Shown piece after piece: positions 1-58,578 of a stretch of 58,578 nucleotides of DNA. Below the pieces are notes generated by a model that worked only from the letters and a program-made list of their open reading frames with translations, did no database searches and had not been told where the DNA came from. Position 1 is the first letter of the stretch. The number at the start of each line of letters is the position of its first letter. The DNA is taken from NCBI GenBank assembly GCA_001275005.1, contig JWZX01003310.1:1-58578 (forward strand). The letters are read 5' to 3'. This stretch comes from Chrysochromulina tobinii (lineage: Eukaryota). The position numbers were made by a program, and so were the translations under genes.

Positions 1-542
1 GGGTCGCGCGTCGGTGGCGCGATTTGCTGCGTAGCAGCGCCAGCAGAGGCGCTGTCACATGGAAGCCTCTTCGGCCGGTGGAGAAATTGGGACGCGGTTC
101 GAAGGAGCTGAAGCGCCCGCTTTTGTGCTCCCAAACGACAGACTGGCCGACGGACGGACAGACACACAGACGCACTAGTCGGAAATCGGGCTCCACCGCA
201 AATTCCTATCGTTTCGCGCACGCGCTAATTTCACGCTGGCGGTTAATCTCTGAGGCTTCCCTCCCGGTATTCAGACGAAACCGGGGTGGGGGAAGAACAC
301 AGTGAAGATTTATTGGGCTTACTTGTTAACAGTGAAACGAGACACAGAGAAGAACTGCAACCAAATCTCTTGGAAACTCAGGAGCTTAAGCGGTGAGAGT
401 TAGAGCAACCGGTGCTCCGCGAGCCCACCCTCAAGGAGTGGGGCGCGGCCGGCGCTCCGTCGATTCCGAGATCCACATCACATCTTTTTTGCTCGCGAAA
501 ACGCGAAATTCATGCCCAAAACGACGCGTTTGGCCACCCTAT

Positions 543-899
543 AACCTGACCAACCTGGACTTGTTCCACAACTCCATCGGTGCGGAGGGTGCCATCGCGA
601 TTGCGGAGGCGCTGAAGGTCAACGCGGTGGTGACCACCCTGCGCTTGAACGACAACAACATCGGTCCGGAGGGAGCCATCGCGATCGCGGAGGCGCTGAA
701 GGTCAACGCGGTCCTGACCGAGCTCAACCTCCGGCTCAACAGCATCGGTCCAGAGGGAGCCATCGCGATCGCGGAGGCGCTGAAGGTCAACGCGGTCCTG
801 ACCAAACTGGACATCCGGATCAACAGAATGGGAGATGCAGGTAAAAAAGCGGTGCGAGATGCGGTGATGGACCGGAGTGGATTTGAGTTGAAGCTGTAG
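543..899 (+). pseudogene. 3' fragment of an NLRC3-like (ribonuclease-inhibitor-type) leucine-rich-repeat gene
   Basis: About four 28-aa LRRs (LTxLxLxxNSIGPEGAIAIAEALKVNAV) end in TAG at 897-899. There is no credible start, and the repeats begin abruptly after ...GCCACCCTATA. It could instead be the last exon of a gene starting outside the window. Confidence 0.7.
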
Positions 900-1821
900 A
901 AAATGATTGTGCGAGCACTGTGAACATGTGTGGATCGCTGTTTTGGGGTTTGTGAAGATATTTCCTAATTTGGCAGCTGCCTTAAAAGGCGTTTTCAATA
1001 GGGTGCTGAAAAATTTACGCAAAGCGGTCGCCTCCAGCACGGAGTTCTACAGGAAAATGTCGAGGAAAAAATGCTTGCCATTTCGCATTCCATCGCGAGC
1101 TTCCAGACATCCGCTCACGCATCAGGTCGTCCGTGCTCTAAGGAGCTCATGAAAATGAGCTCAACGACGACACCGGGGGACGCCCTCCGAGCCGCTGTCC
1201 AGCCGGGATTCGCGATCGACCTGTGACTCCTTGCGCCCGAAGCCCCGGCACGACCGCCGCTCACGGGTGCCGGCTCATCGCCTGCGTGTGCAGACCAGCC
1301 CGACGCCCAACCGGTCAAACTGTCCAAGACGGCGCGCAAGCGAGTATTGCAGCGCTAAAGCGGGCCGCTCACGCGCGTTCCCAAACAGGTGCGTGCTACG
1401 CTCGGTCACGCACGCCAACGCGTGCTACAAGGACGCCTTTTTAAGTGCCTTCCCCAAGCCGGTTCTTCGCTGCGTGCCCCCCCCGCACGGCGGCGCATGC
1501 CCGCACAACTTCCGCGTCGACCTGACATGCGCGAGAGCGTAATATGCGACGCTCGGCGAGCTGCACCTTGACCACGAGATTTTAGAGAGAGAGATTGAGA
1601 GTGGTTCACGCTGCGGGTCTGGTCACGGGTCATGCCTGGTCATCTGTAGTGGGGGGATTCGGGATAAATGTCTATGTGGCTCGGCCGGGTCCGGTCGATC
1701 GTAGCGCGCGACCGGGCCCGGACCGCAGGGGGGGTGCCCGGAGCCGCCCGGACCGGACGGAAGGACCGCCTAAGCCGGCGTCGCGAACGGAACCGTCCGC
1801 AAGTGGTTGGAGCGCGCAGCG

Positions 1822-1851
1822 TTTGAGCTAAAAACTGATATTTAGCTCAAA
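1822..1851. repeat. Perfect 11-bp inverted repeat (hairpin)
   Basis: TTTGAGCTAAA-aactgata-TTTAGCTCAAA. Confidence 0.85.
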
Positions 1852-1900
1852 GCATCTCAGACGTCAATACACTCCGCAATTTGCGATTTGCGATTTGCGA

Positions 1901-4180
1901 TCAGCAAGACACTCCGCAAACGGCCTCGCCTCGGCCCCAGCTGGAGGTGAATACCCGACCGAGGGCGTCGCAGAGCGCGGCGGCGACGAGCACGGCGGTC
2001 CCCACATCCCACTCGACACTGAGCTCGAGCCGCTCGACGCGCGCAAAGGTGCGCAGCGTCGCCCCGAGCTCGCCGGACATGAGCCGCGGCGCGAGGGTGC
2101 TCACCACGAGCGACTCGAGCAGGAGCGCCGTCACGAGCACGTCGGCCAGCCGCCAGGTGCCCGACCGATTCGCCGGATCGTGCGGCAGGCCAGCCGCCGC
2201 GACGGCGCGCCACGCTGGAGGCCCCGCGAGCAGCAGCAGCAGAGGCGGCGCCACGAGCGCGGCAGGCGGCGTCACGAGTCCGCACAGCTCGCCCACATGG
2301 CTCAGCCCGCCGTGCAGCACGAGGGGCGTCTCGGGGTCAAAGGCGGTGCCGGTGGCGCCCACGATCACGTCGATGAGCGACAGCTTGCGCGTGCGCACGA
2401 GCGGCGCCGTATCGGGCGCCATCGTCGCCGTAAGGGTAGCGGGCGCTGCGACGGGCGCTGTGGCGGGCGCTGTGGTGGGCGCTGTGGCGGGCGCTGCGTT
2501 GATCGCCGCGTGGCTCGAAAAGGCAACGGTCGCGGCGGCGGCAGCGGCGGCATCGGTGGCGGCGCCCACCCGAAGGTTCACGCTCTCCCGCAGTGTGACG
2601 ACCGGGATTATGAGAGCACTCAGGAGGAGCAACGTCGTCAGTCCATGGAGGCTGACCGCCGCCCAGCGCCGCCGGCGCGCCGTGCCACCGAACGCACGCG
2701 CCACCGCGGTTCCAAACGCCCCCGCGATGTGATCGTGCGTGTCAGGAGAGAGAGGCGTGGCGATGCTTGTGCTGTGGCTCGGCTGCTGCTGCTGCTGCTG
2801 CGGCTGCTGCGGCTGCTGCGGCTGCTGCGGCTGCTGCGGCTGCTGCTGGGTGCTGTTGGCGTGCGCAGCGGCAGCGGCGCCGGCTTGCTTGGCATTCTCC
2901 CCGGCGACGCGTCCGGCCGTCTCCGCGCGTGAGGCGGGCGGCGGCAGCGACGCGATCGCGGCTTGGTTGGCGGCGAGCAAGGTGAGGATGGCGGTGGACG
3001 TGTACAGGGCCACCGCACAGCCGAGCCGCAGCTCAATGCGCAGCGCGGTGCCGCCGCCGCTGTCTCGGCCCGCTTCTCGGCCAAAGGGTACCGTTGGTAG
3101 AGTGAGGCTCGTCTGTACACTCGCGGAGAGCAGCAGCAGCAGGCAAACTGGGAGGAGCGACCAGATGCCGATCGCCTCGATGAGAGCGAGCAGCCACCCT
3201 CGGATGGCGACCCAGCGTCGTGGCTCGAGCTCGGGCGGTGACCAAGGCAGCACGAGCAGCAGCAGCAGCAGCGAGGCGAGGGGTATGGCGGCACAAAAGG
3301 CGAGCGCGCACGCGGCGATCCGCGCCGTCGTGGGCAGCGTCCACAGGTCCTCGAGCGCCGGCGTGGGCAGCGGCAGCGCGAGCACGCCGCCGTCGGACTG
3401 TGCCGTGAGCGCTCGGTAACTGTGATAGCTGTGGTAGCTGCCCCCCGAGAGCTGTGGGGAGAGCAGCTGCGAGGCGGCACTCGCGAGGGCAGTGAAGAGA
3501 TCTGTGGGGAAAGCAGCGGCAAGGCCGGCGCTCACCCCGGCGCTCACCGGTGGCGCGTCGTCGGCGCGCGCGGGCGTGGCCCAGACGAGTAGCAGGGCCA
3601 CATCCTCCGTCGCGGGCGACTCGGCCGACGACGCGTCCAGGTCGAGCCACCCAAGCCGTGCCGCCAGCAGCGCGTGCAGCGCGATAGCACCCACGGTGAG
3701 CAGCCAGGTGGCGATGACTCTCCACCACGCGCTCGAGAGCGATGCGCGCTGCTGCTGCGCCATCTGCGCCACCTCGGCGCGAATCGACTCGCGAGGCGGC
3801 CGGCGCCGCGGCGAGTTCGCCGCGGACGACCGCTCCGACGTCGTGAACGACCGATCCGTGGTGAACGACCGGTCCGACGATGTCGGCGAGGGCGGCGCCG
3901 GCAAGCCGATGGCGAGCGCTGCTGCGGCATAGTTGATGCGTTGAAGCAGCGGCTCCGCCGCCGCTGCTAACCCGCTGCTGCCTTCCTCGAGCGACCGCTG
4001 CTGCTTTGAGTATTTCTCGAGCAGCAGGCTCCAGCGCTCACGGTCCTTCATCCGCCGGATCTGGCGCTGGCGCCACGCGCAAGCCAGCGAGGCGACCGTA
4101 ACGATGGAGAGGACGCCGAGCGCGCCAAAGGCGAGCCAGGCGCCGAAGCGGGTCTCGTTGCCGTCCTGCATTCCCGCCAT
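1901..4180 (-). CDS. Multi-pass membrane protein, PqiA-like
   Basis: Long ORF from ATG at 4180 with many hydrophobic helices. Two motifs (IEAIGIWSLLPV, WRLADVLVTALL) resemble the PqiA W-S-x-x-D-V signature. Contains a QQP repeat. Confidence 0.6.
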   Translation of the reverse strand: MAGMQDGNETRFGAWLAFGALGVLSIVTVASLACAWRQRQIRRMKDRERWSLLLEKYSKQQRSLEEGSSGLAAAAEPLLQRINYAAAALAIGLPAPPSPTSSDRSFTTDRSFTTSERSSAANSPRRRPPRESIRAEVAQMAQQQRASLSSAWWRVIATWLLTVGAIALHALLAARLGWLDLDASSAESPATEDVALLLVWATPARADDAPPVSAGVSAGLAAAFPTDLFTALASAASQLLSPQLSGGSYHSYHSYRALTAQSDGGVLALPLPTPALEDLWTLPTTARIAACALAFCAAIPLASLLLLLLVLPWSPPELEPRRWVAIRGWLLALIEAIGIWSLLPVCLLLLLSASVQTSLTLPTVPFGREAGRDSGGGTALRIELRLGCAVALYTSTAILTLLAANQAAIASLPPPASRAETAGRVAGENAKQAGAAAAAHANSTQQQPQQPQQPQQPQQPQQQQQQPSHSTSIATPLSPDTHDHIAGAFGTAVARAFGGTARRRRWAAVSLHGLTTLLLLSALIIPVVTLRESVNLRVGAATDAAAAAAATVAFSSHAAINAAPATAPTTAPATAPVAAPATLTATMAPDTAPLVRTRKLSLIDVIVGATGTAFDPETPLVLHGGLSHVGELCGLVTPPAALVAPPLLLLLAGPPAWRAVAAAGLPHDPANRSGTWRLADVLVTALLLESLVVSTLAPRLMSGELGATLRTFARVERLELSVEWDVGTAVLVAAALCDALGRVFTSSWGRGEAVCGVSC

Positions 4181-4334
4181 CCGCGCGCCCGAGCCGATCT
4201 CGGCGGCCAAGAATTCCGTGCGTCGCTCAGGGGCGCGTTGGCCTTTTCCTCGTTCCCGACATGTTTGGATCCTCAATCGTGTCTAAATCGGGCAACTTTA
4301 CTGAAATTCACAGCGCGAAATCAGGCCTCCATGT

Positions 4335-5657
4335 TCACGGCGCCGGCGTGCACGTGCACTTGCCGATGAAGCGCTGGGGCACAACAAAGGTGCAGGCCGG
4401 CGGAGGGGTGCCCTCGAGGACCGCCTTAACTGCGTGGTAGCCGAGGCAGGTGGCCTCGCCCGGCTGCGCTTGCGAGCTCGTCTCCACGTTGGTCGCCACC
4501 GCCAGCGCCGAGCCCGACGGGCCTAGGCCGTGGAAGAACGTGCTCTGGCTTTGGTAGCCGTACGTATCCCCCACGTGGCCGTATGCGGCGCCCGTGCCAT
4601 CAACGGCACCAATCGACCAGTCGAGGTCGAAGGTGCCCATGCCGTAAAAGTGGCCCGAGGAGGTACCGGGAGCGCTGAAGTTCCTCATTTGCTGCTGCGC
4701 CGCCGCGGACACGAGCTGTGAACCCGGTCTGTACAGCTCGTGGGTGAAGCGCGCCACGTCACCGACTGGACCGATAAAGTTGCCCGCGGTCCAGCCACCC
4801 ACGCACGAGACGTTCCACACGTCCTGGCTCGCGATCGGCGGCTGCACGCCCACATATGACTGGAGGAAGCCGTGCACCGGCGTGTACGCCGAGCAGCGGC
4901 CCGCATCCACAAACGTCGAGCCGACGAGCAGATCGCGCTTGAGGGACGCGGGTAGGACGGACGCTTTCTGATCGTAAGCTTGCCAACTGGCAGGGCCGCC
5001 CTCGGCCCAGGCCTGCGCTGCGAGGACCATCCCGAGCAGGATGTAGTTGGTCGAGCAGTAGTGCTGTGACGTGCCTGGCTTTGCATACGGCGAGAGGGGC
5101 GGCACGTATCCCCGCAGGATTTCAATCGGGGAGAAGTCGTGCGCAAAGTTGGCGAATTGGTCGACCGTGTACTTGGTCCCGTCGTAGTCGCCGATGCCAC
5201 TCGTCATGTGCAGCAGCTGGGCGATGGTCACCTTGCGAATTCCCTCGCCCAGAAGCGTTTCGAGCTTGGTGCCGTTGACGGCCTCCAGAAAGGCATCCAC
5301 GCGTGAAGTCACAGAGTCGGCGTACGCGAGCTTTCCAGCGTCGATGAGCTGAAGGATGGCTGCCGCCGTAAACATCTTGGTGATTGAGCCATACACGTAG
5401 ACATCTTCGGGCAGCGCAGCGCGCGTCGGTTTTCCTAGCCTCAGCCCTGCATCTGTGAAGCCGGCTGCGACGCTCACGTTGGCACTCGGAAGCCCGGACG
5501 CGCCCGGCAAAAAGTACGAAATCGCGATGGAGCAGTTGAACTTGGCGGCAACGTGGTCGGCGACCTGCTGCAATGCGGCGGCAATGCGTGCCTCCGGCGC
5601 TTGCGCTGTCGTGCCTGCAAGCAGGCTGGAAAGGAGGACGAGCGACGGACCCCGCAT
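4335..5657 (-). CDS. Secreted serine hydrolase, beta-lactamase (class C / PBP-like) family
   Basis: Signal peptide MRGPSLVLLSSLLAGTTA, SxxK motif (GSITK), LLHMTSGI, YCSTNY and GHVG. Intronless. Confidence 0.9.
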   Translation of the reverse strand: MRGPSLVLLSSLLAGTTAQAPEARIAAALQQVADHVAAKFNCSIAISYFLPGASGLPSANVSVAAGFTDAGLRLGKPTRAALPEDVYVYGSITKMFTAAAILQLIDAGKLAYADSVTSRVDAFLEAVNGTKLETLLGEGIRKVTIAQLLHMTSGIGDYDGTKYTVDQFANFAHDFSPIEILRGYVPPLSPYAKPGTSQHYCSTNYILLGMVLAAQAWAEGGPASWQAYDQKASVLPASLKRDLLVGSTFVDAGRCSAYTPVHGFLQSYVGVQPPIASQDVWNVSCVGGWTAGNFIGPVGDVARFTHELYRPGSQLVSAAAQQQMRNFSAPGTSSGHFYGMGTFDLDWSIGAVDGTGAAYGHVGDTYGYQSQSTFFHGLGPSGSALAVATNVETSSQAQPGEATCLGYHAVKAVLEGTPPPACTFVVPQRFIGKCTCTPAP

Positions 5658-5787
5658 TCCCGTCCGAGTTCGGCCCCTCCGGTCACAGTGATCCCTGTGA
5701 ACGTACTGTTGTCCACGGGCATCCCGTTTCCGATGGGCCATCTCTCCGTCTCTTCTAATCGGGTCTACACGTTCTGACCACATTCCT

Positions 5788-8778
5788 CTACGGCGGAACG
5801 TCTCTCTGCCCTGCGGCATCGCCCTCGTCCCCGATCCCCATCCCCTCCTCCTGGGCCTGCTCTAGATGGCTCGCCTCGACCTCGTCGTCGGTGCCGTCCG
5901 CCAGCGCATACAGCTTGCCCTGCGGCAGTGCGAGCCAGGCGAGCGTCATCTCCGGCGCCGTGGCGAGCACTTGCACCTCCGGCGCGCCGGCGGCGTCCGT
6001 GATGGCGCCCGCATCGCGGGCAGCGGCGGCGGCCGCCGCATTCGCCGTATCGTTCGCCGTCTCGAGCGCGAGAGACGCTCCGCGAGCATCGAGTTTCGCA
6101 CAGCGCGGGCGAGCGAGCAGCCCAGCTGCCCCGCCGCCGATGGCTGCGTAGAGGAGCAGCGGGAAGCTCAGCATGCAATGAGGGAGGCAATCAGCATGCA
6201 ATGAGGGTGGCAATCATGATCACCTGCGTAGAGGAGCAGCGGGACTTCCGGGTAGTCCACCTCGAAGCTCAGGTCGTGTGACGCACCTGTGGGGAAGGGC
6301 CCGGGCGCCGTGGTGAGCACTTGCATGCTGGGCGAGGAGGCGGGTAGTCCACTTCGAAGCTCAGGGCGTGTGACGCACCGATGGCGGCCTGGATGGTACC
6401 GGAGAGCATCCCGTCACCTGTGGGGAAGAGGAGATGGCGCCGTGGTGAGCACTTGCATGCTAGGAGGGCAGGAGGGCACGAGGGCTAGAGAGCATCCACT
6501 CACCGCCCTCGGCGTCGACTGCCACCCATGCCACGACGGCGCTCCGAGCTGCCGGAGCACCGAGCATGCTTGTGCTCGCCACGGCGCTCCGAGCTGCCGG
6601 CACTCCGAGGTGCCGCCGGACGCGCCGGCCGCGCACGCGCGCCTGCAGCTTCACTGCCGCGTCGGTCTGCTCCTGCTCCGCCTCCGCTGGCGCCGGGTCG
6701 ATGGATCCGCCGCTGTGAACGCCGCTGTGAACGCCGCTGCTGTGAACGCCGCTGCTCGATGGATCTGCCGCGGCCGCGCTCGAGTGCGTCGCGCCGGCGC
6801 CAGCTCGCCCACCCTTTGGTCCAGCGCCATCGGGCAGCAGAGAGAGCGAGAATCCGCCCGCGCTCGCCTGATGAGGGACGCAATCAGACGCCATCAGACG
6901 CCATCAGACGCCATCAGACGCAATCAAGGGCGCAATCAGACGCAATCAAGGGCTCTCGAGAATCCGGCCGCGCTCACCTCGGTGCACGTGGCGCGCAGCC
7001 CCGTGTCGCCACCCTGGAGTGTGAACAGCAGGCACGGGGTGCGCTCGAAGGCATCGGCTCCCTCCTCGTCCGTCTCGACGTACCTGTGGGGAAGAGAAGG
7101 CGCCGTGGTGAGCACTTGCATGCTGGGGAGGGCAGGAGGGAAGGCATCGGCTCCCTCCTCGTCCGTCTCGACGTACCTGTGGGGAAGAGAAGGCGCCGTG
7201 GTGAGCACTTGCATGCTGGGGAGGGCAGGAGGGAAGGCATCGGCTCCCTCCTCGTCCGTCTCGACGTACATGTCGAAGCGGGCCGCATGCGTATCGCCCT
7301 CGGCCAGAGCGGTCTCCCCGGCGATCAAGCGCGCGCCTGTGGGGAAGGGCCCGGGCGCCGTGGTGAGCACTTGCATGCTGGGCGTGGAGGCGGGGCGAGC
7401 GGTCTCCCCGGCGCCCAGGCACGCACCTGAGGAGGGAGATCATCAGAGGCAATCAGAGAGGTCATCCGGTCTCCCCGGCGCCCCGGCACGTACCGCCATC
7501 GAGCGTGTGCGCGCCGGCCTCCAGCACGAGGTATGCGATCGTCACGTCCATCCCCGCGGGAGGGACCAGCTGCAGCGTGAACGAGGTGCTGTTCTTAAAG
7601 GGCACGCACACGACGCTCGACACGGCGCCGCTGGCCCATCGAGCCTTCTCGACGCCCGACACGGCGCCCGAGCCCACCGAGCTGAAGCCAAGGGCCGCCG
7701 CGCCTCCGCGCGGCGCCGTGGGCGAGTGGGGCGAGGGCGAGGCGGAGCCGGGGCGCGTGGGCACGACGCATGCGAACACGACGGGCTCCCGGTACTGTAA
7801 CTGCAGGCTCACCTGATGAGTGAGGCAATCAGCATGCACTCAGAGGCAATCACGCAGGCTCACCTGCTTCATGCCGCGCGTCTGATGAGTGAGGCAATCA
7901 GCATGCACTCAGAGGCAAGCACGCAGGCTCACCTGCTTCATGCCGCGCCCAGGTACGTTGACGGTGCCGGCCTCGCCCACTCCCGCCATCGCCGACTCCT
8001 CGGCGCTCACGCTCGCCATGCCGGCGAGCGCCTCGAGACCGACGGCCGCCACGTTCCCGTCCTCGTCCAGCAGCGCCAGCTCATCGTCTGGCGCCTCGTC
8101 CGCCTCGTCCTCGTCCGCCTCGTCCTCGTCCTCGTACCCGGCGCGAGAGGCGGCGGCGGCGAAGTCCGCACCGCCGCCGCCGCCGCCCGTGCCGCCGCCG
8201 CCCGGGAGCAGCATGCCGTGGGCCCCAAAGAGCGCGCCCGCGCCCGTGCCGCCCATGGTCGGATCCGGCACGACCATGCTGCCCGCATCCACCGCGCCGC
8301 CGCCGCCGTCGTGCGTGAGGCCGAGGATGCCGGCGAGCCCTCCGCTGGCCGCTGCACGCGGCAGCGGCAGCGCGGCGGTCTTGGCCATGAGCTCCTCGAG
8401 CGCCGCCGACATTCGCTGGTTTTGCTCCTCCTGATGCCGCAGCGCGTTCGTGAGGATCATAGTCCGGTGCTCGAGCTGCGCGACACGCATGTCCAGCTGC
8501 TTGCAACGCTCCTCGCAGCGCTCGCAGTTTCGGCCTGGGTGACTTGCAGGTGGCGCGAGCCGTGCGGCCGCCGAGCTCTCGTACAGGGCCGCCACGCTCC
8601 GAATGTGCGGCGGCGCCGACAGGTTGCCGTACTTGTTGAGCAGCTGCACCTTTGCCTCGGGCGACAGGTACGAGCTGGTGCCCTCCTGGAGCGCGGGCAG
8701 CTGATGCGGCCGGCGGTACGAGGAGGTGCCGTCCTGGAAGCCGGGCGGCTGATGCGGACGCCGCTGCGATGGGTCCAT
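5788..8778 (-). CDS. Hypothetical coiled-coil / IQ-motif protein (about 719 aa, 8 exons)
   Basis: Exons 8778-7933, 7812-7494, 7336-7270, 7083-6978, 6867-6504, 6417-6379, 6286-6224 and 6143-5788 sum to 2160 nt in one continuous frame. IQ-like motif AAVKLQARVRGRRVRR. Confidence 0.8.
6144..6223 (-). mobile_element. Family-2 duplication intron (80 bp); AG supplied by the duplicated upstream exon
   Basis: GTGATCATG...TGATTGCCTCCCTCA... followed by a 21-bp exact copy (6144-6164 = 6224-6244) ending TACGCAG. Confidence 0.85.
6287..6378 (-). mobile_element. Family-1 duplication intron (92 bp)
   Basis: The first 38 bp (6341-6378) copy the downstream exon 6249-6286 with 2 mismatches, followed by GCATGCAAGTGCTCACCACGGCGCCCGGGCCCTTCCCCACAG. 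Confidence 0.9.
6418..6503 (-). mobile_element. Family-1 duplication intron (86 bp)
   Basis: Starts GTGAGTGGATGCTCTC versus exon GTGACGGGATGCTCTC; ends with the family-1 cassette CCCCACAG. Confidence 0.88.
6868..6977 (-). mobile_element. Family-2 duplication intron (110 bp)
   Basis: Starts GTGAGCGCGGCCGGATTCTCG versus exon GCGAGCGCGGGCGGATTCTCG; 10-mer TGAT(T/G)GCGTC repeats; ends CCCTCATCAG. Confidence 0.88.
7084..7269 (-). mobile_element. Two abutting identical 93-bp family-1 intron units
   Basis: Units 7177-7269 and 7084-7176, each a 37-bp exon copy plus cassette, joined at CAG|GT. Confidence 0.8.
7337..7493 (-). mobile_element. Compound intron: family-2 unit (7427-7493) stacked on a family-1 unit (7337-7426)
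   Basis: Three copies of ...CGCCGGGGAGACCG and an internal CAG|GT. Removing all 157 bp restores LDGG|ARLIAGE. Confidence 0.85.
7813..7932 (-). mobile_element. Compound family-2 intron (units 7864-7932 and 7813-7863)
   Basis: GTGAGCCTGC is duplicated, there is an internal copy of the upstream exon end GCGCGGCATGAAGCAG, and it ends CTCATCAG. Confidence 0.85.
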
Positions 8779-9001
8779 GAAACACTGGCGGTGTTGTGCT
8801 GCAGCCGCTACGGGGCGGCCACGGCTGTAGCGAGTTGTGGCATGCAGAGCGGTTGACGCTGGCCGTTTGCGCTATGCGCGTGTTAGGTGCTTCTACAATT
8901 AGAAACCCTGTCTCTGCGACGAACCGCGGGCAGTTCGAAGTTGCATGTGTTTCGTCAGGCTCTGTTTTCTACATCAATGTGTCATCACATCTCGTGTAAA
9001 G

Positions 9002-10312
9002 ATGAGCTCCCTGCGCTTCTTCGGCGCGACACATCCTCCGGGCAGCCCACCGCCGCCGGCGGACGACGATGAGGAGCTCGTGCCGCTCGCCGGCGGTGCC
9101 GCGGGCGCGGGCGGTGGTCCCAACGAAAACACCTCACGCATGCGCCGCTTCTCCATGGCACTCCAGCGAGGCGACGGGATGCGCGCCTTTGGCACGCTGC
9201 GCGAGCACGTGCGCGGGGCCGTCGCGGGCGACGCGCAGGCCCTGGCGGCTTCCCAGGAGGAGCTGGCCACGGCCGTGGCCGCCACCGCCTCGACGGGCGC
9301 CGCGGGAAACACGGCCGGCGCCGGCGCCGGCACCGCCAACGACCTGCCAACAGGCGACATCGCGGAGGTCGCGCGCTGGATGGAGGACGCGGCGCCCTCG
9401 CTGATGCTCCTCTTCGCCGTCTTCCTCTACCGGCACCTGCTCGGCATCATCACCTTCGGCTGGCTCACATCTGTGCTGCACGGCGCAAACGAACGCATGC
9501 GACGGCAGACGATGGGCAAAGAGCATCGGTCGCGTGCGGGTCTGCTCATGCTCTCGGGGCTGCTCTTCGCGCTGCTCTGCTTCGTGAGCGTCGTGCAGGC
9601 CTGGGACCGCGTCGCGCACCAGCCGAGCGCGCGCCTGCTCCACCAGCTTCAGCTGCGCCGCGTCGCCGACTTTGAAGCTGAGCCTCCGCCGATCGCCCAC
9701 CTGCTGTGGGATGTGGTGGTGGCGGATCTGGTGGCGCGCGCGGCGCTGCTGCTCGCCAAGGCGCAGCTCGCTCTCGTCTGCTTCTACGTGCTCCCGCACG
9801 GCGGCTCCGCGGGCGCCGGGCGCAGGCTGCGTCGCGTCTTCGCCTTCGTCGAGGCAGCGGGGCTTTGCTACCGTGTGCTGCTTCCCGCGCCTCTGTGGTT
9901 TCACTTCTTCTTCCACGCGGCCGAGAGCTACCCGACGGACGCATCGGTGTGGGCGTTCGGCGTGAGCCACTTCTACCTCGCCATCAAGCTCCTCTCGTTT
10001 TGCGAGCGGCTCAAGAAGGCAGTCGCCTCGGCGCAGGCCGCTGTGAGCCTCCGACTGCCCGTCGGGACGTACGCGACGCCCGAGGACATCATGGAGCTCG
10101 GCGACTCCGACGGGTGCACCATCTGCCAGGAGGAGCACTTCACAGTGCCCGTGCGCCTCGAGTGCTCGCACGTTTTCTGTGAAGATTGCATCACCTCATG
10201 GTGTGAACGCACGAGCAACCCAACGTGCCCGCTCTGCCGCGCGCCGGTGCCCGCTGCGCTCGCGCTCGCCCACTCGGACGGAAGCACGCCGCTGCTGCCC
10301 CAAGTCTTCTGA
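9002..10312 (+). CDS. RING finger and transmembrane domain protein (RNFT1/2-like E3 ligase)
   Basis: Several TM helices, then GTYATPED and a C3HC4 RING (CTICQE...LECSHVFCEDCITSW...TCPLCR), ending SDGST...PQVF as in RNFT proteins. Confidence 0.9.
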   Translation: MSSLRFFGATHPPGSPPPPADDDEELVPLAGGAAGAGGGPNENTSRMRRFSMALQRGDGMRAFGTLREHVRGAVAGDAQALAASQEELATAVAATASTGAAGNTAGAGAGTANDLPTGDIAEVARWMEDAAPSLMLLFAVFLYRHLLGIITFGWLTSVLHGANERMRRQTMGKEHRSRAGLLMLSGLLFALLCFVSVVQAWDRVAHQPSARLLHQLQLRRVADFEAEPPPIAHLLWDVVVADLVARAALLLAKAQLALVCFYVLPHGGSAGAGRRLRRVFAFVEAAGLCYRVLLPAPLWFHFFFHAAESYPTDASVWAFGVSHFYLAIKLLSFCERLKKAVASAQAAVSLRLPVGTYATPEDIMELGDSDGCTICQEEHFTVPVRLECSHVFCEDCITSWCERTSNPTCPLCRAPVPAALALAHSDGSTPLLPQVF

Positions 10313-10789
10313 GTGGACTCCCTCGGCCAGACGGATCAGAAGTACAGTTACTAGCGCGAGTGTAGACGGGGTTTAAACAGGCTCTCAGACACTGTGCTCG
10401 ACGACACCATTTAATCTAGCGGCGACGACGCGGGCGCCGCGCGCGACGGCGCCTTCTACCGCCGACAGCGACATGCGCCGCCATCGCCGCATGCATCGCC
10501 GGCACATCATCGTACGCTCACCGGACCGTGGCCGGAGCGCAGGCCGGCGCGCGCCACGACAGGGCCAGTAGAGCCCTGGCTAGAACCAAGAGCGCGCATC
10601 GCGCGGCCGCGCGTGTCGCGCCCGGCCCCGGGAATTCCCATCCCACGGACACGCGCCGGCTAAAGAGCAGCCTGTTCAACCTCATATTGCACCTTGACTC
10701 CACTAGCGACTATCTTCGACTCAAGCCACGAGTGCGGCAAGGGTGGCATCTGAAATGCCGGTACTCTCAGCGCGGTGAATGCAAATCGC

Positions 10790-11914
10790 CTAGATCCATG
10801 AGTGCGCGCGCACACCGCGCTGACGAAATTGGAGGAAGCTGGCGTACGAATCTGACAAGGTTCTCACCCCACTTGTACCCGCCGTAAACCAACTGTTTGC
10901 CCACCATTTGTCCATCCACGGGTTTCGCACATGATGTTCCCAGAAGAACTCATCGATGAATTCCAGATCGGCTGCTCCTTCAGGCGAAAGGAGGTGGTCG
11001 ACGATACCCTGCTCAGTTTCGATGTTGTCAATGTCCAACTTGAATAGGACATAGTCACCGGTGCGCGCAGTCCTACGAATGATGGTCGGGAGAAACGGAT
11101 GCGTCGTGTTGTCCTTGGCGACGGCTGCTTGGTGAAACCGTACGCGGCTGGCCCATGCGTCTGGTACTGTTTTGAGGAACCGTTTAGGGTCTGTGGTTGG
11201 CTCCCACGCCTCGACGAAATCAAAGTCAATGCCATGCCGCGCCCACAAGGTAGTGAAGAAATCGAGGGACGCGCCGCCCAACCCCACGTTCCAACTCGAT
11301 GCTCCGGCATCAAAGTAGTACGCGCGCTGTCCCAAAAGTAGGTTGGGGACTGGCACTATGTACGAGCGCTCATCGTTTCTGATTCTGGGATCGCCCGCTC
11401 GCTGGCAGCCGTTGAGTGGGTGCCGCAGGTGCGATACCAGTGGTTCGATGTACTCCACCGTGCGTTCCAACGTGCAGTCGTTGACAAACTCAAGCTGGGA
11501 GAATATGGCCGGGTTTCGGGGCATCAAAGGTAAAGGCTTTGGATCATGTTGTGCGAGGCCGGCAGGCCTTTTGTCGGTGAGTCGACCTGTTTGTTTGTTC
11601 AACCACATCGTTTGCACTGTGTCGTCAAGTGCACACCAGATTGGATCATCGTAGTGCACTGCGCAGGTCGAATTTAGGAAAGCGTGGATTTGTGCAGCCT
11701 GGGAATTGACCGCTGAGCAGAGAGAACCAAGCGACCCCTGCCACTCGCCTATGTTGTCAAGCCAAAGCTGTTCCCAAGGCGAAGAAGTATATCGCAGGAA
11801 GCGCTTCAGCTGGCAAGGACCTTTTGGGGTTGGTGCCGAATCGGCTCCTATGACCGTCCCAGAGGGCGGCCTCATGTAGCGTTGTGAGAGCTCCCTTGCT
11901 GTGTGCATATCCAT
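10790..11914 (-). CDS. FkbM-like SAM-dependent methyltransferase-family protein
   Basis: Motifs YYFDAGAS, VEAWEP, YVLFKLDID and IDEFFWEHH. The 5' end is uncertain, and the region is less GC-rich than its neighbours. Confidence 0.75.
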   Translation of the reverse strand: MDMHTARELSQRYMRPPSGTVIGADSAPTPKGPCQLKRFLRYTSSPWEQLWLDNIGEWQGSLGSLCSAVNSQAAQIHAFLNSTCAVHYDDPIWCALDDTVQTMWLNKQTGRLTDKRPAGLAQHDPKPLPLMPRNPAIFSQLEFVNDCTLERTVEYIEPLVSHLRHPLNGCQRAGDPRIRNDERSYIVPVPNLLLGQRAYYFDAGASSWNVGLGGASLDFFTTLWARHGIDFDFVEAWEPTTDPKRFLKTVPDAWASRVRFHQAAVAKDNTTHPFLPTIIRRTARTGDYVLFKLDIDNIETEQGIVDHLLSPEGAADLEFIDEFFWEHHVRNPWMDKWWANSWFTAGTSGVRTLSDSYASFLQFRQRGVRAHSWI

Positions 11915-12323
11915 CTGCGAACTGGACTCTTAGCACCTGCCACAACCGCCGCACTCGCCTGGCACCACGCAAAGTGCTTGCCAAGGCCAGTATTTGATCG
12001 GTGCCGAGGGCGTGTGAGCGAGCACGCGCGAGCGGCGCATACACAGGTCGACTGATGATTGAATCCCTCATCAAGGGCTCCTAGGCCGAGCTCTCGCGGC
12101 AGGGCTCCCCGCACAGTGGGGGAAAAGTACCTTTGGATGAGTGTGAGAGCCCTCATGGCTGGATATTTGTGATCACACTGACGCGCTATCGACGTCCGAG
12201 TGCAAATAGTCCAAAGTGCAAAGAAGTCCAAAGACCCTGGAGCTCATCTGATACTGAACAAAGAACAAAGATCAAAGTACATCGTATGACAAAATACACC
12301 GCCCATGGCATTGCCTACCGCTT

Positions 12324-12692
12324 TCAACGTCGCGGCGACACGTCCTCCGTGGAAGCGGTTCGGAACCGTATCAAGGCGGGGCTGGGGTCGGCGTCGCTGC
12401 TCGCGTCCGTGTTATACATGATGGTGCTGGCGATCCCATAAGCGAAGAACGTGGCGACCCAAAACGCAGGCCGGTAGGTTGCCGGTAGCCTTCGCGATCC
12501 GAGGATGCCGGCGGGAAGTATTGCAAAAGGTGCGAAGGTGGCGACTCTTCGAGCGCCGTATGAATCCGAATCACCCAACACCGCCTTGCCTCTAGAGGCA
12601 AAGTGCGCCCGGTAGGCATGCGCTCCCACGACCGGTCGCTCGTCTTGTTCAGGCGATCGCGGCTTGCGCCATTCGTAGCGCGCCTCGGCCAT
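12324..12692 (-). CDS. Small hypothetical membrane protein (122 aa)
   Basis: ATG-initiated ORF with two hydrophobic segments; no family recognised. Confidence 0.45.
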   Translation of the reverse strand: MAEARYEWRKPRSPEQDERPVVGAHAYRAHFASRGKAVLGDSDSYGARRVATFAPFAILPAGILGSRRLPATYRPAFWVATFFAYGIASTIMYNTDASSDADPSPALIRFRTASTEDVSPRR

Positions 12693-12821
12693 GACGTTCG
12701 GCCGGGCCTCTACCTCGGTTGACGTTTCCCGCCGAAGGGACGTGTGAAGTCACTTTCGACCTGTGTCTCCAAATATAAAAAGAAGTCTCCACACCTCTGA
12801 ACGTGAGAATGATGACTATGC

Positions 12822-15800
12822 CTAAGGCTTCTTCTGCCCTTCGAGCAAGAAGAGGGCGACGCCACGCCAGTAGCAGAAGGCGGGGTGCTCGTACTGAGCG
12901 ACTCCGAGCGTCGGGTTGTAGTACATCGGAGCTTGCGCGCCCGCCACGGCGCCCGACGGCTCAGCAGGCGCCTCCAGCCACCCGAGGGGCAGCCCCGAGC
13001 ACACGGCCGCCGACGCTAGCCACAGAAGCTGAGGGTGCGTGCGCAAGGGCACGCCAAGATACACAGAGGCCGCGTGGAGCTCGTGCAACGAGATTGGGCG
13101 GATGCCGAGGGCGGCTATACGCGCCTCGAGGCTCGCCGTGCACAGGCGCGCCGCGGCGGCGTCGGGTGGCTCGCCCGATGCACGCAGAGCCTCGAGCGTC
13201 TCGAGAGTGAGCGCCTTGGCCGACGGCTCCTGCTGGAAGGGTGGCATGATCTCGCTGCTGATGAAGGGGCAATCAGGCAGCGCCTCCTCCAGACTGGTCG
13301 TGCGCTGTCCGCTCACCATGTTGATGAAGGGGCAATCAGGCAGCGCCTCCTCCAGACTGGTCGTGTGCAGGCCGCTCACCATGTCGACGAGCCACGTGCC
13401 GCCGAGAGAGCCGCCCTGGCGAGTACTAGAGCCTTGTACCAGTGGGGAAGTGCCGGCGCGTGCCGCCTCTGTGATCGGTTCCGCTGCCGTTGGGGATGAC
13501 GCGTCGGCGCGTTGGCCGGTAGGGCTACCGGCACGACGCTCGAGCGCGGCGCCGTTCTGGGCGGCGCCGTTCTGGGCGGTGGCGGGGGCAGAGCCGTCCG
13601 CGAACCCTTCCGCCTCGGGCGGCGGCGCAAACTCCATCCAGCGCAGGTGGAGCAGCTTCGCGTTCGGAGGCTCTTCATGGAACTTTCGTGGTACTCGCTG
13701 GTATGCCCGGAGCAGAGGATGCACCGCGCTTATGGCGCCGCTGAGCGTGTTCTGATAGCCCTGTGGACTTTGCTTCCAGGGTGGCGGTAGCGGCGCCGCC
13801 GCAAAGGCGACTGCGCACCAGAGCTTGGGCACATCCGTCGGCATCGAGGGCTTCAGAGAGTACCTATGAGGGGAAGAGAGGGCGTCGTGGTGAGCACTTG
13901 CATGCTGAGGAGGGCAGGAGGGCTTGAGAGCGTACCCGAGGGCCTCGGCTGCCCGGCGCACGTGCGCCGGCTGCAGGGGTAGCTGTATGGCAGCGGGCGC
14001 CAGGCATAAGAGGGCGCGCAGCTCGCCAAGGTGCCCCTTGAGTGGACGCGAGCTCTGGAGGAGAGGCGTTGCGATCGTCCCCTGCGCCGGATGTGCCCAC
14101 GGCGACGCTTGCTCTCGGGTCAGCGCCGTGGTGGGCACTTGCATGCTGGCCCGCGGGGGCGACGCTTGCTCTCGGGTCAGCGCCGTGGTGGGCACTTGCA
14201 TGCTGGCCCGCGGGGGCGACGCTTGCTCTCGGGCCAGCGCTGCCGCGGCGGCCGTTGCCGCCTCCACGGCCTCCGCCTCCACTTGCTTCGCAGCGAGCGA
14301 GATGGCGAGCGCGAGAGCGCGTCGTTGCATCCGAGCCTTGCGACACACCTGTGGGGACGTGAGGGCGCCGTGGTGAGCACTTGCATGCGGGGCGAGAGCG
14401 CGTCGTTGCATCCGAGCCTTGCGACACACCTCGACGTAGACTGAGCGTCGCCAGCACACGGGCGGCGGCGGCGGCGGCGGCGGCGGATGCGTGCGCGCCG
14501 TCGTGGGCAGCGCGAGCTCGGCCATCGAGATTGAGCCCGCCAGCCGATGGCACAGGCGCCGCGCCTGCTTAGCCATGGTCGCCGCCGGGCGCAGCGCCGC
14601 TCGCTCCGCGACCACCGAGGCCAACTCTGCATGCAAACGGGGAGGCAATAGGGAGGCAATTAGGGAGGCAATTAGGGAGGCAATTAGGGAGGCAATTAGG
14701 GAGGCAATTAGGGAGGCAATTAGGGAGGCAATTAGAGTGGCACTCACCTGCATGCAAATGGGTCTGCAGCTCGTCGAGGGCGTGTGGCTTGTACTCGAGC
14801 ACGCCGGCGCGCTTGCGCCGGACGCACTCCATGAATGTATGGGTGCCTCGTACCTATGTGGGGAAGAGCGGGCCCCGTGGTTAGCATTTGCATGCAGAAA
14901 CGCACTCCATGAATGTATGAGTGCCTCGTACAGGTGGGTTTAGCCCTGCGCAATTAGAGGGGCAATTAGAGGCAATTAGAGGCAATTAGAGGCAATTACC
15001 GGTGGGTTGAGCCCTGCGCAGTAGAAGCAGATCTGGCTGAGCGTTGTGGTGAGCGCTCCTCCCTCGGCCTCCGCTGGCTGGCTGCTCACGGCACGCGTCG
15101 CCTCGTTGGCAGCACCAGTAATGGCGTCGGACCCCTTGGGGACGCCTCCCCCCTTGGGGTCGCCTCCCCCGCTGGTGACGCCTCCGCTATTGGGGACGCG
15201 CCCCGTTTTCACAAGTGCATCCGCTTCGGCCTCGAGGCGAGCCAGCGTCTTCTCGGCGTCCGACGTGTTCAGCCTGAGTTTCTTTGCATCCTTGATGGTC
15301 TTCTTGAGCACGTCAATGTCAAGATCACCAGCTGCAGCAGCCGCAGCCGCAGCCGCAGCCGCACTGGACTTTGCCGCGCTCGCCCGGGCCTTTGCCGCGC
15401 GCGCCGCCGACGAGTGCGACCCCATCCGAAAGTTCCACTCGCGGTCCACGCAGAGCTCCGGCCGGTTGGGTACCTGTGGGGAGGGGTGAGGGCGCCGTGG
15501 TGAGCGCTTGCATGCCGACGAGCAGCACCCCATTTGGACGCAGGGCTCCGGCCGGTTGGGTACCGGTATTTCGTCCCACTTGGAGAGCTCGTCGCTCTGC
15601 TCGATGACGTGGCACACGGCCAGCGCCGCCCGCCGCGCCTCGAGCAGCCCAGCACGGCGCTGCTTGAGCTCCGATGATCTCCGAAGGGTTTCGTCCACCG
15701 CGTCCATCTGCTCCTCGAAGAGCCGTTGCGCCGCCGTCGGCTCGTCTTTTGACGAAGCCCGCCGTGCCACGCGCTCGACGCCGGCGCCCACGAGCACGCC

Positions 15801-18800
15801 ACCGGCGCCGCCTTGGGCACCATCCAGCGCGCCGCCTCCGGAGCCGCCGAGCTCGTAGCTGGCTTCGTCAGCCGCCTCCTCGCCGGCGCTCGGGCGCTCG
15901 TCACGGCGCGCATGCAGCCACTCGATGGCGCCACGCGTATAGAACCATCGCTGGGTGGATCCACGAAGCGCGAGGCGTTCCACGTCGAGGGCGGCAAGGG
16001 CGGCTGTGGCTTCTCGTGCCTCGGTGCGCGCGTCTTCGAGTGTGCCCTGGAGGGTAAGGGTAAGGGTAAGGGTAAGGGTTTGGTTTAGGGTTAGCGTCCT
16101 CGAGTGTGCTCTGGAGCGTAGGCGACGCTTCGATGGCGGCGCGTGAGAGGTCATCACTAATCATCACAAGCACTCCAATGATACTCGGAGCTCATCGTTG
16201 GCAATCAAGGGCTAATCAAGGGTGAGCGTGGGAGGTCATCACTCATCGTACCTGGAGCGTTGGCACTTCGGCCGCGACGGCGAGGTGGGCGGGACGGACG
16301 GAGATCACCTCGAGATTGAGCTTCGCGACCCCGAGCTCGCGCGAGGTTGTGGCAAGAGCCTGCATAGCCATGAGCACGGCGGTCATCAGAGCTACCCAGA
16401 GGGGCAATGAAGGTCATCACTAGCAATCAAGGTCATCACTAGCAATCAAGGTGATCACTATCAATCAAGGTCATCACTATCAATCAAGGTCATCACCTCC
16501 GGCTCGAAAGAGTTTGTCTTCCCCACCTCGCCGGTCATCAGACGCATCAGCTCGTTCACCGCCTCCACGGCCGCCTCCGCCGGCGGCTCCACGCTCTCAT
16601 CAGTGCTGGACGCGACGCTGCCGAACCCTCTGTGCTTGGTCGCTCCCGGAGAGTGCACGGGCGAATGGACTGGTGACGTGGCCCTCAAGGTCGGTGACGT
16701 GGCCCTCAAGGTCGGTGACGTGGCCCTCAAGGTTGGTGACGTGGCCCTCGAGAGGAGGGCTGTGGGGAGAATCTGCACCGTGAGCAGATATCGATCTCGG
16801 GCGGGCTGCTTCACCTGTGGGGACGTGAGGGCGCCGTGGTGAGCACTTGCATGCGGGGCGAGAGCAGATATCGATCTCGGGCGGGCTGCTTCACCTCGGC
16901 GATGCGCAGCCAATCATATGCAATCAGACGCAATCAGACGCAATCAAGGGCGGGCTGCTTCACCTCGGCGATGCGCAGCGTCACAAGGTGAGCATCCGCA
17001 TGCCACCAGCCGAGAAGGTCAGCCACGCACACATGGCCGACGCTGTCGTCAAAGGCACGCGTGATGGCCTCGCTTTGACGTCGCCCGGATGCCGCGAGCA
17101 GCAAGCTTGCCTCGGCCTCGACACGCCTCACCAGAACCCGGGATGGCAGGCCCGCGGCATAGGCCACACAGCGGCGCAGAAAGTCCTCGCGCTCCGTCAG
17201 GGCGCGCAGCCGGGCGCGCTCGCCTGATGAGGGACGCAATCAGACGCAATCAGACGCAATCAGACGCAATCAGACGCAATCAGACGCAATCAGACGCAAT
17301 CAAGGGAGCTTACGGCACACGAGCGCCGCCCGGAGGGCCGCCTGCCGTTGCATGCGCAATCTCGAGAGCTCGAGATCGAGATCTCGCCGCCGGAGCTCAG
17401 TGAGCAGCCGCAGCGCGCCGAGCGACTGGCCGGCGCGCTCGAGGGCGTCGTGCTGAGCGCCGTCGGACGCGCCGTCCGCCTCGTCGGCGCTCGGGACGGC
17501 GCCGTCCGCCTGCAGCTCGGCCAGGCGCGCGCGCGTCTGGGCCGCGCGCTCGTCCAGCGCCGTGCTGAGCGCCGCGCCGCGCGCCGTTCTGGGCACATCG
17601 AGTTCGAGCAGCTCGGCGAGGAGCTTGTGGCGTGCGCGCTCCATCTGTGGGGAAGGGGGGGGGCGCCGTGGTGAGCACGTGCATGCAGGGCGGGGGCGTC
17701 CAAGCAGCTTGCGGCGCCGTGGTGAGCGCGCGCGCCGCTCCACACCTGGTTGCTCTCCTCCGCGGTCGAGAGGGCCGCCGCGTCGGCCAGCCTTGCCACC
17801 GCCTCGGCCTCGACCGCACGCAACCGAGCCCGGAGCGCTGGAATGATTCCCCACAGGGCCTCGACCGCCGGAAAGCGAGCCGCGAGCGTCGACGCGCACT
17901 CGGCGATGCCGCGCAGCTCGGCGGCGTGGGCGATCAAGGTGTGGGCGGCCGCATGGGCTGCGTCGAGCTTCGAGGCGAATAGCATCGAGGTGGACAGGGC
18001 GGAGGTGGCGGCGGAGAGGCCGGGAGATCGCACCTCGTGGCTGAGCATCTTCGCCTCGATCTCGGCTCGGAGATCGCGGAGCTCGCGAAAGATCTCGTCG
18101 TGCGGCGCCGAGATGGGCGCCGAGTTAGGCGCCGAGTTGGGCGCCGCTATGGCCTCGGTCCTCTCGGCGAGCGTCGTCCTGAGCGCCTCGCACAGCTGGA
18201 GCCGCGCCCCGAGCGAGCTCAGCTCGAGATCGCGCTTTTGACGAACCTTGCGCGCTGCACTGATCTGCCTGCCGAGGGCCGCCGCTGCCGCCCCGGGTGG
18301 GGGCACCGCTCGCCCGTCGACGAAGACGGTGGCGCCCGAGCGCGCGCCCGCCGCCGCCGTCGCCGATCGGATGACCGTCCCCTTCCATGCGCCGCTCCGC
18401 TGGCCCTTGGGAGTGGCGTGACGGGAGTCGCCGAGGGAGCTACGGTGGGCCGTTGGGCTGCCGCTACGGTGGGCCGTTGGGCTGACGAAACGGTCAGCTG
18501 ATGGGCTACCGGGATGGCTGCTCGATGCGCCGCCCGCGCCTCCGTCGGGGTCGGCGCTTCCCCCGTCGGGCGCTCGGCGCGGCGCGAGCCCGATCGATGC
18601 ATGCACGCTCTCAAGCTGGTGACTCGCCACTTCCCACAGAAGCTCCCGCAACGCCGCCCAACCCATCCGCTGCCGCTCCGCCGCGCGCAGCTCGAGCCAC
18701 GGGCCCGTTGTCCCACCTGATGATGCATGCACTCATGATGAGCGAGGCAATCATGATGAGGGAGGCACTCAGGATGAGGGAGGCAATCATGACGAGGGAG

Positions 18801-21800
18801 GCAATCATGACGAGGGAGGCAATGATGATGAGGGAGGCCATCGGGTGCTCGAGCACAAGCCCATCGTCCCAGCTGATGATGGAGGCAATCACGATGAGCG
18901 AGGCAATCAGGTCGTCCCACCGAGCACACGTGCAAGGAGCGCCTCCTTGGCCGCCGACACGGCGCGGTACGCGCGGTACGCGCGGGCGATCGTGAACACG
19001 GCGAGCGCCTCATGGCTGAAGACATTCTTGGCCTTGGCGATCGTCTGCTCTTTGAAGGCGCGGCGTGCCGCCTTGCGCTCCTCGGCCTTCTTGCGCGCCG
19101 TACGCCGGCGCACGACGGCTTGCATTGTGAGGCACGCTTTCCGGCGTAGGTACGCTTGACGCTGGTAGCGAGGTGATCGGAAGAGGGACTGGAGCTTGCG
19201 CACGTACCTGTGGGGAAAAGATGGCGCCGTGGTGAGCACTTGCATGCTGGGGACTGGAGCTTGCGCACGTACATCGTCATGCGCAGCCGTCGGATGATCT
19301 CTTCATACGTCGCCTTCTTGGCGACGCCGGTGCGGTCTCGGCGGCGTGGTTTGGGGCGCGGGGGGTAGCGATCTGGGTGCGCGGCGAGGACCCGACGCCA
19401 CCAACGCTGAAGGATGCCCGCGGCGACGCCACGGCCGAAGCTGTCAGGCTCGGGCCGGCTAGCGCGGGGTCGGCAGACGGCGCGCAACGCGCGTGTCTGG
19501 ACTGTCCGCGCGGCAGCGTCGCGCTCGAACCAGCGCGCAAGCCGATCTCGCGCCGCCAGATACCGACCTGTGGGGAAGAGGTGGTGGGGCGCCGTTGTGA
19601 GCGTGCGCATGCAAGGCGTCGTTGTGGGCGTGTGCATGCAAGGCGTGGCTGACCAGCGCCGCCATAGAGGAGAAGCTCGGCCTCGAGGTAGAGTGTTGAG
19701 TCCAATTCGAATCCCGGGGCGCGCTCCGATAACGGCACCTGATGAGGGGTGAAATCAGGTGCACTCAGGTGCAATCAGGAACAATCATATGCAATAAGGT
19801 GCACTCAGGTGCACTTAATCAGGTGCCCTCAATATGCACTCAAGATGCACTCAAGATGCACTCAGTATGCACTCAAGGACGGCACTCAAGATGCACTCAA
19901 GGACGGCACCTCCCTCGGCCCCTTGGCGAGCGCCGTGATGAGCGCGGCGCTCGCCGCGTGCAGGCTGGCGGGAGTGGGGCGGAGCTCGTTGATCAGGGCC
20001 GTTGACGCCGCCCCAAGACGCATCGCCTCGATCAGAGAGTGGACGCACTTGTCGGTGTACGGCGGCAGCTCGTCGAGCGACACGGGCGAGAAGCGGCGAG
20101 AGGAGTTGTCACTGCCGCTGCCGCTGCCGCTGCCGGTGGCGGCGCTCCTCCTTCTTGATCGGCTCGAGGTGGCGCGTGCGGCGGCGGCGCTCCGGACAGC
20201 CACGCCTGTGCCCTCCACCAACGCCTCCTCCTCCTCCTCCTCGTCCTCGTCCGCGTCCTCGTCCTCGTCGTCGTCCGCCTCGTCGATGGTCGGCTGATCG
20301 GACGCCCACAGCGGGCGCAGCTGCTTCGGCTGCGTCCAGGCAAGCACCATCGGGTCCACATCGAGAGGCAACGGGAGCCATGGACGCGTCTTCGTGAGCG
20401 CCTCGAGCGCCGCGCGCCCCTCTGTCAGCGCCGCGCCTCGCGCGTCCGCGGCGACCCGCTGAACGCGAGCACTTGCATGCATGCGCACGGCGACGCGCAA
20501 CGCGTACACGCTCGCCTCGGTGCTCGCTTTTCGCTGCTCCGTGACGGCTTCCACCACCGCGGCCGCGGCGAGCCGAAGTTGACGAATCCTATCGCCGAAC
20601 TCGCACACGTGCCCCGCACGCACCGAGGCGCCCAGCCAGGCGGTGTGAGCGGAGGCGACGCCTCTGCTCACGTATGGAGTCGTCCGGTCGCCGATGGCGC
20701 GCCGCGCGCGTGCAATCGAGCCGAGGCGGGCACGCAGCTGCTCGAGCTGCGCGCTGTGAACAGCGAGGGCGTCCGCCGTGCGCTTCCGGTGTGAATCGAG
20801 ATTCGTCAAGAGGTCTTCGTACGCGAGATCGTTTCTGACGAGATCGGCGAGCTCCTTTTCGGGCTCGTCCCTCATGGCGGCGGCTAGCAGCCGGCCGCTG
20901 CGTGCAAAGCTCGAGAGCACGTCGCTCTCGGCCTCGCCGTACCTAATTAGGGAGAGAGAGGGGGGCGCCGTGGTGAGCACATGCATGCAAGGCAGGTCAT
21001 CAGTCGCTCTCAACGCCTCGCCGTACCAGGCGTCTGGAACGGACGAGGTGCCACTCCCTAATTTGGAAGAACCAGACATGCCTAATTTGGTTCGCGACAT
21101 GGCCGCCGAACCGCTGACGCCGCCGCTGCCAGCGTCAGGGTTCGCTGGCGGCCGTCGGCCACTTGGCTGAGACGACGGGCGGCGGGACGCCGGGCGGTGC
21201 GGCACCGACGAGGAAGCGCCAGAGAGCGTCAAATGCCAGTCGTCGATGCCGCCGCCGCCACCGCCGCCGACGTCCTCGATGCCGCCGCATCCGGCGTCGA
21301 GTGCCGAGAAGGGCCTGGAATGGGCGGAGCGACGTGTCAAGCGCATCGCAAGCTCGCGGGAGGACCGCCTCGCATTGCCGTCGAGGGACGGCAACCAACT
21401 CGAGTACACCTTCGCAGCGCGCCCAGTGTTGTAGCTCGGGATCACCGACGAGATGCCCCCATTCCGCCTCTCGGAGATTGCCATCTCATCCCGCCTCTCG
21501 GAGATTGCCATCTCATCCCGCCTCTCGGAGATTGCCATCTCGGAGCGCGCGGAGCCTCGGCCCGCGGACGGTCGAGGCGCCGTGCTGCCGCCGCGCCAGC
21601 CGGAGCCGGCGGCGCCAAACATGCCCTCCCCAGACAGTCGATCGAGGGCGATCAGGAGCGCCGGCGCGGGGCTCGGGGGCATGAGAGGCGGAGCGCCCGA
21701 GCTGGCGAGCTCGAGGGCGAGCCGAGCCGAGCCAGCGAACGGGGAGCCGGCGAGGACGGAGCTCGAGATGCAATCTCGAACGGCGAGGACGGAGCTCTGA

Positions 21801-22843
21801 GTCACTGGGCGAGCTGTCGAGGAAGCGGCGGCGCCGCTCGCCATCATCGAAGCCTCGGCGCGAGATTGCATCTGCGAGGGCGGTCGAGATTGAATCTGCG
21901 AGGGCGGTCGAGATTGCATCTGCGAGGGCGGTCGAGATTGCACCTGCGAGGGCGGTCGGCGGCCGGCGAACGAGCTGCTCAGCACGGCGCTCGCGCGCAT
22001 TTCGTGAGCCGTGATTGCCTCCCTCATCAGGTGCGTGCTGCCGCCCGCGTGCACAGTCTCGCCTTCCTCAAAGGCCGGCGGCTCCGCCGCCACCGCCGCC
22101 ACCGCCGCTGCCACCGCCGCCATCACCGTCTCCGCCGCCATCGCCGCCACCGCCGCTGCCACCGCCAACGCCTCCGCCACCGCCTCCTCCTCCGCCGCCG
22201 CCACCGCCGTCCGCGCGTCGAAGCCCTTTGGTAGGACGACGGCGATTGAAGGACGGAGGCTCCGCCATGGCCACGACGGAGGCTCCGACATCGACGCGAG
22301 GTTCGCAGCTGCCACGAACGCGCCGGCGCCGGGCGTCCCACCCGTCCCATCACCGGTCTCCTCTGCAGGCCAATCGCCGTGCGGCCAGAAGAGATCGCTC
22401 GGCGTGTACGACGGCTGCGTGCTGCGTGCAGCGCTTGCAGCGGCGAGGCGCACGCCGTAGCGAGGCGACGGCGGTGCGCTCATCACGCCCGGAGGCGCAG
22501 GTGGCACGACGGGGCTATTGTAACAGATATCAGACCGACCCATCAGCAGTCGTCGTCGAAACACGTGGTCCGGCATCGGCGCTGGCGCGGCACTTCTTGT
22601 CGTAGTTAACAAGAGCGCGGCGGGCACGTCGATCGACCCGACATGGAGCGCGTTCCGGTCCGCGCTCGCCCAGCCCGTCGTCGAGGTTGGCTGCTGCGGC
22701 ATGGCCAAGCCGAGCTGCTCCCGCTGCCGCCGTTCCGCGACGAACGAATTCACCTCGGCGAGGTCCTGCGTCGCTGAGAGAAGCGCGGATCGGCGCCGAG
22801 GACGAGCGAAAGACTGAGGGACAGGGAGGGAGTATTGCACCAT
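12822..22843 (-). CDS. Giant IQ-motif / coiled-coil protein with two C-terminal CEP164-like WW modules (about 2750 aa, about 16 exons)
   Basis: Exons 22843-21027, 20942-19910, 19738-19654, 19567-19273, 19207-18921, 18716-17746, 17644-17314, 17223-16964, 16814-16478(?), 16391-16252, 16046-15564, 15473-15000, 14853-14748, 14626-14430, 14348-13936 and 13863-12822 are phase-compatible. The C-terminus YLGVPLRTHPQLLWLA...LPLGW...YYNPTLGVAQYEHP resembles the CEP164 N-terminal WW region. Also has IQ-like motifs and a CFYC...H...C knuckle. Confidence 0.72.
13864..13935 (-). mobile_element. Family-1 duplication intron (72 bp, in frame)
   Basis: 18-bp exon copy with 2 mismatches, plus cassette ending CCCCTCATAG. 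Confidence 0.8.
14349..14429 (-). mobile_element. Family-1 duplication intron (81 bp, in frame)
   Basis: 38-bp exact exon copy (14392-14429 = 14311-14348) plus cassette. Confidence 0.88.
14627..14747 (-). mobile_element. Family-2 intron (121 bp) with (TAATTGCCTCCC)n
   Basis: GTGAGT donor, 12-mer tandem array, and AG from the duplicated TTTGCATGCAG. Confidence 0.88.
14854..14999 (-). mobile_element. Compound intron: family-2 unit (14932-14999) plus family-1 unit (14854-14931)
   Basis: Contains a copy of the upstream exon end and a 32-bp copy of the downstream exon start. Removal gives GLNPP|VRGTHTFMEC. Confidence 0.85.
15474..15563 (-). mobile_element. Family-1 duplication intron (90 bp, in frame)
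   Basis: 26-bp exon copy with 1 mismatch, plus cassette. Confidence 0.85.
16047..16251 (-). other. Compound intron with a telomere-like (CCCTAA/CCCTTA) 3' tract
   Basis: CAG|GTACG donor, internal degenerate copies of both flanking exon ends, and CTAACCCTAAACCAAACCCTTACCCTTACCCTTACCCTTACCCTCCAG acceptor. Confidence 0.8.
16392..16496 (-). mobile_element. Family-2-like intron with (GTGATGACCTTGATTG..A)n; boundaries uncertain
   Basis: 19-mer tandem array. The frame is restored with donor 16477 and acceptor 16392, but not with the more obvious donor at 16496. Confidence 0.6.
16815..16963 (-). mobile_element. Compound intron: family-2 unit (16895-16963) plus family-1 unit (16815-16894)
   Basis: 33-bp exact exon copy (16862-16894 = 16782-16814), internal GAG|GT, and a 16-bp copy of the upstream exon end. 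Confidence 0.88.
17224..17313 (-). mobile_element. Family-2 intron (90 bp) with (TGATTGCGTC)n
   Basis: GTAAGC donor versus exon start GCGAGC; about seven 10-mers; ends CCCTCATCAG. Confidence 0.88.
17645..17745 (-). mobile_element. Family-1 intron (101 bp) with a doubled GCTCACCACGGCGCC
   Basis: CAG|GTGTGG donor and CCCCACAG acceptor; joins EESNQ|MERARH in frame. Confidence 0.82.
18717..18920 (-). mobile_element. Compound family-2 intron (204 bp) with 18-mer TGATTGCCTCCCTCRTCA repeats
   Basis: GTGGGAC is duplicated, an internal degenerate copy of the exon start lies near 18846-18872, and it ends CATCATCAG. Confidence 0.82.
19208..19272 (-). mobile_element. Family-1 duplication intron (65 bp)
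   Basis: 23-bp exact exon copy (19250-19272 = 19185-19207) plus cassette. Confidence 0.9.
19568..19653 (-). mobile_element. Diverged family-1 intron (86 bp)
   Basis: GTCAGC donor; GCATGCGCACGCTCACAACGGCGCC...TTCCCCACAG; frame restored on removal. Confidence 0.8.
19739..19909 (-). mobile_element. Family-2-like intron (171 bp) with TGAGTGCA repeats
   Basis: AG|GTGCCGT at both junctions; ends CCCCTCATCAG. Confidence 0.85.
20943..21026 (-). mobile_element. Family-1 duplication intron (84 bp, in frame)
   Basis: Copy of GTACGGCGAGGC..GAGAGCGAC plus GCATGCATGTGCTCACCACGGCGCC...TAATTAG. Confidence 0.8.
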
Positions 22844-23095
22844 TGCAGTCCAAGTCTGTTGAAAACTCTATTGTGCCCAGGAGAACGCTTTTTGACGAAC
22901 CGACCAATCTGTGGCGGACAGACCGTTTCGTTACAAGCACTTAGGATCCCCCTCGTGGTGGCGAGATTAAAGAAGTCTTTTTTTCGAAGTTTCGGCACCA
23001 AACTTACGCATGATAGTTTGGACAAAACGGAAAAAGAGGCGCGTCGGACTGCGGAGCCAAAGCTGCCCTCTCGCGAGCGGTCAAGGTTGTTGTTC

Positions 23096-26000
23096 ATGGA
23101 TAGCGACGACGTACCACCACCTCCTCCGCCAGTGGGGATCCCCGACAACTCCGACGAGCTGCCAGCTCCACCGCCTCCAGAAGTGTCGCCGCCACCCGAG
23201 TCACGCCGTTTGCAAACCAAGGCCTTGAGATCATTTCGGGGCGGGCGCGATTCCAGCGAGGCCACCTCCTCCAAAGACGATGCGACGACGATCAATGATT
23301 GGGTCCAGGAGGCTGGCTTGGGGACCATCCCTAATTTGAGCGAGACGCTCTTTGAGAAGGCGGGCACCCTCGACAACTTGCGCCGCATGGGGCTGGCCGA
23401 GAGGGATGAGATGCTCGTGCCGCTGCGGCTCAAGGGCGTGACTGCCAAGAAGGTGCAAGCCGCCCTGGACGCCCTCCGTGGGCCGGAGATACCGAACGGG
23501 CCGTCCAGCATCCTGTGGAACCTGGACCTCGCCGTCACCAGCGCCCCTCGCTCATATCGGGCAGACCAATCGGGGATCCAGAGCGCGCGACTACCCTCCG
23601 AGCGGACGCCCTCGTACCGGTCGGCGATGGCGTTGAAGCCCGCGCCGATCCTGTCGAACCGAGGCTCGCCTACCAAGCTCCTCTCCAACCGTGGCTCTCC
23701 CTCGAAGCTCTCGCCTCCCATGTCCGATGCGCAGGAGGTCGACGACCTCGTCGCGATGCTGTCCTCGCGGGGATCCTCGAGCAGCGCGCACTCGCCGCAG
23801 CTGCAGGCGCTGCTGGAGGCACAGGAGAAGGCGGCGGCCGAGAAGGCGGTGGCCGAGAAGGCGGCGGCCGAGAGGGCGGCGGTGCTGGCGCTCGAGCCTG
23901 GGCAACGTTACGCTGTCGGCACGTCCGTGTATTTCAAACGGAGTGACGGCTCGGAAACGGCCGCGATCGTCGACGAGTTCGACGACTCGCACCACCCACC
24001 CATCTACGTGCTCCGACTCGCGACTGGGGATGTGAAGCGCGCGCGCGAAAAGGAGTTGCGCCTCGACCGTGGGCCTGAGGCTGAGGCGGCGGCGGCGGCC
24101 GAGGCGGCTGCGGCCGAGGCGGCGGCGGCCGAGGCGGCGGCGGCGGCCCTAGCGGTGGACGAGGACGCGGCGGCCGACGTGGAGGTCCTCGAGCGCGAGT
24201 ACGAAGAGTCTGATTCAGACGACGAGGAAGAGGAGGAGGAGACCGAGGAGGAGCGCGCGACCCGAGAGGCCGCGGCCGCCTTCGAGCAGAGCGGCATTCC
24301 GGTCGCTACTGCCCAACGCAAGGGGAAGAGAGAGCCACTCCCTTTCACGCTCAAGCTGCCCGCACAACAGCCGTCCTCGGACATAGAGGTCTCCGAGGAC
24401 GGCCCCATCTTCACGGCGCGTGGGACGATGATCTTCGCAGGCTCGGGCACGGGCGAGGGTGAGGATATGCCCATCTTCACGCCACGCACGATCGCTCTTC
24501 AAGTAGCAGCGATGGAGGAATTACAGTTGCAGGCGCAAGCTTTGGAGTCCGATGTGCCCGTCTTCACGCCGCGCTCGATGGCGATCGCTCTCAGTGCGCG
24601 CCTCACCCACCCCTCTGCACACCGTAACCCCCCCTGTACACCGTACCCATCCCCCCTGCACACCGTACCCAGTTTTAAGTCCACACTCCCTACGCTGACC
24701 CCCCCCTCCCCGTGTGAACACGCTCCCTGCGCGGTGTGAACACACTCCCTACGCTGACCCCCCCCTCCCCGTGTGAACACGCTCCCTGCGCGGTGTGAAC
24801 ACGCTCCCTACGCTGACCCCCCCTCCCCTTCCTCCCCTGCCTCCCCTGCCCCGCTCAGTGATCGTGGCTGCCGACGAGGCGGATGAGGGCGCGTCGGCGC
24901 TCTCGCAGCGCGGCGCCCGGCCAGGTGGCGAAGGTGGGCCAATCTTCACCCCCCGCGATTTTCTGGACGACGACACGCCCGTCGAGAGCCTGTTCACACC
25001 GCGCTCGCGGGAGCGCGTGCTCACGCATCGCGACCGCGAGGGCGAGGATCCGGAGCTTGAAGGGGCGATGTCGGGGCTGTCGCTGGGTGCCTCGTCCAAG
25101 GGCCCTTCCCCATCGAAAAAGAAGGGAAAAGGTGACAAGGCAGCCAAGGCCAAGGGGGACAAGACAGCCAAGGGGGACAAGACAGCCAAAGGTGAGAAGA
25201 CAGCTACGGCCAGGGGCAAGGAGAAGGCAGTCGAGGCAGCTACGGCAGCTACGGCAGGTGCATCGTCGGAGGAGCCGTTGGCGGCGGCAGGTGCATCCGA
25301 GGAAGCGCCGAGCGACGGCGCGAGCAAAGAGAAGGGCAAGAAGGGCAAGAAGGAGAAGAAGGACAAGGCGCCCAAGGCTCGTAAGGAGTGGAGTTTTGTG
25401 CTTGACGTGCAGACGGCCGACGGTACCGTCGTGCACTCGATGGGGACGGTGCTCAAGGCGAAGGCGATGGAGAAACCCGTTTGGGCGGGGCTGATCGTGC
25501 CCGCGCTCGACGCGTACGCCAACGCGGCGTTCGAATCCCAAGAGGCCTTCAACACAGCCGTCTCCGACAACCTCGGCAAGACCGAGCGCGTGCGCGTCTC
25601 GGTCGACGGCACGCTGCTTGAAACGTCCCAAAAGGAGACTAAGATCTCATCCCTGCTCAAGCCCGAGTCGCAGGCGTATCAGTTCACGCGCATCGTGATC
25701 GCGCTGCCGTTGCTCGGTGAGCAGGCGCCGTTGGCCAAGAAGCCCATCGACGCCGACACGGCCCACTTTCATGTAGACCTGCGCTCGCTCGACGGCGTGA
25801 TCCTCACGTCTCTCGAGTGCGTTGTGCCCAAGAGCTCGTTCAACAAGGTGCTCACGAAGGCGGTCGTCGTACCCGCACTCAGGCACTATTTCAAGTTGTG
25901 CCCGGACGCGCCACGCGTCGCGTACGACGCGATCCAAATCGAGGTGGATGGCGTGGTCACCCCTGGCGACGACAAGGCGATCTCATACGTCAAGGCGGCC

Positions 26001-27239
26001 AACTTGCCCGTGCCGATCAAGCTCACGCTCCCTACGACCCTGCTCGGGGGCTCTGAGGGGGGTGCGCCCGCAACGGCCGACGAAGAAGGCGCCTCGGCCA
26101 AGAAGGACAAGGGCAAGAAGAAGGGCAAGAAGGAGAAGAAGGAGAAGGGGGCCAAGGAGGTGCCTTTGCCCCTGGGCCCTCCGTCAAAATTCGTCATCGA
26201 TCTGCAGACCGACACGGGTGAGGTCGTCTCGTCCTTCGGCACCGAGCTGACCGCCAAGTTCCTCAACATGCCGATCACCGAGTCGATCGTGAAGCCGCTG
26301 CTCATCGATTGGTGCAATAAGAACAAGCTCAAGATGTCGGTCGACCCCTCCGCCATCCGGATCATTGTCAACGGCCAGCCTGTGGAAGGCGCGTCCAAGT
26401 GCTCGAGTTTCGTACGGCCGGACGCCGACGTCGTGGGCGTGGTGCTGATGCTGCCCGCGAGCTTCAAGCTGCCCGGCGCGGGCGATGGGCCACTGAGGGC
26501 TGCGGACTTCCACGTCATCATGCGGTTCACCTCGGGTGAGATGGCCGAATTTGACGTGAAGCTCAACGAGCGGTGGCTTGCCGAGCCGATCTTGAAATCC
26601 ATCGTCAAGACCGCCCTCAAGACTGCCAAACAGGGGGGTCTCGCGCCCGAGAGGGTCGGAGTGATCATCGACTCCGAGCCGATCGAGCTGCGCGACCTCG
26701 AGAAGCGACCCTCGTCCTATTTCGTCAAGCGGGCCAGGTTAGGGCCGACGCTCGTTGAGCTCGCGTTGCCTGATTACGACATCACGCAGAGCCCAGCTCC
26801 GCCCTCGTTCTTCGGCGCGCTCGTCGCTGGCGCCAAGCACGCGGTCAGCCTCTTCAACCCCTTTTCGCACGCATCACACCCCAAGGGCAGCACCGCCTTG
26901 GCTCTCCTCGAGCCCGCCCAGTTCCAGGTCAATATCCACGGCGGTCTGAAGCGCTGGGAGACGGAGACTGAGCTGGTGCACAAATGGCTCAACAAGTCCC
27001 TCAGGGACGGTCTCGTGGCTCCCGCGCTCAAGGCCTATTTCCGTGATGACATTGGCTCCGTGCCCGTGAATGCGGACGACGAGGGGCTCAAGGTCGAGGT
27101 GAATCACAAGGCGATCTCCGCCGCTGACCTCAGCAAGCACTCGGAGGCCTTCGTCGATCGCCGGAACAATACCCCGACTCGGATCGACATTACCCTGCCG
27201 ACGCGCCAGTACACGCTCAAGCGCATAAGCAAGGCGTGA
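23096..27239 (+). CDS. Hypothetical multidomain protein (about 1292 aa): SAM-like, SH3/Tudor-like, PIFTPR repeats and five repeated about 95-aa domains
   Basis: Exons 23096-24593 and 24859-27239 join in phase. Motifs INDWVQEAGL...LVPLRLKG (SAM-like) and YAVGTSVYFKRSDG...IYVLRL (SH3-like). Confidence 0.75.
24594..24858 (+). other. Intron (265 bp) with an internal about 58-bp tandem repeat
   Basis: GTGCGC...CCGCTCAG, CTCAGTG at both ends, CTGAC in each repeat, C-rich. Confidence 0.8.
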
Positions 27240-27870
27240 GCGAGCGCACAGATGAGGCGAACTCGTGTACCGGCATGCATCGGAGCGCTTGAAGCCACGC
27301 CGCCCGTCACGGCGCCGCGTCGGAGTTTGGTGCGGGTGTGACAAAGACAGATTTGATCAGCAGTGATATGGCCATGCGTGGCTTGTCCGAGATCGATCGA
27401 GGCTTCCGAGCTTCGCTGTCTGTGCTCGTCCACCCGTACCAGGGAGTGATGAAAGTTGCGAGCGTTGGTGGTTGCATTTGAAATTGACCGTTGAACACGG
27501 CTACTGACAGAGTCCAAATTCTCTTGTTTACCAGAAACATGGCCGACCTCCACCCGACAGTCACCCAGAGAGTTGGGGCCCCCGCTAGTTCCGGTCAAGT
27601 GACAGAACATGACCAAAATCGAAACCAAACTCAAACATGACACCCTCACCGAAAAAGGACGTCGCCACGTCGGTTCAAAAACACCCGGGGAAGCCGGAAC
27701 ACACACGAGACTGGAACACGTGCCTTCCTAACTTGAAAGTCGCTGGGATCGCGACGAAACTGACGGACTTCGTCCAGAAACTGTCGGAGGTAGTCGGAGG
27801 TCATGAATGCAGTCAAAGATGGACTCCACCGATGAATTGCGTACCGAGCCTTCTCCGCTCGTGCGTGCCG

Positions 27871-28632
27871 ATGCCCCGGCCGATTTTCACTTACTTCGAC
27901 TTTGGAGGGCGCGCGTTTGCGGTCCGCGCCGCGCTGTTCAAGGCACTGGGCAAGGACGGGTGGGAGGACGAGCGCATCGACGGCCCGACGTTCGCGCGTC
28001 GCAAGGCTGCGGGAGAGCTTCCGCTCGGAGCGCTGCCGATGATCACGCTACCTGACGGGCTGAAGGTGTCCCAGTCGACTGCTTTGGCGCGTTGGGCCGG
28101 CCGGCAGTCAACTCTGTACCCTACCGACCCGACCGCCGCGCTGATCGTCGACTTCGTCATGGAGACCGCCAACGAGATCCTTGGCAAGTCACCGACGTCG
28201 AAGGATCCGGACGAGAAGAAAAAGGCACGAGAGGAGTACTCGCAGTCGGGGTTCATGTTCCGCGCGATGAGCGCGCTGGAGGCGAGATACGACGACGCGA
28301 GCGGCTTCTGCACCGGCAGCCTCACGATCGCCGACCTCGTTCTGTACGGCGTCGTCGACATGGTGCTCACGGGCAACTTTGACTATGTGCCTCCCTCGTA
28401 CATGCTGGCCCACTGATTGCTCCTGATTGCACCTGATCACTCCTGATCGCTCCGGATTGCTCATGGTAATCTCTACGGGTCTCTCTGATGGCCTCCCTGA
28501 TGACCTCCGTGATGGCACCTGATTGACTCCCACATTAGGTACATGGATGGCTACCCCAAGCTGCTCGCGATGCATGCGGCGGTCAAGAGCGACCCACTGG
28601 TCGTCGCGTACTTTGCAGAGTACAAGGACTGA
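27871..28632 (+). CDS. Glutathione S-transferase (sigma-class-like, 206 aa)
   Basis: FTYFDFGGRA, LPLGALP, VSQSTALARW and LTIADL. Exons 27871-28397 and 28539-28632. Confidence 0.92.
28398..28538 (+). mobile_element. Older family-2-like intron (141 bp)
   Basis: GTACATG is duplicated at the exon start; degenerate CTGATTGC repeats; removal completes the GST C-terminus. Confidence 0.85.
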
Positions 28633-29486
28633 GTCTGAGATAGCGCTCCCGTTGTGGGATCTTGGATCCGATCTTGCTCAACGTTCTCGCGGCAGCTAAG
28701 CGGCAGCTCTCCACCATGACGTTCGTCGGTTGCCGCGCCGAGTACGCAGCGTATAGGGTGCGAACACGCGGATCGGCTGCGTCGCGTACACGCGAGTATC
28801 GCGTGGGTGCATTAACGCAGGGTATGCGTGTACGGACATAACAGGATTACACATTAAAGCAAATAAAGGCATTTCGCCGAAAGTGGTTTCTCGGAGATCG
28901 TCGAGATGCCACGAAAGTCGATAATTACAGACACGTGCGCACGCAGTTTGCGCGATGAATCGGCTCAATCGCGCGTGAAAATTCAACTCTAAGGTACGTT
29001 AAAACCTAGACGCGTGCTTGGTGTGCGCGGCGTCAGGCAGGGTTGTCAGGTGTGTCGTGAATGACAAGTCGTTACATATCATTGACTTGACTTGACTTGA
29101 CACACAAAATATAAGTTGGCCAGGGTACATTGTAGGCCAGGTAGGCCAGGTGGGCCAGGTACTGCGTACAGGCCACAAGGTCAGGGGCGCGCCGCTCAGG
29201 CTGTGGCAAGGGCTGTGGGTAGAGCTGTAAACTGAGTCTGGGCACAGCGTGGTCCATGGGCTGAGTTGGTCTGGGGCGGGAGCTCCATAGGGGTGCGGGG
29301 CAGCGCCCCGCATCAGAAAATTTTCAGGTACTAAGGTCTCCGGACTTTGAGAAAACTTGATGATCTTTCCAAACGTAGAAGAGGCTCGATCGATGGGAGC
29401 GCGAGCGAAGCGTGCGTCGTCTCGCGGCGCGTGCGTAGGAACTTGCGTAGGGTCCCTACGCTCTCGTGGTTGCCTATCTGGGTGAC

Positions 29487-29909
29487 ATGTTCACCGAGCT
29501 GGTCCAAGAAAGCCGCGTGCGGCGTGAACGGCTGGCGGCTGACAATGAGGTGCGCAAGCGCGAGGCCATAGCATCGATCGGCGCGGCCACGGATGCGGCA
29601 ATGGACTCGATCAATGACGGCTCCGCCGCCGTGTGGCACAATCAGCAGCAACTTGAGGCAGAAGCGCGTCTGCTCCACCAGAACTCACAGCGTCTCGCCG
29701 CCGAAGCATCACAATGGGTGGCCTCCTACCAAGGATTCCACCAGGCGCTCAAAAACCTCGGTGATATCGAGAACTGGGCGCGGGCGATCGAGTCAGACAT
29801 GACGTTCATCAGCTCGTCGCTTGACGGACTGCAGCAGCGAATGCGGTCGCCTTCTTCGGGCTCGAGTTCTCTACCGAGCGCATCGAGCCGAGCAAAAGCA
29901 GTGGACTAG
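29487..29909 (+). CDS. BLOC1S1: BLOC-1 complex subunit 1 (GCN5L1)
   Basis: NQQQLEAEA...ALKNLGDIENWARAIESDM, the BLOC1S1 signature. Confidence 0.92.
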   Translation: MFTELVQESRVRRERLAADNEVRKREAIASIGAATDAAMDSINDGSAAVWHNQQQLEAEARLLHQNSQRLAAEASQWVASYQGFHQALKNLGDIENWARAIESDMTFISSSLDGLQQRMRSPSSGSSSLPSASSRAKAVD

Positions 29910-30343
29910 ACATTTCGGCTCTGCTGCAGCCCACACAGTGTGAGAGTTTCTCACTCGAATTGTAGTGAGTGTGACTGTGGCAAATTGGTACGAGACTCGA
30001 GGCGACTAAGTATCGCAGATCATCTATGAATAGGCGCTAGGCCAACACTCAGCATACACGTGGGGGCACCGCACACAAAGGGGTGATATCGAGTCCGCAG
30101 AACTTCATCTACTTCACCGTGATCTTTCCCCCTACGGGGGGGCGGGCACGTCCCTCCTCGCTCCTGTGAGTGTTCCTGTCGCTGTGTGCGGTGTCAACCC
30201 ATGCGCGAAACCTAACCAGCGGCTCCTGACGAAACCGGCTCCGAGGTCGAGCAGAGCCACGCGCACGCGACTTTCCACAGCGGACAGCGCGCCAGCCTCT
30301 CGCGTTTAGTCGGTTTCGTCAGCCACTCGGGTCCTTAGTGTAC

Positions 30344-31524
30344 TTAGTCAGTCGCCTTAGCCTCCATTGCATGCAAGGCGCTGGTCTCGCCGTGAACCGC
30401 CTCGTCTAACGAGAGGCGGCCGGGTCCGAACACCACGAGCTGCAGCAAGGCACCGGCGGTGGACCACTGTTGGAAGAAGAAGTAGCGCTGGTGCGTCGCA
30501 TAGACCCACGCGGGCACCACAGCACCTTCGAAGCCAATCACCTGACGACGGACGCAATCAGACGTCATCAGAGGAGCCATCAGATGCAATCAGGATCGAG
30601 CACCTTCGAAGCCAATCACCTCGTCGAGCGTGTAGTTGCGATCGGACCAGAGAACGACATACCAGGGATGTGAATAGAGCGCCGCGAACAGCGTCACCAC
30701 CGCAAGGATGAAAGCGCACCTGATGAGGGAGCCAATCAGCATGCACTCAGAGAGGCACTCAAAGGCCATCCTCATCGAGCGCGTCACCACCGCCGCGAGG
30801 AGGATGCGAGAGCCGCCTAATGAAAGGGAGGCAATCAGCATGCACTCAGGATGAGAGCGCGCGGCACCAGCGCGATCTCAATCCAATGACGAGCCAGGCG
30901 GTGAGCGGGAGCAACATGACGAGTAGAGCGATCTCCGTCATCGTGGCGGGCAGGTTCTCATGGGTGAATCCGTCGTTCAGCGCCGCGAACCGCTCGCGCG
31001 CCATCTTCTGCGCATAGAAGAGATAGAGAGCCGACAAGGCAGCAGCGGCCTGCTAGCTGCAGGCGATCCGTCTCGGTCTGGCGCTCCTCTTGCGACACGA
31101 CGGGCAACGCGCTCGAGCGCAGCGTCGCGCGCGTGCTCGACAGCAGGATGAGTAGGCCGCCGATGATGGATACTTCCTCGACGACAAACTCTGTGTTGCG
31201 CTGCTGCTGGTAGAGGAAAGGATGAGCGGCGCTCCAGGAGATCAGCACGACGCAGCCGATTTGCACGAACCGCGCCTGCCCGGAGAGCACGAGGCCGGCG
31301 CCGATGCCCTGCACCGCGCAGAAGAGCGCAGGCAGGATGGAGGACGCTGGTTCGCCGAATCCGACCGTCCGCATCGAGTCTGCTTGGCCAGTGTAGTCAC
31401 TGGCGATACGCACAAAGTCGTCCACGAAGGTACCGACGATCAGCGCGCGCGAAAGCGCCTGCAAGGGCCGCCACGTGCGCTTGACATGGGGCTTGTCGAG
31501 GAGGGAGGTGAAGGCCTGCGCCAT
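30344..31524 (-). CDS. SURF4: SURF4/Erv29 ER cargo receptor (one apparent +1 frameshift near 31038)
   Basis: RALIVGTFVDDFVR, SIIGGLLILL, LQLAGR and YFFFQQWSTAGALLQLVVFGPGRLSLD. Exons 31524-30868, 30719-30620 and 30541-30344. Confidence 0.85.
30542..30619 (-). mobile_element. Family-2 duplication intron (78 bp)
   Basis: 21-bp exact exon copy (30599-30619 = 30521-30541); ends GATTGCGTCCGTCGTCAG. Confidence 0.9.
30720..30867 (-). mobile_element. Compound family-2 intron (units 30817-30867 and 30720-30816)
   Basis: Two TGAGTGCATGCTGATTG cassettes and two degenerate exon-start copies; frame restored to RW|CAFIL. Confidence 0.85.
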
Positions 31525-31932
31525 TCTTGAGAAAAGGTCAGTGGAATCGATCCAGATTCATACGAAAAGGTCAGCAGAGTTCCCCTCTAAGACGCCCAGA
31601 TCTAGACAAACATCGGCAGCCGAACTCCACTGAGGCCAGAGTTACCGACGCCGACTCACAGACGCGCACCGCACGACGCACGATCACGGCCCCCGGTGCC
31701 ACCGACCAATTGCCACCGACTCTGAAGAGGCCGCCCGGCGGGGTTAAGTACCGTGTCGTCTGTGTGCCGTAGACCCGTGGGAGAAAGGATGTGTAACAGA
31801 GTTTTGATGTGTGCTGCTAGAGCCGAGTTGACACGCCGTGGGGTACCCCGTGTTCTCGCCGCGTTGACACCTCCTCGTGCTGCCTGTGTACCTACCGTGT
31901 CTTGCGTGGGCGGGGGCTCTTGCTGCCTGTTT

Positions 31933-34628
31933 TTACCTACGATCTCGCGGCGACGAAGCCGTATGTGGCTTGTACTCGAGGCCCATCGCTTGCAGCGTGC
32001 GTGTAAGGGCGTCCGCCCGCGCGAGCGATTGCGGCGTCGGCGGCGGCGTCGGCGGCGGCGATGACGTTGTCGACGACGTTGACGACGGCGGCGAATGAAG
32101 CGGCTGCGGCAGCAAAAGCGGCGGTAATCGCGGAGACTCTCCTGGGATGGTCGTCGCCATCGCCTCTGCGTGCCTAGGAGGTGAGCGAGGTGGCAAGTTC
32201 ATTTCGAGCTCGCTTTCCGTGCCGTAGCTGCTCCCGTTAGAGGGGATGCCAGGTCGAGCAATAAATTGGTCCAGGTGGCCCATGGCTGAGGACGCCGCGG
32301 CCCGCGAGGGGGATGCCGCTCTCCAAAGTGGTGCCGCAGCGCGCGAAGGCTCTGGCGGGCCCGCGGCTCTGACAACGGCTGACATGCTTTGGGTGGAGTG
32401 CGGGGCGGCGCCCCCGGCAGCGATCGCGAGGGCGGCACTGTCCGTAGGCAGAGGTGCACTGTCCCGAGGCGGACCGGTACCCCTCGGCCTCACTGTCGCT
32501 TTGAATCGGGAAAGTAGGATCTGACGCCTAGATCGCTTATCAATCGGCACCATCTCGACCCCCAACGCATCCGGCCCAGGCGCCCTCGCTGCCCTAACGG
32601 GCCGAGCAGTACTCGCGCCCGTGTCCTCGACGTCAATCGGGTCCGAGGCGTCGTTCCGAGCAGTACTCGCGCCCGAGTCGTCGACGTCATTCGGGCCCGA
32701 GGCATCGCTGGTGCGATGCCCGTCCCTCAAGTGGTCCCCGTTTTGTGACTCCTCTGGGGGAGTAGAGTTCGGGTTAGGGTTAGGGTGGTCCCCGTCTTGT
32801 GACTCCTCTTGGGGAGTCGAGTTCCTCGAGTAGAGGGCGTGGAGGGCGAACGATCGCTCGTACTTGAGTCGCTCCTTCTCCCGTGCGAGCTGAGCGTTGC
32901 GCCGGTGCGAGTTCCTACGCGCACACCCAACAGCCAAGCACGATCGGTCAGTGAAGCCAAGGACGGTCGGTCAGTGAAGCCACCGGCGCGTGCTCATTCA
33001 GCTTCAAAAGGCACAGGGAAGGCTCACCAGAGCAACAGTGCAGACACAGTGAGGACCGAGGCCGCGAAGGCCAACGAGGCGCCCAAGACGGCGTAGTTGT
33101 CGTCGAGTGGGCTACCCTCTCTCGTGGGCGCTGTGCTGGGCGCTGTCTGGGGACTCGGAGGTGGACTTGGAGCGTCGGGCTCAAAGTCCGGGAACGGCAC
33201 CAATCCCGTATCCTTACCAGGCACAAGTGAAGCAGCGAAACAGGTGGGTTTGTCCGCATGGAGGGACAGCGCCTTCGAGCCGAACGACGCGTCGCCCATG
33301 AAAGTACCGCTCACGAGCACACGTCCACTGCCGGTGTAGTGTGCGATGCCAAGGCCGTACCGGAAGCCTGGTTCGCTGGACGTGCTACTAGCCCGGACAA
33401 CCCAGTCAATCGCGCCCGACGCCGTCACGTGCGTCACAAAAGCGTCGTAGGCGTTGTTGTCCGTAACGTATTCGTACATTTGAAACCACGCCGTGCCAGC
33501 AAAGGAGCCGATCACGAAAGCGCCGCCCACGCCATCGTGCGCGATGCCGCGGCCTTCGTCGTTGGACGCACCGCCCGCCTGTATGGCCCAGTCGATGACG
33601 CCCGATGCCGTCACGTGCATCACGAAAGCGTCGGCGTTGCCGCGGCTTACAAGCGTCGTCGAGCCGAACGAAGCCTTGCCCATGAAGTCGCCCGTGACGA
33701 GAGCACCCCCTGCGCCATCCTGCGCGATGCCGTGCCCATGGTTTGAACCCATGCCCCCCGCCTGGACGGCCCAGCCGATGGCCCCCGACGCCGTCATGTG
33801 CATCACGAAGATATCTAACGTGCCGGTGCTCGCGAGTGACGTCGAGCCGAACGATGTTTCGCCCCTAAAGTCGCCCGTCACGAAAGCACCCCCAGCGCTA
33901 TCGTGCGCGATGCCGTAGTACTCGATGCTGTTGCCTGCTTCATCGAACTCGCCGCCCGCCTGGACGGCCCAGTCGATGACGCCCGACGCTGTCACGTGCA
34001 TCACAAAGGCGCCGTAACTGCCGCGGCTTACGAGTGTCGTCGAGCCGAACGAAGCATTGCCCCTGAAGTCGCCCGTGACGAGAGCACCACCCATGCCATC
34101 TTGCGCGATATCGTAGCCATGGTCTGGGCCCATGCCGCCCGCCTGCACGGCCCAGTCGATGGTCCCAGACGCCGTCACGTGCATCACGAACGCATCGTAC
34201 ACGAACCCTGAAGCTTCGAGCACGGTCGAGCCGAACAATGCCTTGCCAGCGAAGTACCCTGCCACGAAAGCACCCCCGGCGTCATCAGACGCTATGCTGT
34301 AGCCTACGCATTCGGATTCTCCACCAGCCTTCACACCCCAGTCAATTGTGCCAGACGCCGTCACGTGCATCACGAAAGTGCTCATACTCCTGCTGGATAG
34401 GAGGGACGTCGAGCCGAACAATCCCTTATCGCTGAACCAGCCTGTCACGAAAGAACCGCCTGCGCCATCGGGGGCGATGGTACTGCCAGAGCCGGCCGAC
34501 TGGACAGCCCATGCGGGAGCCTGGACAGCCGTCGTCGCGGGAGGTTCCAATCGTACGGGTGGCGGAGGCAGCGGCACGGTTTCTGGTGGTTGCACGAACA
34601 TTAACGGCACCATCATGAGCACGATCAT
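31933..34628 (-). CDS. Type-I membrane protein with SBBP-like beta-propeller repeats (about 860 aa)
   Basis: About 7 repeats of DGxGGxxVTGxFxGxxxFGSTxLxSxG.DxFVMHVTASGxIDWxVQAGG, a TM helix, intron 32915-33027 (GTGAGC...CTGAC...TAG), then a low-complexity tail. Confidence 0.8.
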
Positions 34629-34734
34629 GTGTGGTCTCCGTCTCGCTGCAACAAGAACCCAGAAAGGAAACGCGTCTCTTGAAATTGATTTAGAACTTCA
34701 TCCAGAAAGTCAGTTTCGTCGCGGTGCTCCCGCG

Positions 34735-34772
34735 CTCAAGTTCAAGTTCAAGTTCAAGTTCAAGTTCAACAA
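34735..34772. repeat. (TCAAGT)n microsatellite between CTCCCGCGCTCA direct repeats
   Basis: Directly visible; adjoins an AT-richer non-coding block to about 35100. Confidence 0.75.
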
Positions 34773-35152
34773 CTTGAACTCCCGCGCTCACCACTAGAAC
34801 TTTGATATAGAACTTGAGTGAGAACCCAACGCGCAAATAGTTTGGCATGGATGGGGAGGATTCTTTTGGATTGACACATGGATCCGATGATACGCCCAGA
34901 CCCCACCTTACTCCTTAGCGCACCTTCCTGACTTGGACGCTCTCTGAGCGGATTTTGGGTCAATATTTTGGGTAATAAACAAGTCAGAGCCGATCTAGTA
35001 CCCAGTCCCAGACGCGCGGTTAGTTTTAAGTTTAAAGGACACCGCGGGTGTAATGACAGAGAGGCGGTACCATAGTAATCATTTCCACAGACACCAAGAC
35101 ACGTCATCGAGAGCAACGCTGGAAGGATGTAGATTGTTGCGAGAGCGTGGCC

Positions 35153-36381
35153 TTATCGAGCTGCACCATCTCGCCTGCAACCCCGCCATTGCTGCGAGAG
35201 GCGCCCGAGCCCGCAGCGAGTGGCCGCTGCCGGCGCCGAGCGGGTGGATCGCATGGGACTCGGCAGGCAGCCACTCGGCAGGTAGCCGCAGCCGCTTGGC
35301 AGGTAGCCAGCCTCGGCCTCGTCATGCGTGTCCTGCCGGTACGGTAATGATGGGGGCCAGCTGCTGCACTCTGCCTGCCCACCGCCGCCGCTGCCAGCGG
35401 CAGCAGCGTGCAACGAATGGATGAGCGAATGGCTCGCGCCACGTCGCCCATCACCACTCCGCCTCGCATGCATGCATGCATGCTCACGTCGCCCATCTCC
35501 ACTCCGCCTCGCATGCATGCATGCATGCTCAAGCGATCGCTGTGTCTCGAGTCTCTCCAACTCGTCTAACGGTTCGTTCTCGAACCGCTCTGCTGAGGAG
35601 GCCCCCGAGCTGGATGAGGTGCCATTGCGGGCCTCCACCTGGTCGAGCGCATCGCCGCCACCATCGCCCTCGGCAGTGGCGTTGTCGTGGGCGAGGCTGT
35701 GCCAACCGCCTGCATAGCCGCTGTTGCCGTACGCCGGAAGCCGGCCCTCTTCGTCCACGGCGCCGCCGCCCGTGATCTCCGTCTCCGCCCTCCGCCCTCC
35801 GCCTCCGCCTCCGCCTCCGCCTCCCCCTGCGCCTCCGCCTCCGCCTCCGCCGCGTCCACCGCCTGCATGCCGTCGTCATCGCTGTCGTCATCGTCATCAC
35901 CGTCATCGCCGTCGCCGCTGCGGCCGTCGCCTGGCCGCCCGGCCGCTGAAGCGACGCTAGCGTCCGGCGGCGCGACTAACGGCCGGCGCGCCGCCTCCTG
36001 CATCCGGCGGCGACGCTCGCGCTCTGCTTGCTGTCGGCGCTCGCGCTGGTGGAGGAGCAGGTACCGCTCGCGTTCGGACGTCGACAGCCACGAGGAGCTG
36101 ACGAGCGGCGCACTGCTCTTCGGATCGTAGCGCTGCATCGCGCGCGCACTCAGCTTCCGCTCGCGTTGTCGCTCGTTGAGCCACTCTTTCTTCGCCGCTT
36201 CGGCGAGATCACCGCTCGGCGTGGGGGGTATTTGCTGAGACGCCGCGCGCAACCTGTGTCGCTGCGCCTCCGCCCACTCCTGCCGCCGCGCGGTCAGCCA
36301 CGTCTCCTTCTCGCGCGCCCAGGTGACATCATCGTACAACAGGGTCTCAACGTTCGCCGCGTCAGCCGAAGCGCGGCACAT
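35153..36381 (-). CDS. Hypothetical charged/coiled-coil protein with an apparent frameshift in a (GCGGAG)n tract
   Basis: Two overlapping ORFs join if two extra G bases near 35788-35797 are removed. Confidence 0.45.
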
Positions 36382-36573
36382 GTGTCCTCGCCGCGCTTTG
36401 ACCAATCATCGCGAAGGTCCCGCGCCCCTCCGTGATGTCAAACAAGTCAAGCCTTGTCAAGTCTCGTCAAGTGTGAACGTCAACACGACAAAGAACTGTG
36501 AAGCAAATCGCCGACGGATTCACGACATAGGAATTACGGAAGTTCCCGCGACCTCATCAAGTTGGTGTTCATC

Positions 36574-39155
<2,582 letters not shown>

Positions 39156-39698
39156 GGGGAGCGCTCAGCACGGTGCCCGTTACGGCGCCCGGCCACCACT
39201 CAGTGTGGGGAGCGCTCCGTACGGCGCTCGGAACGGCGCTCGGCCGCCACTCAGTGAGGGGAGCGCTCGGTACGGCGCTCGAGCACCGTTCATGAGGAGA
39301 GAGCTCATTACGGCGCCGGTGCTCGGAGAGGCCGGCGATCTCGGAAGCGATCTCGGAGACTGGAGATCGGACGTCGGAGCTTCTCGCTTACGGAGGAATG
39401 GGCAGTTATTATCCTACGGAGATATATTCATATATTCGGAGGAGAGCTCCGAGACATGAAGCGCTCCGAGATAGAAGAACACCGGTCACCGCAGCAGGCC
39501 GCTGCTGGGAGGCGCGCGCGCAAGGACAAGCGAGCGCCTCCATGGGTGTGCTGTAGCACTGGCATATGGTGCATGCCTTGTCCCGTATGGCCGAATTCTG
39601 TCCAAACAGGGCCAAACTTGATTGCCCAAATACTTTTGACGAAGAGTGGACCGCAAAACTCCGACCGCGTGAACGACGAGACGGTGCTCCCCTACGAC

Positions 39699-40535
39699 AT
39701 GGCTGCATACGCGTCGGTGGACGTGGAATGGTTCTATGCGCGCTCCAAACAGCAGCAAGGGCCTGTCAGCTTTGGGGAGCTCGCGGCGTTGCTCGCGATG
39801 GGCAAGGGACCCGGCATCACGCCCGAGACCCTCGTTTGGTGTGAGGGCTTGACAGCGTGGACGCGCATCAAGGAGAACGTCGCGCTGCTGGCCGAATTGC
39901 AGGGCGCAGCTGCACTGGCGGCTCCTCCTCCCTCGCATGCCGCGCCCGAACCTCTTCCGCCCCTGCCTGCCACACCTTCCTTGCCCTTTCCGCCTGTGGC
40001 ACCATCATCCTGTCCAGCTCCGCCAGCGCCAGCGTTCCCGGATCATGAGGGAGTCGACCGCACCCGAGTGGGATTCGCACGCTGTGAAGATGATTGCACA
40101 CGTGTGGATGCGCAGGCGCAGCATGCCTTCGTGGCCAGGGACGCTGTGAAGATGATTGGAGGAGCCGTTGGAGCCGTTGGAGCCGTTGGAGCCGTTGGAG
40201 CCGTTGGAGCCATTGGAGCGGGCCCGAGCCGTTGGAGTGGCACTTCTGGAGTGAGTGCTCCGGTCTCCATGCTTGAGCCGCAGCACCAAGCGCTGCAGCA
40301 GCTGGAGCAGCTGAAGAGTCGCTGGATGCAGACTGCCGAGCTCTACTTTGCAACGGATGCACCCGAGCGCCGCTTGGCGCTCGAGCAGAGCATGCGTGCG
40401 AGCGCAGAGCTCACCATGGAGATGCATGTGCGGCTGGGTGGCGACAGGGAGGCATTGGCGACGGACATGGACCAGTACTGCTTTGAAGTGCAACAGAGGC
40501 TGCGGGAGGTAGCCCAGCTGAGCTATCGCACAGCG

Positions 40536-40595
<60 letters not shown>

Positions 40596-42747
40596 CAGTT
40601 CTATCGGCAGCAGCCAACGCTGAGCACCAGCCCGCCGCAGCAGCACTGGCTACCGCATCACTCATCGTATCCGCCGCAACAACCACCTCTGCCACCTCAG
40701 CCGCCGCCGCCGCCGCAGCAGCATCAACAGCACGAGTGGCAGCGGCCAGCGCAGCCGCCCCTTCCTAAATCTCCTCCTCCCGCACCATCGCCGCTATCCC
40801 ATCCGCCACCGCAGCACCCTCCTCCGCTACAGCCTCCACTTCCGCAGGAGCAGCCTTTCGTTCAGCTCAAGCCGGTGGCGTCCGCACCTGCGCCACTGCC
40901 GCCGCTGCCGCCGCTGCCGCCGCTGCCGCCAACACCAACGCCAACGCCGCCAACACCGGTGGCGGCGGCGGCGGCGGCGAGCTCCTCATCCGATCTCGGG
41001 CTGAGCTCCTCATCCGATCTCGGGCTGAGCTCCTCATCCGATCTCGGGCTGAGCTCCTCATCCGATCTCGGGCTGAGCTCCTCATCCGATCTCGGGCTGC
41101 AGAAGCTGCTCGCTCAGCTCGACGCGCTGCATGGAGCGGGAGACCCTAGCCTGCAGCCTCCCGACGGGCGTCGTATCGGGCGCCTGCAGCCTCCCGACGG
41201 GCGTCGTATCGGGCGCCTGGAGCCTCCCGACGGGCGTCGTATCGGGCGCCTGGGGCCTCCTGCGACGCTCCTGTCGGGCGTCGTATCGGGCGCCGCGCCG
41301 GGCACCCTGCCGCCGGGCCTGCTACCTGCCGCGTTGCTACCGGCCGCGATGCTACCCGCCGCGTCGCTGCCCACTTCGTCGTTCCTCGCCAACCTCCTTG
41401 CGGACGTTGCGCGTGCCGCACCAGCCGCCGCGCCAGCCGCCGCGCCCGCCGCCGTGCCCACCGCCGTGCCCACCGCCGTGCCCACCGCCGTGCCCCCCGC
41501 CGCCAGGGCGGCAGTGAGCTGGGCGAGCGTAGCTGGATCGTCTAGGGACGCAGCGGCGGTTGAGCCGGTGGACATAACGTCCGAATCGCCTGCGGCGGCG
41601 TATGACACACCGTCGGCCATGGTGCCGATGGTGCCGATGATGCCGTCACTCGATACGGCGCCACAGGCCGACGAGGGAGACCGCGCGCGGGCGGCGCAGC
41701 TTCAGTCCGAGGCGTCGTACCGGGCGGCGCAGCTTCAGTCCGAGGCGTCGTACCGGGCGGCGCAGCTTCAGTCCGAGGCGTCGTACCGGGCGGCGCAGCT
41801 TCAATCCGAGGCGGCGGACGATGAGGAGGAGGCGCGACAGATGGCGGATGCTATCCGCGCGTCTCTGGCCTCCGCCGAGGCCGAGGCCGCCGCCGACGCC
41901 GCGCGCCCTCTGTTCGACGCCGACACGGCGCCCGAGGAGTTTTTGCGCTCGATGCAAGCCGAGATCGCCACGCAGACGTATGCGGAGGCGGAGGCGGCGT
42001 TCGCGGCACGGTTGGAGGCGGAGGGTCTACTGACTGTGTGTGTGCCCCGGGACGGGGACTGTGCCTTCCGATGCGCGCACCTCTGGCAGCTGCTCCTCGA
42101 TGTGGCGAGCGGTCGGGCGAGCGACGATGCCTTGCTGCATGAGTTTGGTGACTGGGTGCGCGAGGGCCGGCTCGCGTCGCGTCGCTCCTCAGCGAGTACG
42201 TCGGCGCGTGCGAGCCTCGTCGAGAGCCGCGCCGGCTCGCCGCGGCCAGAGACATCCTCAGCAGCACTCACGCCGGCGCCGACGCGCACGCCGCCTGCGC
42301 CCCTCTCGCTGCATCATCAGCTGCGATGCCGTACAGTCGAGCACCTCTTGCAGAAGCTCGCCGACCCTCATTCGCCCGAGGCCGAGCGAGTCGAGGCCCT
42401 CCTAGCAGACGCGTGCCGCGGTACATGCCGTGACGGCACGAGCAAGCGGCTTCGTCGCCGGCTGCGCTCAACACAACGCTCCTCCGCCGCCCCGCCGGCG
42501 CCGGCGGCGGACGTGCGTGAGGCATCCGGTGACGACGAGGAGGACGATGCACCGAGCCCCTTGGACATGCGTGAACTCTCCCTTGCGAAGCGCCACTCGG
42601 TGTACCTCGAGACCATGAGAGAGCCCGGTGTCTTTGCCGAGAGGCTCGAGCTCGAGGCGCTCAGCGCAACGCTTGGAGTGCCCATCCATGTCTACTTCTG
42701 CACCAATGCGGAGGCGGAGCTCGCCGCCGCTCAGCTGCGCGAGGCGA

Positions 42748-42784
<37 letters not shown>

Positions 42785-44936
42785 CGGCGGTGGCGGCGGA
42801 GCACCCTCGCCTGACGGGCCGTCGACCGACGAGGCAAGCGGCAAGGGCAGCAAGGCAGGCGAGGGCGGTAGCAACGGAGGCAGCGGCGGCAACGGCAAGA
42901 GGGTCCACCGGCCCGGCAAAGGTGGCAGGCATGGTCGGCGTCTGCCCCGCCCTGCCGAGGTGCTCGGTACGGAGAATCGTAAGCTCGAGGCAGCGGGAGA
43001 TGAGAAGCATAGCGCCAAGGGCGGCGCCGGCGGCAGGAATGGCGGCCGGCGCTCGAGCGGCGGGAGCGGCGGCGGCGGCGGTGGCGGCGGTTTCGGAGGG
43101 GAGCCTCTGCGTTTACTGCATCGCGTGAGCGCGCGTCACTTCGACCTTCTCCTTCCTCTCGGCTCCCCCGCTGCGCAGGCGGCCATGGTGGCCTTAACGG
43201 TGGCCAAGGCTGAGGAGGCCTATGAAGAGGCCGAGGCTGACGACTCACAGGTGCTGCGTGTGGGGGAGGCGGGGCCTCCCGTGTCCTCCGCGGCGACGAA
43301 GCTTGAGGCGAGCAGCAACGAGCGGATGGAGGGGATGGGTGCGACGCTCGAGATGAGGGACGCGATGGCCGCGCAGCTGCAGACGAGCCGCGCGCCGCCG
43401 TCGCCGCCCTCGGCGCCGGCAGAGAGCGCCCCGCTGCATGTGGAGGCCACAGTCCCCTCCACGGACAGCAGATCGCCAACGCTCTCCAAGCGCGCCTCCC
43501 AGGCTCCCAGCTCCCAGGCTGTGAAGCTCCCAACTGGCTGTGAAGCTCCCAGCTCCCAGGCTGTGAAGCTCCCAACTGGCTGTGAAGCTCCCAGCTCCCA
43601 GGCTGTGAAACTCCCAACTGGCTGTGAAGCTCCCAGCTCCCCGGCTCGCAGCTCCCCGGCCTCGCCGACGGCCACGCTGGCGGACGGGGCGGCGGATGGG
43701 CTTGACCGGGCTGCTGCTCGTGGGGCCGACGAGGCGAACCCGGATTCGCCGGAGCTCTATGCCATCTCGGAGGACGCGAGATCGCAGGTGGACCCGGAAT
43801 TATCGGAGCTCTATGCCATCTCGGAGGACGCGAGATCGCAGGTGGACCCGGAATTATCGGAGCTCTATGCCATCTCGGAGGACGCGAGATCGCTGCTGCT
43901 CAATATCATCGGGCGGGAGTTTGAGGAGGCGGTCGACTACGCACTCCACGTACTGCTCGATGCGGTCGAGAGTTGCGATCAGACCGAGGGCTCGAAAGGC
44001 AGCGGCGCCGCCGTGGCCGACCTCGAAGGTGCTGGCTGGCGGCCGGGAGAGGGCGCCGTGGCGGGCGTGGCGGGTGCGCTCCTCGAAACGCTCGAGGCGC
44101 ACTATGATGGTGATCTGCCGCGTGCCTCGCTCCAGCGCGTCGCCCGCCGAGCCCATGAGCTCGTGAGCAGCGGTCGCCATGGACTGCCCACAGCACCCGA
44201 GGCATGGATCACGCCCGCGGCGGCGCGTCGGCCGGAGCCGCCGGCCGCCGGCGCCGCCGGCGCCCGTCCGAGATTCAGCGGCAAGGACGGCAACGGCAAG
44301 GACGGCAGCGGCAAGGACGGCAGCGGCAAGGACGGCAGCGGCAAGGACGGCAGCGGCAAGGACGGCAGCAAGGAGGGTGGGCGGCCGGCCGATGGGCGCC
44401 TGGCACGTTGCCAGGGGAGGGGCTCAGGGCAGTCGCCGCTCAGCACGGCGCCGCCGCCAGGGTACGCCGAGGCGATCGCGATGCTGCAGGAGCTCAAGCC
44501 TGGTGTGAGCGAGGCCCTGTGCGCGCACGTGCTGCGCCAGAGTGCGGGGGATTCAGGTGCGGCGGCCGAGCTGCTCTTCTCGAGTGACGAAGCCGAGCTC
44601 GAGCGTCAGGTGCAGGTGGAGCTTGCGCGCGAGACGGAGGAGCGGCGCCAACTGGCGAAGGCCGACAAAGACGCGCGCAGGCGCGCCATCGAGCGCAACG
44701 ACGCGGTGCGCGACCTCGCGGCCGACTGCGTCGAGTTGAGCGCGCCGCGGCTGCCGTACGCCAAGAGCCGCAAAGAGAGCCTCGCCGCCGCCAAGGGGCC
44801 GCGCTACCTCGACGGTCAGGTTGTCGCGCACAAGGGTGAGAAGCACATCGTCGTGGACAACAGGGAGGAGTGGGATGGCGGCAGCCGCGGCCGGGTCAAG
44901 ACCAAAGGCAAGCGCGGGCCAGGCTGGACTGCATGA
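39699..44936 (+). CDS. GYF_2 + UIM-like + OTU-like deubiquitinase + CUE/CUEDC2-like protein
   Basis: EWFY...GPVSF..L...ITPETLVWCEGLTAW (GYF_2); VPRDGDCAF...ELEALS...HFDLL (OTU Cys/His boxes); AIAMLQELKPG (CUE); RYLDGQVVAHKGE (CUEDC2-like). Poly-Q and many tandem duplications. Confidence 0.78.
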
Positions 44937-45799
44937 GGCCAAGTCAAGACCAAAGGCAAGTGCGGGCCAGGCTGGACTGCAAAAGCAGGGTGGAATGATA
45001 CGTTGATAGGGACCCGCCCGGCACGGCGCCAGTCCGTGCTCGTCGCGTCCCTGCTGCTACGTGGTAAGTGCAGGCGAACAAGGAGCTCTGTGGCGTGAGA
45101 GATTTGTGGTTAGGCTACTCGGCTTCCTCCCTTGCCGTCCAGCTCAATGTCGACTTGGTCATCTCGTGTGGCATTGCTGCCGGCTGCGGCGGTGCCGATG
45201 GTCACGTGTCGCCGACGATGATATCGTTTGGTCGTGCGCGGTCCCGTGATCCATTCGAGTGGCCCGTGACTGTCCGCGTGCCGACTCGACTTTTACCTCC
45301 GCGCATTTCTGGTTCTCATCTCGGTTCTCTGTGTCCGTTCGTCTCGTCCTGTGACTTATCGTGTTAACCGTGGTGCGCCGGACCGTGCGGAGCGGTGGTG
45401 CTGCGCGCCGGACCGCGCCGACCACGCCGAGAGGTGAGCAGAGTGGACGTGTGACGGCCGATGCGCGACGTGTGACGTGATGAATCTGATGTGGAATATA
45501 CTGTTTTTGTGTTTACTCACTGTGATCACTGATTTCACAAACGGTCACTACGAAATCAGTGACTTATCTGATGCTCGTTCCGCGCTCGGAAGATCACGCT
45601 CGCTCTCCTGCCACGACGCACGAGACCATCAAATAATGCTTAATGGACAATCCTCAATCTATCGCTCAACCGAGGCGGGGGAACAGCCTGCCGCCAACCG
45701 ATACGCGATAGCACGCGACTAACGGGTGCTGCTGCCTGCTGCGCTGCCCCGCTCCCGCACCGCGGCCGGTCCCGGGTTCCGCCTTCTGCTTCTCGTCTT

Positions 45800-47227
45800 T
45801 CAATCGGTCCAAACTGCGCCGCCACAAGCGCGCCGCGCATCGTCCTCGTCAAAGTGCGTCAGCGTTGCGGCGCCTCCGCTCGCAACCGTCGCAATCAGCG
45901 GCGTTGGCAATGGTGCCTCTGGCGTCAGCGCCGCGAGCGTCGTGCCGACGTCGCCGACTTCGCGCGCCGCCGTTCCCACACCGCGCCTCGCCAAGACCCC
46001 TACATCGCGGCTGCCCCCCCACACCGCCGTACCCAGACCACGCATCTGCGGTGGCATCCAGTGCTCATCGGGAATCCCATAGAAGCAATGCTCCAACGTG
46101 AGCCCTAGGGCAGGTGCCTTGACGACTTCGAGACCGCGCTCGAGCCGCACTGCCTTGCGCCCGCGCGCCTCGAGCAAGGCGCTCACGTCATCAGGCGTGA
46201 GGCGGCCGAGGCCCACTTCTACGAGCGTGCCGCTGATCATGCGCATCATGTTGTACAGGAAGCGATCACACTCGGCGCATATGGTGACGACACTCTCGCT
46301 AGTGCCCACGCCGATTCCAAGCCCGCTCAAGCCACCGTAGCCGGCGTCGCTGACGCCTTCGCCGCCGCTGGCGACGGTGCCCTCGTCCACGGCGGCCGCG
46401 GGTCTGACGCTTGCGGCCGCTGCCACAGGATCCATGAGGCCCGAGTGTCGGCGCACCTCGAGTCGTCGCATGCGCTTCACTGGCGTTCGCGGATCCGTGG
46501 GCTCGCGCACGCCAAAGGTCGAAAAGTCGTGCGTGCCTACCAGCCGCGCGGCCGCCTCAACCATCGCGGGCACATCGAGCTTCTGTTTGCGGCCGAGCGT
46601 CCACCGGTAGCGCGCCGTCATGGGATTGCCCGCGCCCTCGTGCACCGTATACACGTACCGCTTCCCGACGCAGTTCTCGCGTGCGTGGAAGTCCTCGGGT
46701 GCCGGCCTGATGCTGTGCACCTGCACGTCACTCGGCAACCCGCTGCTCAGCGAGCCCAGCGTGCGCTCGAGTACCTCGGCAAGCACCTCGTCAGAGCTGT
46801 CCAGCACCTTGGCAATGTGCGGAACTGGCTTCGAGCCCGGCTCCACGGGCGGCTCGAAGTGGAAGACCTGCGCTCGAGCGTGGACGCCCGCATCGGTGCG
46901 GCCGCTCCCCGCCACGTACACGCGCCCGCCGAGCAGCTTGCTCAGGCGCGCCTCGAGCACGTCCTGGATTGTCTGTAGGCCTGGTTGCTGCGTCTGCCAT
47001 CCCTTGTAGTCGGTGCCATCGTACGCGACGACGCCGCAGAAGCGGCGTGGCAGCGGATTCGCCCGATCGTACGCCTGGCGCGACGCACGCTGGCACATGG
47101 CCCGCAGGCGCTGTGCAGATCGCGTGATGCCAAGTTGCGACTGATTGAAAGGGACGACCGCGTGCGTCGCGCACTCTTGTGTCGTCGAGCGCGCTGTGCT
47201 GCTGCTGCTGAGCGTTGCACACATCAT
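45800..47227 (-). CDS. truA: tRNA pseudouridine(38-40) synthase, TruA family
   Basis: VAYDGTDYKGWQ, GSGRTDAGVHARAQV, FHAR, LVGTHDFSTF, FLYNMMRMISG and APALGLTL. Start is uncertain. Confidence 0.92.
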   Translation of the reverse strand: MMCATLSSSSTARSTTQECATHAVVPFNQSQLGITRSAQRLRAMCQRASRQAYDRANPLPRRFCGVVAYDGTDYKGWQTQQPGLQTIQDVLEARLSKLLGGRVYVAGSGRTDAGVHARAQVFHFEPPVEPGSKPVPHIAKVLDSSDEVLAEVLERTLGSLSSGLPSDVQVHSIRPAPEDFHARENCVGKRYVYTVHEGAGNPMTARYRWTLGRKQKLDVPAMVEAAARLVGTHDFSTFGVREPTDPRTPVKRMRRLEVRRHSGLMDPVAAAASVRPAAAVDEGTVASGGEGVSDAGYGGLSGLGIGVGTSESVVTICAECDRFLYNMMRMISGTLVEVGLGRLTPDDVSALLEARGRKAVRLERGLEVVKAPALGLTLEHCFYGIPDEHWMPPQMRGLGTAVWGGSRDVGVLARRGVGTAAREVGDVGTTLAALTPEAPLPTPLIATVASGGAATLTHFDEDDARRACGGAVWTD

Positions 47228-47534
47228 GAAATTCACACCCCCAAAACAACAAACAACACGTACTGTACATGTACAACGCACTCGCCACACCCCGCGCGTG
47301 CGAAAAAAGATACTCGCGCAGGTGTGAAACGGCCGTTCCCCACATGTCGTGCGCGCGCAACGGAGAGCCGGATCGAATCTTGAGGTTCGTGCTCGTATAG
47401 TCCGACAGCGTACCAAAACGCAATCTGCGGAATTAGTTCGGTTTCATTATGAACAGTGGACGTGAGAGACCTCGTCCCGCGAAAGCCGAGTTGTGGGCTC
47501 GTCGGCGATCTCCACAGGGGGTCCTCCTATTGTG

Positions 47535-50500
47535 ATGCTATTAGCCCACTTCGCCGCGTCTTTTGCGTTCCTGGTGCCCAATGCGCCGCTCGCGCCGCGC
47601 ACGGGCACCGCCACACGTCCGCAGGTTGCCCCCGCGCGGGCAAGTGCCCCCTTGTTGCAACTTGCAACGCCGCCGCTGCGAATTGGCCAGTTTGGCTTTC
47701 CTGAGCCCGGGCCACCGGTCCTGGTCGAGGAGCGCGACGCGTGCGGAGTGGGTTTCATCGCGGACATCAAGGGGCGGCGGCGGCACGAGACCATCGCGCG
47801 CGCTATTCACGCGCTCAGCTGCATGGAGCACCGCGGCGGCTGCGGCGGCGACGGCATCTCAGGCGACGGCGCGGGCGTGCTGACCTCGGTGCCTTGGGAG
47901 CTCTTCGAGGCCGAGGGGTACCTGAAGGGGAAGCCTTCGGAGAGCTGCGGCGTGGCCATGATGTTCCTCCCGCAGGCGGAGGCGGACGCGCAGAAAGCTC
48001 AATCGCTGCTGGAGGTGCAGGCAGCGGCCAAAGGCTTTGTGTTCCTCGGCTGGCGTGACCCGCCGCAGAACAAGGACGTGCTGGGTCCGCTAGCACGCGC
48101 GGCACTCCCGAGAATCCGGCAGGCCTTCCTGCACCACCCGACGCTCCGCGGCGACGCTCTCGAGGCTGCGCTTTACCAGGTGCGTCGCTCGACTCAGGCC
48201 GAAGTGCTCGACAAGTGCGGCAAGCGTGTGGGAGGCGCGCAGACGTACTTCTGCTCGCTCTCGTCGCGCACGATCATCTACAAGGGCATGGTGATGTCTG
48301 CGGTACTCGGCCCCTTTTACGGCGACCTGACCAACCCTGCCTTCCACACCAACTTTGCCGTCTACCACCGGCGCTTCTCGACGAACACGAATCCGAAGTG
48401 GCCACTCGCGCAACCTATGCGTTGCCTCGCGCACAATGGCGAGATCAACACGCTCATCGGGAACGTGAACTGGCAGCGCGCGCTCGACATCCAGCGCAAG
48501 CGGCGCGACCCGCTGTGCTCGCTAGACAAGTCGGACTCGGCGAACCTCGACGCCGTCTTCGAGAATCTCGTGCGGAGCGGCGGCAAGACGCCCGCCATGG
48601 CGCTCTCAATCTTGGTGCCCGAGGCGTATCGCGAGCAGCCGGAATACAAGAACGACCCAGAGGTGGAGGCGATGTACGAGTACTACTCCGGGCTGCAGGA
48701 GCCGTGGGACGGCCCCGCACTCCTCATCTTCTGCGACGGCAAGCAGCTCGGCGCCACGCTCGATCGCAATGGGTTGCGCCCCGCGCGCTACCTGCTGACC
48801 AAGGATGGGCTCCTCGGGTTCATGTCCGAGACGGGCGTCATCGAGGTGGACGACAGTGAGGTGGTGAGCAAGGGGCGGCTCGGCCCGGGCAACATGATCA
48901 CGCTCGACCTTGAGACGGGCGAGTTCCGTCCGAACCAGGAGGTCAAGCGTGACCTTGCCTCGAAGGCTCCCTACGGCGAGTGGCTCAAAGAGCGTCGGGC
49001 GATTGTCGAGCCGCTTCCTTTCAACGTCGAGGAGGCGGAAGCGGTGCCTGAGAATCTGATGCAGCAGCTGACGGCATTTGGCTGGTCGCTCGAAGACCTC
49101 GAGATGCAGGTGGGCGACATGGCGAATTCGGGCAAGGAGACCCTCTTCTCCCTGGGCGAGGACACGCCCCTCGCCGTCCTGTCGGAGAAGCCCCACCCGC
49201 TCTACGACTACTTTAAGCAGCGCTTCGCGCAGGTGACCAACCCACCCATCGACCCACTGCGCGAGGGCATCGTGATGAACCTTGACATGGCGCTCGGCAA
49301 GCGGCACGACCTTCGCGACGCGCCCTCGCCCGAGCTCGCCGAGCAGCTGCGCATCACCAGCCCCGTCCTCAACGGCAACGAGCTGGGCGCGATCCGCAAG
49401 CTGCGCAAAGTGGCCACGGCCTCGACGATCTACCCGATCAGCGATGGGCCCGAGGGGCTCGAGAAGGCCGTCAAGGCGCTGTGCGCCGCGGCGGAGCAGC
49501 AGGTGCGCAACGGCGCCGAGGTCATTGTCCTTTCGGACCAAAAGGCTGGCGGTATGGGAGTGGACGACGCCTTCATCCCGCCGCTGCTGGCCGTGGGCGC
49601 GGTGCACCACCATCTGATCACTGCGGGCGTGCGTCTCGAGGCATCAATCATCGTCGAGACCGCTCAGGCGTGGTCGACGCACCACATCGCGTGCCTCGTC
49701 GGCTTCGGAGCCTCGGCGGTGCACCCGTACCTCCTCTATTCGTCCGTCAAGTACCTGTACGCGTCCGAGAAGCGCACCAAGATGCGCGCGAGCGGACAGA
49801 TCAACGACATTACGCTCGCGAAAAACTTCGAGAACTTGCGCTATGCGCTCGACTCGGGCGTGCTCAAGATCCTTTCCAAGATCGGCATCTCGCTGCTCTC
49901 GTCCTACCACGGCGCGCAGATCTTCGAGGCGATCGGCCTGGGCAAGGAGCTCATCGACAGCGCCTTCGTGGGCACTCCATCTCGCATCGGAGGGCTCACC
50001 TTCAAGGACGTGGCCGAGGAGGTCGCCGTGTGGCACGCGACCGCTCAGCTAGTCGACGGCACGAAGCCGCTCAACAACTGGGGCTTCGTCAAGTTCTACC
50101 AGAAGCTCGAGCACCACAACTGGAACCCGCCCATGAGCCGGCTGCTGCACAAGGCGCTGCGGTCGGCCGACGCGTCGGGCGAGGGCCTCGACTTTTACAA
50201 GACGTACACGGACTCGGTCGAGGAGACAGTGCCCTCGACCATCCGCGACATGCTCGAGATCGTCTCAGATCGTAAGCCGATCTCGATCGACCTCGTCGAG
50301 CCCGTCGAGGCGATCATGAAGCGCTTCTGCACGGGCGGCATGTCGCTCGGCGCGCTCTCGCGCGAGGCTCACGAGACGCTTGCGATTGGGGTCAACCGCG
50401 CGGGCGGCCGTTCCAACTCAGGCGAGGGCGGCGAAGACGAGTGCCGCTGGTCCTCGATCGAGGATGCCACCGCGGAGGGCACCTCAGACTCGTTCCCTCA

Positions 50501-52304
50501 CCTTAAGGGCCTGCGCAACGGCGACATCGCCGTCTCCAAGATCAAGCAGGTCGCTTCCGGCCGCTTCGGCGTGACACCCGCGTACCTGATGTCGGCGGAG
50601 CAGATCGAAATCAAGATCGCGCAGGGCGCCAAGCCGGGCGAGGGAGGGCAGCTGCCTGGTTCCAAGGTGAACGAGTACATTGCGTCGATCCGCGCGTGCA
50701 AGAAGGGCGTGATGCTTGTTTCGCCGCCGCCACACCACGACATCTACTCGATCGAGGACCTCGCCCAGCTCATCTACGACCTGCACCAGATCAACCCGAA
50801 GGCCAAGGTATCCGTGAAGCTCGTCAGCCAGGTGGGCATCGGCACAGTGGCCTCGGGCGTCGCTAAGGCGGGATCGGACGTAATCCAGATCTCGGGCCAC
50901 GACGGCGGCACGGGCGCCGCACCGCTCACCTCGATCAAGCACGCTGGGGGGCCGTGGGAACTCGGGCTTGCGGAGGCTCACCAACAGCTCGTCCTCAACG
51001 GCTTGCGTGACCGTGTCGTGCTGCGCGTCGACGGCGGTCTCAAGACTGGGTACGATGTGCTCATGGGCGCGCTCTTTGGGGCGAACGAATTCGGCTTTGG
51101 CACGATCGCGATGATCTCGGTCGGCTGCATCGTGGCGCGCATCTGCCACACGAACAACTGCCCGGTGGGCGTGACGACCCAAAAGAAGGAGCTACGCGAA
51201 AAGTTCGTGGGCGTGCCGAGCGACACGTTCAACTTTTTCTGGTACGCAGCACAGGAGGTGCGCCAGTGCCTCGCAGAGCTGGGCTACACGTCTCTCTCCG
51301 AGGTGATCGGGCGTGCCGACCTGCTCAAGCAACGCGAGCGCACGCTCGGCAAGACATCGTCCCTCGACCTGCGCTACATCCAGCAGATCCCCCAGCTGCG
51401 CACCCCCGAGGAGCGCGAGCAGCTAGAGGAGGACCCGCTGCCACACTCGCAGACGAACACGCTCGACGACGAGCTGCTCGCGCGAGAGGACGTGCAGCGC
51501 GCCATCCGCGAGCACGCGCACGTGACGGTCGAGTCGAGCATCACCAACGTCGACCGCACCGCCTCGGCGCGCATCACCGGCGAGATCGCCAAGCTGCACG
51601 GCAACAAGGGCTGGCGTGGCTCGCTCCACCTGATCTTCACCGGCTGCGCTGGCCAGTCGTTCGGTTTCGCGTGCCTGCCCGGTCTCGACCTCGAAGTGCG
51701 GGGCGACGCGAACGACTATGTGGGCAAGTCGATGCACGGCGGGCGCATCCGAATCCGGCCAGTCGACTGCATTGAGGGGCGCAAGATCGGCTTTGATCCG
51801 TCGAAGAGCGTCATCGTGGGCAACACGTGCCTGTATGGCGCCACCGGCGGTCGCTTCTTTGCATGCGGGCGCGCAGGTGAGCGCTTCTGCGTGCGCAACT
51901 CGAACGCCGAGGCGGTCGTCGAGGGGGCGGGTGACCACTGCTGTGAGTATATGACGGGTGGTGTCGTAGCAGTGCTTGGTCCGGTGGGTCGCAACGTGGG
52001 CGCGGGCCAGACGGGCGGCTGGGGGTACTTCCTCGAGGATGGCGAGGACTATTCGCTCGACGGTCGCATCAATAGCGACGTCGTCATGCAGCCCGTGAAC
52101 GCCATCGGTGCCGCGCAGCTCAAGACGCTCATCGAGGCGCACCTCGAGGCAACTGGCTCGAAGAAGGCACAGACCATTCTCGACGATTGGGATGCGTACC
52201 TGCCCAAGTTCAAGCAGGTGTATCCCATGTCCGAGGCCGGTGCACCCGAGGTGAGCGGCGTGGCCGAGGGCATCTCCACGACCGAGTTCGCCGTCGTCGA
52301 TTGA
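47535..52304 (+). CDS. gltB: Ferredoxin-dependent glutamate synthase (Fd-GOGAT), plastid-targeted, intronless
   Basis: Signal/transit leader MLLAHFAASFAFLVP, mature CGVGF, HRRFSTNT, GAKPGEGGQLPG, the 3Fe-4S motif CIVARICHTNNCP and a GXGXG C-terminal domain. No fused NAD(P)H beta subunit. Confidence 0.97.
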   Translation: MLLAHFAASFAFLVPNAPLAPRTGTATRPQVAPARASAPLLQLATPPLRIGQFGFPEPGPPVLVEERDACGVGFIADIKGRRRHETIARAIHALSCMEHRGGCGGDGISGDGAGVLTSVPWELFEAEGYLKGKPSESCGVAMMFLPQAEADAQKAQSLLEVQAAAKGFVFLGWRDPPQNKDVLGPLARAALPRIRQAFLHHPTLRGDALEAALYQVRRSTQAEVLDKCGKRVGGAQTYFCSLSSRTIIYKGMVMSAVLGPFYGDLTNPAFHTNFAVYHRRFSTNTNPKWPLAQPMRCLAHNGEINTLIGNVNWQRALDIQRKRRDPLCSLDKSDSANLDAVFENLVRSGGKTPAMALSILVPEAYREQPEYKNDPEVEAMYEYYSGLQEPWDGPALLIFCDGKQLGATLDRNGLRPARYLLTKDGLLGFMSETGVIEVDDSEVVSKGRLGPGNMITLDLETGEFRPNQEVKRDLASKAPYGEWLKERRAIVEPLPFNVEEAEAVPENLMQQLTAFGWSLEDLEMQVGDMANSGKETLFSLGEDTPLAVLSEKPHPLYDYFKQRFAQVTNPPIDPLREGIVMNLDMALGKRHDLRDAPSPELAEQLRITSPVLNGNELGAIRKLRKVATASTIYPISDGPEGLEKAVKALCAAAEQQVRNGAEVIVLSDQKAGGMGVDDAFIPPLLAVGAVHHHLITAGVRLEASIIVETAQAWSTHHIACLVGFGASAVHPYLLYSSVKYLYASEKRTKMRASGQINDITLAKNFENLRYALDSGVLKILSKIGISLLSSYHGAQIFEAIGLGKELIDSAFVGTPSRIGGLTFKDVAEEVAVWHATAQLVDGTKPLNNWGFVKFYQKLEHHNWNPPMSRLLHKALRSADASGEGLDFYKTYTDSVEETVPSTIRDMLEIVSDRKPISIDLVEPVEAIMKRFCTGGMSLGALSREAHETLAIGVNRAGGRSNSGEGGEDECRWSSIEDATAEGTSDSFPHLKGLRNGDIAVSKIKQVASGRFGVTPAYLMSAEQIEIKIAQGAKPGEGGQLPGSKVNEYIASIRACKKGVMLVSPPPHHDIYSIEDLAQLIYDLHQINPKAKVSVKLVSQVGIGTVASGVAKAGSDVIQISGHDGGTGAAPLTSIKHAGGPWELGLAEAHQQLVLNGLRDRVVLRVDGGLKTGYDVLMGALFGANEFGFGTIAMISVGCIVARICHTNNCPVGVTTQKKELREKFVGVPSDTFNFFWYAAQEVRQCLAELGYTSLSEVIGRADLLKQRERTLGKTSSLDLRYIQQIPQLRTPEEREQLEEDPLPHSQTNTLDDELLAREDVQRAIREHAHVTVESSITNVDRTASARITGEIAKLHGNKGWRGSLHLIFTGCAGQSFGFACLPGLDLEVRGDANDYVGKSMHGGRIRIRPVDCIEGRKIGFDPSKSVIVGNTCLYGATGGRFFACGRAGERFCVRNSNAEAVVEGAGDHCCEYMTGGVVAVLGPVGRNVGAGQTGGWGYFLEDGEDYSLDGRINSDVVMQPVNAIGAAQLKTLIEAHLEATGSKKAQTILDDWDAYLPKFKQVYPMSEAGAPEVSGVAEGISTTEFAVVD

Positions 52305-53557
52305 GTTATCGATTGTGAGCCCCGTCTTCAGGATAGGGGCGAATCTTGCTGTGGCGACCCGATAGATTGTTGCAAAGGGCCCGCAAGTGGCGCATCTTGC
52401 ATGACCATAACCATGAAAGGTCGCCCGTGGCGTCTACAGTCTGTGTCCGACCGTACCGAGGGGTTGGGAACTGGGTGAGCTGTAATCCGTGACGAAGCTG
52501 CGGCCGCGGGCCGGCGCGGCGAGGGTACCGGGGTGAGATGGGTGTGACGTGGCGATGGTGGACATGCGGCTTGCGGGTCACAGGAGTCAGGACCGCGTCG
52601 CTGAACACAGCCGCCGCCGAGCCCCGTTTCTTTTACCCGTAAGCGTACCCGACCGATCGACCGACCGAGGACCGACCGAGGACCGCCTGCGACGACCACG
52701 GTCCACGCGACGTTCATGGCGACCTGTCTTCCCGCTCCAGCTGTTCTTTGTATGGTTATTGAAGAGGTATTGAGTTGGTTTGCCTTCCCCAATCCCTGAC
52801 CAGACCGGGCATTCCCAAGCCGACGGTCTGGTTAGGGGTACACACAAATAAATACCATACTGTACATGCGTGATGCGATCTATCGAGTATCACTCGCAGA
52901 GTGGGTTGCGGGTGGGCGGGTTTCAAGAGAGAGAGAATGTGCTGTCGCTGTTCGCGACGGTCACGATGCTTGCGCTCGCCTCGATTTAGTTCTCGCGAGC
53001 CTCTGTGGAAGCACCAAAGGTATTCTTTCCCGGTGTGCATGCGAGGAAATTCCGGAGCGCCCCTGGGGGCTCCAGGATTTTCGAGATCGCCCACTGACGC
53101 GCGCCGATCGGCGCGCGGCCTAGCATCTCACCCGCCGCTCCAGACAGCCACGGTTCTCGCATGCGCGAGAACCCCCAGTTCGAGCACGACGCGGTTTGCG
53201 GTGCCGGGATCGCGGGTTGATCGCGGGCATCGCGTCAACAGACAACCGAACACGACAGCACGACTCTCTCGACTCTCGTCTCGACTGCCCGGCCAGGCTC
53301 GGCCGTCGGCGCTCGCGCGATCTCTCACCAAATCACGCGGCCTGTCCTAGCCTAACTGCTAACAAATAACACGGTCGGGTAGGTACCACACACGGCCCTT
53401 CTAGCTAGCCCTCATGCGATGGATCTGTGCTTGGGATCTCATCATACACGTCGACTAGTGACGTGCATGCATGATCGACACCACTCCACTCAATACTTGA
53501 GACGCACTCCCTCACGCACTCCCTGCGACGACCCATGCCGCATGCCAAGAGACCACT

Positions 53558-56467
53558 CTAAATGATATCATTCGTTGCGGAACTGTGTCGTTTGAGCGCC
53601 TGTTTACCCACCCAGGCCGCCTCGGCATCCGACATGTCCTCTGCCACGACCGGAGAGTCGGTAGCGCCCTGTTCGTAAAGCCCCCCTCCCGAGTGGCACT
53701 CGCTTGGAGTCCCAAGTGCCCTTGCCGCCTTCGCCGCCGCCTTCGACGTCGCCCTCGCCTCTGCCTCAGTCGCCGCCTCCCTCATCGAGCTCGCCGCCTG
53801 CCTCGCCTCCGCCGCCCTCGCCTTCGCAGCCTTGGCAGCCGCTGCGCTGGCCTCGACGCGCACATCAACGTCGGCGGGCTGGGCGAGCTCGACCCACTTC
53901 TTGCTTTCCTCGTCGGTGACGTCGAACCCATTGCTCTCATCCCCCATCGAGCTGGCCACGTGGCCGGCACCGGTGAGCTCGTCGTGTGCCTTCACATCGT
54001 CGACCAGTTGGCTCTTGACTTGCTTGTTGGCCCACTTCTCGAACATCCAGAGGGCGAAGCTGCCGTAGATGAGCGCGACGAGGCCGATCCAGCCCAAAGG
54101 CATCTTGATGATGGCGGCTTCGCAGGTCCAGCAGAACACTGCGGAGATGCTGTCGGTCATTGCGAACGGCTCAAACAGATACGAGGGCACGAAGAAGAGG
54201 AAATAGCTTGAGACGGCGAGGGTGCCGACGCTCGAGAAGAGCCAAAATTTGGCCAGCCGCGGCATGATCGCCAGCCGCGTGACTGCCGCGTAGCGCACCG
54301 AAGCCGCGGCGGCGGCCTTGTCGAGCTTAAGCACCTCCGCGTCATCAGGGTACTTGGCAAGCTCGTCCGCTTTCTCGCGGCGAACCTTCTCGATCTGGTA
54401 GAGAGCGACGCAGCCGAAGACGAGCTGAAGGAGCGTGGCGACGATGAGAAACACCGTCGCCGCCGAGGCCCACGCCGCGCCATCGTCGATTTTGAGCTGG
54501 AAGGCGCCGGCGAGGGTCGTTGGGAACGTGAGAATGCAGATCGGGGTGAGGCCGAGCAACATCTGGAGGAGAGGAACGCGGAGGATGCCGCAGAGGACGG
54601 ACGTGGGCCAGTCTGGCCCACCGCACAGGATCATCACCTTGCCCAAACTGAGCCCAGGCTGCTCAAGCAGGTAGCGCACTGCCTTCATCAGCGGCGCGTT
54701 GATGCCGACTGCTTGTCGCACCCACAGCTTGCTTCCGAGGCTCTCGCCCAGCCACTTTTGCTGGAGGATGTGCGCGAAGAACTTCATGATCCAGGCCATG
54801 AACGCACCGTAGATTGAGGCGGGGATGAAGCCGCCGAAGGTGTCGGCGCACGTTGGCCCCAGGATGACCCCCGCGCTCAGATAGACGGCGAGCCCGGGAA
54901 TCACAGGGACGATGAACATGATGATGCCAATAATAAAGAAGAGGAAGGTAACCAGCACCCAGTGCAGCGTGATCAGCCACTCAATGAGGACCGCGAGGCC
55001 CATGTAGGTGAGGGTCGTGCCGAGCTGAAGGGCCCAGATGGTGAGCCCAATGTACCCAACGAGGAGAAGCACAGGGGCCCACTCCCAGTCCACCACCATC
55101 GCCACGTGCGAGTTGGCGATCGGCGTGAGCCACTTGACGCGCATTACCCCTTTATGTGTAAGAGTGCGCTCCTGCTCGTCGAGGAGCTTGCGGCGCTTGG
55201 TGGCGACGCACGGGCAGACGACGTAGGTCGCCTGGCGCACCAACTGGTTGAGAGACGAGAGCGCCAGGTAGCAGATTGCAAACGGGAGCAAGAAGTAGAG
55301 AGTGAGCGCGCGCGCCAGGTTGGAGCTCGCCGCCGAGCGCACCAGACTCATCATGGGCGAATTATTCATCGAGTTTGCAAGGGCGCCAAAGCCGATGGTG
55401 TTGCCGATGATGAGAAGGACTGCGACGATCAACACGAAGCACAGCGTCTCGATCGTTTGCGCGAGCCGCATCCCCACGCCCGCGATTGCAGCCGCGGACC
55501 AGGCGCCCACAACGGCAATGCCGATCACCATGGCGACGAGGCGTGCGGCCGAGTTGGCAAACTCCTGCTTGTCTGCTTTAGACGAGAGGACTCGTGCCAT
55601 GATGAATAAGATGACTGCGTACATCATGCACATCACGCTCATCGCGAGCGGCGATGCCCAGAGCATGAAGCCCGCGAGGCACGCGATGCGATGTTTATCC
55701 GTAATTTTCAACTCTTTGGTGCTGCCGTTGATGCCGTCGACAAAAAGGATGCCGTCGCCGTCGTTGATGCCGTCGTTGTTGCCGTCGCCGTCGACAACAT
55801 CGTTGCAATCCAGCACTCCGTTTAGTTTATCGCGGTGCTCGATTGACCATGCCCCATCTTCCGTGGCCGCCCACCAGAAGAAGATCGCCATCGCGGTGAT
55901 GGAGCTCGCGAGGAACGTGAAGCTCAGCAGTTGGAGCGCCTTCTTATGCGGCGCGTGGCTGAGCACCGTACGGCGCAGCCCCTCAGCAACGAGTGGCAGC
56001 CCGAGCAGATAAGCGGCCATGGGGTAGGTTGGCTCCCGCTCGGCGGAGACGATGAAGCATACGAAGAGCACCAGGCTGACCACGCTGACCATGCTCCGGC
56101 GCGCCAGTGCTCCCTTGCGCCCAGCCCAGTACGAAGCGTCGAAGAGGTACATTATGACGAGGAGCAGGAATGCGACAAAAAACAAGATGCTGGAAGCCGC
56201 GACGCTCCTCCTGAGTGCATGGAAGATCTCCTCGCCGTGGAAAGCCTCGGAAAAGAGCACCAAGAAAATGAACGAAATGAAATAGAGGAGCAGAAACGCG
56301 AGGAGCCGCAGGCTGTAGTCAAGGCAGGGCCCCACTTGAGCACAGCCGAGGGCATTTCCTGGGGCGTGCATTTGTTCGATCGAAATAGAGTTGCTGGGGG
56401 AGTTCAAGACACTGTCTTTCGTGGGGGATGGCCCTTTGCCCTTGTCCGGCGCTGATCGGGATTCCAT
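53558..56467 (-). CDS. Polytopic membrane protein with a VTT/DedA (SNARE-associated, TMEM64-like) domain
   Basis: More than 15 hydrophobic segments; PVIPGLAVYLSAG and ILCGGPDWPTSVLCGIL. Intronless. Confidence 0.75.
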   Translation of the reverse strand: MESRSAPDKGKGPSPTKDSVLNSPSNSISIEQMHAPGNALGCAQVGPCLDYSLRLLAFLLLYFISFIFLVLFSEAFHGEEIFHALRRSVAASSILFFVAFLLLVIMYLFDASYWAGRKGALARRSMVSVVSLVLFVCFIVSAEREPTYPMAAYLLGLPLVAEGLRRTVLSHAPHKKALQLLSFTFLASSITAMAIFFWWAATEDGAWSIEHRDKLNGVLDCNDVVDGDGNNDGINDGDGILFVDGINGSTKELKITDKHRIACLAGFMLWASPLAMSVMCMMYAVILFIMARVLSSKADKQEFANSAARLVAMVIGIAVVGAWSAAAIAGVGMRLAQTIETLCFVLIVAVLLIIGNTIGFGALANSMNNSPMMSLVRSAASSNLARALTLYFLLPFAICYLALSSLNQLVRQATYVVCPCVATKRRKLLDEQERTLTHKGVMRVKWLTPIANSHVAMVVDWEWAPVLLLVGYIGLTIWALQLGTTLTYMGLAVLIEWLITLHWVLVTFLFFIIGIIMFIVPVIPGLAVYLSAGVILGPTCADTFGGFIPASIYGAFMAWIMKFFAHILQQKWLGESLGSKLWVRQAVGINAPLMKAVRYLLEQPGLSLGKVMILCGGPDWPTSVLCGILRVPLLQMLLGLTPICILTFPTTLAGAFQLKIDDGAAWASAATVFLIVATLLQLVFGCVALYQIEKVRREKADELAKYPDDAEVLKLDKAAAAASVRYAAVTRLAIMPRLAKFWLFSSVGTLAVSSYFLFFVPSYLFEPFAMTDSISAVFCWTCEAAIIKMPLGWIGLVALIYGSFALWMFEKWANKQVKSQLVDDVKAHDELTGAGHVASSMGDESNGFDVTDEESKKWVELAQPADVDVRVEASAAAAKAAKARAAEARQAASSMREAATEAEARATSKAAAKAARALGTPSECHSGGGLYEQGATDSPVVAEDMSDAEAAWVGKQALKRHSSATNDII

Positions 56468-56589
56468 TGCAGGCGAATCGGGTCCGGCGCGGCGGGCGCG
56501 AGGACTGAAGGAGTTGATCCAGGGCGATGCTTCTGAGGTAGGTGACTGTGTGTGTTTCGTTTTTTTCTGGGAACCCCGAACATTGGGGG

Positions 56590-57165
56590 GAACCCGAAAC
56601 ATACGGGTACCCGGTAAAAAGACACCGGGGGGGGAGCCGGGACACACACGGGACACACGGGACACGCGGACGCACAAAGGCACACAGACCACACAGACGA
56701 ACCTCACAACCATCCAAACCCAGTTCCCGGTAAAAAGACACCGGGGGGAGCCCGGTACGTGTACCGAGATCCCCAATTTCAGAAGGAGTTGTGAATACTT
56801 GCGTACCGACCGGCCCGGGCACGGCATCGAAAAGTCGAAATGGCGTGAATTTGAAATGGCGTGAATTTGAAAGTGCTGGATTGCTGAAAGTGCGTGCTGA
56901 AAGAAATATTGGGGTCGGCGCGCTTGCGCGCCCCAAAAAAAATTAAAAAGGTTGGCACGCGCACCGGAAAAAAAACAGCGGTCGGCGCAGTGCGCCGAAA
57001 AAATATTGTGGTCGGCGCGTATACATGTGGGCAGGCCGTGTGCCCATGTTTCCCGTGTGATCCGTGTGTCACCATGGCTCCCCGTTGCCTTTTTACCGGT
57101 TACTGAGTCCCGTGTGAGCGTGTGTGTCCCGGCTCCCGAAGTTTCTCAAACTTCAAGGGTATGAA
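56590..57165. mobile_element. Non-coding element with subterminal inverted repeats (MITE/Helentron-like relic)
   Basis: 56632-56650 is the exact reverse complement of 57119-57137. CCGGTAAAAAG occurs direct twice and inverted once. Terminal hairpin GAAGTTT-ctc-AAACTTC. Confidence 0.55.
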
Positions 57166-57259
57166 CGCACGACGTGGGACGTGGCCGAGGACCCAGCCCA
57201 GCACGGGCCGCAGACCTGGGCGACCCGGCACGCCGCGAACCTGGGCGCGACTGGCAATC

Positions 57260-57868
57260 ATGTCACGTTCCGTGCATGGCCAACCTCCGCGCTTTGAGCA
57301 CGTTGGCAAGCTCAGCTCCATCAATGCCAATTATCGCGTCACATTTTCCGAGGCCTCCGGAAGAGTTAATTTCTGGGTTGCGCCGGCAACGAGCCCGCTC
57401 CCAGAGATGCCCGTGCAAGTGGCTTGGAAGAGTTTGACTCAGGAGGAGTTCTCTCGATTGCCTCTCGCCATCGAGCAATGTGGCAATCGTTGCACAACCC
57501 TCGACCTCACGAAGCTCAAGTCGTGCCATCAGATCATCGACGATGCTGTTGAGAGCATGGGCCGTCCACGGCCACGCAGAATGCATCAGCAGCCACAAGC
57601 AGAGCCAACCGCTCCTCGTGAATGCATCGCGGCGGATGGTTCAGCTCTGCCCGCTCACGAACATAGCCCAGTCTCACCTCAGTCGCAGCAACCTTGTAAA
57701 AGATTACCCGCTCGAGATGAAGCCAGTTCACGACTGCCACAATCCATCACAGATGTACCAGCGCTTACAGGACAGCTGGTGCACGTAGGTGGAAGCCTCG
57801 AGCGCTTCTTTTTGAGATGCAACAGTGATCGATGTGAGCTGCCTCTCCCTCTTTTGACCGTGGTTTAG
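57260..57868 (+). CDS. Hypothetical protein
   Basis: ATG-initiated ORF of about 200 aa with non-repetitive composition; no family recognised. Confidence 0.35.
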   Translation: MSRSVHGQPPRFEHVGKLSSINANYRVTFSEASGRVNFWVAPATSPLPEMPVQVAWKSLTQEEFSRLPLAIEQCGNRCTTLDLTKLKSCHQIIDDAVESMGRPRPRRMHQQPQAEPTAPRECIAADGSALPAHEHSPVSPQSQQPCKRLPARDEASSRLPQSITDVPALTGQLVHVGGSLERFFLRCNSDRCELPLPLLTVV

Positions 57869-58005
57869 CCTCTGCTCGCCTTCTGCTCGCCTTCTGCTCG
57901 CCTTCTGCTTGCCTTCTGCTTGCCTTCTGCTCGCCTTTTGCTCGCCTTCTGCTCGCCTTCTGCTCGCCTTCTGCTTGCCTTCTGCTCGCCTTCTGCTCAG
58001 CCTTC
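57868..58005. repeat. 11-bp tandem repeat (GCCTTCTGCTY)n
   Basis: About 12 copies visible. Confidence 0.9.
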
Positions 58006-58009
58006 TCGC

Positions 58010-58578
58010 GCCTCCATCGCCACCACCGCCATCAACCCCACCACCCACACCGACGCCGCCCTCTTGATCGCCGCTGCCCTCGCCACCACCCACGCCTCCG
58101 CCACCGTCGCCCCCACCTCCTTCCGCCGCCACCGCCGCCGCCGCCACCGCCGCCGCCATCATCACCACCTCCTTCGCAGCCACCGACGTCACCGCCACCC
58201 TCGTCGCCACATCCATCGCCGCCGCCGCCATCGCCACCGCCATCGCCACCGCCGTCGCCCCCTCCCGAGCCACCGCCCTCACCGCCACCCCCATCGCCGT
58301 CGCCACCGCCGCTGTCGCCACCGCCGCCGTCGCCGCCGCCGCCCTCATCGCCACCGCCGTCACCTCCATCCTCGCCCCCGCCACCCTCACCGCCACCCCC
58401 ATCGCCACCGCCGCCATCACCACCGCCGCTACCGCCTCCACCCTCACCTCTGCCGCCGCCGCCGTCGACCACACCGCCACCGCCGTCACCTTCACCCTCA
58501 CCGCCTCCCCCATCTCCGCCACCCCCATCGCCTCCGCCGCCATCGCCACCCCCGCCGTCGCCGCCGCCCTCACCGCCG
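58010..58578. repeat. Low-complexity (CCG/CCA)-rich tract, Gly-rich on - strand and Pro-rich on + strand
   Basis: Degenerate trinucleotide repeats running to the window end; coding status unresolved. Confidence 0.7.

What the first reader, a model, noticed from the sequence alone, without database searches (positions are those of the whole stretch)
6144..38945. Candidate intron-generating system: long exon duplication plus a repeated half-intron cassette
Seen: about 30 introns share one design. A variable-length (about 7-39 bp) direct copy of the neighbouring exon supplies one splice site, usually the GT from a G|GT or G|GC site. A repeated cassette supplies the branch-point motif (CTCAC/CTGAT/CTAAT) and the other site. 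Excision is seamless and restores continuous frames, including in conserved proteins (CNNM, SURF4, GST). Spliced cassettes follow gene orientation on both strands, and no TIRs are visible. Established: Micromonas/Aureococcus Introners are whole repeated introns attributed to DNA transposons with short target-site duplications; Daphnia gains have short repeats around unique fillers; the tandem-duplication model needs no cassette. Inference: this hybrid (fixed AG end, variable other end, long variable duplication) fits target-primed or template-switch copying of intron ends into staggered breaks. I cannot confirm that it is undescribed.
Basis: partly seen in the sequence, partly recalled or inferred. 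Interest (0 to 1): 0.93.

Follow-up and report, generated by a model that had tools for sequence, protein, structure and literature searches.

The report
Introns born from duplication plus cassette
In the alga Chrysochromulina tobinii, most introns in five neighbouring genes consist of a 7-38-base copy of the adjacent exon plus a shared splice-signal piece, they are spliced out and two such inserts differ between strains, and they likely arise when broken DNA is patched with sequence copied from the ends of other introns, which would be a route to new introns that published surveys were built to miss.

Summary
Confirmed. The window is a Chrysochromulina tobinii contig. Of 30 modelled introns in five genes, 23 hold a copy of the flanking exon (12-38 nt, median 23; null 16 of 870 mismatched pairs), joined to one of two repeated branch-point/acceptor cassettes. 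RNA contigs show 9 of 12 examined introns removed. Independent assemblies keep them. One intron is absent, with a single exon copy, in a 98%-identical genomic contig, and another strain has an extra cassette insertion that the window lacks. This favours staggered-break repair with filler copied from other introns and filtered by splicing (0.5) over a retroposon (0.3). No TIRs, no fixed duplication length, no parent element in the window. A published Introner screen lists 0 families for this species, and the 2022 version of that screen requires similarity at both intron ends. The scan noted the same design before on another piece of this genome (e1-2577349).

The parts
6144..6223 (-). Intron, reverse type: B-unit filler starting GT, 21-nt copy of upstream exon supplies AG
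   Evidence: RNA joint in 2 of 4 runs
6287..6378 (-). Intron: 38-nt exon copy (36 match) + cassette A
   Evidence: RNA joint
6418..6503 (-). Intron: 16-nt exon copy + cassette A
   Evidence: RNA joint
6868..6977 (-). Intron: 21-nt exon copy + cassette B
   Evidence: RNA joint
7084..7269 (-). Two identical 93-nt units in tandem (37-nt perfect exon copy + cassette A)
   Evidence: no junction displayed
7337..7493 (-). Composite intron: exon copy + B, exon copy + A, removed as one piece
   Evidence: RNA joint of 157 nt
7813..7932 (-). Composite intron, two B units, duplication spans the donor
   Evidence: junction not displayed
13864..13935 (-). Intron: 18-nt copy + cassette A
   Evidence: RNA pieces stop at both ends with letters left over
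14349..14429 (-). Intron: 38-nt perfect copy + cassette A; last 51 nt identical to those of 16815
14627..14747 (-). Intron, reverse type: CTAAT-type B units, 15-nt upstream-exon copy supplies AG
14854..14999 (-). Composite intron: B units, then 32-nt copy + cassette A
15474..15563 (-). Intron: 26-nt copy + cassette A
   Evidence: RNA piece ends fit
16047..16251 (-). Composite intron with B-like units and a telomere-like CCCTAA/CCCTTA run before AG
   Evidence: telomere motif recalled
16360..16496 (-). Intron of B-like tandem units, no clear exon copy
16815..16963 (-). Composite intron: B filler with duplication spanning the donor, then 33-36-nt copy + cassette A
17224..17313 (-). Intron: short diverged copy + cassette B; 33 nt across the acceptor identical to 6868
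17645..17745 (-). Intron: diverged copy + cassette A
18717..18920 (-). Intron: 10-nt copy + many B ends
19208..19272 (-). Intron: 23-nt perfect copy + shortest cassette A (42 nt)
19568..19653 (-). Intron: diverged cassette A, internally duplicated, no clear exon copy
19739..19909 (-). Intron: 7-nt copy + long B array
20943..21026 (-). Intron: 12-nt copy + cassette A with TAG end
28398..28538 (+). GST intron: 7-nt copy + B array
   Evidence: ORF 206 aa; Pfam GST_C_3 matches on both exons
30542..30619 (-). SURF4 intron 2: 21-nt perfect copy + cassette B
30720..30867 (-). SURF4 intron 1: composite of two B units with diverged copies
37417..37604 (+). CNNM intron 1, composite B; shared with L007 and L008
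   Evidence: absent from L002
37784..37856 (+). CNNM intron 2: 23-nt perfect copy + cassette B; EMPTY SITE in genomic contig L008
37959..38059 (+). CNNM intron 3, reverse type, 30-nt upstream-exon copy; shared with L008
   Evidence: absent from L002
38328..38555 (+). CNNM intron 4, composite B; inner acceptor reads CG instead of AG
   Evidence: retained in L002; removal restores alignment to homologues
38784..38945 (+). CNNM intron 5, composite: B filler with duplication spanning the donor, then 32-nt copy + cassette A
   Evidence: absent from L002
35687..35715 (+). Empty site in the window: L007 carries a 66-nt insertion here (32-nt duplication + cassette A without its AG), antisense to the host ORF, in frame, no stop
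14103..14233 (-). Two 57-nt in-frame exonic units holding a cassette-A piece without acceptor (sense)
   Evidence: one unit lies inside an RNA piece
6564..6588 (+). Cassette-A-like piece antisense inside an exon of gene A, among local duplications
   Evidence: RNA pieces cover it
22013..22032 (+). Exact cassette-B end antisense and in frame inside the minus-strand ORF 19886-22843
13258..13383 (-). 63-nt exonic tandem units ending in a B-like end; frame stays open only if retained
32731..32824 (-). 40-nt duplication (37 match) around a 14-nt telomere-like filler, 54 nt in frame, no cassette
   Evidence: telomere motif recalled

Best explanation
These are recently gained spliceosomal introns, each a variable-length copy of the flanking exon plus a shared branch-point/acceptor piece, and they likely arise when a staggered DNA break is repaired with filler copied from the end of an existing intron. 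Shown: structure, splicing, presence/absence between strains, microhomology at one junction. Inferred: (1) nicks 7-40 nt apart give the duplication; (2) a break end primes on a few shared bases in another intron (DNA or unspliced RNA) and copies 35-160 nt, slipping in the 10-nt B units; (3) selection keeps only inserts that splice out (sense, GT and AG available from copy or filler), fall inside or across the donor of an existing intron, or stay in frame; (4) each survivor is a new template, so the cassettes spread without their own transposase; (5) donors then drift towards the U1 consensus, and the long repeats allow tandem doubling or precise loss.
For: 8 of 8 indels of >=6 nt between the window and L007/L008 are duplication plus filler, only 2 with a cassette; the other fillers are 0-6 nt or a hexamer run (read by eye). 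A telomere-like filler has the same footprint. Junction microhomology >=4 nt in 6 of 12 A units (5 of 11 counting the reciprocal pair once), null mean 0.43, p=0.0005. Insert length 42-164 nt and no common ends in 13 simple cases. The L007 insertion is antisense, in frame and lacks AG; both its copies share changes absent from the window, so it is a gain in that lineage. Three near-identical cassette pairs (48, 51 and 24+9 nt exact); the last continues 9 nt into both downstream exons. All 5 introns without G at -1 have A at +3 (7 of 25 otherwise, p=0.006); 9 of 9 non-neutral donor differences favour the consensus, 4 of them forced by requiring GT. Staggered breaks yield tandem duplications with occasional templated inserts (PMC5730883, passages) and are invoked for Daphnia neointrons (PMC4202315, passages).
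Against: Mantel and nearest-neighbour tests for local copying and for shared exon starts were not significant in either family (14 A, 11 B; p 0.06-0.99). 5 of 12 A units have extra filler with no donor in the window. A 25-nt conserved A core across many copies is more uniform than random repair filler would predict and suits a master element. Variable duplication, variable 5' end and junction microhomology are also hallmarks of target-primed retrotransposition (own knowledge). Short duplication-plus-filler indels could be microhomology deletions. No genome was available to look for a parent.
Confidence: 0.5

Rival explanations
1. Cassettes A and B are short non-autonomous retroposons inserted by target-primed reverse transcription; the exon copy is a long target-site duplication and the element's 3' end happens to be a splice acceptor.
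For: Variable 7-38 nt duplications, variable 5' extent, 5' microhomology; conserved A core; summed DNA-contig depth over cassette bins in the thousands against about 40 for single-copy bins (the tool warns this is no copy number); about 5% of classified Introners are non-LTR, including a Pavlovales family that carries the 3' site (PMC12130899).
Against: No poly(A) or fixed tail; 3' ends vary and the L007 copy stops before AG; B fillers lack a common end; the same footprint without cassette in 6 of 8 strain indels; no RT domain in 18 window ORFs, no Rfam match in 5900-22100.
Confidence: 0.3
2. The intron positions are old; the shared ends and exon copies come from later gene conversion between introns and from tandem duplication at existing splice sites.
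For: At least 9 introns are composites; 7337 has a cassette nearly identical to that of 6287 but a diverged exon copy, which suggests refreshing of an older intron; CNNM introns 1 and 3 are shared with L008.
Against: Empty site in L008 and new insertion in L007; CNNM sites 1 and 2 are uninterrupted in 5 of 5 distant contigs checked and site 4 in at least 4 of 5, including L024 and L081, which have introns elsewhere in the gene; perfect 21-38 nt copies.
Confidence: 0.12
3. Classical DNA-transposon Introners (MITE-like) with short fixed duplications, later blurred.
For: Marine Chrysochromulina MAGs carry many Introner families, one with 4-bp TSDs (PMC9860276).
Against: No TIRs in 13 of 13 simple inserts; duplication length 7-38 nt even among perfect copies; no end-to-end similarity.
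Confidence: 0.05
4. Assembly artefact.
For: The window has single-base errors (31038, 31552, 35788, 35795) and departs from three other assemblies after 39977.
Against: L004-L006 match 26570-39977 at 99.93% including all 8 introns there; L007 and L008 share some inserts with SNPs; RNA contigs skip them at GT-AG.
Confidence: 0.01

Closest known systems
Intron gain by staggered double-strand-break repair, Daphnia pulex (PMC4202315 passages; PMC3443670 passages)
   Same: Polymorphic new introns, direct repeats from staggered breaks, repeated secondary events giving mosaic introns.
   Different: In Daphnia possible sources were reported for only a handful of new introns (four in that study, one earlier) and the repeats are described as short; here the filler is one of two repeated splice-signal cassettes and the repeats reach 38 nt.
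Introners that carry the 3' site and co-opt the 5' site from the TSD: Symbiodinium, Polarella classes 4/5/6/8/10 (bioRxiv 10.1101/2020.10.14.339549, parts 1-2 of 4; PMC9860276 passages)
   Same: One splice site from the duplication, the other from repeated sequence; seamless excision.
   Different: The classes whose TSD I read have fixed 3-8 nt TSDs, the Symbiodinium ones TIRs, and Introner calls need similarity at both ends; none of that holds here.
Haptophyte Introners in the 2025 catalogue: Emiliania huxleyi fam24 ('10bp terminal direct repeats', co-opt 5' carry 3', 5 copies) and Pavlovales fam1 (non-LTR, co-opt 5' carry 3', 7 copies) (PMC12130899 supplement rows)
   Same: Haptophyte, donor co-opted, acceptor carried, longer direct repeat noted.
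   Different: Tiny families, sequences not seen by me; C. tobinii itself is listed with 0 families. They may be the visible tip of the same process.
Tandem genomic duplication model and RT template-switch intron transposition (PMC3443670 passages)
   Same: A duplicated exon segment supplies splice sites; copying from other introns has been proposed.
   Different: Tandem duplication needs AGGT and no cassette; intron transposition copies whole introns without long duplications.
SINEs and 5'-truncated LINEs (own knowledge)
   Same: Variable long TSD, variable 5' end, microhomology.
   Different: No tail, no constant 3' end, no partner element seen.

Membership tests
Introner (definition of PMC9860276) | Family of introns similar to within 10 intronic bases of both ends | tested here: not met
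   5' 7-38 nt are site-specific; similarity confined to the other end
Introner (definition of PMC9860276) | Creates new spliced introns in exons | tested here: met
   RNA joints; empty site in L008
DNA-transposon (MITE) Introner | Terminal inverted repeats | tested here: not met
   13 inserts, longest end match 3-7 nt against null means 3.3-4.0; the one 7-nt case lies in tandem units
DNA-transposon (MITE) Introner | Fixed short TSD | tested here: not met
   7-38 nt
Fungal introner-like elements | Stable RNA secondary structure | tested here: not met
   8 of 8 introns folded, z -0.8 to +1.2; feature from the search listing of PMC3609843
Non-LTR retroposon (SINE/LINE fragment) | Variable TSD and 5' truncation with microhomology | tested here: met
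Non-LTR retroposon (SINE/LINE fragment) | Constant 3' end with poly(A) or simple-repeat tail | tested here: inconclusive
   11 of 14 A introns end CCCCACAG, but no tail, 3 TAG variants, and the L007 copy ends earlier
Non-LTR retroposon (SINE/LINE fragment) | Autonomous RT partner sharing the 3' end | not testable with these tools
   No genome held; none in 18 window ORFs
DSB-repair intron gain (Daphnia type) | Direct repeats flanking a polymorphic insert | tested here: met
DSB-repair intron gain (Daphnia type) | Unique, non-repeated filler | tested here: not met
   25 of 30 end in cassette A or B
DSB-repair intron gain (Daphnia type) | Dependence on end-joining enzymes | not testable with these tools
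   needs mutants or mutation-accumulation lines

The most novel reading that the evidence does not exclude
A self-propagating intron factory without a transposon: the alga's break-repair (possibly RNA-templated, by a reverse-transcribing polymerase or telomerase) copies the 3' halves of existing introns into staggered breaks, splicing rescues the products, and these become the next templates, so that most introns of the genome were made this way and are still appearing and vanishing in natural populations.
Probability: 0.35. Interest if true: 0.93.

Novelty: new variant of a known kind. Interest (0 to 1): 0.8.

Why it matters
How new spliceosomal introns arise is a long-standing open question, and recent surveys credit transposons. 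Here a cultured alga with a 59-Mb, probably haploid genome (PMC4580454 passages) shows dense, spliced, strain-polymorphic gains with the birth footprint intact, of a design that the two-ended Introner screen excludes. It joins two models so far kept apart (break repair and copying from other introns), suggests that catalogues undercount such gains, and is directly testable by population sequencing and mutation-accumulation lines. It also matters for annotation: the public model of the CNNM gene lacks 22 conserved residues next to one composite intron.

Tried and rejected
No whole genome is held, so no genome-wide count. (16 kb, three RNA runs and one DNA run at 90% likeness) was swamped by cassette cross-matches: none of the 15 displayed joints of 321 was a splice; only piece ends are usable. 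Local-copying and shared-exon-start tests were not significant. Mismatch excess at donor positions 1-6 was not significant (12 of 120 vs 13 of 260, p=0.08). Cassette patterns: 1 hit in viral contigs (L001, at the contig end), 0 for B, 0 and 1 (taken as chance) in prokaryote genomes. Rfam: 0 matches; a hammerhead reading of the antisense B end was dropped. L007 ends exactly at the end of the 23-nt duplication and says nothing about that site. 13258-13379 was tried as an intron and rejected because removal shifts the frame. CNNM sites 3 and 5 lie in variable regions and cannot be compared with distant homologues. The one metagenome scan went to orthologues, so family breadth in metagenomes was not tested by me.
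Full report
Identity. The first CNNM exon matches at 100% a 587-aa protein that NCBI names for Chrysochromulina tobinii on a 58,578-nt contig. No whole genome is held.

Anatomy. Two repeated pieces recur. Cassette A is a core of about 25 nt containing CTCAC, a variable pyrimidine linker and usually CCCCACAG. Cassette B is a run of roughly 10-nt units containing CTGAT, CTAAT or CTGAG, often closed by CCTCCCTCATCAG. Reading CTCAC/CTGAT/CTAAT as branch points rests on the general consensus (own knowledge); no lariat data were seen. I modelled 30 GT-AG introns in five genes: 7 in gene A (5864-8778), 15 in gene C (12822-22843), 1 in GST, 2 in SURF4, 5 in CNNM. 18 of 30 begin or end with a copy of the adjacent exon (null 1 of 870) and 23 of 30 contain one (null 16 of 870); these 23 are 12-38 nt, median 23. 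In most the copy supplies GT; in three it supplies AG. At least nine introns are composites, several with a second duplication spanning the old donor. I saw only one other intron candidate in the window (about 24.6-24.86 kb), without RNA to make that list complete.

Splicing. In four RNA runs laid at 99% on 5850-8300, contigs join across five of seven gene A introns with CT..AC ends, one joint in two runs and four in one run each; two of the five have under 31 letters on the shorter side (30 and 28). Contig L002 is identical to the window in its exons, lacks four CNNM introns and retains the fourth; I infer it is a transcript. The five-intron CNNM model is 609 aa and aligns without gaps to close homologues at sites 1, 2 and 4. 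GST gives 206 aa; SURF4 gives an open frame in L004, the window having one surplus base at 31038. Gene C has no stop over 15 removals, but I chose its boundaries and one search shows only compatible piece ends.

Not an artefact, and recent. Three other assemblies match 26570-39977 at 99.93%. L008, which spans two divergent genes and keeps CNNM introns 1 and 3 (34 mismatches in 2105 nt), lacks intron 37784-37856 and has one copy of the 23-nt repeat. This could be the ancestral state or a precise loss between the repeats; an assembler skip is unlikely but unchecked. L007 (84 mismatches in 6866 nt) has a 66-nt insertion at 35692 that the window lacks: a 32-nt duplication plus cassette A without its AG, antisense to the host ORF, in frame and without stop. 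Both copies share changes absent from the window, so it was gained in that lineage. Five more distant contigs checked are uninterrupted at sites 1 and 2, and at least four at site 4; two of them have introns elsewhere in the gene.

Mechanism. All 8 indels of 6 nt or more between the window and L007/L008 are duplication plus filler, six of them without a cassette (read by eye), and an in-frame 54-nt insert at 32731 has a 40-nt duplication around a telomere-like filler. Unspliced, in-frame cassette pieces lie sense (14103-14233, 13258-13383) and antisense (6564, 22013, L007). At the junction between duplication and cassette A, 6 of 12 units share 4-8 nt with another A copy (null mean 0.43, p=0.0005). 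Three cassette pairs are nearly identical, one continuing 9 nt into both exons, but overall tests of local copying failed. Donor features point to selection: every intron without G at -1 has A at +3. No TIRs, no unusual fold in 8 of 8, no Rfam match, no RT or transposase domain in 18 ORFs. I therefore favour staggered-break repair with filler copied from existing introns and filtered by splicing (0.5). A tail-less retroposon (0.3) predicts the same duplications and microhomology and cannot be excluded without the genome. Remodelling of older introns explains the composites.

What is known. The 2022 Introner survey requires similarity starting within ten intronic bases of both ends (PMC9860276, passages); its Chrysochromulina example, from a marine MAG, has 4-bp TSDs and carries the donor; I saw about 64 of 214 Chrysochromulina places in its supplement. 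The 2025 survey lists C. tobinii with 0 families, but an E. huxleyi family with '10bp terminal direct repeats' and a non-LTR Pavlovales family that carry the acceptor (PMC12130899, passages and supplement rows). The Polarella classes I read have fixed 3-8 nt TSDs (bioRxiv 10.1101/2020.10.14.339549, parts 1-2 of 4). Daphnia neointrons are attributed to staggered breaks with few identified sources (PMC4202315, passages). Direct repeats of 4-30 nt near splice sites have been claimed generally (PMC11782384, passages). The genome paper mentions introns once in its main text, about one per gene (PMC4580454, passages). Reviews PMC3443670 and PMC11282704 and the repair study PMC5730883 were read as passages. 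Eight literature searches found no description of this design; the library lacks most subscription papers and I could not see the Introner consensus files.

Earlier notes. e1-2577349 reports a 15-bp-repeat intron on another piece of this genome and over a hundred relatives in metagenomes; I did not repeat that count. New here are RNA junctions, two-way polymorphism, antisense in-frame copies and cassette-free duplications.

Verdict. Real and recent; works like break-repair intron gain with a repeated, splice-ready filler; fails the Introner membership tests applied. New variant of a known kind, interest 0.8.

Noticed in passing
window 7768-7852: All four RNA runs hold a joint going back 85 nt (last 40 nt of the B intron plus first 45 nt of the exon, at a 5-nt microhomology), depth 21-37; in X16 the contig is 115 nt (85+30, as a cycle would give) while the rest of that exon is uncovered. 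Either a collapsed genomic array of one more duplication-plus-cassette unit or an abundant circle.
   Followed up: partly
window 39977 onward; L004-L006 13405 onward: Three other assemblies leave the window here and continue into a different coding sequence with two more B-type introns; the window may be misjoined between paralogues. No cassette hit occurs in the window after 38945.
   Followed up: partly
window 31038, 31552, 35788, 35795: Single surplus bases in the window relative to L004 and L007; the first shifts the SURF4 frame.
   Followed up: yes
L001 4370-4554: A phage-like contig ends in a 39-nt duplication with a tandem filler and a cassette A copy; chimera or algal copy of phage genes.
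   Followed up: no
window 34726-34777: Intergenic 52-nt insert absent from L007: about 12-nt duplication around an AAGTTC run.
   Followed up: partly
window 24590-24860: Probable intron of C-rich tandem units with CTGAC motifs, a third filler type.
   Followed up: no
window 38262-38327: The public CNNM model P0001 lacks 22 conserved residues that the window encodes before intron 4.
   Followed up: yes
window 4335-5819, 8945-10312, 33024-34628, 45800-47227, 47535-52304: Long uninterrupted ORFs (beta-lactamase-family hydrolase, RING protein, SBBP repeat protein, tRNA pseudouridine synthase, glutamate synthase) carry no cassette, while five genes carry 30 introns: gains cluster by gene.
   Followed up: no
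window 12057-12076: B-end-like motif between genes, no duplication recognised.
   Followed up: no
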